Assembly (NCBI GenBank): GCA_944393335.1
Contig: CALXZV010000001.1
Span: forward strand, 1-36,786
Length of the DNA stretch: 36,786 bases
Origin: an uncultured Clostridia bacterium
GTDB taxonomy: Bacteria > Bacillota > Clostridia > TANB77 > CAG-508
Direction of reading: 5' to 3'
The translations under genes were made by a program, and so were the position numbers. The notes beneath the pieces are model-generated. The model was given only the letters and a program-made list of their open reading frames with translations, did no database searches and was not told where the DNA came from. This document shows positions 1 through 36,786 of the stretch, piece after piece (the first letter of the stretch is position 1; each line of letters begins with the position of its first letter).

Positions 1-11
1 AGGGAATTTAA

Positions 12-242
12 ATGTTTAAGAAAGAAAGAGGTATTACATTAATAGCATTAGTTGTTACAATTATAGTTCTATTAATATTAGCAGGTGTTGCAATTAGCTT
101 AACAATTGGTGACAAAGGTATATTCAAAAGAGCTGAAGATGCTGCTAATACTTGGAGAAATGCTGAAACAAACCAAACACGTGCATTTAATGGATTCACT
201 AGTGAGTATGACAGCGTTTATAACAGATATGTAGGCGATTAA
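12..242 (+). CDS. Short pilin-like protein with prepilin-type (class III) signal peptide
   Basis: 76 aa. The N-terminus MFKKERG/ITLIALVVTIIVLLILAGV is a basic leader ending in Gly followed by about 20 hydrophobic residues. It heads the pilD-pilB-pilT-pilC cluster. Confidence 0.7.
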   Translation: MFKKERGITLIALVVTIIVLLILAGVAISLTIGDKGIFKRAEDAANTWRNAETNQTRAFNGFTSEYDSVYNRYVGD

Positions 243-293
243 TAAATTCACAATTAAAAATCTCTATTATTTTATATAATAGTACTAAATATG

Positions 294-335
294 GAGGTTA
301 CCTAAATTATTCGTATTTAGGTAGCCTCTATTATA
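294..335 (+). terminator. Stem-loop after the pilin gene (possible attenuating terminator)
   Basis: gaggttacctaaat (294-307) pairs with atttaggtagcctc (315-328), 14 bp with one G-T pair. The downstream T tract is weak. Confidence 0.45.
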
Positions 336-395
336 CTAGTAGAGAGTAGTTATACTTAAAAAGGTTAATTATTCTTATTTAAAAAGGAAAATGCA

Positions 396-1190
396 ATGAA
401 CATAATTTTATATATAATAATATTTATAATGGGAAGCGTTTTTGGAAGCTTTTTGACACTTGCAACCTACAGAATACCTTTAAACGAAGACATAACACAT
501 AAGCATTCATATTGCCCAAAATGCAACCATAAACTTAGCTTTTTAGATATGATTCCAATTCTTAGTTATTTATGTATTAAAGGAAGATGCAGATATTGCA
601 AAGCCAAAATAAGTCCACGATATTTTATAATAGAAATATTATGTGGTTTATCATTTGTACTACTTGCACTTACTCTTGGAGTAAATGTATATACTATAAA
701 TGCAAATGTAATTATCAACTTCATTTTAGGAGCTTTGTATATTGTTTTCTTATTTTTAATAGCGGGTATAGACATAGAACACCATTATATAGATAAACGT
801 GTATTGGTATATGGAATAGTTGTTCTTTTCTTTTCTTTAATATATGAATTTATTTATGGACAAGATTTTAACGTAAATAGAGTTGTAATTTATTTTGTAA
901 TTATAATGATAGTGTTACTTGTAAATACATTTGAAATAAAGAAAAAAGGCAAAGACAGTTATGCAATAAATATTATACTTTTATGCTTTATAATGACAAT
1001 GTTTACTTATGAAATAGTTACTATTATTTCAATAATAATGACTTTATTTATGATAGCATTTTATGAAATAATCGATTCTATAGTAAAGAAAAACAAAGAT
1101 AAAAATAAAGAACAAAAGATACCTATAGCATTTTATCTATGTATTGCTAACTGCATAACAATTTTTATAACAAATGTTATCTTAATATAG
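396..1190 (+). CDS. pilD: Prepilin peptidase (A24 family, PilD/ComC-like)
   Basis: 264 aa polytopic membrane protein. The N-terminal CPKCNHKLSFLDMIPILSYL..GRCRYCKAKIS four-Cys motif is typical of prepilin peptidases. Confidence 0.9.
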   Translation: MNIILYIIIFIMGSVFGSFLTLATYRIPLNEDITHKHSYCPKCNHKLSFLDMIPILSYLCIKGRCRYCKAKISPRYFIIEILCGLSFVLLALTLGVNVYTINANVIINFILGALYIVFLFLIAGIDIEHHYIDKRVLVYGIVVLFFSLIYEFIYGQDFNVNRVVIYFVIIMIVLLVNTFEIKKKGKDSYAINIILLCFIMTMFTYEIVTIISIIMTLFMIAFYEIIDSIVKKNKDKNKEQKIPIAFYLCIANCITIFITNVILI

Positions 1191-1201
1191 TAGGTGATTA
1201 A

Positions 1202-1627
1202 ATGAAAAAAATTATGGCAAAATTTAATAAAGAACATGGCGCAACAGCTTTAGACATAACTACTGGTGCTTTAATATTTATACTGTTTACATCAATTATT
1301 TTTACATTATATTTGCTAATATATAAGCAATCTTCACTTATAAAAATTCATCAAGATGCAATGGGCTATATGATTCAAATTTGTGAAGATATTGATATGC
1401 AAGATTATATTGTGACAGAAGATTTGGAAGGATATAAAAATCAAATAATTAATAAAATAAATTTACCAGAAGATAGATATACACTAACTTTACAGCAAGA
1501 AAAATATATTGATACTCACCCAGAAGCAAATGATATTGTGAAAAAAATTATTGTAAATATTAAATATACTTTTGACAATGAAGAAAGAGACATAGAAATA
1601 GCAAAGATAAAAGTTAAAGAGCAATGA
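1202..1627 (+). CDS. Hypothetical membrane-anchored protein, possible minor pilin or pilus accessory protein
   Basis: 141 aa with an AGGTGA RBS. It has a single N-terminal hydrophobic segment (ITTGALIFILFTSIIFTLYLLIY) and sits between pilD and a pseudopilin gene. I recognise no family. Confidence 0.5.
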   Translation: MKKIMAKFNKEHGATALDITTGALIFILFTSIIFTLYLLIYKQSSLIKIHQDAMGYMIQICEDIDMQDYIVTEDLEGYKNQIINKINLPEDRYTLTLQQEKYIDTHPEANDIVKKIIVNIKYTFDNEERDIEIAKIKVKEQ

Positions 1628-1655
1628 TATAAATTTTATTAGAAAGGAATGAAGT

Positions 1656-2114
1656 ATGAAGTCTGAAAAAGGTATAACTTTAATAATACTAGGAATTTAT
1701 GTTGTAGTTTTTAGTATAGTTATAGCACTTTTAGCAAGTTTAAGCAGTTATATTTATAACAACTTAGGCGGTATTAGTGACAGTAGTATAGATGCAGTAG
1801 AGTTTAACAAATTTAATATGTATTTTGTCGAAGATGTAAAAACAAATAAGCAAGCGCTTGTAAGAAAACTTGCTGATGACAATAACAGGGAATTTATTCA
1901 AATTGCTTTTCCAGATGGAGATGTTTACACATATACTATAGGAGATGACAGCATATATAAGAATAATCAAAAAATTGCTAAGGATATATCTGATTTTAAT
2001 GCAGAGGGATTTTTAAAAGGCGATAAAATGTATATAGAAGTATCAATAAAAATAGGAACAGATGAAGAAACAAATTACAACAAAACAATTGATTATGTTT
2101 TAAAATATTGGTGA
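1656..2114 (+). CDS. Pseudopilin-like protein with prepilin-type leader
   Basis: 152 aa. MKSEKG/ITLIILGIYVVVFSIVIALLA has the same K-x-x-G/ITLI leader as ORFs 12-242 and 30923-31666. Confidence 0.6.
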   Translation: MKSEKGITLIILGIYVVVFSIVIALLASLSSYIYNNLGGISDSSIDAVEFNKFNMYFVEDVKTNKQALVRKLADDNNREFIQIAFPDGDVYTYTIGDDSIYKNNQKIAKDISDFNAEGFLKGDKMYIEVSIKIGTDEETNYNKTIDYVLKYW

Positions 2115-2131
2115 TTTGAAAGGAGATAAAA

Positions 2132-3760
2132 ATGGCTACAAATCAAAGACTACCTTTAGGTATAGAACTTGTAAAAAGAGGTATTGTAAAGCAAGAAGAT
2201 ATTACTCAAGCTTTGGAATATCAAATGACACATCCAAAGGAAAAATTGGGTGATATATTAAATGATCTAAGATTAGCAGACCCCAAGCTATTATTAAATG
2301 CAATGGGGGATGTCTTTGGTGAGAAAGTAATTTATTTAACTGATGAAGATGTAAAAATAGATTTAACAAAATATATTTCTGTTGATATTGCAAAAGAATC
2401 AAATGCAATACCTTTTGAAGTAGATAATGGTACAATAAAGGTTTGCTTTGCTGATGTAAGTAATAAGAGCCAAGTAGAAACTGTTAGACTATTAATGCTT
2501 AACAAAGGCTTAGTAATGGAAAGATACATTACATTTAAGTCAAATATTGAAAAGGTATTAAATACAATTACGACTGTTTCTACAGAAACGATTGACACAG
2601 ATGCTACCGGAACTACAATAGTAGATAACATTATTAGAAATGCAATGGCAAAAAGAGCAAGTGATATTCATGTTGAGCCACTTGAAGATAGTGTTAGAGT
2701 AAGATATAGAATTGATGGACAATTATTTACAGTTGCAAAAATAGATAAAGAAAAACAAACTCAAATAATAGGTAGATTAAAAGCAATTTCTAATATGCAT
2801 CAAGAAAAGCAAGAACCTCAAGATGGTAGAATTATAATGTATCCAGACTACAATATTCGTGTATCTTCACAAAAAAATATACATGGAGAAAAATTTGTTT
2901 TAAGATTACTAAAAAAGGATACAGATATTAAGAGTTTGTTTGAATTAGGCTACCCAGAAGATCAAAAGTTGTTAAAAGATGCATTTGATAAAAGAAATAG
3001 TATAACAGTTATTGCTGCGCCTACTGGTGAAGGTAAAACAACAACACTTTATAGTGTTATAAATTACTTAGATAGGCCAGAAATAAATATAACAACAATT
3101 GAAGACCCAGTTGAAATTCGTATACCAGGCCTAAACCAAATTGAAATAGATAATAAAACAACATTTGCAGGATCTTTAAGAACAGTTTTAAGACAGGATC
3201 CAGATATTATTTTGGTAGGTGAAATAAGAGATCCAGAAACAGCAGAAATAGCAATGCAAGCTGGACAAACTGGTCACTATGTACTTTCTACAATACACAC
3301 AATAAATGCGATAGAAGTTGTATCAAGACTTAGAAAAATGGAAGTATCAAACTATGATATTTCAAGTACACTTGCTACATCAATTTCCCAAAGATTGATA
3401 AGAAAACTTTGTCCACATTGCAAACGAGAAAGAGAATTTACTGAAGAAGAAAAGAAAATAATTAAATCAATTGGACAAAAATATGGTGTTGAGTTTGATT
3501 TAACAAATGCAAAAACATATGATGCAGTTGGATGTGACAAATGCAATCAAAGTGGATATTTTGACAGAGTAGCAATATTTGAAACACTTCTTATTACAGA
3601 CCCAATAAAAGAGCTTATAGTTAATAATGCATCAACACTAGAAATTAGAGAAGAAGCATACAAAGAAGGCTATAAACCAATGATTATAGAAGGGTTAAAA
3701 AAGGTTATAAACGGAACTACAACATTAGAAGAGTTAAACAGTAAATTACTATTTTATTAG
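2132..3760 (+). CDS. pilB: Type IV pilus assembly ATPase (PilB/GspE family)
   Basis: 542 aa. It has an N-terminal MshEN-like domain, a Walker A APTGEGKTTT, GEIRD, and a C-terminal CPHC...CDKC tetracysteine motif. Confidence 0.9.
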   Translation: MATNQRLPLGIELVKRGIVKQEDITQALEYQMTHPKEKLGDILNDLRLADPKLLLNAMGDVFGEKVIYLTDEDVKIDLTKYISVDIAKESNAIPFEVDNGTIKVCFADVSNKSQVETVRLLMLNKGLVMERYITFKSNIEKVLNTITTVSTETIDTDATGTTIVDNIIRNAMAKRASDIHVEPLEDSVRVRYRIDGQLFTVAKIDKEKQTQIIGRLKAISNMHQEKQEPQDGRIIMYPDYNIRVSSQKNIHGEKFVLRLLKKDTDIKSLFELGYPEDQKLLKDAFDKRNSITVIAAPTGEGKTTTLYSVINYLDRPEINITTIEDPVEIRIPGLNQIEIDNKTTFAGSLRTVLRQDPDIILVGEIRDPETAEIAMQAGQTGHYVLSTIHTINAIEVVSRLRKMEVSNYDISSTLATSISQRLIRKLCPHCKREREFTEEEKKIIKSIGQKYGVEFDLTNAKTYDAVGCDKCNQSGYFDRVAIFETLLITDPIKELIVNNASTLEIREEAYKEGYKPMIIEGLKKVINGTTTLEELNSKLLFY

Positions 3761-3776
3761 AAAGGAAAAATAAATT

Positions 3777-4901
3777 ATGAATATAAATGCTATTTTATCG
3801 GAAGCTAAAAAAATGAAAGCATCAGACGTTCATTTTATACCTGGAATCAAGCCAAAAATAAGAGTAAATAGAGATTTAATAGAGCTTGAACAATATGAAC
3901 CTATAGACAAAGACGACATATTAGAAGTTTATGATTATTTCCTAAAAGGAAATGTTGACAAAGATGCTTATTTTAGGGAACACAAGGTTTTAGATACATC
4001 TGCAGAATTTGAAGATATACGTTTAAGAGTAAATATATCTTACTCTGATGGGCTTCCTGTCATAATTACAAGACTTATAAGAAATGAACTTCCAACATAT
4101 GAAGAACTTGGAGTTCCAGATATAGTTAGAAGAATGACAAATCAAACACAAGGTTTAATACTAGTTACGGGTAAGACAAACTCTGGTAAATCAACAACAC
4201 TTAATGCTTTAATTAACTATATAAATGATAATGATAATAAAAAAATACTTACACTAGAAAGCCCAGTAGAATACAAGCATAAGTGCAAAAAGTCAATAAT
4301 AGTACAAAAGGAAGTTGGAGTTGGTGGAGATGTACCATCATATAGTATAGGTACAAAGAACTCTTTAAGAGAAGACTGCGACATACTTGTAATAGGTGAG
4401 ATTAGAGATAAAGAAACAATGGAAGCAGCTATAGAAACAGCAGAATCAGGACATTTAGTAATAGGTACACTTCATACAAAATCATGTGCAGAAACTGTGG
4501 ATAGAATGATTAACTTCTATGAAGTAGGTGATCAATCACAAGTTAAATACCTAATTGCTTCTTTACTAAAATTGGTTATTTCTCAAAGATTAATTAAAAA
4601 TAAAAGGGGAACACTATCATTAGTACCAGAAGTAATGGTTGTAGATAATGTAGTATCTGGTTTAATAAGAAAAGAAAAACTAACTACTTCAGAAATAGAA
4701 GACGCTATACAAAGTGGTTCAGCAAATGGAAGTATAGGTTTAATAAATTCTCTTGCAAAATTATTTACAGATGATATAATTACTCTAGATCAAGCTAAGG
4801 CACAAGTTGAAGAAAAGAATATAGAAGTACTTAATAGAACAATAATGCAAATGAAATTGAAAAAAGAAGAAGCAGAAGACCAAAATTCTAATAATTATTA
4901 A
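3777..4901 (+). CDS. pilT: Type IV pilus retraction ATPase (PilT family)
   Basis: 374 aa. Motifs are Walker A GKTNSGKSTT, IGEIRD and GHLVIGTLHT. It lacks the long N-domain of PilB. Confidence 0.85.
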   Translation: MNINAILSEAKKMKASDVHFIPGIKPKIRVNRDLIELEQYEPIDKDDILEVYDYFLKGNVDKDAYFREHKVLDTSAEFEDIRLRVNISYSDGLPVIITRLIRNELPTYEELGVPDIVRRMTNQTQGLILVTGKTNSGKSTTLNALINYINDNDNKKILTLESPVEYKHKCKKSIIVQKEVGVGGDVPSYSIGTKNSLREDCDILVIGEIRDKETMEAAIETAESGHLVIGTLHTKSCAETVDRMINFYEVGDQSQVKYLIASLLKLVISQRLIKNKRGTLSLVPEVMVVDNVVSGLIRKEKLTTSEIEDAIQSGSANGSIGLINSLAKLFTDDIITLDQAKAQVEEKNIEVLNRTIMQMKLKKEEAEDQNSNNY

Positions 4902-4940
4902 TTACAAAAGCTAAAAATATAATAAAAGGAGGACTAAGTT

Positions 4941-6290
4941 ATGCCAGAGTATGTATACAAGGCGGTTGACGAAAATGGCATTGTTGTAAAAAATAGGGTT
5001 CAAGATAAAAGTAAACAGAACCTTATCAAAAAGCTTAAGATTAATGGACTAATGCCTATAAACGTTACTCAAGTAAGTTTTGGTAAATACAAAAAGGGCG
5101 GAATAAAAAGAAATGTAACAAATATTGATGAAATAATGCAATTAGCCAATTCCGCGAATATTGCACAAAAAAAGGACACAAGAAAATTCTCAATTGTTGA
5201 AAAATTGAATATGTCCTTAACTAAAACGCAAAAAGTAACAAGTAGAGATCTAGTTATATTTACTCAAAATTTGTATTTACTAAAAAAGGCTGGATTTAAC
5301 AATGTGCATGCATTAGGAACAATAATACAATCAACAGAAAATATTACCCTAAAAGGTATACTTGAAGATATATTAGCTGGTGTAGAAGCCGGAGATTACA
5401 TGTATACTACTATGGAATACTATTCTGATATATTCCCATATATATATATTAACTTAATAAAAGTTGGAGAATTATCAGGATCACTTGAAGAATCTTTAAG
5501 GCAAGCAGTGGAATATTTGGACTCATCAGATGCACTTAGCAAAAAATTAAAGAAAATATTAATACCAAATTTAGTACAATTTGTTGTACTTTTAGTGTTA
5601 TTATTCTTTGGAAGTATGTATGTGGTGCCAATTATTCAAGATATATTTGCACAAGTTGGAACAACAGAAAAATTGCCATCTTATACAATAGCATTTTCTA
5701 ACTTCTTAACAGCAATTCAGCAAAATTGGTTTATTCCAACGGTAATTATAACGGCTATTATAGTTGCTATAGCACTATATATTAGAACACCAAGAGGAAA
5801 ATATAGATGGGATTACTTTAAATATACAATGCCTATATTTGGACAGCTTATATTTGCTATAGACTTTTCAAGATTGACAAAGGCAATGATGTTAAACTTA
5901 AAAAATGGTATGAGAATTCAAGAGGCATTAGATGTAAGTAAAAACGTTGTAAAAAACTTGGTAATGCTTTCAATAATAGAAACAGCCATAAACAATATTA
6001 TAGTTGGTGACTCATGGGTTGAACCATTTGAAAAATCAGGATTAGCAGAACCTATGATAACAGAAATGTTAAAAATAGGTATGCAAACCGACTTACCAGC
6101 AATGATGGATAAATTGGTTGAATACATGGATATGGATATTGACCAAATCATAGAAAGAATAGTAAAAATATTGCCACAAATATTGTACTCAATAATAGGT
6201 GTTATAATTATACTTATTACAGTTGTAGTACTTGTACCTTGTATTCAAGTTTATATGGGTACGTTCTTATTCTCAGCAGCAGGATTCTAA
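4941..6290 (+). CDS. pilC: Type IV pilus platform protein (PilC/GspF family)
   Basis: 449 aa with two GspF-type repeats and three hydrophobic segments. It lies directly after pilB and pilT. Confidence 0.85.
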   Translation: MPEYVYKAVDENGIVVKNRVQDKSKQNLIKKLKINGLMPINVTQVSFGKYKKGGIKRNVTNIDEIMQLANSANIAQKKDTRKFSIVEKLNMSLTKTQKVTSRDLVIFTQNLYLLKKAGFNNVHALGTIIQSTENITLKGILEDILAGVEAGDYMYTTMEYYSDIFPYIYINLIKVGELSGSLEESLRQAVEYLDSSDALSKKLKKILIPNLVQFVVLLVLLFFGSMYVVPIIQDIFAQVGTTEKLPSYTIAFSNFLTAIQQNWFIPTVIITAIIVAIALYIRTPRGKYRWDYFKYTMPIFGQLIFAIDFSRLTKAMMLNLKNGMRIQEALDVSKNVVKNLVMLSIIETAINNIIVGDSWVEPFEKSGLAEPMITEMLKIGMQTDLPAMMDKLVEYMDMDIDQIIERIVKILPQILYSIIGVIIILITVVVLVPCIQVYMGTFLFSAAGF

Positions 6291-6315
6291 TGTTAATTGG
6301 AACAGTTATTGTTGA
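6291..6315. repeat. Degenerate type-1 repeat unit abutting the pilC stop codon
   Basis: tgttaattggaacagttattgttga resembles tgtcaattgggacggttctatttga but has several substitutions. Confidence 0.4.
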
Positions 6316-6497
6316 TTGTCAATTGGGACGGTTCTATTTGACACAATTAAATTAATACTTTATTCGCCAAACAATATATCTATTTTCACATTCTCGGCGC
6401 GGGTCGCTGCTTGCTCCAGCTTGAGAATGAAAAATAGACATATTGCTTTGGCTTTTAAATAGAATTTTGTGTCAATTAGAACCGTCCCAATTGACAA
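6316..6497 (+). mobile_element. 182-bp MITE-like element, copy A (type-1 units as terminal inverted repeats, GC-rich hairpin core)
   Basis: The left end ttgtcaattgggacggttctatttgacaca (6316-6345) is inverted at 6468-6497. The interior forms a long imperfect hairpin (6366-6452) capped by ggcgcgggtcgctgcttgctccagctt. It contains no ORF. Confidence 0.85.
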
Positions 6498-6516
6498 CAA
6501 AAAATAGGAGTATCAT

Positions 6517-7428
6517 ATGAAAATTGGAATAGACATTGGCGGTAGCCATGTTGCTACTGGTTTAGTAGATAAAAATGGTGAGCTTATTTCAAAAGAAAGT
6601 AGAGATATAAATATTTCTAATATAAAAGATGAAAAAAGAGTTGAAAGTCTACTTGTAGAAATTATAGAAAATGAAATCAGCATGCTTTTAGAAAAAAATG
6701 ATTTTACAGTAGGTGACATATCTAAAATTGGTATTGCAGTTCCAGGAAGCCCAAAAAACGGGAAAATTCGCAATTTGGTAAATTTACATATAAAAGAATT
6801 TAATTTGGGTGAAGAATTAAACAAAAAATACAAAGTAAATGTAAAGATAAAAAACGACGGAAAATGTGCAGGTTTAGCAGAAAAGAAATATGGCTCATTA
6901 AAAAAATACAAAGACTGTGTATTTTTATGCATAGGAACTGGAGTAGGAAGTGCTGTATTTTTAAATGATGATTTGTTAGAACCAAAGCAAAACCCGGGTT
7001 TTGAGTTTGGTCATATGGTTATCGACAAAGAAGGTAGAAAGTGCAATTGTGGAAAAAATGGATGTTTTGAAACATATGCCTCAATGAAAAGATTTAAGGC
7101 AGAAGCAATTAACACATTTAAAATGAGCAATACAACAGAAGCAGAAGAAGTGCAAATGTATATTAGAAAAAACATGGATAAAAAGAGAGTGAGAGACTTT
7201 GTAGATGAATATTTAGAAAATGTCAGCATTGGCCTTTCAAACATAATAAATATATTCGAGCCACAAGCTATTAGCTTTGGAGGAAGTTTTTCATATTATT
7301 GTGATATATTTTTGCCAATATTGAAAGAAAAATTGGATAAACTAAAATTTAATAAAGATACAAAAGTAGATTTAACTACAGCAAAATTAAAAAATGATGC
7401 AGGAATAATAGGAGCAACTGAAATATAA
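6517..7428 (+). CDS. glcK: ROK-family glucokinase
   Basis: 303 aa. It has the N-terminal ATP-binding motif MKIGIDIGGSHV and the ROK zinc motif GH..(x)..CNCGKNGCFE. Confidence 0.85.
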   Translation: MKIGIDIGGSHVATGLVDKNGELISKESRDINISNIKDEKRVESLLVEIIENEISMLLEKNDFTVGDISKIGIAVPGSPKNGKIRNLVNLHIKEFNLGEELNKKYKVNVKIKNDGKCAGLAEKKYGSLKKYKDCVFLCIGTGVGSAVFLNDDLLEPKQNPGFEFGHMVIDKEGRKCNCGKNGCFETYASMKRFKAEAINTFKMSNTTEAEEVQMYIRKNMDKKRVRDFVDEYLENVSIGLSNIINIFEPQAISFGGSFSYYCDIFLPILKEKLDKLKFNKDTKVDLTTAKLKNDAGIIGATEI

Positions 7429-7466
7429 AATATTTGTCTTTCAAATAATATTAAGCATAAGATAAA

Positions 7467-7496
7467 AATAGGCTTGTTTTCACTAACAAGCCTATT
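7467..7496. terminator. Bidirectional stem-loop between convergent glucokinase and small-ORF genes
   Basis: aataggcttgtt (7467-7478) pairs perfectly (12 bp) with aacaagcctatt (7485-7496). An A-run lies upstream and a T-rich stretch downstream. Confidence 0.65.
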
Positions 7497-7695
7497 AATT
7501 GTTTTCTTGATTATCTTCCTTTGAGTCTTTAGGATTTACATTTTCAGGAATGATAATAATTTGTTTTTGATTTTCTTCAGGTTTTTCCATAATTAAACTA
7601 TCTCTAACATTGGAAATATTTAAGTCTTTAGAATTACCTTTAACAATTTCAATTTTCTTTGGTTTACGCTCATTTTCATTATTTTCTTCTATCAT
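7495..7695 (-). CDS. Small acidic hypothetical protein
   Basis: 66 aa, rich in Glu, Asn and Lys. A GAGGTGG RBS lies about 6 nt upstream of the ATG. I recognise no family. Confidence 0.5.
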   Translation of the reverse strand: MIEENNENERKPKKIEIVKGNSKDLNISNVRDSLIMEKPEENQKQIIIIPENVNPKDSKEDNQENN

Positions 7696-7768
7696 AGTAC
7701 CACCTCATATTTTTAAATACTTAAACTTTATATAAAAAATATAACATAAAAAAATGAAGATGTCAAAG

Positions 7769-7950
7769 TTGTCAATTGGGACGGTTCTAATTGACACAAT
7801 TAAATTAATACTTTATTCGCCAAACAATATATCTATTTTCACATTCTCGGCGCGGGTCGCTGCTTGCTCCAGCTTGAGAATGAAAAATAGACATATTGCT
7901 TTGGCTTTTAAATAGAATTGTGTGTCAAATAGAACCGTCTCAATTGACAA
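7769..7950 (+). mobile_element. 182-bp MITE-like element, copy B (same orientation as copy A)
   Basis: The interior is identical by eye to copy A. I found only 4 substitutions, all in the terminal type-1 units (7769-7798 and 7921-7950). Confidence 0.85.
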
Positions 7951-7953
7951 CTT

Positions 7954-8220
7954 TTATAATCTCTTGAATTTCTCAACAATTGGATTTAATAAATCTTGAA
8001 CATCAATTTTAAGAACAACTGCAATTGCACAAATTTCATAATCTCTAACAGTTCTTTGATTATTCTCAATTCTATGCAAACTAGTTATTGGAAGATTTAC
8101 GTTTAGGAGCATTAATTGATTAGAAAGAGTTTCGAGAGATATACCTTTCTCTTTGCGTTTCTCTCTTAAGATTGGACCAATTAGGTTAAGATTACCCTCA
8201 TATTTTCCAAAATTATTCAT
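7954..8220 (-). CDS. XRE-family helix-turn-helix transcriptional regulator
   Basis: 88 aa. LREKRKEKGISLETLSNQL...SLHRIENNQRTVRDYEICAIAVVL is a typical Cro/C1 HTH. Confidence 0.8.
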   Translation of the reverse strand: MNNFGKYEGNLNLIGPILREKRKEKGISLETLSNQLMLLNVNLPITSLHRIENNQRTVRDYEICAIAVVLKIDVQDLLNPIVEKFKRL

Positions 8221-8367
8221 AAAATATCCTTTCTGCTATGTAAAGAAAATATGTATAATAGACAAAAAATTACATAAATATAAAAAATTTCAAATACAAA
8301 AATATTATATAAGTAAATTAAAAAATGCATATTACCACCAGTGTGAAAAAACGAGAAAATTTGTTCC

Positions 8368-8396
8368 TTGCAAACTTTAGTAATAGATGATATAAT
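8368..8396 (+). promoter_or_regulatory. Sigma-A-type promoter upstream of scpB
   Basis: TTGCAA (8368-8373), 17-nt spacer, TATAAT (8391-8396). Confidence 0.6.
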
Positions 8397-8501
8397 AAAT
8401 GCATTATAAAAATTGTGTAGAAACTGGGTTTTACAAGGACATAAAAGTAAAATATTTAAATATTAAAATAACAAAATATTATAAAAGGATAAAAAATAAA
8501 T

Positions 8502-9176
8502 ATGGAAAAAGAAAAATTAAAAGGGGTAATTGAAGCAATTTTATTTTCAGCAGGGAGAGTAGTAAAAATTAGAGAACTTATGACATTATTAGAAACAAAT
8601 TCAGATGAAATTATTTCTAGTATAGCTGAGCTTGAAAAAGAATATAATGCACCAGCTAGAGGTCTTGAAATAGTACGCGTAGAAGATGGCTATCAGATGG
8701 CTTCTAAAAAAGAATATCATGAATACATTTATCCAATGCTTAGCAAGAGTGCAAAACCAACTCTTTCGCAGGCTTCACTTGAAGTTCTTAGTATAATTGC
8801 TTACAACAGTAGAGCAACAAAAGCAGACATAGACACCATAAGAGGAGTAGACTCATCAGCTTCTTTATATAGGTTATTAGAATATAACTTAATTGAGCAA
8901 GCAGGTAAGGCTGACTTACCAGGTAAGCCAATGACCTATAAGGTAACAGACGAATTTCTAAAAATGTTTGGATTAAAGAGTATTAAAGAATTGCCAGATT
9001 TGCCTAAGTATAAATTGGATAGCAATAGACAAATAGTTATAGATGAGTTGGAAGATCAGGAGAGCAGCGCTGACAAAAATATGGATGAGGATAATGAACA
9101 AAATTACCAAGAAAATAGTAATTTGCAAAAAAATACGGAGGCTCCAGAACCAAAAGATGGTGAGGATAACATTTAA
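8502..9176 (+). CDS. scpB: Segregation and condensation protein B
   Basis: 224 aa. It aligns by eye to B. subtilis ScpB (IEAILFSAG..., LSQASLEVLSIIAY, IDTIRGVDS, FLKMFGLKSIKELP) and carries an acidic C-terminal extension. Confidence 0.9.
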   Translation: MEKEKLKGVIEAILFSAGRVVKIRELMTLLETNSDEIISSIAELEKEYNAPARGLEIVRVEDGYQMASKKEYHEYIYPMLSKSAKPTLSQASLEVLSIIAYNSRATKADIDTIRGVDSSASLYRLLEYNLIEQAGKADLPGKPMTYKVTDEFLKMFGLKSIKELPDLPKYKLDSNRQIVIDELEDQESSADKNMDEDNEQNYQENSNLQKNTEAPEPKDGEDNI

Positions 9177-9193
9177 AAGCTATTAGGATAAAA

Positions 9194-9294
9194 TTTTCAG
9201 TTGGGGACGGTCCTAAAACGAAAAAAATACGATTTTTATTTATTGAGCCATAATTGAATGATTTTTTCGTTTTAGGACCGTCCCCAACTGAAAA
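9194..9294. repeat. Type-2 repeat doublet (inverted pair) between convergent scpB and the DUF4364 gene
   Basis: ttttcagttggggacggtcctaaaacgaaaaaa (9194-9226) is inverted at 9262-9294. The spacer is about 35 nt, and the right arm abuts the stop codon at 9295. Confidence 0.85.
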
Positions 9295-9828
9295 TTATTT
9301 TTTAGTTAGCAATCCAATTAATTGAGGGTATAAATTTGTAGCGTTTTTCTTCCAATTATCTACAATATTTTGAGCTTGTTCTCTTGAATATGCAAAAGTT
9401 TTTATTTCAAAAATAACCTCATTTTCTTCAACAATTTTGCACACAACTTCATATTCGTTTTCACTCTTTGGAGTGTACTCAGAAACAATAGACTGAGCAT
9501 TTTCAAACATTTCTATATTACTTTTTAAATTAGTGTCAACTCGAAGTTTTATAATTCCTGGCAATATGTCTAAAGTTAAATCTAAGGTGTTTTTGCCAGC
9601 TTCAGTAAGTTCATATACATCTTGAGTTTCTTTTGTATAGCGTACAACAAATTTGGCATCAATTAAATCTAGCAAAAATTGTTGAAAGTAAAAGTAGTTT
9701 AAATCAACAGCTGAACTAACAATACTATACAATGCATCATTTGTAATTGGCTTTTTAACAGTATCTAATACATATAAAATTAAAACTTTGTTTTCAGCCA
9801 ATGTTTCGCTATCAGATGTAATTTTCAA
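9295..9828 (-). CDS. DUF4364-family protein
   Basis: 177 aa. The N-terminal winged-helix-like NKVLILYVLDTVKKPITNDALYSIV and overall layout match my recollection of DUF4364 proteins found near scpB in Clostridia. Confidence 0.7.
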   Translation of the reverse strand: MKITSDSETLAENKVLILYVLDTVKKPITNDALYSIVSSAVDLNYFYFQQFLLDLIDAKFVVRYTKETQDVYELTEAGKNTLDLTLDILPGIIKLRVDTNLKSNIEMFENAQSIVSEYTPKSENEYEVVCKIVEENEVIFEIKTFAYSREQAQNIVDNWKKNATNLYPQLIGLLTKK

Positions 9829-9927
9829 ATTAATTTCAACTCCTTATACGTATTTGATTATAAATTTTATATAAAGAAAAACACAAATATGTTGGCAAAT
9901 AAACAATAAAATTTATAAAATCAAAAA

Positions 9928-9956
9928 TATTATAGCACAAAATGAGTGCAAATTCA
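9928..9956 (-). promoter_or_regulatory. Sigma-A-type promoter for the DUF4364 gene
   Basis: On the minus strand: TTGAAT (9956-9951), 17-nt spacer, TGcTATAAT extended -10 (TATAAT at 9933-9928). Confidence 0.6.
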
Positions 9957-10043
9957 ACAGTTTATGAAAGTCGAATAAGAAAAAGATACTGTTTAGTAAG
10001 AATATGTAGGCTATTTTAAATATATTACAAAACAGTAAGACTT

Positions 10044-10070
10044 TGTCAAAAAATGTCGAATTTTGTCGAA
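10044..10070 (+). promoter_or_regulatory. Three phased Spo0A-box-like heptamers
   Basis: TGTCAAA (10044), TGTCGAA (10054) and TGTCGAA (10064) lie in direct orientation with exact 10-bp spacing. The 0A-box consensus is TGNCGAA. Confidence 0.55.
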
Positions 10071-10099
10071 AAGTTTTGGAAAAATTTAGCACAAATATA

Positions 10100-10128
10100 T
10101 TGACATTTTATGGCAAATAATGTAATAT
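10100..10128 (+). promoter_or_regulatory. Sigma-A-type promoter with no obvious downstream CDS for about 620 bp
   Basis: TTGACA (10100-10105), 17-nt spacer, TAATAT (10123-10128). Confidence 0.5.
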
Positions 10129-10750
10129 ATAGTCATGCTACTTAGCAAGGCAAAATATTATTCACACATATTTTAATTATAATATTGTACAAGCTGTTTT
10201 TATAATTAAAATAAATTCAAAAGAAAATTAATTTATAATAAAAACATTATAATCTACAAAAGAAATCCAAAAATATTTAAATAATTACATATAATTAGTT
10301 ATTAAGCTTGTAGAGGAAACAAAAAATAGGTTAATGGTAATTAATTCTAATAATGGAAAAATTCTTCCTTTCCATATTGTAAGACACTGCCTTAATAATA
10401 CATATTTTTGATTTGTCTTCAAAATTTCCCCCAAAAAAATAAATTGTGCCCCCCAAAAGCTCCAATTTATATTTAGTTTCCTCTACAACTCCTTTTATTA
10501 TATTATATTTTGTCAAGATCCTCTTACTAACTATTTCTCCATAGTTAGTAAGGGGGCAATATTATAATTTTAAAGGTAAATTATAAAAATTTAAAAAACA
10601 GAAAATGATGAAAAAACATTGAAAAATATTTTAAATTTTGTTAAAATAAATTCATAAATTAAAAAAATTGATGTGTAGATTTAAAAATAGTTAAATAAAA
10701 TTTTTTAGAAAATAAAATTTAAACTTAAAATAAAGAGAGGAGAATAATCA

Positions 10751-11506
10751 ATGCGAATAAGATTTAAACCATGGGCAAGAGAAGAGCTAGAAACCAGTCC
10801 ATTTTACATAGATAATCCACAAATGTTTAAAAATAAGTGGAAAACTGCATTTCCAAATGATTATCCAATTTATTTGGAACTTGGTTGTGGCAAAGGCAAT
10901 TTTATAGCTCAAATGGCAAGCAAAAATAAAGACAAGCATATTAACTATGTTGCGATAGATTTAGTTGATAGCATGCTTGGCATAGCCAAAAGAAATGTGG
11001 AAAAAGAATATGGCATTAGGGCAACATTGCAAAAAGAAGAAATAGAAAATGAAATTGAAAAGCAAAAAATTGTTACAAATCTTAGGCTTACTCGTTATGA
11101 CATAGCTCTCATATCTAATATATTTGGAAAAGAAGATAATATACAAAGAATTTACATTAATTTTTGCAATCCATGGCCAAGGGGCAAGCATCACAAAAAA
11201 AGACTTACACATCCAAGACAACTTGAGCAATACAAAACTTTTCTTGCCAAAGGTGGATACATCTTTTTTAAAACAGATGATGACTATTTATTTGAAGATA
11301 GTATTAAATATTTTCAAACTGCAGGGTTTGTTATAGAGAAGTCAACCTATGATTTAGCAAGTGAACAAAACTTTTGGTTAGGAGAAGAAAATATTGAAAC
11401 AGAGCATGAAAAAATGTTCAAAAAAGATGGAATTAAAATAAAAGCGTGTATTGCTAAAAATGAAGATGTAGTAGCTTTTGATGAAGAGATAGAAAAAGTA
11501 GGATAG
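10751..11506 (+). CDS. trmB: tRNA (guanine46-N7)-methyltransferase
   Basis: 251 aa with the SAM motif ELGCGKGNF and the TrmB signature NFCNPWPRGKHHKKRL. RBS is GAGAGGAG. Confidence 0.9.
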   Translation: MRIRFKPWAREELETSPFYIDNPQMFKNKWKTAFPNDYPIYLELGCGKGNFIAQMASKNKDKHINYVAIDLVDSMLGIAKRNVEKEYGIRATLQKEEIENEIEKQKIVTNLRLTRYDIALISNIFGKEDNIQRIYINFCNPWPRGKHHKKRLTHPRQLEQYKTFLAKGGYIFFKTDDDYLFEDSIKYFQTAGFVIEKSTYDLASEQNFWLGEENIETEHEKMFKKDGIKIKACIAKNEDVVAFDEEIEKVG

Positions 11507-11599
11507 ATTGCTGACCGTCGAACAATTTTTATTCAATTTTAGCATTTATATTATAAAAAAGACTAATATATGTGCTGGAGCTTTTAGCAAATGAAGCAA

Positions 11600-11640
11600 A
11601 GCGACCTTCGAGACTTTCTCAAGGTCGCTCCAAATTTTTC
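11600..11640. terminator. Bidirectional terminator between convergent trmB and the amylase gene
   Basis: The GC-rich stem agcgacctt (11600-11608) pairs with aaggtcgct (11621-11629), followed by ccaaattttt. Confidence 0.7.
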
Positions 11641-11664
11641 TTTCAATATAAAGCTGAGTGGTGC

Positions 11665-13132
11665 TTATAAATTATACATATTATCTTTTTTAATCCATAC
11701 AGAAACGCTACCACCATTTACATAAAAAATGCCATTTCCATCTTTATCTACATACACCGTTTCTTTTATATTACCAGTGCAGTCGTACAATATACTATTT
11801 GCCAAGTTTTTACCAACATTCATGCATTTATGACCACCGTCGCCATCACTTAAAATAACAGCCATTCCAGAATCTTGGTGGTAATAATCACCTTCTCTAA
11901 CCCAACCTATAATATTTGCGTCATCTAAATAATCTCTTTGTTTGCCATATGCCAAATATTTTCTAGCTAAAAGTAATATGTTCAAAATTTCTTTCATAGG
12001 TGGTATATTTTTAAAAGGCACACCATAATAATCTCCATAAAATACACAAGGAATTCCTTCTTGCCTTAGCAAAATGCAAGCATAGGCAAGAGGCTTAAAC
12101 CATTCTTTAACCCATGACTCTAAGCTTTGACCGAGGCTCAGTATCATGATTATCTACAAACGTTACAGCTTTTGTAGGTCTTCTGTCTACTAATGTATCT
12201 TCAAAAAGATTTCGCATATCATAATGCCCAAAACTTTCAGATGCAATTTTAAAATGGTCATGAAGCGGAACATCAAATAGAGTATCTATTTCATCATTTC
12301 TTTGCAAATAATTTAGAAGCGAATCAATATTGCAACTAAAATATTCTCCAACAGTAAATAAATCTTTGTCAGTTTCGGCTTTTAGATCATGAAGCCATCT
12401 TTTGTAAAAAGAAGAGCGAATATGCTTAATTGCATCTAACCTAAAACCATCTACATTAGTTTGCTCTAAAAACCATTTGCCCCATCTAAAAAGGTCATCA
12501 ACAACATCCAAATTGTTAAAATCTACATCACAACCCATTAAATAGTCATAATTGCCAAGTTCTTTATCAACATCATTGCTCCAATGCTTTCCATAAAATC
12601 TAAAAATACCATGTTCTTTTTGCTTGTCATCATAGTCTATGCCATTAAAATGCGACCAGTCTAAATTGAAATCTGAATAGGTATTATTTCTACCTTTAAA
12701 ATTAAATTTAGTCCAAGCTTCAATTGTTCTATATGTTCCAATAACTTCGTTTCTATTATTTGGGTTAACTTTATATGCAATAATTTCTTCTTTTTCATCT
12801 GCTCCAAATCTATGATTTAAAACAATATCTGCCAAAACTTTTATACCACATTTTTGCAAATATTTAATTGCATCTAAGTATTCTTGCTTAGTGCCATATT
12901 TGGTACGAATACTGCCTTTTTGCATAAATTCGCCCATATCATATAGGTCATATACACCATAACCTGTATCATTTATTCCACCAGCCGACTTAAAGCAAGG
13001 TGGAAGCCAAATATAATTTATACCTAATTTTTTTAAATCTTTACCAACATTTTGAAGGCTTTTCCATAACATGCAATCATTTGGCATGTACCATTCAAAA
13101 TATTGCATCATTGTATCATTTGTTTCTTTCAC
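11665..13132 (-). pseudogene. Cytoplasmic GH13 alpha-amylase (Bacillus licheniformis/AmyA type) disrupted by a +1 frameshift
   Basis: ORFs 12107-13132 and 11665-12147 together align to this amylase family (MQYFEWYMPND, VDGFRLDAIKHI, FVDNHDTEP | GQSLESWV..WFKPLAYA). The frames switch at cct-c-ggt, near plus-strand position 12133. There is no signal peptide. Confidence 0.85.
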
Positions 13133-13319
13133 TTAAATATCATCCTTTCTGACTTTAAGCTAAAATCTATATTTTGAAATATTATATCACTAGAAAAATT
13201 TCTTGACAATTCCTTTTTTTAGTTATGCTCATATTTGAGCTAAAATTTTAAAAAACAATAGAAATTTATGAAAAAATATTATATAATAATGAAGATAAAA
13301 AATTCGAAAGGAAATTCCA

Positions 13320-14477
13320 ATGGATAAAATCAATGAATTAGTACAGTGGATAGGGTCAATAGAGCTTTCACAAGTTATAAATGTAATTATTTGCATAATA
13401 GCAATTATATTTACAGTAATAATTAGCCCATTTTTAAGTTTAGCAATTGCTAAAATATTTGGATGGAAAAAAACAAAAGCAGAATTAAAAAATAGTGTGG
13501 TATACAATGCATCAAAATATTTTCTTATAGCTACAGGTGTACTTTTTTCAACAAAAATATTGGGGCTAAATGAAGACTTAAACAATTTTTTAGATAAATT
13601 ATATAGGATTGCAATTGTGTGGATAATAGCCAAAACTGCATCAGATGTTTTTTCAAATAGAAGGCTACTTACATCAAGGCTAAAAGATAAAGCAAATGAC
13701 CCAATGGTAAATATAATTAACAAAATTATTAAAGTAGTTTTGTATATACTTGCAGCATATTTGACGCTTAAAGAATTTAACTACGATCTAGGTGGAATTT
13801 TAACAGGGTTAGGACTAAGTACTGCCATTATTGCTTTAGCTGCTCAAGATACAGTAAAAGACGTTTTCTCGGGACTTTCAATATTCTGGGATAAACCATT
13901 TGCAATAGGCGATTGGGTAGAAATAGGTGATGTATCTGGAACAGTTGAAAATATTACATTTAGAAGTACAAAATTAAGAACAACAGAAGACACCATAATA
14001 ACTATTCAAAATTCAGCAATAAGCTCAGAGAACATTATAAACTGGGGAGTAATAAAGAAAAGAATATATAAAGCAAACTTAAAACTTCCACTAGAAACAG
14101 AAGAAGTTACAGTAGAAAAAGTTTTAAATAGAATTAGATTTATTTTAAAATACAATAAAGAAATTATAAAAAATTCAGTAAGTGTGCATCTTAATGAAAT
14201 AAAAGAAGACGGAATTAATATAAACATTTACTTAGAAACAAATATTACAGCATATGGAGCATATCAAGATTTTTGTAACAAACTTAACCTTACATTGCTT
14301 AATATACTAGAAACCCAAGGCATTAAGCTTGCTTATCCAGGACAAAACATATACATAAAAAATGTTGAAGAAGGATACCAAATAAATAAAAAAGAAAATC
14401 ATCAACAATTTAATTTAGAACAGGAAAAACACATAAAACCAGTTAAAGTAAATAATACGGCAAAAAACAAGAAATAA
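13320..14477 (+). CDS. Mechanosensitive ion channel (MscS family)
   Basis: 385 aa. N-terminal TM helices are followed by the MscS core FSGLSIFWDKPFAIGDWVEIGDVSGTVENITFRSTKLRT. Confidence 0.85.
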   Translation: MDKINELVQWIGSIELSQVINVIICIIAIIFTVIISPFLSLAIAKIFGWKKTKAELKNSVVYNASKYFLIATGVLFSTKILGLNEDLNNFLDKLYRIAIVWIIAKTASDVFSNRRLLTSRLKDKANDPMVNIINKIIKVVLYILAAYLTLKEFNYDLGGILTGLGLSTAIIALAAQDTVKDVFSGLSIFWDKPFAIGDWVEIGDVSGTVENITFRSTKLRTTEDTIITIQNSAISSENIINWGVIKKRIYKANLKLPLETEEVTVEKVLNRIRFILKYNKEIIKNSVSVHLNEIKEDGININIYLETNITAYGAYQDFCNKLNLTLLNILETQGIKLAYPGQNIYIKNVEEGYQINKKENHQQFNLEQEKHIKPVKVNNTAKNKK

Positions 14478-14629
14478 AATTACTGCGAGTATTAATATCT
14501 AAATTATTATACAAAATTCACATAATAGACATAATATTGCTTTAAAATTAATATATATACAAAATTACCTAGAAATATTTTAGTGTTAAATGGAGACTTA
14601 AAATGTAGCCAAAAAGAAAGGATGATTTT

Positions 14630-15307
14630 ATGGAAGGCGTTACCATATTAGTTGTAGATGATGAATTTAGAATGAGAAAATTAGTAAAAGATTTTTTGTT
14701 AAAAGAAGATTGCACTGTGCTAGAAGCGGGTGATGGTGAAGAAGCAATAAAAGTATTTAATGAAAACAAAGAAAAAATAAATTTAATATTATTAGATGTA
14801 ATGATGCCAAAGTTAGATGGCTGGTCTGTTTTAAGACAAATAAGACAAGAGTCAAAAGTACCAGTAATCATGCTTACAGCAAGGGGTGAAGAGCAAGACG
14901 AATTATTTGGCTTTGAGCTTGGAGTTGACGAATATATTTCAAAACCATTTAGCCCTAAAATACTTGTTGCAAGAATAAAAGCAATCTTAAATAGAACAGA
15001 GGAAAAGAAAAACGAAAGCAAAAATTATGGCGGTATAGAAATAAATACCGAAGGCAGAACTGTAACAGTTGATGGCAAGCAAATAGAGCTTAGCCTAAGA
15101 GAATATGAGTTACTTAAGTATTTATTAGACAACGAAAACGTAGCATTATCTAGGGACAAAATACTAAATAATGTATGGAATTACGACTACTATGGAGATT
15201 CTAGAACAATAGATAGTCACATAAAAAAGATTAGACATAAGCTAGGCAAAAAAGGAAAATACATAAAAACCATTAGAGGAGTAGGGTATAAATTTGAAGT
15301 TAAATAA
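14630..15307 (+). CDS. OmpR-family response regulator
   Basis: 225 aa. The receiver domain shows ILVVDDE...LDVMMPKLDG...KPF. The winged-helix domain shows LSLREYELLKYL...RTIDSHIKKIRHKL...GVGYKF. Confidence 0.9.
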   Translation: MEGVTILVVDDEFRMRKLVKDFLLKEDCTVLEAGDGEEAIKVFNENKEKINLILLDVMMPKLDGWSVLRQIRQESKVPVIMLTARGEEQDELFGFELGVDEYISKPFSPKILVARIKAILNRTEEKKNESKNYGGIEINTEGRTVTVDGKQIELSLREYELLKYLLDNENVALSRDKILNNVWNYDYYGDSRTIDSHIKKIRHKLGKKGKYIKTIRGVGYKFEVK

Positions 15308-15387
15308 GGCTTATTTCAAACCACTGTATAAATATTTTAGAATTGAAACAAATATTCTTTGTTGGCATTAGTAGCAAATAGTGAGAA

Positions 15388-16875
15388 ATGGATTTTAAAA
15401 TGAAATTAAAAAATACTTTTAAATCAATTAGATTCAGACTATTTGGAACACTATGTGTTAGCATAGTGTTAATTATATTTTGCCTTATAATCATAAATAA
15501 TGTAGTCTTAGAGACCTTTTATTTATATTCTAAAACAAGCACGGCCATACATATATGCCAAAGTATTAACAGTTATTACAATGGAATATTTACATACAAT
15601 ATAAAAGATAAATTAAGAGAGCAAGAAAGAACAAATAATATAGATATTTTAATACTTGACGAAAATTTTGATGTTGTTTATTGTAGCAATCAGGAAATAA
15701 TAGATAGTGTAAATGTGCTAGAATCAGTACATAGTTTTAGAAGTTCAATAATATATTCTCAAAATAACATAGTGGTACAAAGTATTGATGAAAGTAAAAC
15801 AAATGAATATTTAATGCTAAAAGCAAATTTAGATAATGGCTATATTACATATATAAAAATACAAATAGAACCTATAAAAGAAACTGTAAAAATATCCAAT
15901 GATTTGCTAGTTATTATAGGTGTGCTAATGATAATAATAGCAGCAGTTATTGCATCAGTTATAGCAAACAAATTTACAAAACCAATTTTGCAATTAAATA
16001 GGATAACGAAAAAAATGGCTAATTTAGATTTCAGCCAAAGATACAGAATATCTGACACAGAAGATGAAATAAATATGCTTGGAAGAAATATAAATGAAAT
16101 GTCAGATAAACTAGAGCTTACAATAAATAGATTGCAAAGCAACAACTCAAAATTGGAACAAAATATAGAAGAAAAATCTAAAATAGACGAAATGAGAAAA
16201 CAATTTATATCAGATGTATCTCATGAGCTAAAAACACCAATAGCACTTATTCAAGGCTATGCAGAGGGATTAATAGAAAATGTAAATTCTGATGAAGAAT
16301 CTAGAAAATTTTATGCAGAAGTAATCCTAGATGAATCAAATAAAATGGATACAATGGTAAAAAGATTACTAGAGCTAATGAAACTAGAATACCAAGAAAG
16401 AAAATTCAACGATACAGAATTTGATTTAACAGAGTTAATAAAAGAAGAATTAAGAAGAAATACAGTTGTTATAAAAGAAAATAATATAAAAATAGAATTT
16501 GATGAAAAGAAAAAAATAAAAGTATTTGCAGACCAAGAATATATAGAACAGGTTGTAAGCAATTATTTGACAAATGCTATCAAACATGCTGATGAAAAAA
16601 ATGGCGAAAAGAAAATAATTATTAGAACAGAAAACAAAAAAGACAAAGTTAGATTATTTGTTTATAACACAGGAGAAAATATACCAAAAGAGTACATAAA
16701 CAAAATCTGGGGAAGATTCTATAAAGTTGATTCCTCAAGAAATAGAAATGCTGGTGGTACAGGCATAGGACTCGCTTTGGTTAAAGCTATAATGAATAAT
16801 TACAACAATGAGTATGGCGTAAGAAACCTAGAAAATGGTGTTGAATTCTATTGTGATATAAACAAAAAAGCATAA
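15388..16875 (+). CDS. Sensor histidine kinase (HAMP-HisKA-HATPase_c)
   Basis: 495 aa with two TM segments. Motifs are the H-box FISDVSHELKTPIA, the N-box NYLTNAIKH and the G-box GGTGIGLALVKAI. An alternative start lies at 15400. Confidence 0.9.
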   Translation: MDFKMKLKNTFKSIRFRLFGTLCVSIVLIIFCLIIINNVVLETFYLYSKTSTAIHICQSINSYYNGIFTYNIKDKLREQERTNNIDILILDENFDVVYCSNQEIIDSVNVLESVHSFRSSIIYSQNNIVVQSIDESKTNEYLMLKANLDNGYITYIKIQIEPIKETVKISNDLLVIIGVLMIIIAAVIASVIANKFTKPILQLNRITKKMANLDFSQRYRISDTEDEINMLGRNINEMSDKLELTINRLQSNNSKLEQNIEEKSKIDEMRKQFISDVSHELKTPIALIQGYAEGLIENVNSDEESRKFYAEVILDESNKMDTMVKRLLELMKLEYQERKFNDTEFDLTELIKEELRRNTVVIKENNIKIEFDEKKKIKVFADQEYIEQVVSNYLTNAIKHADEKNGEKKIIIRTENKKDKVRLFVYNTGENIPKEYINKIWGRFYKVDSSRNRNAGGTGIGLALVKAIMNNYNNEYGVRNLENGVEFYCDINKKA

Positions 16876-16883
16876 AATTTTTT

Positions 16884-16950
16884 AAGTTGGGGACGGTCCT
16901 AAATCGAAAAAATTGTCAAAATTGTTAAAAGGGACGGTTCTAAATGACAA
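16884..16950 (+). repeat. Type-2 / type-1 repeat tandem (heterodimer), copy D
   Basis: aagttggggacggtcctaaatcgaaaaaa (16884-16912) is followed directly by ttgtcaaaattgttaaaagggacggttctaaatgacaa (16913-16950). The type-1 unit carries an ~11-nt insertion. Confidence 0.8.
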
Positions 16951-17128
16951 CCACACACGTGAAAAATAAGCGAACCATTAAAAGCTAAGCAATAATTGTC
17001 AAAGAAATAAATAAGAAATACCAGGACTACATTGGTATTTTAGCTTCCAACTATTTGTCTAATTTTGATAATTAAATATCGTGCAATAATTTTAAAAAAG
17101 TATTGAAAAAATATGTGGGAAGATATAT

Positions 17129-17157
17129 TTGACATTAATTTAATTTAATGTTACAAT
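17129..17157 (+). promoter_or_regulatory. Sigma-A-type promoter pointing into the 3' end of the minus-strand small ORF (candidate antisense RNA promoter)
   Basis: TTGACA (17129-17134), 17-nt spacer, TGtTACAAT (TACAAT at 17152-17157). No plus-strand ORF lies downstream. Confidence 0.5.
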
Positions 17158-17253
17158 ATTATTACAAATTTAACTGGCTTGTTGACAGAAGAAAGAAACT
17201 ATATTATTATTATTATAAATAAAGGCAAAAAGCAAGCATTACCAAATTATTTA

Positions 17254-17286
17254 TTAAAAACGAATAAGAGCCAGAAGCCCTTATTC
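17254..17286 (-). terminator. Rho-independent terminator of the small membrane-protein gene
   Basis: The minus strand reads gaauaagggc-uucu-ggcucuuauuc followed by guuuuu. It overlaps the stop codon. Confidence 0.65.
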
Positions 17287-17475
17287 AATCTCGTTTAACT
17301 TAGAAGAATTGAAGTTATGTGCGTTGACTTCAATTCCTTTTTTTGTGAAATTAATATAAGAGTTATATCCTAAACTGGCTAGCCCAAATATTGTTCCACA
17401 AATGATAACGGCAATTAAAGCTCTTCCAAGGTATCTTACAGCAATATCGCTATTGCTAGAATCATTTGTTTTCAA
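17281..17475 (-). CDS. Small single-TM membrane protein (candidate type I toxin)
   Basis: 64 codons from a TTG start at 17475, which lies 8 nt downstream of a strong AAGGAGG RBS. The central TM segment is LGRALIAVIICGTIFGLASLGY. The upstream ATG at 17535 has no RBS. Confidence 0.5.
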   Translation of the reverse strand: MKTNDSSNSDIAVRYLGRALIAVIICGTIFGLASLGYNSYINFTKKGIEVNAHNFNSSKLNEIE

Positions 17476-17614
17476 TTCTTGTACCTCCTTCTTTAAGAAT
17501 TTGCATCTAACTATTCTGTGAAGAGTTAGGTGCATAAACTAATAGTTGAAATGCAAAGAAATCAATTACTAATCTATGCACCCAACTGAAGGAGTTCATT
17601 AAACGATTAAAAAG

Positions 17615-17644
17615 AGTATATCAAATATAACTATAAAAAGTCAA
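17615..17644 (-). promoter_or_regulatory. Sigma-A-type promoter for the small membrane-protein mRNA (about 130-nt leader)
   Basis: On the minus strand: TTGACT (17644-17639), 18-nt spacer, TGaTATACT (TATACT at 17620-17615). Confidence 0.5.
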
Positions 17645-17716
17645 TAATTAATTAGTACAAAATGATGAAATATCAGCAAAAATATATTAGGTAATTACAA
17701 TTACATAAAATATTTT

Positions 17717-17746
17717 TTGCAATTGATTACAAACATATGTTAAAAT
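17717..17746 (+). promoter_or_regulatory. Sigma-A-type promoter upstream of the tiny (TA)n-containing ORF
   Basis: TTGCAA (17717-17722), 18-nt spacer, TGtTAAAAT (TAAAAT at 17741-17746). Confidence 0.45.
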
Positions 17747-17772
17747 AAAGAAAAAATTAGGAGTACAAAATA

Positions 17773-17829
17773 ATGACAAAAATCGCTGAAACCCTTGCGG
17801 CTGTATATATATATATATATATATCGTAA
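17773..17829 (+). CDS. 18-codon ORF (MTKIAETLAAVYIYIYIS) containing the (TA)10 tract; possible leader peptide
   Basis: An AGGAG RBS (17759-17763) lies 9 nt before the ATG. The ORF sits between a promoter-like site and a terminator. Coding status is unproven. Confidence 0.25.
   Translation: MTKIAETLAAVYIYIYIS
17804..17824. repeat. (TA)10 dinucleotide microsatellite
   Basis: tatatatatatatatatatat, 21 nt of uninterrupted TA alternation. Confidence 0.95.
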
Positions 17830-17865
17830 GATTTAATAGAATAGAATTATGTGAACATAGAGGTA

Positions 17866-17916
17866 AAACTATGCTTATTAGACGTATGCAAAATGTCTAA
17901 GGGCATAGTTTTTTTG
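17866..17916 (+). terminator. Rho-independent terminator upstream of the FGE-like gene
   Basis: aaactatgc (17866-17874) pairs with gcatagttt (17903-17911). There is an inner hairpin and a run of 7 T residues. Confidence 0.65.
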
Positions 17917-17926
17917 TGCATTTTTT

Positions 17927-17984
17927 CAGTTGGGGACGGTCCTAAATCGAAAAAGTTGTCAAATGGGACGGTTCTATTTGACAA
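17927..17984 (+). repeat. Type-2 / type-1 repeat tandem (heterodimer), copy E
   Basis: cagttggggacggtcctaaatcgaaaaag (17927-17955) is followed directly by ttgtcaaatgggacggttctatttgacaa (17956-17984). Confidence 0.85.
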
Positions 17985-18019
17985 CAAAAATCTTAAGAAA
18001 AAACAAGGAGGAAAAAACT

Positions 18020-19339
18020 ATGAAAAAAATAAGTAGTAAACAGAAATTAATATATGGAATATCAATAATTTTAGTTGCAGTTATATTAGCAATAGTCATA
18101 ACTACAAACATAATAAAAAATAACAACCAAGTTGCAAGTGAAGGTTATACAGCCACAACTGCAAATGCAAATTCAAATTTAGTAGCAAGCTACATTAAGT
18201 CTGGAATAACAATAGGAGGAATTACTGGAACTTTAGAAAGCATAAACACATTTGATGCTACAGCCTTACCAGAGGACATATTGTGGGGAGAAACAGCATA
18301 TGTAAAAGGCGAGAAAATCACTGGAACAAAAATAGTAACTGTAGCACATGCAAAAGCTGCTCAAAAAACATTTGAAGAAAATACTGTTTTAATAGATGAC
18401 TATGGAAATAATGTAAAAATACCAGCTGGTTTTAAAATAGCAGAAGATTCAGCAACAGCAGTAACAGGCGGAGTTGTAATAGAGGACGTGTCTGCAGAAG
18501 GAGCAACTGAATATACAAAAGGTAGCCAATTTGTGTGGGTTCCAGTTGGAGATGTATTAACGGATAATGACGGAAATAAAACTACAATAACACTTGGAAG
18601 GTATACATTTGATAATAAAGGGAGCGAAATATTAGTTCAATCAGGAAAAGATTATGCAAGAGAAACTCAATTGATAATATTAGGTATAAATGATGGAGAA
18701 TTTTTAGAATTATTAAATACTACACCTTCTAATAATGCAAAAGCTAAAGATATATCTGAATTTGTAAAGCGAACATTTGAAAGTCAAGGTTATTTTATAG
18801 GACGATATGAGTTAGGAGATGCATTAGCAACAAATGACTCAAGAAGTGGGACAGATGATATATCAAATTCTCAAAATCCGGTAGCTTGTAAATCTGGGAT
18901 ATATCCATATACATATATAAATCAGGCAGATGCTGCTAAGCTATGTAGAAATATGTATAGTAGTAATAATTTTGAAAGTGATTTAATAAATAGTTATGCA
19001 TTAGATACAGCTATTGTTTTTATACAGAAATTCAGTGGAGATACAAACTTTTCGCTACAAGTAGGAAAAAGTACTGTAAATTCAATTCAAAAATGTGGCG
19101 TCGATTTATTAGAAAATGTTAGTAGTGGAGAAAAAAATCAAGATGAAAGATGCAATATATTTGATTTGGCAGGAAATACAGGGGAGTGGAGTACAGAAGA
19201 AATATCGATTAGTAATTGGCCTTGTGTTGCAAGAGGAGGAAGCTATAATTATAGTGACAGTTATGTAAGTAGTCGTAATTTTTATGATATAAATTATACA
19301 AGGAATAACCTTTCTGCTAGACCAATTATATACTTATAG
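18020..19339 (+). CDS. Membrane-anchored protein with C-terminal FGE/SUMF1-like (formylglycine-generating-enzyme family) domain
   Basis: I prefer the start at ATG 18020, which follows an AAGGAGG RBS; the ORF-track start at 17930 would translate the repeat element. An N-terminal TM anchor is present. The C-terminal FDLAGNTGEWSTE...ARGGSYNYS resembles the GNVWEW...RGGSW signature. Confidence 0.65.
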   Translation: MKKISSKQKLIYGISIILVAVILAIVITTNIIKNNNQVASEGYTATTANANSNLVASYIKSGITIGGITGTLESINTFDATALPEDILWGETAYVKGEKITGTKIVTVAHAKAAQKTFEENTVLIDDYGNNVKIPAGFKIAEDSATAVTGGVVIEDVSAEGATEYTKGSQFVWVPVGDVLTDNDGNKTTITLGRYTFDNKGSEILVQSGKDYARETQLIILGINDGEFLELLNTTPSNNAKAKDISEFVKRTFESQGYFIGRYELGDALATNDSRSGTDDISNSQNPVACKSGIYPYTYINQADAAKLCRNMYSSNNFESDLINSYALDTAIVFIQKFSGDTNFSLQVGKSTVNSIQKCGVDLLENVSSGEKNQDERCNIFDLAGNTGEWSTEEISISNWPCVARGGSYNYSDSYVSSRNFYDINYTRNNLSARPIIYL

Positions 19340-19418
19340 TATTGAACGTTGTAAATATGTTAACTCATTTAGTAAGGGTATAAATATAGAAATCAATTAT
19401 GAAAATATAAAAATTCTA

Positions 19419-19448
19419 TTTACAAAAATTACCAAAAAGTGATATAAT
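19419..19448 (+). promoter_or_regulatory. Sigma-A-type promoter placed for a leaderless sortase-like mRNA
   Basis: TTTACA (19419-19424), 18-nt spacer, TGaTATAAT (TATAAT at 19443-19448). The ATG at 19455 lies 7 nt after the -10 and has no RBS. Confidence 0.4.
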
Positions 19449-19454
19449 GTTTCT

Positions 19455-20210
19455 ATGAAAATAAATTATAATAAAAGAAATTTAAACATTATATCATTTT
19501 TTGTATCTTTATTTATTTTTTTAATCATTATATTTTGCCTAAAACAAATGACAAATCTAAAATCAAATCAAGAGTATTCATATGTAATGCCAAGCACAGA
19601 GCAAAGTAATGAAACAAGTGCTGAAAATAGGCTTGCCATAGCTAGTGCAAATATAACTGGTGCAAATATAGCTAATGAAAATATAGTTAGTGCAAATGAA
19701 CTAAATCTTGATCAAACAAATTCTAATGAATTAGCCGATTTACCTTTGGCACAAATAACAAATTGGCAAATTGAAATTGAAAAATTAAACCTTACTGCCA
19801 ATATTGCCGAAGGAACAGGCAAAAATGTAATAGAAAGTAGCGTTGGCCATTATACCAATTCAAATATTTTAAGAGGAATAATTGCTTTAAAGGCATACAA
19901 TGTTGGTACAATTAATAATTACTTTGCTAATTTAAAAGAACTCCAAATTGGTGATGAAATAAATTACACTGTAAATGAAAATCAAAGTACATACAAAGTT
20001 ACTTCAAATAAGATTATTGAGTGTAGTGAAAACTTAAACGAAGCAGATGAATTTACTCAAATATTAAATAATATAAAAGGCAATGATATAGATAATGAAA
20101 ACACTGCAACAGAAAACGACCAAAATAAAAATGATATATTAATTTTAATTACATATGTCAAAGATATGCCTAATAATCTTAGGTGTGTTGTTGCGCAAAA
20201 AAATAATTGA
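19455..20210 (+). CDS. Sortase-family protein with Tyr at the catalytic Cys position
   Basis: 251 aa with an N-terminal TM anchor. The conserved His context is SSVGHYTN. The beta7 motif ILILITY-V replaces (L/I)TL(I/V)TC, and the conserved Arg lies 9 residues later (NNLRCVVA). Confidence 0.7.
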   Translation: MKINYNKRNLNIISFFVSLFIFLIIIFCLKQMTNLKSNQEYSYVMPSTEQSNETSAENRLAIASANITGANIANENIVSANELNLDQTNSNELADLPLAQITNWQIEIEKLNLTANIAEGTGKNVIESSVGHYTNSNILRGIIALKAYNVGTINNYFANLKELQIGDEINYTVNENQSTYKVTSNKIIECSENLNEADEFTQILNNIKGNDIDNENTATENDQNKNDILILITYVKDMPNNLRCVVAQKNN

Positions 20211-20306
20211 CTTATAGCTTTTTAAAATATATAATAATACTATGCAAATGTTAGAAAATATTAATAGTAAATAGTTGCTAATCAATTAGAAAGAGGTTTT
20301 ATTTTT

Positions 20307-22025
20307 ATGAATAAAAAAAATATAATTATTTTTGTTATAATTTTAGTTGTAATAATAGGAGCAATTGTAGGAGTTTCAATTTATTTAAATAATTTAAAAT
20401 ACAAGTATGAACTTTCAACAATTCAAGACAGTGAAATTCAATATTATAAACTAGAACAGGATGGCAAATATGGTGTAATAGATAAAGATGGAAATGTAGT
20501 ATTACAGCCAACATATAGCTCAATCGATATACCTAACCCAACAAAAGCTGTTTTTATTAAGTCAGATGATGGACAAAACTATTCTGCAGTAGACGCAAAT
20601 GGAAGTCCACTATTTACTGACTATGACAGTGTTGAGGCAATTTCTATTAACAGTATAACTAGCAATATTTCTTATGAAAAAACTGTGCTTAAATATAAGC
20701 TAGGTGGTCTTTATGGAATAATGGATTTTGATGGAAATAAAATAACAGAAAACATTTATAACTCAATTACTAATATTGACTATAAAGAAGGAAATCTTAG
20801 AGTAGAGCAAAATGGGAGCTATGGAGTTATAAATATTAAAGGTACAACAATTTTAGAGCCTGAATATGATGCCATAATGGCAGATGGTTATTATGATGAA
20901 GAAACAAAATACGAAAATGCAGGCTTTGTGCTAAGAATTGTAACAGATGATGGATACAGATTTGGATATGCAGATAGAACAGGCAAAATAATATTAGATA
21001 CAATGTATAATGAAATAAGTCGTCTAACAGAAATTGAAGGTGATGATGTATATTTGGTAACTTCATCAAATGGTAGATATGGCTTGTATAAAAACAATAA
21101 AGAAATTTTAGCAAATGAGTATACATCAATAAACTATGATTCTAATAATAATTTGCTAATAGTACAAAAAGACCAAGCTCAGGGAGTTCTTGACTTAGAA
21201 GGAAACAACATAGTACCACTAGACTATGACAGCATCATAATAGGTGGAAAATATATTGATGCTCAAAAAGGCGAAGAGATTGTTGTGTTTGATGCACAGG
21301 GTAATAACTTAAATACTGACATTATAAGTTATAATCAAGTAAGTGATTTAGCAATAGTAATAGATAAAAATAACAATTACAATATAGTCGATTCATCAGG
21401 AAACAAAAAATTACGTGAAAACTATACTTATATAGAATATTTTAACAATAATTATTTTATTGTAACAAAAGATAGCAAAACTGGTGTAATAGATGGAAAC
21501 GGCAATGTAATAATAGGCTTAGAATATGATGCAATTCAAGACATAGATGGAACCAATGCACTTCAAGCTATAAAAATAGATGAAAATACAACATATATTA
21601 TTGATAGTAATATGAAAGTTCATGATGGTATAGCAAATGCAAATGTTCTAAAAAAGGACAATTATATAAAAGTATTTTCTGAAACAGAAATGAAGTATTA
21701 TGATTTTTCTGGAAATGAAATAACTTATAAATCATTATTCCCAAATAATACTGTATATGCTAGCCAAAGCAATGGTAAATGGGGATTAGTTGATAATAGC
21801 GGAAGAGTAGTAGTACCATATGAATATGATATGGTAACAGAGCAAAATGGCAATGTAGCAGGTGTTAAAAAGGATGGAGTATGGCAAGTTGTAGATATAA
21901 ATGGACAACTTGTAAGTGATAAACAATATACTTTGTCTTGGCTAGATGTAACATTTTTAGGAGAATACTACAAAGTAAATAATTCTACAAATGGAACTGT
22001 TTATAGCGGTACAGTGCAAGATTAA
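20307..22025 (+). CDS. WG-repeat (KWG-type) containing membrane-anchored protein
   Basis: 572 aa with an N-terminal TM anchor. The unit G(K/L/S)YG(V/I)(I/M)D..G..(I/V)(L/I)....Y(D/S).I recurs many times. Confidence 0.85.
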   Translation: MNKKNIIIFVIILVVIIGAIVGVSIYLNNLKYKYELSTIQDSEIQYYKLEQDGKYGVIDKDGNVVLQPTYSSIDIPNPTKAVFIKSDDGQNYSAVDANGSPLFTDYDSVEAISINSITSNISYEKTVLKYKLGGLYGIMDFDGNKITENIYNSITNIDYKEGNLRVEQNGSYGVINIKGTTILEPEYDAIMADGYYDEETKYENAGFVLRIVTDDGYRFGYADRTGKIILDTMYNEISRLTEIEGDDVYLVTSSNGRYGLYKNNKEILANEYTSINYDSNNNLLIVQKDQAQGVLDLEGNNIVPLDYDSIIIGGKYIDAQKGEEIVVFDAQGNNLNTDIISYNQVSDLAIVIDKNNNYNIVDSSGNKKLRENYTYIEYFNNNYFIVTKDSKTGVIDGNGNVIIGLEYDAIQDIDGTNALQAIKIDENTTYIIDSNMKVHDGIANANVLKKDNYIKVFSETEMKYYDFSGNEITYKSLFPNNTVYASQSNGKWGLVDNSGRVVVPYEYDMVTEQNGNVAGVKKDGVWQVVDINGQLVSDKQYTLSWLDVTFLGEYYKVNNSTNGTVYSGTVQD

Positions 22026-22048
22026 AATAGAAATAAAAGAGGTAAATT

Positions 22049-23293
22049 ATGTACAAAGAATATGGAATTAGTGAAGAAACATTTAATTTAGTAAATAAAT
22101 GTGAAAATGAAGTAAAAGAAGAATTTGCCAAAATAAATGAAATTTGCGAGTACAATTCATTAAAGGTTTTAAAAGCATTTCATGACAACAACCTATCTGA
22201 GGTTCATTTTAATGAAACAACTGGATATGGATATGATGATATTGGAAGAGAAACTATTGAAAACATATATAGCCAAATATTTGGAGTAGAAGACAGCTTA
22301 GTTAGAGGCCAATTTATATCTGCTTCACACGCTTTAAATGTAACACTATTTGGACTTTTAAGACCAGGGGACACTATGCTTAGCATATGTGGCAAGCCTT
22401 ATGATACACTTGATGAAGTAATAGGAATTAGAGAAAATGCAAGTTCACTTAAATCATTTGGCGTAAAATATGAACAAATAGATTTAATAAATAATGATTT
22501 TGATTATGAACAAATAAAAACTAGACTAAGTCAAAAAAACGTTAAATTAGTAGAAATTCAACGTTCAAGAGGTTATGCCCTAAGAAATAGCATAACTTTA
22601 GACAAAATACAAAAAGTAATAAAGTTAATAAAAGAAGTAGACTCAAATGTTATTATAATGGTGGACAATTGCTATGGAGAATTTACTAATAAAGAAGAGC
22701 CATCAAACTTTGGCGCAGATGTATGTGTAGGTTCATTAATAAAAAACCTAGGTGGAGGAATAGCTCCTAATGGTGCATATGTTGTTGGAAGAAAAGATTT
22801 GATACATTTAGTTGGTGAAAGACTAACTCTTCCGGGAGAAGGCAAAGATGTTGGACCAACACTAGGAATGAATAAAAAGATTTTACAAGGTTTGTTCTTT
22901 GCACCAAGCGTAGTAGCAAGTAGCTTAAAAACAGCAGTCCTTACAAGTAAAGTAATGGAAAGCTTAGGCTACAAAGTACAACCAAGATTTAATGAACCTA
23001 GAACAGACATAGTTCAAACTATAGAATTTAATGATAGAGAAAAATTAATAAAATATTGTCAAGGAATACAAATGGGGTCTCCAGTAGACTCAAACTCAAT
23101 TCCAGTACCAGGGGATATGCCTGGATATGAGGACCAAGTCATAATGGCAGCAGGAGCATTTACACAAGGTTCATCAATAGAACTAAGCTGTGATGCACCT
23201 TTAAGACCACCATATTTAGCATTTCAGCAAGGTGGCTTAACCTACGAATATGGCAAGCTTGGTTTAATGAAAGCAGTTGAAAATATTAAATAG
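22049..23293 (+). CDS. YnbB/aluminium-resistance family PLP-dependent enzyme (methionine gamma-lyase-like)
   Basis: 414 aa. Family-typical segments include HFNETTGYGYDDIGRE, VEIQRSRGY and SLIKNLGGGIAP. Confidence 0.8.
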   Translation: MYKEYGISEETFNLVNKCENEVKEEFAKINEICEYNSLKVLKAFHDNNLSEVHFNETTGYGYDDIGRETIENIYSQIFGVEDSLVRGQFISASHALNVTLFGLLRPGDTMLSICGKPYDTLDEVIGIRENASSLKSFGVKYEQIDLINNDFDYEQIKTRLSQKNVKLVEIQRSRGYALRNSITLDKIQKVIKLIKEVDSNVIIMVDNCYGEFTNKEEPSNFGADVCVGSLIKNLGGGIAPNGAYVVGRKDLIHLVGERLTLPGEGKDVGPTLGMNKKILQGLFFAPSVVASSLKTAVLTSKVMESLGYKVQPRFNEPRTDIVQTIEFNDREKLIKYCQGIQMGSPVDSNSIPVPGDMPGYEDQVIMAAGAFTQGSSIELSCDAPLRPPYLAFQQGGLTYEYGKLGLMKAVENIK

Positions 23294-23304
23294 AAAGGAT
23301 TTTT

Positions 23305-24693
23305 ATGGATGTAATTGTAATAGGTGGTGGACCAGCTGGAATGCTTGCGGCTATTAGTGCAAGCTTGCAAGGCGACAACGTTACCATTCTTGAAAAAATG
23401 AATCAATTAGGCAAAAAGCTTTGCATAACAGGAAAAGGTAGATGCAATATAACAAGTAGTTTGCCTATGGATGACTTTATAAAAAATATACCAGGCAACG
23501 GCAAATTTTTATATAGTGCTTTTCAAAATTTTACAAATCAAGATATTATAAATCTTTTAGAAAAAGAAGGATTAAAAACAAAAGTTGAAAGAGGAAATAG
23601 AGTGTTTCCAGTAACAGATAGAGCATCTGATGTACGAGATGCTCTAATTCGAGTTTTAAAAAAGCAAAATGTAAAAATAATTACCAATGCGAAAGTTGAA
23701 GATATAGTAACTCTTGATGGTAAAGTAACTGGCGTTAGATACACATTAAATAATGAAAAAAATTTATTACAAGCAGATAAAGTAATTTTAGCAACTGGAG
23801 GGAAAAGTTATCCACTTACAGGTTCAACAGGTGATAGTTATGAAATGGCTAAAAAACTTGGTCACACTATTGCCGAAATAATGCCATCATTGGTTGCGTT
23901 AAAAGCAAAACAGATGGATGAATATAAAAATTCTAAAGAAGCAACAATTGATTCTCAAGAATATAAAACACAGAGTCAAAATACTTATTTATTAGGACTT
24001 GAAACTTGTCAAAAGTTACAAGGCTTGAGCTTAAAAAATGTAGGCCTAAAAATATATAGAGATAATAAAATAATATATGAAGATTTTGGAGAGATGTTAT
24101 TTACACATTTTGGAGTATCTGGACCTATCATTTTAAGTGGGTCAGCGCATTTAGTAAGAGGCAGTATGAATAATGTGTACATAAGCATAGACTTAAAGCC
24201 AGCACTAGATGAAGCAAAATTAGATGATAGAATAATAAGAGATTTTTCTGAAGAAAAAAATAAAGAATTTAAAAATAGTTTGAATAAATTATTACCACAA
24301 AAGCTAATACCAGTGGTTGTAAATGTAATGGATAATATAATTTGCAAAAAAGCTAGTGCAGTTTTTAATAATGTGAAAATAGATGAAAACAATTTAAAAA
24401 CAAATAAATTTTCAAACAAAAAAGTAAACTCCATAACAAAAGATGAAAGGCATGAGCTTGTTAAATTATTAAAAAACTTTAACATAGCTATAGAAGGCTT
24501 TAGACCAGTAGAAGAAGCCATTGTTACTGCTGGTGGAGTAAATATAAAGGAAATAAATCCAAAAACTATGGAGTCGAAATTAGTAAAAGGCTTGTATTTT
24601 GCAGGAGAAATAATTGATGTAGATGCATACACGGGAGGTTTTAATTTACAAATTGCTTATTCTACTGGATACACGGCAGGGCTAAATCAATAA
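23305..24693 (+). CDS. NAD(P)/FAD-dependent oxidoreductase, HI0933/YhiN (BaiN-like) family
   Basis: 462 aa. Motifs are VIVIGGGPAGMLAA, GKGRCNIT and a C-terminal GGVN..E...ME.K...GLYFAGE..DVDA.TGG(F/Y)NLQ. Confidence 0.85.
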   Translation: MDVIVIGGGPAGMLAAISASLQGDNVTILEKMNQLGKKLCITGKGRCNITSSLPMDDFIKNIPGNGKFLYSAFQNFTNQDIINLLEKEGLKTKVERGNRVFPVTDRASDVRDALIRVLKKQNVKIITNAKVEDIVTLDGKVTGVRYTLNNEKNLLQADKVILATGGKSYPLTGSTGDSYEMAKKLGHTIAEIMPSLVALKAKQMDEYKNSKEATIDSQEYKTQSQNTYLLGLETCQKLQGLSLKNVGLKIYRDNKIIYEDFGEMLFTHFGVSGPIILSGSAHLVRGSMNNVYISIDLKPALDEAKLDDRIIRDFSEEKNKEFKNSLNKLLPQKLIPVVVNVMDNIICKKASAVFNNVKIDENNLKTNKFSNKKVNSITKDERHELVKLLKNFNIAIEGFRPVEEAIVTAGGVNIKEINPKTMESKLVKGLYFAGEIIDVDAYTGGFNLQIAYSTGYTAGLNQ

Positions 24694-24810
24694 CAATAAT
24701 AAAATTCAAGTTAAAATCACAGGTTCTTTTTATTAGGAAAAGCAGATTTTTTTATTTAACAAAATTATATTTTGAAACTTTGAACCTGTATTAGAAAGAA
24801 TAGAGGAAAA

Positions 24811-25410
24811 ATGTTTAAATCAATAAATAGTGAATCGGTAGCAGAAATTATGGAAAAAAAGTCTAAATTTATTGCTACTTTATGTGAAGCAAATAGCAAA
24901 GATGAAGCGGAAAAAATTTTGCAAGAAACAAGAAAAAAGTATCATGATGCCAAACACAATTGTTATGCATATATTGTTCAAAAAATTGAAAAATGCAGTG
25001 ATGATGGAGAGCCATCAGGCACTGCAGGAGCGCCTATGCTTGCACTCTTAAAATCGGCAAACCTTACAAATGTAATAATAATAGTAACTAGATATTTTGG
25101 AGGAATATTGCTAGGTACAGGAGGTTTAGTTAGAGCTTATACAGAATCTGCACAAAAAGCAATTGAAAATGCACAAATAGTCCAAAAAGATTATGGAATA
25201 AGATATGAGGTTGAAATTGCATACAGTGATTTAAAAAACATTCAATTTATATGCAAAAATTTAAAAATAAATATTGTAAAAATGGAATATAAAGAAAATA
25301 TAAAGCTGATTTTAGAATCTACGCTAGATGCCAAAAAAGAGTTAGAAAGAGCCAATATTAGCCTAATTAGCATAAACGAAATTTGTCATAAAATAATAAC
25401 GCAAAATTAG
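24811..25410 (+). CDS. YigZ/IMPACT-family protein (UPF0029)
   Basis: 199 aa. Motifs are KSKFIA, HNCYAY, DDGEPSGTAGAPML and VTRYFGGILLGTGGLVRAY. Confidence 0.85.
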   Translation: MFKSINSESVAEIMEKKSKFIATLCEANSKDEAEKILQETRKKYHDAKHNCYAYIVQKIEKCSDDGEPSGTAGAPMLALLKSANLTNVIIIVTRYFGGILLGTGGLVRAYTESAQKAIENAQIVQKDYGIRYEVEIAYSDLKNIQFICKNLKINIVKMEYKENIKLILESTLDAKKELERANISLISINEICHKIITQN

Positions 25411-25441
25411 ATAAAAAATTCAAAAAATTGGTAAAAAACTA

Positions 25442-25470
25442 TTGCACTTTTTTGTTAAATCATATATAAT
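25442..25470 (+). promoter_or_regulatory. Sigma-A-type promoter upstream of spo0A
   Basis: TTGCAC (25442-25447), 17-nt spacer, TATAAT (25465-25470). Confidence 0.55.
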
Positions 25471-25516
25471 GAGGTGGTAAAATTTTACAAAAGAATGAAT
25501 TAGGAGGTAAAAGGTA

Positions 25517-26335
25517 GTGAGTGACAAAATTAAGGTGCTAATAGCAGATGATAACTACGACTTTGGAATGACACTTAAAAATTACTTAGTAAATGATAAT
25601 GAAATGGAAATTGTGGGAATAGCCAGGGATGGAGAAGAGGCTTATTCCAGCGTACTCAGGCTAAAACCTGACGTACTACTACTTGATGTAATAATGCCAC
25701 ATTTAGATGGTATAGGAGTGCTAGAAAAACTTAACAAAACAAAAATTGAAAAGAATCCAATAAAAATAATGGTTTCGGCAGTTGGTCAAGACAAAATAAC
25801 TCAAAAAGCAATAGCATTAGGTGCAGATTACTACATAGTTAAACCTTTTGATATTGAGCTACTTACCCAAAGAATAAAAGAAATCAAAAATGATGATCCG
25901 GAAAGTTTAAAGGATGTTATAATCAATCACGAAATTAAATCACCATATATTACAATCAAAAAATATGAAGAAAACAATAAGAACGACTTAGAAGCAGCAG
26001 TTACAAATATTATTCATGAAGTTGGAGTCCCTGCGCACATTAAAGGGTACCAATTTTTACGAGAAGCTATAATTATGTCTGTTAAAAATGTAGAAATGAT
26101 AAATCAAGTTACCAAATTACTTTATCCAGATATTGCAAATAAATATGGTACAACACCTTCAAGAGTTGAAAGGGCTATTCGTCATGCCATTGAAGTAGCT
26201 TGGGGAAGAGGCGACCCCAAAGTTACAGAGAGCATATTTGGCTACACAGTTTCAGCTGACAAAGGTAAGCCTACAAATAGCGAATTTATAGCAATGATTG
26301 CAGATAAGCTACGCCTTGAACTTAAGTCAGCTTAA
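25517..26335 (+). CDS. spo0A: Sporulation master regulator Spo0A
   Basis: 272 aa with a GTG start after an AGGAGG RBS. A receiver domain is followed by the Spo0A-specific C-terminal domain ([16 protein letters not shown]...[20 protein letters not shown]). Confidence 0.95.
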
Positions 26336-26356
26336 ATAAGCGAAAAAAATAGAGCG

Positions 26357-26428
26357 TTGTCAAATGGGACGGTTCTAAATGACAATCACACTGATGTGAT
26401 TGTCATTTAGAACCGTCCCATTTGACAC
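26357..26428. repeat. Type-1 repeat doublet forming a near-perfect 34-bp-arm palindrome between spo0A and ftsZ
   Basis: ttgtcaaatgggacggttctaaatgacaatcaca (26357-26390), loop ctga, inverted copy (26395-28) with 33 of 34 positions complementary, followed by aaaaattttttt. Confidence 0.9.
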
Positions 26429-26454
26429 AAAAATTTTTTTATCACTATTAGCAC

Positions 26455-26482
26455 TTGAAAAATGGCAGAAATATAGTATAAT
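26455..26482 (+). promoter_or_regulatory. Sigma-A-type promoter upstream of ftsZ
   Basis: TTGAAA (26455-26460), 16-nt spacer, TATAAT (26477-26482). An 11-bp hairpin (26496-26529) lies in the leader. Confidence 0.5.
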
Positions 26483-26573
26483 ATAGGTACATTTTTTATT
26501 GAATAGAAGAAAGATTTTCTATTCAATAAAACAATTAAATGCAAATTACCAATAGTGCAAGGAGGAATTAATA

Positions 26574-27551
26574 GTGATAGACCACGAACCAGTAAAGAGA
26601 ACAAAGGACTTAATAAAAATAAAAGTAATAGGTGTTGGTGGAGGCGGAAACAACGCTGTAAACCAAATGATAGTATCGGATGTAGATGGAGTAGAATATA
26701 TATTAGTAAATACAGAAAAGGGCATACTTGAAAGAGCAAATACAAATGGATGCAAAACATTACAAATAGGAAAAGAAATTGCTCAAGGTTTAGGTGCAGG
26801 AGCTAATCCAGATGTTGGAGAAAAAGCAGCTAAAGAGAGCATTGATGATATAGATAAAATTCTTGATGGAACAGATTTGCTATTTGTTACAGCAGGAATG
26901 GGTGGAGGTACTGGAACAGGTGCTATACCAGTAATTGCTGAAGAAGCTAAAAAGAGAGGTATTTTAACAATAGGAATAGTAACAAAGCCATTTTCTTTTG
27001 AAGGAAAATTAAGAAGTGTTAGAGCAAACATTGGTATAGACAAGCTTAAACCTAATGTAAATGCACTTATAGTAATATCAAACGATAAGCTATTACAAAA
27101 TACAGCAAATAATATATCTATATTAAATGCATTTAAAATGACAGATGATATATTAAAACAAGGTATTCAATCAATAACAGATATTATAAATTCTGTAGGT
27201 ACAATAAATGTAGACTTTGCAGATGTTCAAACTATACTTGGATATCAAGGCTTTTCATATATGGGTATAGGTGAGTCAAGTGGAGATAATAAAATAGTTG
27301 AAGCTACAATGAACGCTTTAAATAACCCACTTACAGAAACAGGAATAGATGGTGCAAAAGGTGTTATATTTAATATTAAAGGTGGCGAAGATATTAGCCT
27401 AGAGGATATTAACAAAAGTGCAAGTTTAATTGGTGAAAAGGTAAGTCCGGATGCAAATGTTATTTTTGGAACAGTTATAGATGAAGACCTTGGTGACAAT
27501 GTAGTTGTAACAGTTGTAGCTACAGGTGTTGAAGAAAAAGTTGAAAAATAA
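26574..27551 (+). CDS. ftsZ: Cell-division GTPase FtsZ, core domains only (no C-terminal linker or tail)
   Basis: 325 aa with a GTG start. Motifs are GVGGGGNNAVN and the tubulin signature GMGGGTGTGAIPV, plus TKPFSFEG. The protein ends at VVATGVEEKVEK, right after the globular core. Confidence 0.9.
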   Translation: MIDHEPVKRTKDLIKIKVIGVGGGGNNAVNQMIVSDVDGVEYILVNTEKGILERANTNGCKTLQIGKEIAQGLGAGANPDVGEKAAKESIDDIDKILDGTDLLFVTAGMGGGTGTGAIPVIAEEAKKRGILTIGIVTKPFSFEGKLRSVRANIGIDKLKPNVNALIVISNDKLLQNTANNISILNAFKMTDDILKQGIQSITDIINSVGTINVDFADVQTILGYQGFSYMGIGESSGDNKIVEATMNALNNPLTETGIDGAKGVIFNIKGGEDISLEDINKSASLIGEKVSPDANVIFGTVIDEDLGDNVVVTVVATGVEEKVEK

Positions 27552-27582
27552 TTGTGCTTTTGGCTAGAAAGGAATAATAAGC

Positions 27583-27741
27583 ATGACAATAAAAGAATTT
27601 AGGCTATTACATATTGCAGTTTTTGATGGGGATAAAGAACTTTACAATGGAATGAGTGAAGATGCCCCACAAGAACTTTTAGACAAGCAAATAAAAATAG
27701 AAGGTATGGAAGATAAAATTTTAAAGGTAAAAATAGTTTAA
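27583..27741 (+). CDS. Hypothetical 52-aa protein (below ORF-track cutoff)
   Basis: Hand translation gives MTIKEFRLLHIAVFDGDKELYNGMSEDAPQELLDKQIKIEGMEDKILKVKIV. The RBS (AAAGGA) is weak. I recognise no family. Confidence 0.3.
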   Translation: MTIKEFRLLHIAVFDGDKELYNGMSEDAPQELLDKQIKIEGMEDKILKVKIV

Positions 27742-27941
27742 GATTAGCAAATTCAGTGATTTAAAAAGAATTGAAGATTATTGTTTATTTACAGCAATAA
27801 ATTTTAAGCACGTTTTATGTATAAATCTGCCACAAGTGGAAATAATTTTATCAAATAAAGATTTACAACTTTTAATAGCAAGTTGAATAAAGGCAATTTT
27901 TTAGTACTATTAAAAATTGTATGAACAAAGGAGATAAAATT

Positions 27942-28145
27942 ATGGGAGATTTAAATAAAAAGTATATAATAAATAAGGCTGAAAAAATATTAGAAAAGTG
28001 TGAAGAAAAATACAAAGATGAAAGCAAAAGCAAGCGAAAAGTAAGAGAGTTAGAAAGTGAATGCAAAAAGCTAAAAAGATATAATTGGGCTTGGAAAATA
28101 CTTTTGGCTCTTGTGGTGATTAGCTTTTTAATAATTACATTTTAA
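27942..28145 (+). CDS. Small tail-anchored coiled-coil membrane protein
   Basis: I prefer the ATG at 27942, which lies 8 nt after an AAGGAG RBS. A Lys/Glu-rich helix is followed by the C-terminal TM segment WKILLALVVISFLIITF. A strong terminator follows. Confidence 0.5.
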   Translation: MGDLNKKYIINKAEKILEKCEEKYKDESKSKRKVRELESECKKLKRYNWAWKILLALVVISFLIITF

Positions 28146-28155
28146 AAACAAGTAT

Positions 28156-28208
28156 AAAACTTTTTAATTGGTCATATATTTTAAAAGACTAATTAAAAAG
28201 TTTTTTTT
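28156..28208 (+). terminator. Rho-independent terminator
   Basis: An 18-bp stem, aaaactttttaattggtc (28156-28173) with gactaattaaaaagtttt (28187-28204), has one mismatch and runs into a T8 tract. Confidence 0.75.
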
Positions 28209-28276
28209 CGTGCATATAAAAAAGTAGTATTGCAATAAAAAGGTTATAGGTAATCCAATGCAAAAACCTAAATCAA

Positions 28277-29248
28277 ATGCAAGGGAAGAAGTCTATGGAA
28301 AGAATAATAAGTGAGCAAGATAGAATAAGACGAGCGGAAGAGATTGCAAGTAGAAGAAGAGGCACTATTTCAGCAAGAGATATAAATGTAGAACATACTA
28401 AAAAGAAAATGCCTATGCTTACAAAGGTCTTTATACAAACTGTAGCTAGTATATGCATATTTGGCTTGGCATATTTTTTAACACAAAACAATTATCCGTT
28501 TATGGATAGTGTAAGAAGTGTACTGAGTGCAGATATAAATATAGGACAAATATACAATGAATTAAACAATAGCTTTAAATCTGTTTCAAATTGGTATAAC
28601 GGTTTAGTTGGAGGCATTGGAGAAAATAAACAGGATGATGTTAATGAAGCGGATAATACAAATGCCCAGGAAAATAACATAGAAAATGCTAATGGAACTG
28701 ATGGGGCAAATAATGGAGAGGATGAGGCTAATGTAACAAACACATCTGAAACTGAAAATGTAAATAATGAAGAAACAAATTCAAGTGATGCAGGAGGCAT
28801 TGGCGGGAGTGATGAAAATATTACTCTAAGCCAAGATGAACAAGACATAGCATATATAAAAGAAAATGCATCAATAATCGTGCCTGTTTATGGCACTGTA
28901 ACATCGGGCTATGGTCCCAGAACCCCAACAGATATAATTTCGGCAAATCATGCAGGACTTGATATAGGAGCAAATGAAGGAACAGAGATAATTGCTGCAA
29001 TGGAAGGAACAGTAGAGCTTGTATCTAGTTATGGAGACTATGGTAATCACGTAAAAATAACAAATGGAGAAATAAGTACAATGTATGCACATTGCAAAGA
29101 TATATATGTAAATCAGGGAGATTATATTAGTCAAGGTCAAGTAATTGCAACAGTTGGAAATACAGGTAGAACAACAGGACCACACTTGCATTTTGAAATA
29201 GCAAGAAGCGGAAGAACAGTGGACCCTCAAGCCATAATACAAATCTAA
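28277..29248 (+). CDS. M23-family (LytM-domain) metallopeptidase, in the SpoIVFA position
   Basis: 323 aa with an N-terminal TM segment and an Asn/Glu-rich low-complexity linker. The C-terminal M23 domain keeps HAGLD and HLHFE metal-ligand motifs. It sits directly upstream of the SpoIVFB-like gene. Confidence 0.8.
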   Translation: MQGKKSMERIISEQDRIRRAEEIASRRRGTISARDINVEHTKKKMPMLTKVFIQTVASICIFGLAYFLTQNNYPFMDSVRSVLSADINIGQIYNELNNSFKSVSNWYNGLVGGIGENKQDDVNEADNTNAQENNIENANGTDGANNGEDEANVTNTSETENVNNEETNSSDAGGIGGSDENITLSQDEQDIAYIKENASIIVPVYGTVTSGYGPRTPTDIISANHAGLDIGANEGTEIIAAMEGTVELVSSYGDYGNHVKITNGEISTMYAHCKDIYVNQGDYISQGQVIATVGNTGRTTGPHLHFEIARSGRTVDPQAIIQI

Positions 29249-29361
29249 TAGTTCAATTACTATAAAGTTCTTAATAAATAAGACAAAATTAATATTTATA
29301 ACTATTAAAAGTTTATACTAAAAGCAAAAGAAAGGAGATTTGTATAAAAGATTATACAAAA

Positions 29362-30033
29362 ATGTTTATGCAAATAAGAATAGATTTTAAAATTTTTATT
29401 ATAATATTAATATTTTTAATTACAAGAAACATAGGAATATATGCCACATTAATGTTCTTTGCATTAATACACGAGTTAGGGCATTTATTATGTGGTCTGA
29501 TTCTTGGCTTTAAGCCAGAAAGTATAAGCATAATTCCATTTGGCTTTAAACTAGGATTTAAAGTAAAATGTGATGATTACAATATAAAAGTAAAAAAAGG
29601 TAGCAGACTAACAGTAAAAAAGATATTAATTGCATTAGCTGGACCACTTACAAATGCTTTTTGCATTTTGATTTTATTTTTAATAAATTTTTTAAGTAAA
29701 GATATAAATTTAGAGCAATTACAAAATGCCATTTATGCTAATATTCTTCTTATATTATTTAATTTAATACCCATTTATCCATTAGATGGTGGAAGAATAA
29801 TGCAAGGATTAATACATATATTTATAGGTCTAAAAGAAAGCTATTCTTATGCAAAAACAGTTACAAATATAAATGCAATTTTGCTTACTGCTATTTCTAG
29901 CATTTTAATACTTTATTACAAAAATATAGCCATATTATTAGTTATAATTTACTTGTGGCTAATGGTGTATAAATGTAATAAGGAATACAGGTTAAAAGAA
30001 AAGATATATAGCAATTTTAAAGATAATATTTAA
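29362..30033 (+). CDS. spoIVFB: M50 site-2 protease, SpoIVFB-like, without CBS domain
   Basis: 223 aa polytopic protein. HELGH lies in TM2 and NLIPIYPLDGGRI in a later TM segment. The start codon is uncertain because the RBS is distant. Confidence 0.75.
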   Translation: MFMQIRIDFKIFIIILIFLITRNIGIYATLMFFALIHELGHLLCGLILGFKPESISIIPFGFKLGFKVKCDDYNIKVKKGSRLTVKKILIALAGPLTNAFCILILFLINFLSKDINLEQLQNAIYANILLILFNLIPIYPLDGGRIMQGLIHIFIGLKESYSYAKTVTNINAILLTAISSILILYYKNIAILLVIIYLWLMVYKCNKEYRLKEKIYSNFKDNI

Positions 30034-30123
30034 ATTTATAATATGATTGTTCAAAAATAATTTGATTTTAAATAGAGCTTTTTGTGATTAACTTCATAAC
30101 AAAATCAAATTAACATAAAACAC

Positions 30124-30152
30124 TTGCATTATCTAACATTTTATGGTATACT
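30124..30152 (+). promoter_or_regulatory. Sigma-A-type promoter upstream of ORF 30300
   Basis: TTGCAT (30124-30129), 17-nt spacer, TGgTATACT (TATACT at 30147-30152). Confidence 0.55.
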
Positions 30153-30299
30153 AATTATATTAGTGATGATTAAGCCATTAAAGCCAATTCGATATTAAAA
30201 AATAAACGTAAATAGACAGTGCAAAAATTTAATATCAAATAGATTTGCATTAAAAAATAAATAAAATAATGGCAAATAAAAGGAGGAATCACAATATAA

Positions 30300-30674
30300 A
30301 TGAGTAAAATATTAGATAAAATAAAAGGTTTTGTACATTCATTAACAAGTATGTTTCAAGAAAATGACCAAGGAGATGAAGACTATTTAAAACCAGATAC
30401 AAAAGAGGCAAAAGAATTAGCCTCAGCTATGGAGCCTGCAGTTAAAAGAATGAAAGAAATGGAAGCTAAAAGAGAAAAAGAAGAAAAAGATAGAATAGCA
30501 TGGCTTAAAAATTTAAGAGAAGGTGCTGTAACAGAACAAGAAAGCGTTACTCCAAAATCTAATGAAGTACAAGTTAAAGGAATAGCACCAAAAGTTAAAA
30601 TAGGACAAAGTCAAGACCGTACTATGCAAAGCGATAGCTCTCAAAATAAAGATGATTTAGAATTAGGACAATGA
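30300..30674 (+). CDS. Hypothetical highly charged protein
   Basis: 124 aa, Lys/Glu-rich, no TM segment, AGGAGG RBS upstream. I recognise no family. Confidence 0.5.
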   Translation: MSKILDKIKGFVHSLTSMFQENDQGDEDYLKPDTKEAKELASAMEPAVKRMKEMEAKREKEEKDRIAWLKNLREGAVTEQESVTPKSNEVQVKGIAPKVKIGQSQDRTMQSDSSQNKDDLELGQ

Positions 30675-30696
30675 TTCAAAAATTATTATAATTTTT

Positions 30697-30757
30697 AACC
30701 TAAGGTTACAACTAAAATTAATGTGCAAACATTAAAGTAATCTTAGGTTTTATTTTT
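30697..30757 (+). terminator. Compound stem-loop terminator
   Basis: aacctaag (30697-30704) pairs with cttaggtt (30742-30749). There is an inner hairpin, and ttattttt follows. Confidence 0.55.
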
Positions 30758-30771
30758 CCGTAAAAATGCTG

Positions 30772-30833
30772 TGTCAATTGGGACGGTTCTATTTGACACA
30801 AAATAGTGTCAAATAGAACCGTCCCAATTGACA
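30772..30833. repeat. Type-1 repeat doublet (REPIN-like), copy G
   Basis: tgtcaattgggacggttctatttgaca (30772-30798), spacer caaaatag, perfect inverted copy (30807-30833). Confidence 0.9.
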
Positions 30834-30922
30834 AAAAAATTAAATCTTTAATCAATCAAAAAACTCTTGAAAAAAACATAAAAATAGTATATAAATATAT
30901 TTAAGAAAAATGGTAAAGGAAG

Positions 30923-31666
30923 ATGAAAATGCAAAAGATTAAAAGTGAAAGAGGAGTTACACTACTTATATTAATGATTACTATAGTAGTTCTTGCTCTA
31001 ATAAGTATTCCAATTATAGTAAACACAACGGATATATCAGAATTACAAAGATACACATATTTTAAAGCAGATATAGATAAATTAAGAGAAGCAATAGATG
31101 CAACATATGCAGATATGGACGACCTATCTACAATTGGACCAATATATACAGGTGATTATAGCTTTTTAAGCAAAGTCCAAGGTAGTGATCCAGTAGCAAA
31201 TCCTAATGATGGCAATGTATATTATGTAATAAGTTTAACAAATTTAAATTCTTACATAAATGCTCAAATAAGTCTAAAATATGGAACTGGAAACAAAGAA
31301 GAAACATATGAAAATAACGAATATAGCGGTACAGACGTTTATATAATAAATGAACAATCAAAAACCATATACTATACAAGTGGTGTAGAATATAAAGGTG
31401 TAACATACTATAGACTACCAGAAAGCTTTACTGCACAAACACAATTTTTTGTAGTATCATATGATGCCAATGGTGGTACAAATGCACCAGATATGCAATC
31501 TGTTGATTCTAGAGGTGATGCTGTAACTATAGGAAATGCACCAACAAGAGCAGGATATACATTTAAGGGCTATTTAGATAGTAATACAAATACTTTATAT
31601 CAACCAGGGGATATTTATATAGTATCAGATACAATAATATTAGTGGCACAATGGGAACAAAACTAA
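30923..31666 (+). CDS. Pilin-like protein (prepilin-type leader) with C-terminal Listeria-Bacteroides repeat domain
   Basis: 247 aa. The leader is KSERG/VTLLILMITIVVLAL. The C-terminus VSYDANGGTNAP....GYTFKGY.......Y.PGD........LVAQW fits the Listeria-Bacteroides (flg_new) repeat. The ATG at 30929 has better RBS spacing. Confidence 0.7.
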   Translation: MKMQKIKSERGVTLLILMITIVVLALISIPIIVNTTDISELQRYTYFKADIDKLREAIDATYADMDDLSTIGPIYTGDYSFLSKVQGSDPVANPNDGNVYYVISLTNLNSYINAQISLKYGTGNKEETYENNEYSGTDVYIINEQSKTIYYTSGVEYKGVTYYRLPESFTAQTQFFVVSYDANGGTNAPDMQSVDSRGDAVTIGNAPTRAGYTFKGYLDSNTNTLYQPGDIYIVSDTIILVAQWEQN

Positions 31667-31697
31667 TATTTTAGAAAAATTTCCAGTTTGGCGGTTG

Positions 31698-31778
31698 TTG
31701 TCAGTTGGGATGGGGTTGTCAATTGGGACGGTTCTATTTGACACTATTTTGTGTCAAATAGAACCGTCCCAACTGACA
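31698..31778. repeat. Type-1 repeat doublet, copy H, with partial reduplication in the left arm
   Basis: The left arm reads ttgtcagttggga + tggggttgtcaattggga + cggttctatttgaca. The spacer ctattttg is the reverse complement of the copy G spacer. The right arm is tgtcaaatagaaccgtcccaactgacaa (31751-31778). Confidence 0.85.
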
Positions 31779-31807
31779 ACTCATCGGAAAATCCTAATGA
31801 AAAAGTG

Positions 31808-31836
31808 CTTGACAAGTAAAGCATTATATTGTATAA
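31808..31836 (+). promoter_or_regulatory. Consensus sigma-A promoter for tRNA-Met
   Basis: TTGACA (31808-31813), 17-nt spacer, TGtATAAT-type extended -10 with TATAAT at 31831-31836. The tRNA starts about 20 nt downstream. Confidence 0.75.
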
Positions 31837-31855
31837 TACTAATTGTCGCAAATAA

Positions 31856-31932
31856 TGGCGAAGTAGCTCAGTTGGCTAGAGCATCCGGTTCATACCCGGC
31901 AGGTCAAGAGTTCGAATCTCCTCTTCGCCACC
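31856..31932 (+). tRNA. tRNA-Met (anticodon CAT), elongator type, CCA-encoded
   Basis: Hand-folded cloverleaf. Acceptor stem is ggcgaag/cttcgcc, D arm gctc/gagc, anticodon loop ttCATac, T loop ttcgaat. G1-C72 argues against an initiator, and the TTCATAC loop resembles Bacillus elongator Met rather than Ile2. Mismatches are T27-C43 and A50-C64. Confidence 0.85.
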
Positions 31933-31981
31933 AAAAAATAAATAAATGCCATAAACACATTTATTTATCTCATTTTCTATA

Positions 31982-32026
31982 AAACTAGCATACTTCAATT
32001 TAATTTGAGGCATGCTAGTTTTTTTA
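31982..32026 (+). terminator. Rho-independent terminator after the tRNA
   Basis: aaactagcat (31982-31991) pairs with atgctagttt (32012-32021) and runs into a T tract. Confidence 0.75.
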
Positions 32027-32139
32027 TTAACACTTTTTTAACACACTAGTTTAGAAAAAACTATTTTAGTGACAACTTTATTTTCTCTGTAAATCAGCGA
32101 TAATTCCATTTATTAACAGTAACGTTTGTGAGAGCAAAA

Positions 32140-33171
32140 TCACAAATTAAAATTAAACATAGGTATTTGAAGTATAACAAAAGTATACGCAGTAGCAAGT
32201 ATGGCTTGCAAAATTTTACCTATTATGTATGGCTTTATAGACAATTTCTCCTTAGAAACCACGCTTAGTATTTGTAGCATTACAGAAAAGCCACCAAATC
32301 CAAGCAAAAATGCGCTTAGTAAAATATTTGTAGAAATTGCTTTTACATGGATACTACTTATAGCATTTAGCCCATTTGTAAGTTCTATTATTCCAGATAA
32401 AGTACCTGAAATAAAATTGCTATTTCCAAACAAAGGAGATAAAAATTTTGCAATTATATTTAATAGTCCAAAATTTTTTAATATAGAAATTATTACTGAA
32501 AATATTACAACAAATCCACCAATCATCATTATAGTTTTTATGCTAGAAATTATACTGTTAGATAAGACTTCTCCTAAATTCGCAAAACTTATACTCTTAT
32601 GACTAATTTTTACATAATCTTTATTTATAGATTTGTATTTACTTCCCAGTTTTTTGCCAAAAATAATTCCAACAGAAAGAGATGCTAAAATATGAGTACA
32701 TAGTAAGATAAGTCCAATTGTAGTGCTGCCAAACATAGATATTCCCACAGTTCCTATGATAAAAAGTGGACCAGAGTTGTTGGTATATGCAAGCATTAAC
32801 TCTGCCTCTCTTTTGGTACACAAGCCTTCTTTATATATTTGACATACAGTTTTAGCTCCTACGGGGTAGCCACTAAGCATTCCCAAAATTAAAGGGTAAG
32901 CCGTACAACCGGGCATATTAAAAATAGGGCGCATAAATTTGTCCAGTTTTTTACTCACAAAATTAACAACATTTGTGTAGCTCAAAAGCTCAGTTGCAAC
33001 TAAAAATGGAAAAAGTGAAGGCACAACCGAGTTAGCCCACAAACTCAAGCCTGATTTAGTTGCAGACAAATTGCTAGCAGAAAATACTACTAAACAAAAT
33101 AAAAATAATATAAAAATAATTGGCAAAATATTTCTTTTTAAAGAAATGCAATAAAATTTAAAACTTTTCAT
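32140..33171 (-). CDS. ylbJ: Sporulation integral membrane protein YlbJ (nucleoside-recognition/Gate domain family)
   Basis: 343 aa polytopic protein. GLSLWANSVVPSLFPFLVATELL and the paired Gate-like halves are typical of YlbJ. Confidence 0.8.
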   Translation of the reverse strand: MKSFKFYCISLKRNILPIIFILFLFCLVVFSASNLSATKSGLSLWANSVVPSLFPFLVATELLSYTNVVNFVSKKLDKFMRPIFNMPGCTAYPLILGMLSGYPVGAKTVCQIYKEGLCTKREAELMLAYTNNSGPLFIIGTVGISMFGSTTIGLILLCTHILASLSVGIIFGKKLGSKYKSINKDYVKISHKSISFANLGEVLSNSIISSIKTIMMIGGFVVIFSVIISILKNFGLLNIIAKFLSPLFGNSNFISGTLSGIIELTNGLNAISSIHVKAISTNILLSAFLLGFGGFSVMLQILSVVSKEKLSIKPYIIGKILQAILATAYTFVILQIPMFNFNL

Positions 33172-33196
33172 AATTTTAATATATGCTTGTATTATT

Positions 33197-33300
33197 AAAA
33201 TATGATGTCCAATTAAAGTATTTTTCAGTTGGGGACGGTCCTAAATCGAAAAAATCTTTAATTGGACATCATATTTTAAATTAGGGACGTTTCTAAATGA
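33197..33300 (+). repeat. Type-2 unit nested inside a perfect 22-bp inverted repeat, followed by a degenerate type-1 unit (copy I)
   Basis: aaaatatgatgtccaattaaag (33197-33218) and its exact reverse complement (33256-33277) flank cagttggggacggtcctaaatcgaaaaaa (33226-33254). A degenerate ttagggacgtttctaaatga follows (33281-33300). Confidence 0.85.
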
Positions 33301-33474
33301 AAATATAATTAGACTTGTATATGGTCCATAAATTGTGATATAATATAACATATATTAGTCAAGAGAATGTGAAAATATTGAGGCTAGACATCCAACTCAG
33401 AAGAAGGATATATTTGAATCTTTGAATAAGAAAAAATGTAAAGAGATAATAAATAAAACCGAGGAGATGATAAA

Positions 33475-33789
33475 ATGGATAAAGCAAAAGCTAGAAAACT
33501 AGTTGAACAATATGCAAAAGTTGTAATTGCAAATATGGTTGTAAATAAAATAATCTTATACGGTTCTTATGCCAGAGGCGATTATAGAAAAGATAGTGAT
33601 ATAGATGTGGCAGTGGTTGTTCCTAGAAGTAGCGTTTCAAAAGATATACTAAAGGATATGGCAGAATTATACAAACTTACAGTAGGAGTATCAACAGATA
33701 TTGAGCCAGTACTTATAGTGGATGAAGAAGATCCAAGTGGATTTTTAGATAGTATATCTGAATATGGAGAGGTAGTATATTCTAAATAA
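33475..33789 (+). CDS. MNT-type nucleotidyltransferase-domain protein
   Basis: 104 aa. It carries the minimal NTase motif LYGSYARGDYRKDSDIDVAVVV. RBS is GAGGAG. Confidence 0.8.
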   Translation: MDKAKARKLVEQYAKVVIANMVVNKIILYGSYARGDYRKDSDIDVAVVVPRSSVSKDILKDMAELYKLTVGVSTDIEPVLIVDEEDPSGFLDSISEYGEVVYSK

Positions 33790-33841
33790 ACTGAATAAGA
33801 TAACCAAGCAGATTAATGAACAAGATTATCAAACAAGAAAA

Positions 33842-33870
33842 TGTTTTTAGGGACGCGTTCCCCAAAAACA
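33842..33870. other. Hairpin with GGGACG-like core between the NTase gene and mfd
   Basis: tgtttttaggga (33842-33853), loop cgcgt, tccccaaaaaca (33859-33870), a 12-bp stem with one mismatch. Any relation to the repeat family is uncertain. Confidence 0.4.
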
Positions 33871-33883
33871 TGGAGACAAAACA

Positions 33884-36786
33884 ATGAACTATATATTAAG
33901 AGATTTGGCTTCAACACAAAAATACAAGTCATTTAAAGAAAAATTAAAAAATAATAATTACCCGGTAGAAATATCGGGTCTTGTTCCTGTGGCTAAAACA
34001 GAGCTTATAGGAGCATTATTTGAAGAAGAAAGGATGCCTGTTTGCATTATTACATACAATGAAATGCAAGCAAAAGAGCTTGAAAAGAACTTAAGCTATT
34101 TTGCAGGTAAGGTAGAATATTTTCCAAAAAGAGAAATTTCAATTTATGATTATGATGCAGAAAGCAATGATATAGAATATGAAAGAATACAAGTTTTAAA
34201 TAATATATACAAAGGTAAAACAAAACTTGTAATGACTACAATTGAGGCAATTATGCAAAAAATGATTGCGAAAGAATCTTTGTATAATACTGTTTTAAAA
34301 CTTAATTTAGCAGATACAATAAGCCATGAAGAACTTAAAAGATACCTTGTGCAAATGGGTTATAAAAGAGTTGACTTAATAGAAAACAAGGGAGAGTTTA
34401 GCATTAGAGGCGATATTTTAGACATTGGCTTAAGTGATACAGAAGGCGTAAGAATTGAGTTTTGGGGAGATGACATTGACTCAATAAGAAAGTTTAAAAT
34501 ATCTTCACAAAGATCCACAGATATGTTAAAAACTGTGGAAATTTACCCTGCAACAGAGATGATTTTGGAAGATAGTATTCAAAATGTTTGCAAAAGAATA
34601 GAGGCTTTGGATAATTATTCTTTTGAAGATTTAGAGATTATACAAAATGGAGATTATACTACAAGAATTGATAAATATTTTAATGAATTTTATACAAAAC
34701 AAGCAAACTTTTTAGACTACATACCTAATTTTACAATATTTTTAGATGAACCTGAAAAAATTAAGCAAAGGGTAGAAGCAATACAAAAAGAAAATGAAAA
34801 TTTAATAAAGGCGCTAATTGAAAAAGAAAGGGCAGTGCCAGAGTCTTTACACAATTTAAATGATTATATTTTTGATTTTAAAGAAACAGTCAATTTGTAT
34901 GAACAAGATACATTAAAAAATGATTTTAATACTAAAGAAATTAATTTAATAAAAGGCGATGTAAAAGACTTAGAAGAGCGTATAAATGAGTATGTGCAAA
35001 ACAATAAAAAAGTTGTTATTTTAGCAGGTGACAAGGAGAATACAACTAAAGTTTTAAGAGCACTTAATAATGCTAGTGAAATTTTAGCAGATAAGAATGC
35101 TACAAACCAAAAGAATGATTTGCCAAACGTAAGAAAATTTAGTGGAAATCAAGTTGCATATGCTGATTCCTTAGATAATGTTAATTTAAAACAAGGCGAA
35201 GTTGTTGTTTGCGAAGGTGCGTTAACTACAGGCTTTGAAGACAAGGATACAAACTTAGTTGTATTAAGCAGTGATGAATTCTTTTACAAAAATGTTAAAC
35301 GTAAAAAGGTCTCAGACACTTTCAAAAATGCAGAAAAAATTGTATTTGCAGACCTTAAAGTTGGAGATTACATTGTTCACAAAAATCATGGTATCGGTAT
35401 ATTTACAGGTGTAAATACTATAAAAGTTGATGGTATTACTAAAGATTTTATTCAATTAAAGTATAGAGATGGCGACATTTTATATGTTCCAACAGAAGAT
35501 TTGGATAATGTACGTAAATATATTGGAGCAGAAGGACATTTACAATTAAATAAACTTGGAACTAAAGATTGGGAAAAGACCAAGGCTAGAGTTAAAGGTA
35601 ATTTAAGAGCAGTTGCAAAAGAATTAATAGAATTATATGCTAAAAGAGAAAATGCAAAGGGCTTTGCTTTTTCAAAAGATACAGTATTTCAAAAACAATT
35701 TGAAGATAGTTTTGAGTACACAGAAACAAATGACCAACTAAGATGTATAGAAGAAGTTAAAAAAGATATGGAAAGTCCAAGACCTATGGACAGACTTCTT
35801 TGTGGTGATGTTGGATATGGCAAAACAGAAGTTGCAATAAGAGCAGCATTTAAGGCTGTTATGGATAGCAAGCAAGTTGCATACCTAGCGCCAACAACAA
35901 TTTTGGCAAGCCAGCAATACCAAGAGTTTAAAACAAGGATGGCTGAATATCCAATAAGAATTGAACTATTAAATAGATTTAAAACTCAAAAGCAACAAAA
36001 AGATATAGTAGAAAGATTAAAGCAGGGCAAAGTAGACATAGTAATAGGAACTCATAGAATTCTTAGCAAAGACGTAGAATTTAAAGATTTAGGTCTTTTA
36101 ATAATAGACGAGGAACACAGATTTGGAGTAAAAGATAAAGAAAAGATTAAGCAGTATAAGGCAACAATTGATGTACTTACAATGACTGCAACTCCTATAC
36201 CTAGAACACTTCAAATGTCAGTTGTTGGAATAAGAGATATGTCAGTTATATATGAACCACCACAAAATAGAAAGCCTATTCAAACTTATGTGCTTGAATA
36301 TGATAAAGAAGTAATAAAAGAAGCTATTACAAAAGAATTAGAAAGAAATGGTCAAATATTTTACATATATAATATTGTTGAGTCAATTGCAAGAAAAGCA
36401 CAAGAAATAGAAAGCCTGATACCAGAGGCAAAAGTTGCATATGCACATGGAAAAATGAGTGGTAGTGAAATAGAAGATATAATGCAAGACTTCATAGACG
36501 GCAAAACTAATGTGTTAGTTTGCACAACAATACTAGAGTCAGGAATAGACATACCAAATGCAAATACAATTATTGTAGAAAATGCAGATAGATTTGGCTT
36601 AGCACAACTTTATCAAATAAGAGGTAGAGTTGGTAGAAGCGATAAACAAGCCTATGCATACATAACTTACAAGAGAGACAAAATGCTTTCAGAAGATGCA
36701 ACTCAAAGGCTAAAAGCCATAAAAGAATTTACTGAATTTGGTTCAGGATTTAAAATAGCAACAAGAGATTTGCAAATAAGAGGTGC
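33884..36786 (+). CDS. mfd: Transcription-repair coupling factor Mfd (5' partial, runs off the window end)
   Basis: Open frame from ATG 33884 (GGAGA RBS) to the window end; it is absent from the ORF track because it has no stop. Hand translation shows [40 protein letters not shown] and RGRVGRS, the Mfd/RecG-type helicase motifs, plus an UvrB-like N-terminus. Confidence 0.92.

Follow-up and report, generated by a model that had tools for sequence, protein, structure and literature searches.

The closest published description of the repeats analyzed here is that of the TIRtrons and their TIRYT proteins, with the TIR motif GGGGWSAS (Di Nocera et al. 2013, PMC3733652). TIRtron/TIRYT probably corresponds to TnpA-Y1 subclass 2.1 (Quentin et al. 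2018, PMC6006769) and to RAYT Group 1 (Bertels et al. 2017, PMC5581495). Subclass 2.1 proteins are ~238 aa long and combine NHVH, FQ/W[EQ] and Y..(L/N)NP motifs with a C-terminal HTH-like domain (PMC6006769, Table 1). In the accessible text of the TIRtron paper, the named examples are non-Firmicutes, the repeat families are termed 'moderately abundant', and neither 'Firmicutes' nor 'Clostridi' occurs (PMC3733652). Group 1 was reported to be 'also found in the Clostridia', with flanking 16-mers of low abundance only (PMC5581495), and no REP-like sequence was found beside subclass 2.1 genes (PMC6006769). Canonical REPs have a conserved 5' GT[AG]G at the foot of the hairpin (PMC6006769). The CGTC-tagged REPs carry their tag at an unpaired terminus and have an 8-9 bp stem, a 4-5 nt loop, a CCA tail and no associated transposase (Di Nocera et al. 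2013).

We analyzed a stretch of 36,786 nucleotides from an uncultured Clostridia bacterium (CALXZV010000001.1:1-36786, hereafter the window), for which a preliminary description had proposed a dense repeat at ten intergenic loci. Scanning with the pattern GGGACGGTYCTA and at most one mismatch retrieved 18 units at 10 intergenic loci, where 0.00 were expected by chance in 100 shuffles. The core matches lie at 6325, 6477, 7778, 7930, 9204, 9273, 16890, 16931, 17933, 17965, 26366, 26408, 30780, 30814, 31725, 31759, 33232 and 33284, and the core is exact in 16 of the 18. A covariance model of 100 units drawn from many taxa, run on the whole window with filters off, recovered the identical 18 units and no further site; its only other matches at E<=1 were two weak ones on the opposite strand, overlying units already counted. 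All 18 units fall in gaps between ORFs, in a window that is ~74% coding. The proposal that no coding sequence is interrupted thus stands for the window and does not extend to the sister strains, where a DpaA-like ORF extends at its 3' end into one doublet. Within the same clade we counted 130 units in 249 kb (0.52 per kb). Only tRNA-Met reached an Rfam gathering score in the window, and the sub-threshold Rfam matches were to generic miRNA-hairpin models. We did not find the consensus GGGACGGT(T/C)CTA in published work, nor any REPIN population described in Firmicutes, in agreement with the initial view that this is not a named Firmicute repeat. The kind of element is known; the present family is unnamed and unusually dense.

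Each unit forms a hairpin, in which a stem of 7-9 bp that covaries across taxa carries an invariant top, GGG(G)ACGGTYC. The mini inverted repeat first described as 6 nt long is present, and extends to as many as 8-9 bp. The lower stem is lineage-specific (TGTCAA/TTGACA in type 1, TTTTCAG/TCGAAAA in type 2), and the sequence next to the stem varies; the invariant columns, GGGACGGT.C, are at the hairpin top. The columns flanking the stem lack the canonical 5' GT[AG]G of REPs. Stem covariation, scored on 100 distinct units taken from many taxa, was 0.365, compared with 0.163 in shuffles (0 of 500 reached the observed value) and at most 0.144 in slid registers, although related copies do not count as independent evidence copy by copy. 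Two-sided changes were seen in 11 of 11 stem pairs. In DNA folding, a single type-1 unit reached z = -6 and doublets went as low as -16.

The units occur as ends of long elements, as inverted doublets and as direct tandems. Two long REPIN-like elements with paired termini, at 6316..6498 and 7769..7951, were confirmed as 183 bp each and 98% identical. The first has type-1 termini at 6316-6346 (+) and 6467-6498 (-) and an interior of ~120 nt that is itself a long imperfect hairpin; the right-hand core of the second has one mismatch (GAGACGGTTCTA). The inverted doublets and direct type2-type1 tandems were likewise located where they had been reported. The type-2 doublet (9192..9296) has 100% complementary arms (9192-9226, +; 9262-9296, -) separated by a 35-nt spacer, with an ssDNA fold of -39.8 kcal/mol. 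A type-1 doublet (26357..26428; fold -39.7 kcal/mol) starts 21 nt after the spo0A stop codon, its core 31 nt after; this site is occupied in all strain contigs that cover it, with an additional half-unit in front in L105. Another type-1 doublet, of 63 nt, lies at 30772..30834 with the spacer AAAATAG, and a further one at 31716..31779, upstream of the tRNA-Met promoter, has the spacer TATTTTG, the reverse complement of that of the 30772 doublet. This last doublet had been given a start at 31698; the doublet is real, and 31698..31715 (+) is a truncated half-unit (TTGTCAGTTGGGATGGGG) immediately before it.

The direct tandems open with a type-2 unit. At 16878..16913 (+) this unit starts 15 nt after a histidine-kinase stop codon and is followed by a type-1 unit at 16922..16950 (+), which has a weak left stem (TTGTTAAAA) and is preceded by a stem fragment, TTGTCAAAA. 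In the second tandem, the type-2 unit at 17923..17954 (+) adjoins the top-scoring copy of the window, a type-1 unit at 17955..17986 (+) that folds into a hairpin of 13 bp around an ACGGT loop (-8.9 kcal/mol, z = -6.3). The tandem reported near 33226-33300 is also present: its type-2 unit (33221..33255, +) forms the tip of an ~85-nt palindrome (33195-33279), and its partner at 33276..33305 (+; core match at 33284) turned out to be a degenerate type-1-like unit (GGGACGTTTCTA) with a poor stem and 28 bits in the covariance model.

Doublets almost always follow one polarity. In the clade sample, neighboring opposite-strand pairs were arranged (+,-) in 37 cases and (-,+) in 2. The core-to-core distance in doublets is 45 nt, most spacers are 4-7 nt long, and several genomes share the spacer TATTTTG, in one orientation or the other.

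The same hairpin flanks a transposase gene elsewhere. A Y1_Tnp gene lies between unit(+) and unit(-) with a TGTCAA-type stem in L025, L041, L043 and L064, and is bracketed likewise, with other stems, in Formimonas, Sporomusa, L111 and L202. Among loci of metagenomic homologues, an exact GGGACGG in the expected orientation was found upstream at 49 of 75 loci and downstream at 42 of 72, counting for each side only loci whose flank was long enough; of the 67 with both flanks, 34 had it on both sides and 48 on at least one (we calculated a chance rate of ~1.4% per flank). The Sporomusa element, of ~0.9 kb, ends exactly at the hairpins; two copies of it are near-identical from outer hairpin edge to outer hairpin edge, with a few mismatches in the stretches shown. 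This gene-bearing Sporomusa element is multi-copy and inserted in genes, an IS-like behavior. The Y1 HUH gene is the sole gene recurrently bounded by units. As initially noted, no transposase is in view here: the search for a Y1 gene flanked by units succeeded in other Bacillota genomes, and no Y1 gene of any kind was found in the window or in 152 kb of blocks of a same-species MAG (BRZ_HP__bin8).

The bracketed Y1 proteins are 221-266 aa long and contain LM(D/E)NHVHLL, GHLFQDRF and RYI(H/L)NNP. The HUH motif (N-H-x-H) and R-Y-I-x-x-N-P are among the residues that do not vary (N59, H60, H62, R118, Y119, I120, N123 and P124). Four of these proteins scored 52-82 bits with the NCBIfam model REP_Tyr_transpos (cut-off 80; one protein above it, three below) and 22-23 bits with transpos_IS200 (cut-off 55). 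The top PDB match was 4ER8, TnpArep, although weak (E = 0.0086), and the L025 protein gave a weak HTH_23 match below the cut-off (E = 7e-4). The source annotations read RayT or REP-associated tyrosine transposase. Judged by sequence, the bracketed protein is a better match to RAYT/TIRYT than to IS200.

Units are also gained and lost among close strains. The site at 23293/23305 is empty in the window and in L103. In L102 and L104 it is filled by a type-2 doublet, L105 has a triplet there, and in L106 a long element is nested in a doublet; the flanking protein is identical among the strains that differ. Comparison of the filled and empty states of this site shows no target duplication, and no direct repeats flank the six doublets or long elements of the window. 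The same-species MAG, in which the flanking genes are 97% identical, lacks the doublets at 30772 and 31716. Another site is filled in L001 and collapsed in L004, and hairpin slippage accounts better than transposition for some polymorphisms, such as that in L004. The interior of the 183-bp elements recurs at several unrelated loci, and its orientation is the same in the window and six strain contigs at both sites.

We consider it likely that the repeats are non-autonomous REP/REPIN-type (TIRtron-type) elements of a Bacillota-wide family, whose autonomous form would be a REPtron/TIRtron of ~0.9-1 kb with a RAYT/TIRYT-like Y1 HUH transposase gene between inverted copies of the hairpin. The REPIN-like reading follows from the same hairpin, in the same (+ ... 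-) polarity as in the doublets, flanking a Y1/HUH gene in other Bacillota. The earlier proposal of mobilization in trans by a RAYT-type Y1 enzyme is likewise supported by these flanking genes, the protein scores, the polarity and the polymorphic sites. A doublet, unit(+)-spacer-unit(-), would then represent both ends of the element minus the gene. A transposase supplied in trans would bind the ssDNA hairpin, for instance at a replication fork, and cut and rejoin it through HUH/tyrosine chemistry, so that the doublet would enter intergenic DNA, by copying or by movement, with no target site duplicated. We infer such action in trans in this genome, its ssDNA mechanism and a cut near GGTTC(T). 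Recombination between units and hairpin slippage would produce the singles, half-units, tandems and clusters.

The absence of a Y1 gene from the window and the MAG blocks would also fit a fossil population, in which a past RAYT-type enzyme spread the units, its gene has since been lost, and the strain differences reflect deletion, slippage and recombination. Half-units and degenerate copies do occur, and the difference between L001 and L004 resembles a deletion between the palindromic CAATTG of the arms. However, the gene search covered a small, non-random part of the genome, and both the exact cores and the near-identity of the long elements argue against such a population, as do the empty, single, triple and nested-insertion states at one site beside an identical flanking protein and the doublet differences between 97% identical genomes. 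We therefore regard a fossil population as unlikely. The units could instead be primarily a host module, namely a terminator or attenuator, an mRNA 3'-end stabilizer or a binding site for a nucleoid or regulatory protein, with their spread secondary. Such a module would suit copies that are all intergenic, many of them 15-35 nt past the stop codons of HK, PilC, ScpB and Spo0A, as well as the very stable doublet hairpins and a stem that includes TTGACA (the -35 consensus), followed 16-17 nt on by a TATAAT-like box in some other genomes. Yet a simple scan for terminators picks out no doublet, promoter-like sites show no enrichment, neighboring genes are not conserved, and the hairpin is also the end of a transposase-bearing element; occupancy at several sites varies between near-identical strains, unlike that of a required regulatory site. 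A primary host function thus seems quite improbable, and a role in termination or stability may have been acquired secondarily, by exaptation.

Two further readings were considered. Short non-coding elements between terminal inverted repeats, in two near-identical copies, could be classical MITEs, with the 30-nt termini as TIRs of a cut-and-paste DDE IS and the doublets and 183-bp elements as its deletion derivatives. This is highly improbable given that target-site duplications are missing at every doublet and long element and at the site compared in its filled and empty states, solo units and half-units are common, every terminus is itself a covarying hairpin, and the gene that units recurrently bound is of the Y1 HUH type. 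Clostridial invertible switches have a size and inverted-repeat architecture similar to those of the 183-bp elements, which could accordingly be phase-variable switches flipped by a site-specific recombinase through their inverted repeats. With an interior of constant orientation that is found at unrelated loci, spacers of mostly just 4-7 nt and no adjacent recombinase gene, a switch is barely credible.

The REP/REPIN-type reading can be placed among known systems. Like IS200/IS605 and their PATE-type derivatives, the family has subterminal end hairpins and insertion without target duplication, and it would use HUH/Y1 chemistry. IS200-type end hairpins have the same orientation and are not inverted. 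The IS200 TnpA is ~150 aa long with a Y...Q motif, whereas the Y1 proteins here have Y...NP; on this motif and the transpos_IS200 scores we rejected membership in IS200/IS605. A non-systematic look at the Y1 genes revealed no adjoining tnpB. As in the CGTC-tagged REPs (Di Nocera et al. 2013), head-to-head dimers predominate and the minus strand of the core contains CGTC (CCGTCCC), but here the tetranucleotide is located within the apical region, and the family has an associated Y1 gene.

The likeness to the proteobacterial REP/REPIN-RAYT systems (E. coli REP/BIME with TnpA-REP, PDB 4ER8; Pseudomonas REPINs) includes high-copy short extragenic hairpins, the inverted doublet as the replicating unit, two repeat types in composite arrays, a Y1 gene between inverted repeats (here in other genomes), the lack of target duplication, and top PDB and NCBIfam matches that belong to the RAYT protein family. 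Unlike these systems, the family has its conserved sequence at the hairpin top and no GT[AG]G foot, a protein of another subclass with an extra C-terminal domain, a different host phylum and, in Sporomusa, a multi-copy gene-bearing element located in genes. With TIRtrons it shares a Y1 HUH protein of ~240-265 aa with NHVH, an FQ motif, Y...NP and a C-terminal HTH-like tail, and TIRs that can self-pair and form dispersed families as dimers and clusters. Inverted repeats with a GGGG-rich motif bracket the gene here too, and GGGGACGG may correspond to GGGGWSAS, with which it agrees at 7 of 8 positions, differing at the seventh by a G in place of A. It differs from TIRtrons in its covarying hairpin with an invariant top, its occurrence in many Bacillota lineages and its density of ~0.5 units per kb.

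Within the 36.8-kb window we found 18 matches of GGGACGGTYCTA (at most one mismatch), against 0.00 expected from shuffled sequences. These matches fall exactly at the ten loci named in the preliminary description, which confirms the repeat family reported there. A covariance model trained on 100 units from many taxa, and run on the window without filters, recovered the same 18 units; its other matches were two weak, opposite-strand hits that overlap known units. Two 183-bp elements (6316-6498 and 7769-7951), 98% identical to each other, are bounded by type-1 units in inverted orientation. The remaining arrangements are a type-2 inverted doublet (9192-9296), three type-1 doublets (26357-26428, 30772-30834 and 31716-31779) and three direct type2-type1 tandems (~16878-16950, 17923-17986 and 33221-33305). 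The window is a segment of a Clostridia chromosome (GC 28-29%) with genes for type IV pilus, a ROK kinase, scpB, a two-component system, a sortase, spo0A, an ftsZ-like protein and tRNA-Met. Every ORF spares the units, all 18 of which are intergenic; given that ~26% of the window is non-coding, the calculated probability that ten independent loci are all non-coding is ~1e-6.

The ~120-nt interior of the 183-bp elements (6347-6466 and 7800-7919) folds into a long hairpin with imperfect pairing and a tip rich in GC (CGGCGCGGGTCGCTGC...), and has neither an Rfam match nor an ORF. It is a dispersed module that adjoins type-1 or type-2 units at further loci and in another species of the clade, and was also seen in contigs L106, L109, L061, L089, L074 and L076 of other genomes. 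One type-2 unit is the centre of a ~85-nt palindrome (33195-33279) whose arms, AAATATGATGTCCAATTAAAG and CTTTAATTGGACATCATATTT, are foreign to the repeat family. A terminator-like palindrome at 33841-33871 (GGGGAACGCGTCCC / TTTTTGGGGAACGCGTCCCTAAAAA) looks like the core, yet the covariance model does not recognise it and we rejected it as a unit. At 31809-31837 there is a perfect 12/12 sigma-70 consensus (TTGACA, 17 nt, TATAAT), directly 5' of tRNA-Met (31857-31933) and ~30 nt 3' of a REP doublet. Two other genes deserve mention. The alpha-amylase-like gene on the minus strand (11665-13132) consists of two overlapping ORFs, one catalytic (12107-13132) and one C-terminal (11665-12147); this split is present in 6/6 strain contigs and may reflect a frameshifted pseudogene or a programmed frameshift. 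The FtsZ-family gene that follows spo0A (26574-27551, 325 aa) is split into ORFs of 133 and 137 aa in strain contig L106 and called shorter, at 289 aa, in L105; it could be in decay or dispensable.

We aligned the window units, in register on the core, with units taken from ~90 loci in other genomes. The invariant columns are GGGACGGT.C, and the stem is TGTCAA/TTGACA in type 1 and TTTTCAG/TCGAAAA in type 2, with an outward extension that is variable but complementary. Across 100 distinct units, changes on both sides occur in 11/11 proposed stem pairs, and the covariation score is 0.365 versus 0.163 when shuffled (0/500 reach it) and at most 0.144 with a slid partner. The change from the type-1 to the type-2 stem is largely compensatory (G-C to T-A, T-A to C-G, A-T to T-A). 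When folding was computed for single-stranded DNA, a lone type-1 unit adopted a 13-bp hairpin whose loop is ACGGT (-8.9 kcal/mol, z = -6.3), the one single type-2 unit tested folds no better than shuffled sequence (-3.6 kcal/mol, z = -0.7), and doublets reach -33 to -40 kcal/mol (z = -14 to -16).

We counted 130 units (0.52 per kb) in 249 kb of sequence from the window plus low-GC MAGs related to it. Adjacent opposite-strand pairs in these 249 kb are oriented (+,-) in 37 cases versus (-,+) in two (calculated binomial p ~3e-9), and a 45-nt core-to-core distance with the spacer TATTTTG, or its reverse complement, recurs in several species-level MAGs. The doublet is therefore copied as a whole. 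The exact type-1 19-mer matched more than 87 stretches in a collection of species-representative genomes. Among the matches listed, the hosts span 22-66% GC and include several uncultured low-GC Clostridia (one being BRZ_HP__bin8, a MAG), Clostridium sp. CAG:492, Lachnospiraceae, Oscillospiraceae, Anaerovoracaceae, Syntrophomonas and Selenomonadaceae, with single matches in MAGs labelled Olsenella and Saccharibacteria. Exact 19-mers in MAGs labelled as non-Clostridia (L012, Saccharibacteria; L070, Olsenella; L092, Selenomonadaceae), one of them on an actinobacterial contig of 66% GC (CCTGTCATTGGGGACGGTTCTATTTGACAGG), could be due to horizontal spread of the element or to bin contamination. Viral contigs contained no exact type-1 or type-2 unit and just nine RAYT-like loci, which argues that the element is not phage-borne; the 183-bp element had no BLAST match in plasmid and phage collections.

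The repeats turn over among close relatives. At 23293/23305 the methionine gamma-lyase gene and the gene after it are 11 nt apart, and this site is unoccupied in the window and in strain contig L103. It is filled by a 70-nt type-2 doublet in L102 and L104, by a triplet in L105 and, in L106, by a doublet with a nested type-1 unit and the 120-nt interior. No target duplication is visible between the filled and empty sites of the window and L102-L106. BRZ_HP__bin8 is 97% identical to the window, and its best placement is in the same species. It lacks both doublets at 30772 and 31716 and has a single unit elsewhere, after the preceding gene; its interior module adjoins the type-2 unit at ~33232, replacing the right arm of the 33195-33279 palindrome. 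On the 5' side of the window, contigs L001-L003 carry a doublet versus just TTGTCAATTGACAA in L004 and L005, a difference most readily explained by slippage of the hairpin from the palindromic CAATTG in one arm to that in the other. In the window (31698-31715), as in at least eight other genomes, a complete unit is preceded by truncated tandem half-units (left stem plus GGGACGGTTC), a pattern which suggests that breaks recur immediately 3' of GGTTC(T).

Two rearrangements of other kinds were noticed. Between scpB and a type-2 doublet, L003 holds a 424-aa class-II aminoacyl-tRNA-synthetase-like gene (12660-14060; PF00587 and HGTP_anticodon) of which just the last ~20 nt (GCTATTAGGATAA) are left in the window (9170-9192) and the other strains; this is a gene deletion with its junction away from any repeat unit. 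In a Lachnospiraceae MAG (L081:420-1100) a unit is apparently split, with GGGACGGTTCTA followed by a 17-nt arm (ATAACGTTAAGTTAAGG), an inverted copy of which precedes two more cores; the ~650 bp enclosed include an RHS-like fragment.

An all-against-all comparison of ORFs from the 87 loci listed revealed no conserved neighbour gene besides one for a Y1 transposase. ORFs inside unit(+) ... unit(-) encode a homologous protein of 221-247 aa with a Y1_Tnp/IS200-like domain in four MAGs (L025, L041, L043 and L064). In L025 the units around its single Y1 gene include GTTC as well as GTCC cores; in Pseudomonas, by comparison, each repeat type has a RAYT of its own. This family is large (>7,800 matches at E<=1e-10; 61,525 cluster representatives at E<=1e-3) and is labelled 'REP element-mobilizing transposase RayT' by JGI and 'REP-associated tyrosine transposase' by NCBI. 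Its members have the motifs HUH (NHVH), GHLFQDRF and RYI..NP and score 52-82 bits against NCBIfam REP_Tyr_transpos versus 22-23 bits against IS200; the best PDB match is E. coli TnpArep (4ER8), with both motifs aligned at a weak E of 0.0086. Abi, PARG, DUF6179 and YtxC genes also lie between two units, and we regard them as unrelated cargo or chance.

Two cultured bacteria show the same association. Formimonas warabiya has the same layout with a different stem (GAGTCAGGGGACGGTTCCTTGACTC ... GAGTCAGAGAACCGTCCCCTGACTC), and Sporomusa acidovorans has a near-identical hairpin pair around its Y1 gene. Two Sporomusa copies, each within a haemagglutinin-like gene, are near-identical from outer hairpin edge to outer hairpin edge, with a few mismatches over the stretches displayed; since their identity stops exactly at these edges, the element, ~0.9 kb long, truly ends in the hairpins. 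We also examined 80 metagenomic Y1 homologue loci as an independent set. Exact GGGACGG in the expected orientation was present upstream in 49/75, downstream in 42/72 and, among the loci with both flanks, on both sides in 34/67, where chance would give ~1.4% per flank (calculated); the stems around it are always complementary, and lineage-specific. Contigs L111 and L202 provide more hairpin-flanked Y1 genes. These results support the preliminary reading of the repeats as REP/REPIN-like sequences mobilised in trans by a RAYT. There is no Y1 gene in the window or in 152 kb of BRZ_HP__bin8 blocks, and none of the 80 metagenomic loci carries the window's unit. Four AT-rich-looking homologues picked by amino-acid composition (P0386, P0399, P0231 and P0207) did not include the RAYT of the window species, as their contigs all belong to other organisms and have other stems. 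As a side observation, the Sporomusa region (CP155571, 4593003-4601854) holds at least two near-identical RAYT-bearing copies and several solo hairpins; copies and hairpins sit inside or between filamentous-haemagglutinin-like gene fragments, beside an IS110-type transposase fragment, and in this organism the element behaves like an active, gene-disrupting IS.

Regulatory readings of the units fared less well. The stem TTGACA resembles a promoter element, which we take as coincidence, the promoter scan being without enrichment; simple terminator and promoter scans of the window left the doublets unflagged. Apparent resemblances of the sequence to a CodY box (AATTTTCAG) and a Spo0A box (TGTCAAA) were likewise taken as coincidental. 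Rfam searches at gathering and E-value thresholds returned tRNA-Met only, plus chance miRNA-like hairpins. We consider it probable that the window repeats are elements of the REP/REPIN-TIRtron type, a TIRtron being a Y1 gene bracketed by hairpins. They would be gene-less (REPIN- or MITE-like) members of the Y1-gene hairpin family, in which the doublet would represent both hairpin termini in native (+,-) polarity and the 183-bp element a longer version of it. Singles, half-units and type2-type1 composites may have arisen by rearrangement, as happens in BIME-like arrays. Both IS608 and E. coli TnpA-REP act on single-stranded DNA, where the hairpin is bound, cleaved and rejoined by means of an HUH/tyrosine site. 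By analogy, the enzyme here would act in the same way, a mechanism that fits the absence of target duplications.

REPIN-RAYT systems have been studied as long-lived, vertically inherited 'sequence populations', and to our knowledge this work has been almost confined to Proteobacteria. The family described here brings uncultured gut Clostridia into this picture, with a unit roughly every 2 kb, and connects the repeats with the RAYT group that is both the largest and the least understood, and that lacks a REP partner in published surveys. The conserved GGGGACGG hairpin top offers a simple search key for such elements across Bacillota. Several RAYT contigs terminate at or within repeat units; together with the strain polymorphism, this indicates that the repeats probably fragment metagenome assemblies, which makes them relevant to MAG quality and useful as strain markers. 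Were the repeats to serve as terminators or stabilisers too, they would influence how core genes nearby, spo0A among them, are expressed.

A 5' GT[AG]G foot characterises canonical REPs, which fall into TnpA-Y1 subclasses 2.2, 2.4, 2.5, 2.7 and 2.8 (PMC6006769); this foot is absent from the window family. The Y1 proteins fit subclass 2.1 (Bertels' Group 1) by NHVH, FQ, a length of ~240-265 aa and a C-terminal region with one weak, sub-threshold HTH_23 match. Quentin et al. found no REP-like sequences for subclass 2.1 and treated it as equivalent to the TIRYTs that Di Nocera et al. 2013 described (PMC6006769). In the latter account, TIRYTs are RAYT-like genes between TIRs with GGGGWSAS in common; some of these TIRs are self-complementary, and they make up 'moderately abundant' dispersed families with dimers and clusters (PMC3733652); GGGGACGG agrees with the motif given there at 7/8 positions. 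Group 1 was reported 'also in the Clostridia', with flanking 16-mers of low abundance only (Bertels et al., PMC5581495). A tentative proposal, to which we give rather little credence, is that genuine REPIN populations of very high density are maintained in gut Clostridia by subclass 2.1 / Group 1 RAYT-like enzymes, which would recognise the hairpin by its invariant GGGGACGGTYC top and not by a GTAG foot, and would cut inside the top after GGTTC(T). Such a cut site is suggested by the arrays of half-units, [left stem + GGGACGGTTC]n, that recur in at least eight genomes; if the proposal is true, recognition and cleavage geometry would be unlike those of E. coli TnpA-REP and IS608. Searches of the literature with core strings returned only unrelated eukaryotic and viral primer matches, and we found no paper that joins REPIN, RAYT and Firmicutes or gives the repeat consensus. 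Given this and the fit to subclass 2.1 and the TIRYTs, the window element is an unnamed, new family of an already known kind of element, distinguished by its density, by the breadth of its conserved hairpin top across Bacillota and by providing a clear repeat partner for the largest RAYT group.

What the first reader, a model, noticed from the sequence alone, without database searches (positions are those of the whole stretch)
6316..7950. Two ~98% identical 182-bp MITE-like elements with a GC-rich structured core flank glucokinase as direct repeats
Copies at 6316-6497 and 7769-7950 differ at only 4 positions by eye, and all 4 lie in the terminal type-1 units. The 122-nt interior appears identical. 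That interior folds into a ~27-bp imperfect stem (6366-6395 with 6423-6452) that has bulges and one A-C mismatch. The stem is capped by ggcgcgggtcgctgcttgctccagctt, which is 19 of 27 G+C by hand count in an otherwise strongly AT-rich window. The cap has its own small stems (gcg/cgc and gctg/cagc). Such a compositional island with conserved structure suggests a structured-RNA cargo, such as a small RNA or a transposon-end-derived RNA, rather than filler. The two copies lie in the same orientation and bracket a 1.27-kb segment holding the ROK glucokinase and a 66-aa ORF. This is a ready substrate for recombinational deletion, amplification or cassette-like mobility.
Basis: seen in the sequence. 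Interest (0 to 1): 0.7.

Follow-up and report, generated by a model that had tools for sequence, protein, structure and literature searches.

The report
Nested palindromic repeat flanking glucokinase
The two near-identical 183-bp sequences around the glucokinase gene are copies of a multi-copy, non-coding palindromic repeat (selfish-DNA type) found only in a small group of uncultured AT-rich Clostridia, and nothing indicates that it is an RNA gene or that it is reshuffling the glucokinase gene.

Summary
6316-6498 and 7769-7951 are 183-bp direct repeats with 4 differences. Each has terminal inverted 27-nt "type-1" units and a 27-bp hairpin capped by a 27-nt, 70% G+C sequence.

The element is nested. 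A ~90-nt hairpin module sits at the centre of a head-to-head doublet of REP-like units. The same module occurs at 30 or more other sites in at least 5 MAG species. There it lies inside type-1 doublets, inside doublets of a second unit type, or with no units. Longer relatives (113-158 nt) have a larger GC-rich interior, so the cap looks like a deletion remnant.

The element is absent from both sites in more distant relatives. In a closely related haplotype other repeats replace it between conserved flanks. That is mobile-DNA behaviour.

The "structured-RNA cargo" reading is not supported:
- Rfam gives no match.
- Cap pairing shows no compensatory change.
- Orientation is random relative to transcription (6 sense, 8 antisense).
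- No conserved promoter or terminator accompanies it.

About 45 contigs of this lineage show no deletion or amplification of the glucokinase segment.

Verdict: a new member of the MITE/REPIN/BIME kind. The mobilising enzyme is unknown. Interest is modest.

The parts
6291..6316 (+). Degenerate type-1 unit remnant (TGTTAATTGGAACAGTTATTGTTGAT) directly after the pilC stop codon
   Evidence: Read from the sequence. A related TAATGTCAAATGGAAA follows the pilC stop in haplotype L046/L061.
6316..6498 (+). Copy A of the 183-bp composite element, lying between pilC and glk
   Evidence: It is 100% identical in 9 of 10 strains, and L004 carries a 7-nt deletion.
6317..6343 (+). Left type-1 unit of copy A (TGTCAATTGGGACGGTTCTATTTGACA)
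   Evidence: 12 units in the window against 0 expected.
6344..6365 (+). Left AT-rich linker of copy A
   Evidence: Homologous linkers occur in other type-1 composites (L015, L022, L040, L041).
6366..6395 (+). Left arm of the V1 hairpin module
6396..6422 (+). 27-nt GC-rich cap (GGCGCGGGTCGCTGCTTGCTCCAGCTT)
   Evidence: It matches the 5' part of the interior of the longer V3 relatives.
6423..6452 (+). Right arm of the V1 hairpin module
6453..6469 (+). Right AT-rich linker of copy A
6470..6496 (-). Right type-1 unit of copy A, inverted
6517..7428 (+). ROK-family glucokinase gene, bracketed by the two copies
   Evidence: PF00480.
7467..7496 (.). Ordinary bidirectional intrinsic terminator between glk and the 66-aa gene
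7495..7695 (-). Conserved 66-aa gene with no Pfam match. Its promoter-like site is at 7766-7738, just outside copy B.
   Evidence: Homologues of 59-67 aa lie at the same place in L044, L046, L048 and L059.
7769..7951 (+). Copy B of the 183-bp composite element. Units at 7770-7796 and 7923-7949, arms at 7819-7848 and 7876-7905, cap at 7849-7875.
7954..8220 (-). 88-aa HTH_3 (XRE-type) gene whose stop codon abuts copy B
9192..9296 (.). Head-to-head doublet of type-2 units (TTGGGGACGGTCCTAAA core) with no hairpin module
   Evidence: (I7: 35-nt arms, 100% complementary).
26358..26427 (.). Type-1 doublet without cargo
   Evidence: (I2).
30772..30833 (.). Type-1 doublet without cargo (two units separated by 8 nt)
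   Evidence: (D1).
31717..31778 (.). Type-1 doublet without cargo. With 30772-30833 it brackets a 247-aa gene.
   Evidence: (I1, I23).
16877..16949 (+). Tandem type-2 plus type-1 single units
   Evidence: (D4, D5).
17920..17983 (+). Second tandem type-2 plus type-1 pair, a direct repeat of 16877-16949

Best explanation
The two repeats are copies of a composite, non-autonomous palindromic repeat. It is selfish or neutral mobile DNA of the MITE/REPIN/BIME kind.

Anatomy (shown). A ~90-nt hairpin module, here called V1, has 27-28-bp arms that begin CAATAT and end ATATTG, and a 27-nt GC-rich cap. It sits at the dyad centre of a head-to-head doublet of 27-nt REP-like type-1 units. These units also occur alone, in tandem and as empty doublets throughout the window.

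Origin (inferred). The hairpin module is an internal-deletion derivative of longer elements of 113-158 nt. Those have the same kind of arms and a larger GC-rich interior. The cap is therefore what remains of that interior, not an RNA gene.

Spread (inferred). The module sits at the centre of pre-existing palindromes, including unit doublets of two different types. This suggests insertion at palindrome centres. The resulting composites then spread as whole units. This is inferred from the homologous linkers within each composite class. An unidentified trans-acting enzyme that recognises the terminal units or a single-stranded hairpin form could do this. So could homologous replacement between copies.

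History at this locus (inferred from shown comparisons). Both copies arose in the lineage of this haplotype and are now fixed. Copy A now separates glk from pilC by a very stable hairpin. In relatives, glk starts 17-43 nt after pilC. Any effect on glk expression is a side effect and was not tested.
For: - Family size: an exact 21-mer of the cap finds 21 loci in 5 MAG species, 13 of them in one MAG. A search on the outer stem that leaves the interior free finds 12 more.
- Nesting: the same module lies inside type-1 doublets (window A and B, L015, L022, L027, L032, L035, L040). It lies inside type-2 doublets (L013, L014, L016, L018, L019, L020, L026, L029, L033-L038). It also occurs with no units (L011, L028, L030, L031). 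Empty doublets occur in the window. Linkers are homologous within each composite class.
- Longer relatives: elements with V2-like arms have interiors that start GCGCGGGTCGCT..TCGCTCCAGCTTGC. These interiors fold weakly and have no consensus structure.
- Presence or absence: the pilC-glk gap is 17 nt in L044 and 43 nt in L048. In L059 it is 188 nt and holds an ordinary terminator. None has an element at site A or site B.
- Replacement: haplotype L046/L047/L061 is 97-98% identical to the window to the right of 9175. At site A it has a tandem array of 3-4 type-2 units. At site B it has a different ~115-nt palindrome. The site B replacement lies exactly between conserved flanks.
- Turnover elsewhere: one orthologous site holds V2 in one orientation in L017 and V1 in the other orientation in L040. 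A V3 copy is present in L045 and absent from the same place in L044, L046 and L048.
- Palindromic targets: 5 of 9 V2/V3 copies have copy-specific complementary flanks of 4-11 bp, against a maximum of 3 in mismatched controls.
- Against an RNA gene.
Against: - No transposase or other partner was found. The window encodes none, and whole genomes could not be scanned.
- No target-site duplication could be defined, because empty and filled sites are too diverged.
- Conservation is stronger than simple neutral decay predicts. In the orthologous pair L016/L020 the module is 87/88 identical. The flanking coding DNA is 87-90% identical, and the linkers are roughly half identical by eye. My own rough binomial estimate gives P of about 4e-4. 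This requires purifying selection, repeated gene conversion, or re-insertion.
- The interiors of even very divergent V3 copies stay at 51-64% G+C in a ~29% G+C genome. Pure junk would not be expected to do this.
- All strains of the window's haplotype carry both copies, so there is no sign of current activity.
Confidence: 0.6

Rival explanations
1. The host has adopted the element as a DNA site. The hairpin or cruciform and its conserved GC-rich cap, or the flanking units, would bind a host protein. Candidates are a nucleoid protein, a topoisomerase or a recombinase, as IHF and gyrase do at E. coli BIMEs. Alternatively the palindromes act as transcription barriers at gene ends.
For: - The module is more conserved than the neighbouring coding DNA in an orthologous pair.
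- The first 13 nt of the cap are nearly invariant across three stem variants and several species.
- 17 of 18 independent sites lie downstream of at least one gene end.
- L048 has an ordinary terminator hairpin where the window has a type-2 doublet.
- Function in either orientation suits a DNA-level site.
Against: - Close haplotypes do without the module at both glk sites.
- Several copies have altered caps (L013:4977, L034, L036, L038, L042, L043).
- The terminator scan finds no terminator-like site in the element.
- Most intergenic sites lie downstream of a gene by chance alone.
- No binding protein is known.
Confidence: 0.17
2. One reading: the GC-rich core is a functional structured RNA carried as cargo. 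It would be a small RNA, a transposon-end-derived guide-like RNA, or a cis-acting mRNA element such as a processing or stabilising hairpin.
For: - The fold is very stable (z = -14 to -16).
- It is a GC island in an AT-rich genome.
- The cap is conserved.
- The stem has a few compensatory changes: A-U to C-G in L030, and A-U/G-C alternatives at the A.C position. V3b has GC to AU changes in its arms.
- Copy A is probably transcribed with pilC-glk, because no promoter-like site was found for glk.
Against: - No Rfam family matches the window copies or the V3 relatives.
- The cap mini-stems show no compensatory change and break in variants.
- 18 of 28 stem pairs never vary.
- Orientation relative to flanking genes is 6 sense, 8 antisense, 3 convergent and 1 divergent.
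- By my count on the alignment, G.U-compatible mismatches occur on both strands about equally.
- Copies without flanking units have unrelated upstream sequence, so no shared promoter.
- The interiors of V3 relatives have no common fold.
Confidence: 0.12
3. The pair of direct repeats works as a recombination cassette. It would delete, amplify or mobilise the 1.27-kb glk segment, like an attC-bounded cassette.
For: - Two repeats of 183 bp and 98% identity lie in direct orientation 1,453 bp apart.
- Other genes in the window are also bracketed by unit pairs: 30772-30833 with 31717-31778, and 16877-16949 with 17920-17983.
- The left arm starts GCCAAAC, which resembles an attC R'' core (RYYYAAC).
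- L033 joins the left flank of one copy to the right flank of another.
Against: - None of the 22 and 23 contigs read (the two sets overlap in part) shows a deletion, duplication or solo-element form.
- The four A/B-specific differences are kept across strains, so the copies are not homogenising each other.
- glk is at the same place in relatives that have no elements.
- Copies are scattered over many contigs and not arrayed, and no integrase gene is in the window.
- L033 comes from a 3.6x-coverage assembly and may be chimeric.
Confidence: 0.05

Closest known systems
E. coli REP/BIME mosaics, and the REPIN doublets of Pseudomonas mobilised by RAYT transposases
   Same: - Short palindromic units occur at high density in intergenic DNA: 12 type-1 and about 6 type-2 in 36.8 kb.
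- They occur singly, in tandem arrays of variable copy number, and as head-to-head doublets that form long hairpins.
- Doublets are separated by other conserved motifs, giving a mosaic.
- Most lie downstream of genes.
   Different: - The units have 7-8-bp outer arms around an 11-nt asymmetric centre (GGGACGGTTCT). They do not have a GTAG or CGTC tag followed by an 8-9-bp stem and a 4-5-nt loop (PMC3733652).
- The full text of that survey never mentions Firmicutes or Clostridia, so it reports no such family there.
- The inner motif is itself a 90-nt hairpin with a GC-rich cap, and it also exists without units.
- No RAYT gene was seen.
Bacterial MITEs with internal variants or nesting (Neisseria Correia elements, enterobacterial ERIC/IRU, pneumococcal BOX and RUP, Bacillus cereus bcr1, Rickettsia RPE). 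Named from my own knowledge.
   Same: - Size of 100-200 bp with no ORF.
- Terminal inverted repeats.
- Tens of copies per genome.
- Presence or absence differs between close relatives.
- Size variants arise by internal insertion or deletion.
- They are often co-transcribed with neighbouring genes.
   Different: - No target-site duplication and no parent IS with matching ends were found.
- The interior is GC-rich in a 29% G+C genome.
- Two different kinds of terminal unit carry the same cargo.
- No sequence similarity to any phage or plasmid record.
Insertion sequences that target palindromes (IS1397 and ISKpn1 into REP loops; IS110-family elements into REPs). Named from my own knowledge.
   Same: The hairpin module sits at the dyad centre of pre-existing palindromes. 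These are unit doublets of two types, and other copy-specific palindromes.
   Different: Those are autonomous elements that encode a transposase. Here only non-coding elements were seen, so the targeting is inferred and not demonstrated.
Integron attC sites and gene cassettes
   Same: - Imperfect palindromes of about 60-140 bp at gene ends, with bulged bases.
- Direct repeats bracket single genes.
- The left arm GCCAAAC is close to the R'' consensus.
   Different: - The sites are dispersed and not arrayed.
- No integrase gene was found.
- The right end (GCTTTGGC) does not give the R' core.
- glk is at the same locus in relatives without the elements.

Membership tests
MITE (non-autonomous transposon derivative) | Small (under about 500 bp), no ORF, terminal inverted repeats | tested here: met
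   The element is 183 bp. The terminal arms are 40 nt and 90% complementary in copy A (I5), and 34 nt and 94% complementary in copy B (I11). No ORF of 60 aa or more lies within either copy.
MITE (non-autonomous transposon derivative) | Multi-copy and dispersed within a genome | tested here: met
   13 exact-cap copies lie on 9 contigs of one MAG, and 5 MAG species carry the family. Bystander copies in fetched loci suggest tens per genome.
MITE (non-autonomous transposon derivative) | Presence/absence polymorphism at orthologous sites | tested here: met
   Sites A and B are empty in L044, L048 and L059. In L046/L047/L061 they hold different occupants between conserved flanks. L017 and L040 hold V2 versus V1 at one site. 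There is no polymorphism among strains of the window's own haplotype.
MITE (non-autonomous transposon derivative) | Target-site duplication flanking the element | tested here: inconclusive
   No direct repeat is evident at the ends. Empty sites are 14-25% diverged, so the junctions cannot be defined.
MITE (non-autonomous transposon derivative) | A cognate autonomous element with the same ends | not testable with these tools
   None is present in the window or in about 600 kb of fetched loci. The only transposase seen is an IS66-family gene in L008, and I did not check whether the repeats flank it. Whole MAGs could not be scanned.
REP/REPIN (RAYT-associated) | A 20-40-nt imperfect palindrome, highly abundant in intergenic DNA, often as head-to-head doublets | tested here: met
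   The 27-nt unit occurs 12 times in the window against 0 expected. Doublets lie at 26358-26427, 30772-30833, 31717-31778 and 9192-9296, always in the same polarity.
REP/REPIN (RAYT-associated) | GTAG or CGTC tag at one end, an 8-9-bp (or longer) stem and a 4-5-nt loop | tested here: not met
   The unit is TGTCAAWT-GGGACGGTTCT-AWTTGACA, with 7-8-bp arms around an 11-nt centre that is not self-complementary. It starts with TGTC, but the architecture differs from that described in PMC3733652.
REP/REPIN (RAYT-associated) | A RAYT (IS200/IS605-type Y1) gene flanked by the repeats | not testable with these tools
   The Pfam domains on record for the genes of the syntenic contigs include no transposase other than IS66 in L008. 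A scan of 10 window ORFs also found none. Genome-wide search was not possible.
Rfam structured RNA family / sRNA gene | Match to a curated covariance model | tested here: not met
   The only hit at gathering score in the window is tRNA-Met. The best sub-threshold hit on the element is MIR812, at 37.5 bits against a gathering score of 80. The V3 relatives give none.
Rfam structured RNA family / sRNA gene | Covariation supporting a specific fold beyond a plain palindrome | tested here: not met
   In the stem, 2 of 28 pairs change on both sides and 18 never vary. The cap stems have 0 two-sided changes and up to 5 of 22 broken cells. The V3 interior has a covariation term of -0.18 kcal/mol.
Rfam structured RNA family / sRNA gene | Consistent strand, with its own promoter and terminator or a fixed position relative to genes | tested here: not met
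   Orientations are 6 sense, 8 antisense, 3 convergent and 1 divergent. Copies without flanking units share no flanking signals. The scan finds no promoter-like or terminator-like site inside the element.
Integron attC / gene cassette | Arrays of cassettes next to an intI gene, with R''/R' cores RYYYAAC and GTTRRRY | tested here: not met
   Copies are dispersed over many contigs. No integrase domain appears among the genes on record or the 10 ORFs scanned. The left end GCCAAAC fits 6 of 7 positions, but the right end is GCTTTGGC.
Intrinsic terminator | A short GC-rich stem, a 3-8-nt loop and a following T tract | tested here: not met
   The scan reports only 7467-7496 in the region. The element has a 27-bp AT-rich stem and a 27-nt loop, followed by only TTTT.

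The most novel reading that the evidence does not exclude
The near-invariant GC-rich motif (GCGCGGGTCGCT...GCTCCAGCTTG) may be a functional recognition site. It is kept next to the left arm in three stem variants and across species, in a 29% G+C genome. It could be the site for an unrecognised enzyme that inserts hairpin-shaped single-stranded DNA at the centre of other palindromes. That would be a new hairpin-targeting mobile-element system in Firmicutes. Alternatively it could be the working part of a small RNA or DNA aptamer-like element that the host retains.
Probability: 0.15. Interest if true: 0.65.

Novelty: new member of a known kind. Interest (0 to 1): 0.33.

Why it matters
If the reading is right, this is ordinary selfish DNA, with three points of modest interest.
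- It adds a well-defined REP/BIME-like mosaic repeat system to an uncultured group of AT-rich Clostridia. One related contig of 1.55 Mb hints that their genomes are small. The broad REP survey read here never mentions Firmicutes or Clostridia.
- Its nesting gives a clean natural example of palindromes colonising palindromes. The same hairpin lies inside two kinds of unit doublet, and longer and shorter relatives sit at the centres of other palindromes.
- The repeats mark hot spots of haplotype turnover around the type IV pilus-glucokinase locus. They put a very stable hairpin between pilC and glk, which may change glk expression.

The unexplained strong conservation and GC-richness of the cap is the one feature that could lead somewhere new.

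Tried and rejected
- Rfam, on the whole window at gathering score and on the element and V3 relatives at E<=5-10: nothing meaningful.
- blastn of the element and of V3 relatives against plasmid and phage records: no match.
- Exact-pattern scans of viral contigs for the cap and both unit types: 0 hits.
- Full-text search for the unit and cap sequences: only chance primer matches.
- Literature search for MITEs in Clostridia and for repeats in segmented filamentous bacteria: nothing describing this family.
- The terminator idea: the scan finds none in the element, and there is no orientation bias.
- The attC/cassette idea: rejected on dispersal, lack of an integrase and the right-end core.
- The promoter-donor idea: the unit ends in a perfect TTGACA, but no suitably spaced -10 was found facing glk.
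- Strand assignment from G.U versus A.C mismatches: both kinds occur about equally, so it is uninformative (my count on the alignment).
- Naming the organism: cluster look-up gave no names. Record titles say only uncultured Clostridia or Clostridium.
- A suspected unit-mediated deletion of an aaRS gene next to the type-2 doublet: the junction lies outside the units.
- Search for an autonomous element with CAATATAC arms in the fetched loci: only short elements and one solitary arm.
Full report
**1. The observation**

The two sequences are real. 6316-6498 and 7769-7951 align without gaps over 183 bp with four mismatches, at 6337, 6467, 6476 and 6487 in copy A. Three mismatches are inside the 27-nt terminal units (6317-6343 and 6470-6496). 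The fourth is 3 nt outside the right unit. The 123-nt interior is identical in both copies.

The interior stem (6366-6395 with 6423-6452) has 27 pairs, a CA/A internal loop, one A.C mismatch and one bulged C. The cap (6396-6422) is 19/27 G+C in a window of 25-32% G+C. The element folds far better than shuffled sequence on both strands: -85.2 kcal/mol (z = -14.3) and -89.8 kcal/mol (z = -16.4). The terminal unit TGTCAAWTGGGACGGTTCTAWTTGACA occurs 12 times in the window against 0 expected. A second unit type, with core TTGGGGACGGTCCTAAA, occurs 6 times.

**2. Surroundings**

The window is housekeeping DNA of a spore-forming Clostridia bacterium. It carries a type IV pilus operon ending in pilC (4941-6290), ROK glucokinase (6517-7428), ScpB, Spo0A and FtsZ. 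No transposase or integrase domain appears among the genes on record for the syntenic contigs or the 10 window ORFs scanned.

Between the two copies lie glk, an ordinary bidirectional terminator (7467-7496), and a conserved 66-aa gene on the minus strand. That gene has a strong promoter-like site just outside copy B, at 7766-7738. No promoter-like site faces glk from copy A.

**3. The element is nested and belongs to a dispersed family**

An exact 21-mer from the cap finds 21 loci in five species-representative MAGs. All are labelled uncultured Clostridia or Clostridium, and 13 loci are in one MAG. A second scan required only the outer stem and left the interior free. It found 12 further metagenome loci, all with the same design.

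Laying the copies side by side shows a ~90-nt hairpin module, which I call V1. It runs GCCAAAC...cap...GCTTTGGC. It occurs in three settings:
- inside a head-to-head doublet of type-1 units, as in the window;
- inside a head-to-head doublet of type-2 units;
- with no units at all.

Linkers between units and module are homologous within each composite class. So each composite class seems to have spread as a whole. Doublets without any module are present in the window at 26358-26427, 30772-30833, 31717-31778 and 9192-9296.

A second stem variant, V2, carries the same cap between different arms (CAATATACATTCTCTCCTATTTCAC / GTGAAATATCGAGAACATATATTG). Its sequence blocks are in a different order from V1.

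Longer relatives, V3, are 113-158 nt. They have V2-like arms and a larger interior of 51-64% G+C. In three of the five V3 copies the interior begins with the cap sequence (GCGCGGGTCGCT..TCGCTCCAGCTTGC) and then continues. In the other two only a diverged version of that start remains. So the 27-nt cap of V1 and V2 looks like what an internal deletion left behind. The V3 interiors fold weakly and share no consensus structure.

**4. Is it an RNA?**

Several tests bear on this, and none supports an RNA gene.
- Rfam gives nothing at gathering score. Below threshold there are only generic long-hairpin miRNA models. The V3 relatives give nothing.
- On 22 distinct V1 copies, the long stem is 96.7% paired. 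However, 18 of 28 pairs never vary and only 2 show changes on both sides.
- The two small stems proposed in the cap show no two-sided change. They break in the variant caps.
- Caps do vary. L013:4977, L034, L036 and L038 share a different second half (GCTGCTTAAGCCTT). L042 and L043 have 1-2 changes.
- Relative to flanking genes, independent sites are 6 sense-tandem, 8 antisense-tandem, 3 convergent and 1 divergent. In the window itself, copy A is sense and copy B is antisense to local transcription.
- Copies without flanking units have unrelated upstream sequence, so there is no shared promoter.
- By my count on the alignment, mismatches that would be G.U on one strand or on the other occur about equally often.

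None of this fits a strand-specific RNA gene. Co-transcription with neighbouring genes remains likely, but it says nothing about function.

**5. Is it mobile?**

Within the window's own haplotype there is no sign of activity. All 22 contigs read with the identical glucokinase, and all 23 with the identical PilC, carry both copies at the same spacing. The two sets overlap in part. The four A/B-specific differences are conserved across strains. One strain has 7- and 19-nt deletions in the left linker.

Between haplotypes and species the picture changes.
- In L044 (glk 85% identical) the pilC-glk gap is 17 nt.
- In L048 (80%) the gap is 43 nt.
- In L059 (86%) the gap is 188 nt and holds an ordinary terminator.
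- None of these has an element at either site, and L044 and L048 have no units in 20 kb.

Haplotype L046/L047/L061 is 97-98% identical to the window to the right of position 9175, but only about 84% identical to the left of it. At site A it carries a tandem array of 3 or 4 type-2 units plus a hybrid unit. At site B it carries a different ~115-nt palindrome without the GC cap. The site B replacement lies exactly between conserved flanks.

Turnover is also seen elsewhere.
- One orthologous intergenic site holds V2 in one orientation in L017 and V1 in the opposite orientation in L040.
- A V3 copy after dpaA in L045 is missing from L044, L046 and L048.
- Five of nine V2/V3 copies are flanked by copy-specific complementary sequence of 4-11 bp, against at most 3 in mismatched controls. 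This means they sit at the centre of other palindromes, just as V1 sits at the centre of unit doublets.

**6. What remains unexplained**

In the orthologous pair L016/L020 the module is 87/88 identical. The flanking coding DNA is 87-90% identical, and the linkers have diverged heavily, to roughly half identity by eye. My rough binomial estimate gives P of about 4e-4 for so few changes at 11% divergence.

Divergent V3 interiors also remain GC-rich in a 29% G+C genome. Either there is selection on the module, or copies are kept alike by gene conversion or re-insertion. I could not separate these.

No partner enzyme was found. There are no matches in plasmid, phage or viral collections.

**7. Comparison with known systems**

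The units behave like REP sequences and REPIN doublets, and the composites behave like BIME mosaics. However, the unit architecture is not that of the GTAG or CGTC REP superfamilies, and the survey that defines them never mentions Firmicutes or Clostridia (PMC3733652). The whole element meets most MITE criteria. A target-site duplication and a parent element could not be shown. The attC, terminator and Rfam-RNA memberships each fail at least one tested defining feature.

**8. Verdict**

The MITE-like reading is supported and refined into a nested palindromic repeat. The structured-RNA cargo and active-cassette readings are not supported. This is a new member of a known kind, of modest interest. 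The conserved GC-rich motif is the only lead towards something new.

Noticed in passing
window 1-9170 versus 9175-16310 (compared with L046 and L047): Contigs L046 and L047 are 97-98% identical to the window to the right of about 9175. Across the pilus operon, glk, the HTH gene and scpB they are only about 77-85% identical. The type IV pilus-glk segment therefore exists as sharply divergent haplotypes in otherwise near-identical genomes, which suggests replacement by recombination.
   Followed up: partly
window 9160-9192: The window's lineage lacks a ~1.3-kb class II aminoacyl-tRNA synthetase gene (tRNA-synt_2b + HGTP_anticodon) between scpB and the DUF4364 gene. The gene is present in strain L003 and in L046 and L048. 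The last 17 nt of that gene are fused to the end of scpB. The junction lies outside the type-2 units.
   Followed up: partly
L046 9840-9990 and L047 9808-9990: A tandem array of 31-nt type-2 units downstream of pilC has 3 copies in one contig and 4 in another contig of the same haplotype. The unit arrays therefore change copy number.
   Followed up: partly
window 16877-16956 and 17920-17990: A tandem pair of a type-2 unit and a type-1 unit is repeated in direct orientation 1,043 bp apart (the type-2 part is 95% identical). It brackets about 960 bp with no ORF longer than 84 aa and a (TA)n run near 17806-17825.
   Followed up: partly
window 11665-13132 (minus strand): The alpha-amylase gene is split into two overlapping ORFs of 341 and 160 aa in the window, in all its strains and in L046. 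The relative L048 has a single 488-aa gene. This suggests a conserved frameshift or pseudogene.
   Followed up: no
L033 (metagenome contig, 3.6x coverage): Its left flank matches the left flank of copy L014 (88%). Its right flank matches the right flank of copy L013:2401 (98%). This is either recombination between two dispersed copies or a chimeric assembly across the repeat.
   Followed up: no
L048 13275-13340 versus window 9192-9296: Between the same convergent genes, the distant relative has an ordinary terminator hairpin (AAAAGTAGGACTTAA...TTAAGTCCTACTTTTT) where the window has a type-2 unit doublet. The doublets may therefore stand in for bidirectional terminators.
   Followed up: no
L022 100-134: A solitary V2/V3-type arm (CAATATACGTTCT) directly abuts the type-1 unit of a composite element at a contig end. 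This hints that composites can also sit inside V2/V3 elements.
   Followed up: no
L008 16790-18326: One strain carries an IS66-family transposase gene and a 128-aa ORF inserted between the amylase and MscS genes. The window lacks this insertion. I did not check whether the repeats studied here flank it.
   Followed up: no
window 6317-6343 and all other type-1 units: Each type-1 unit begins with TGTCAA and ends with TTGACA, so it carries a perfect -35 hexamer facing outward on each strand. No suitably spaced -10 was found next to copy A.
   Followed up: partly
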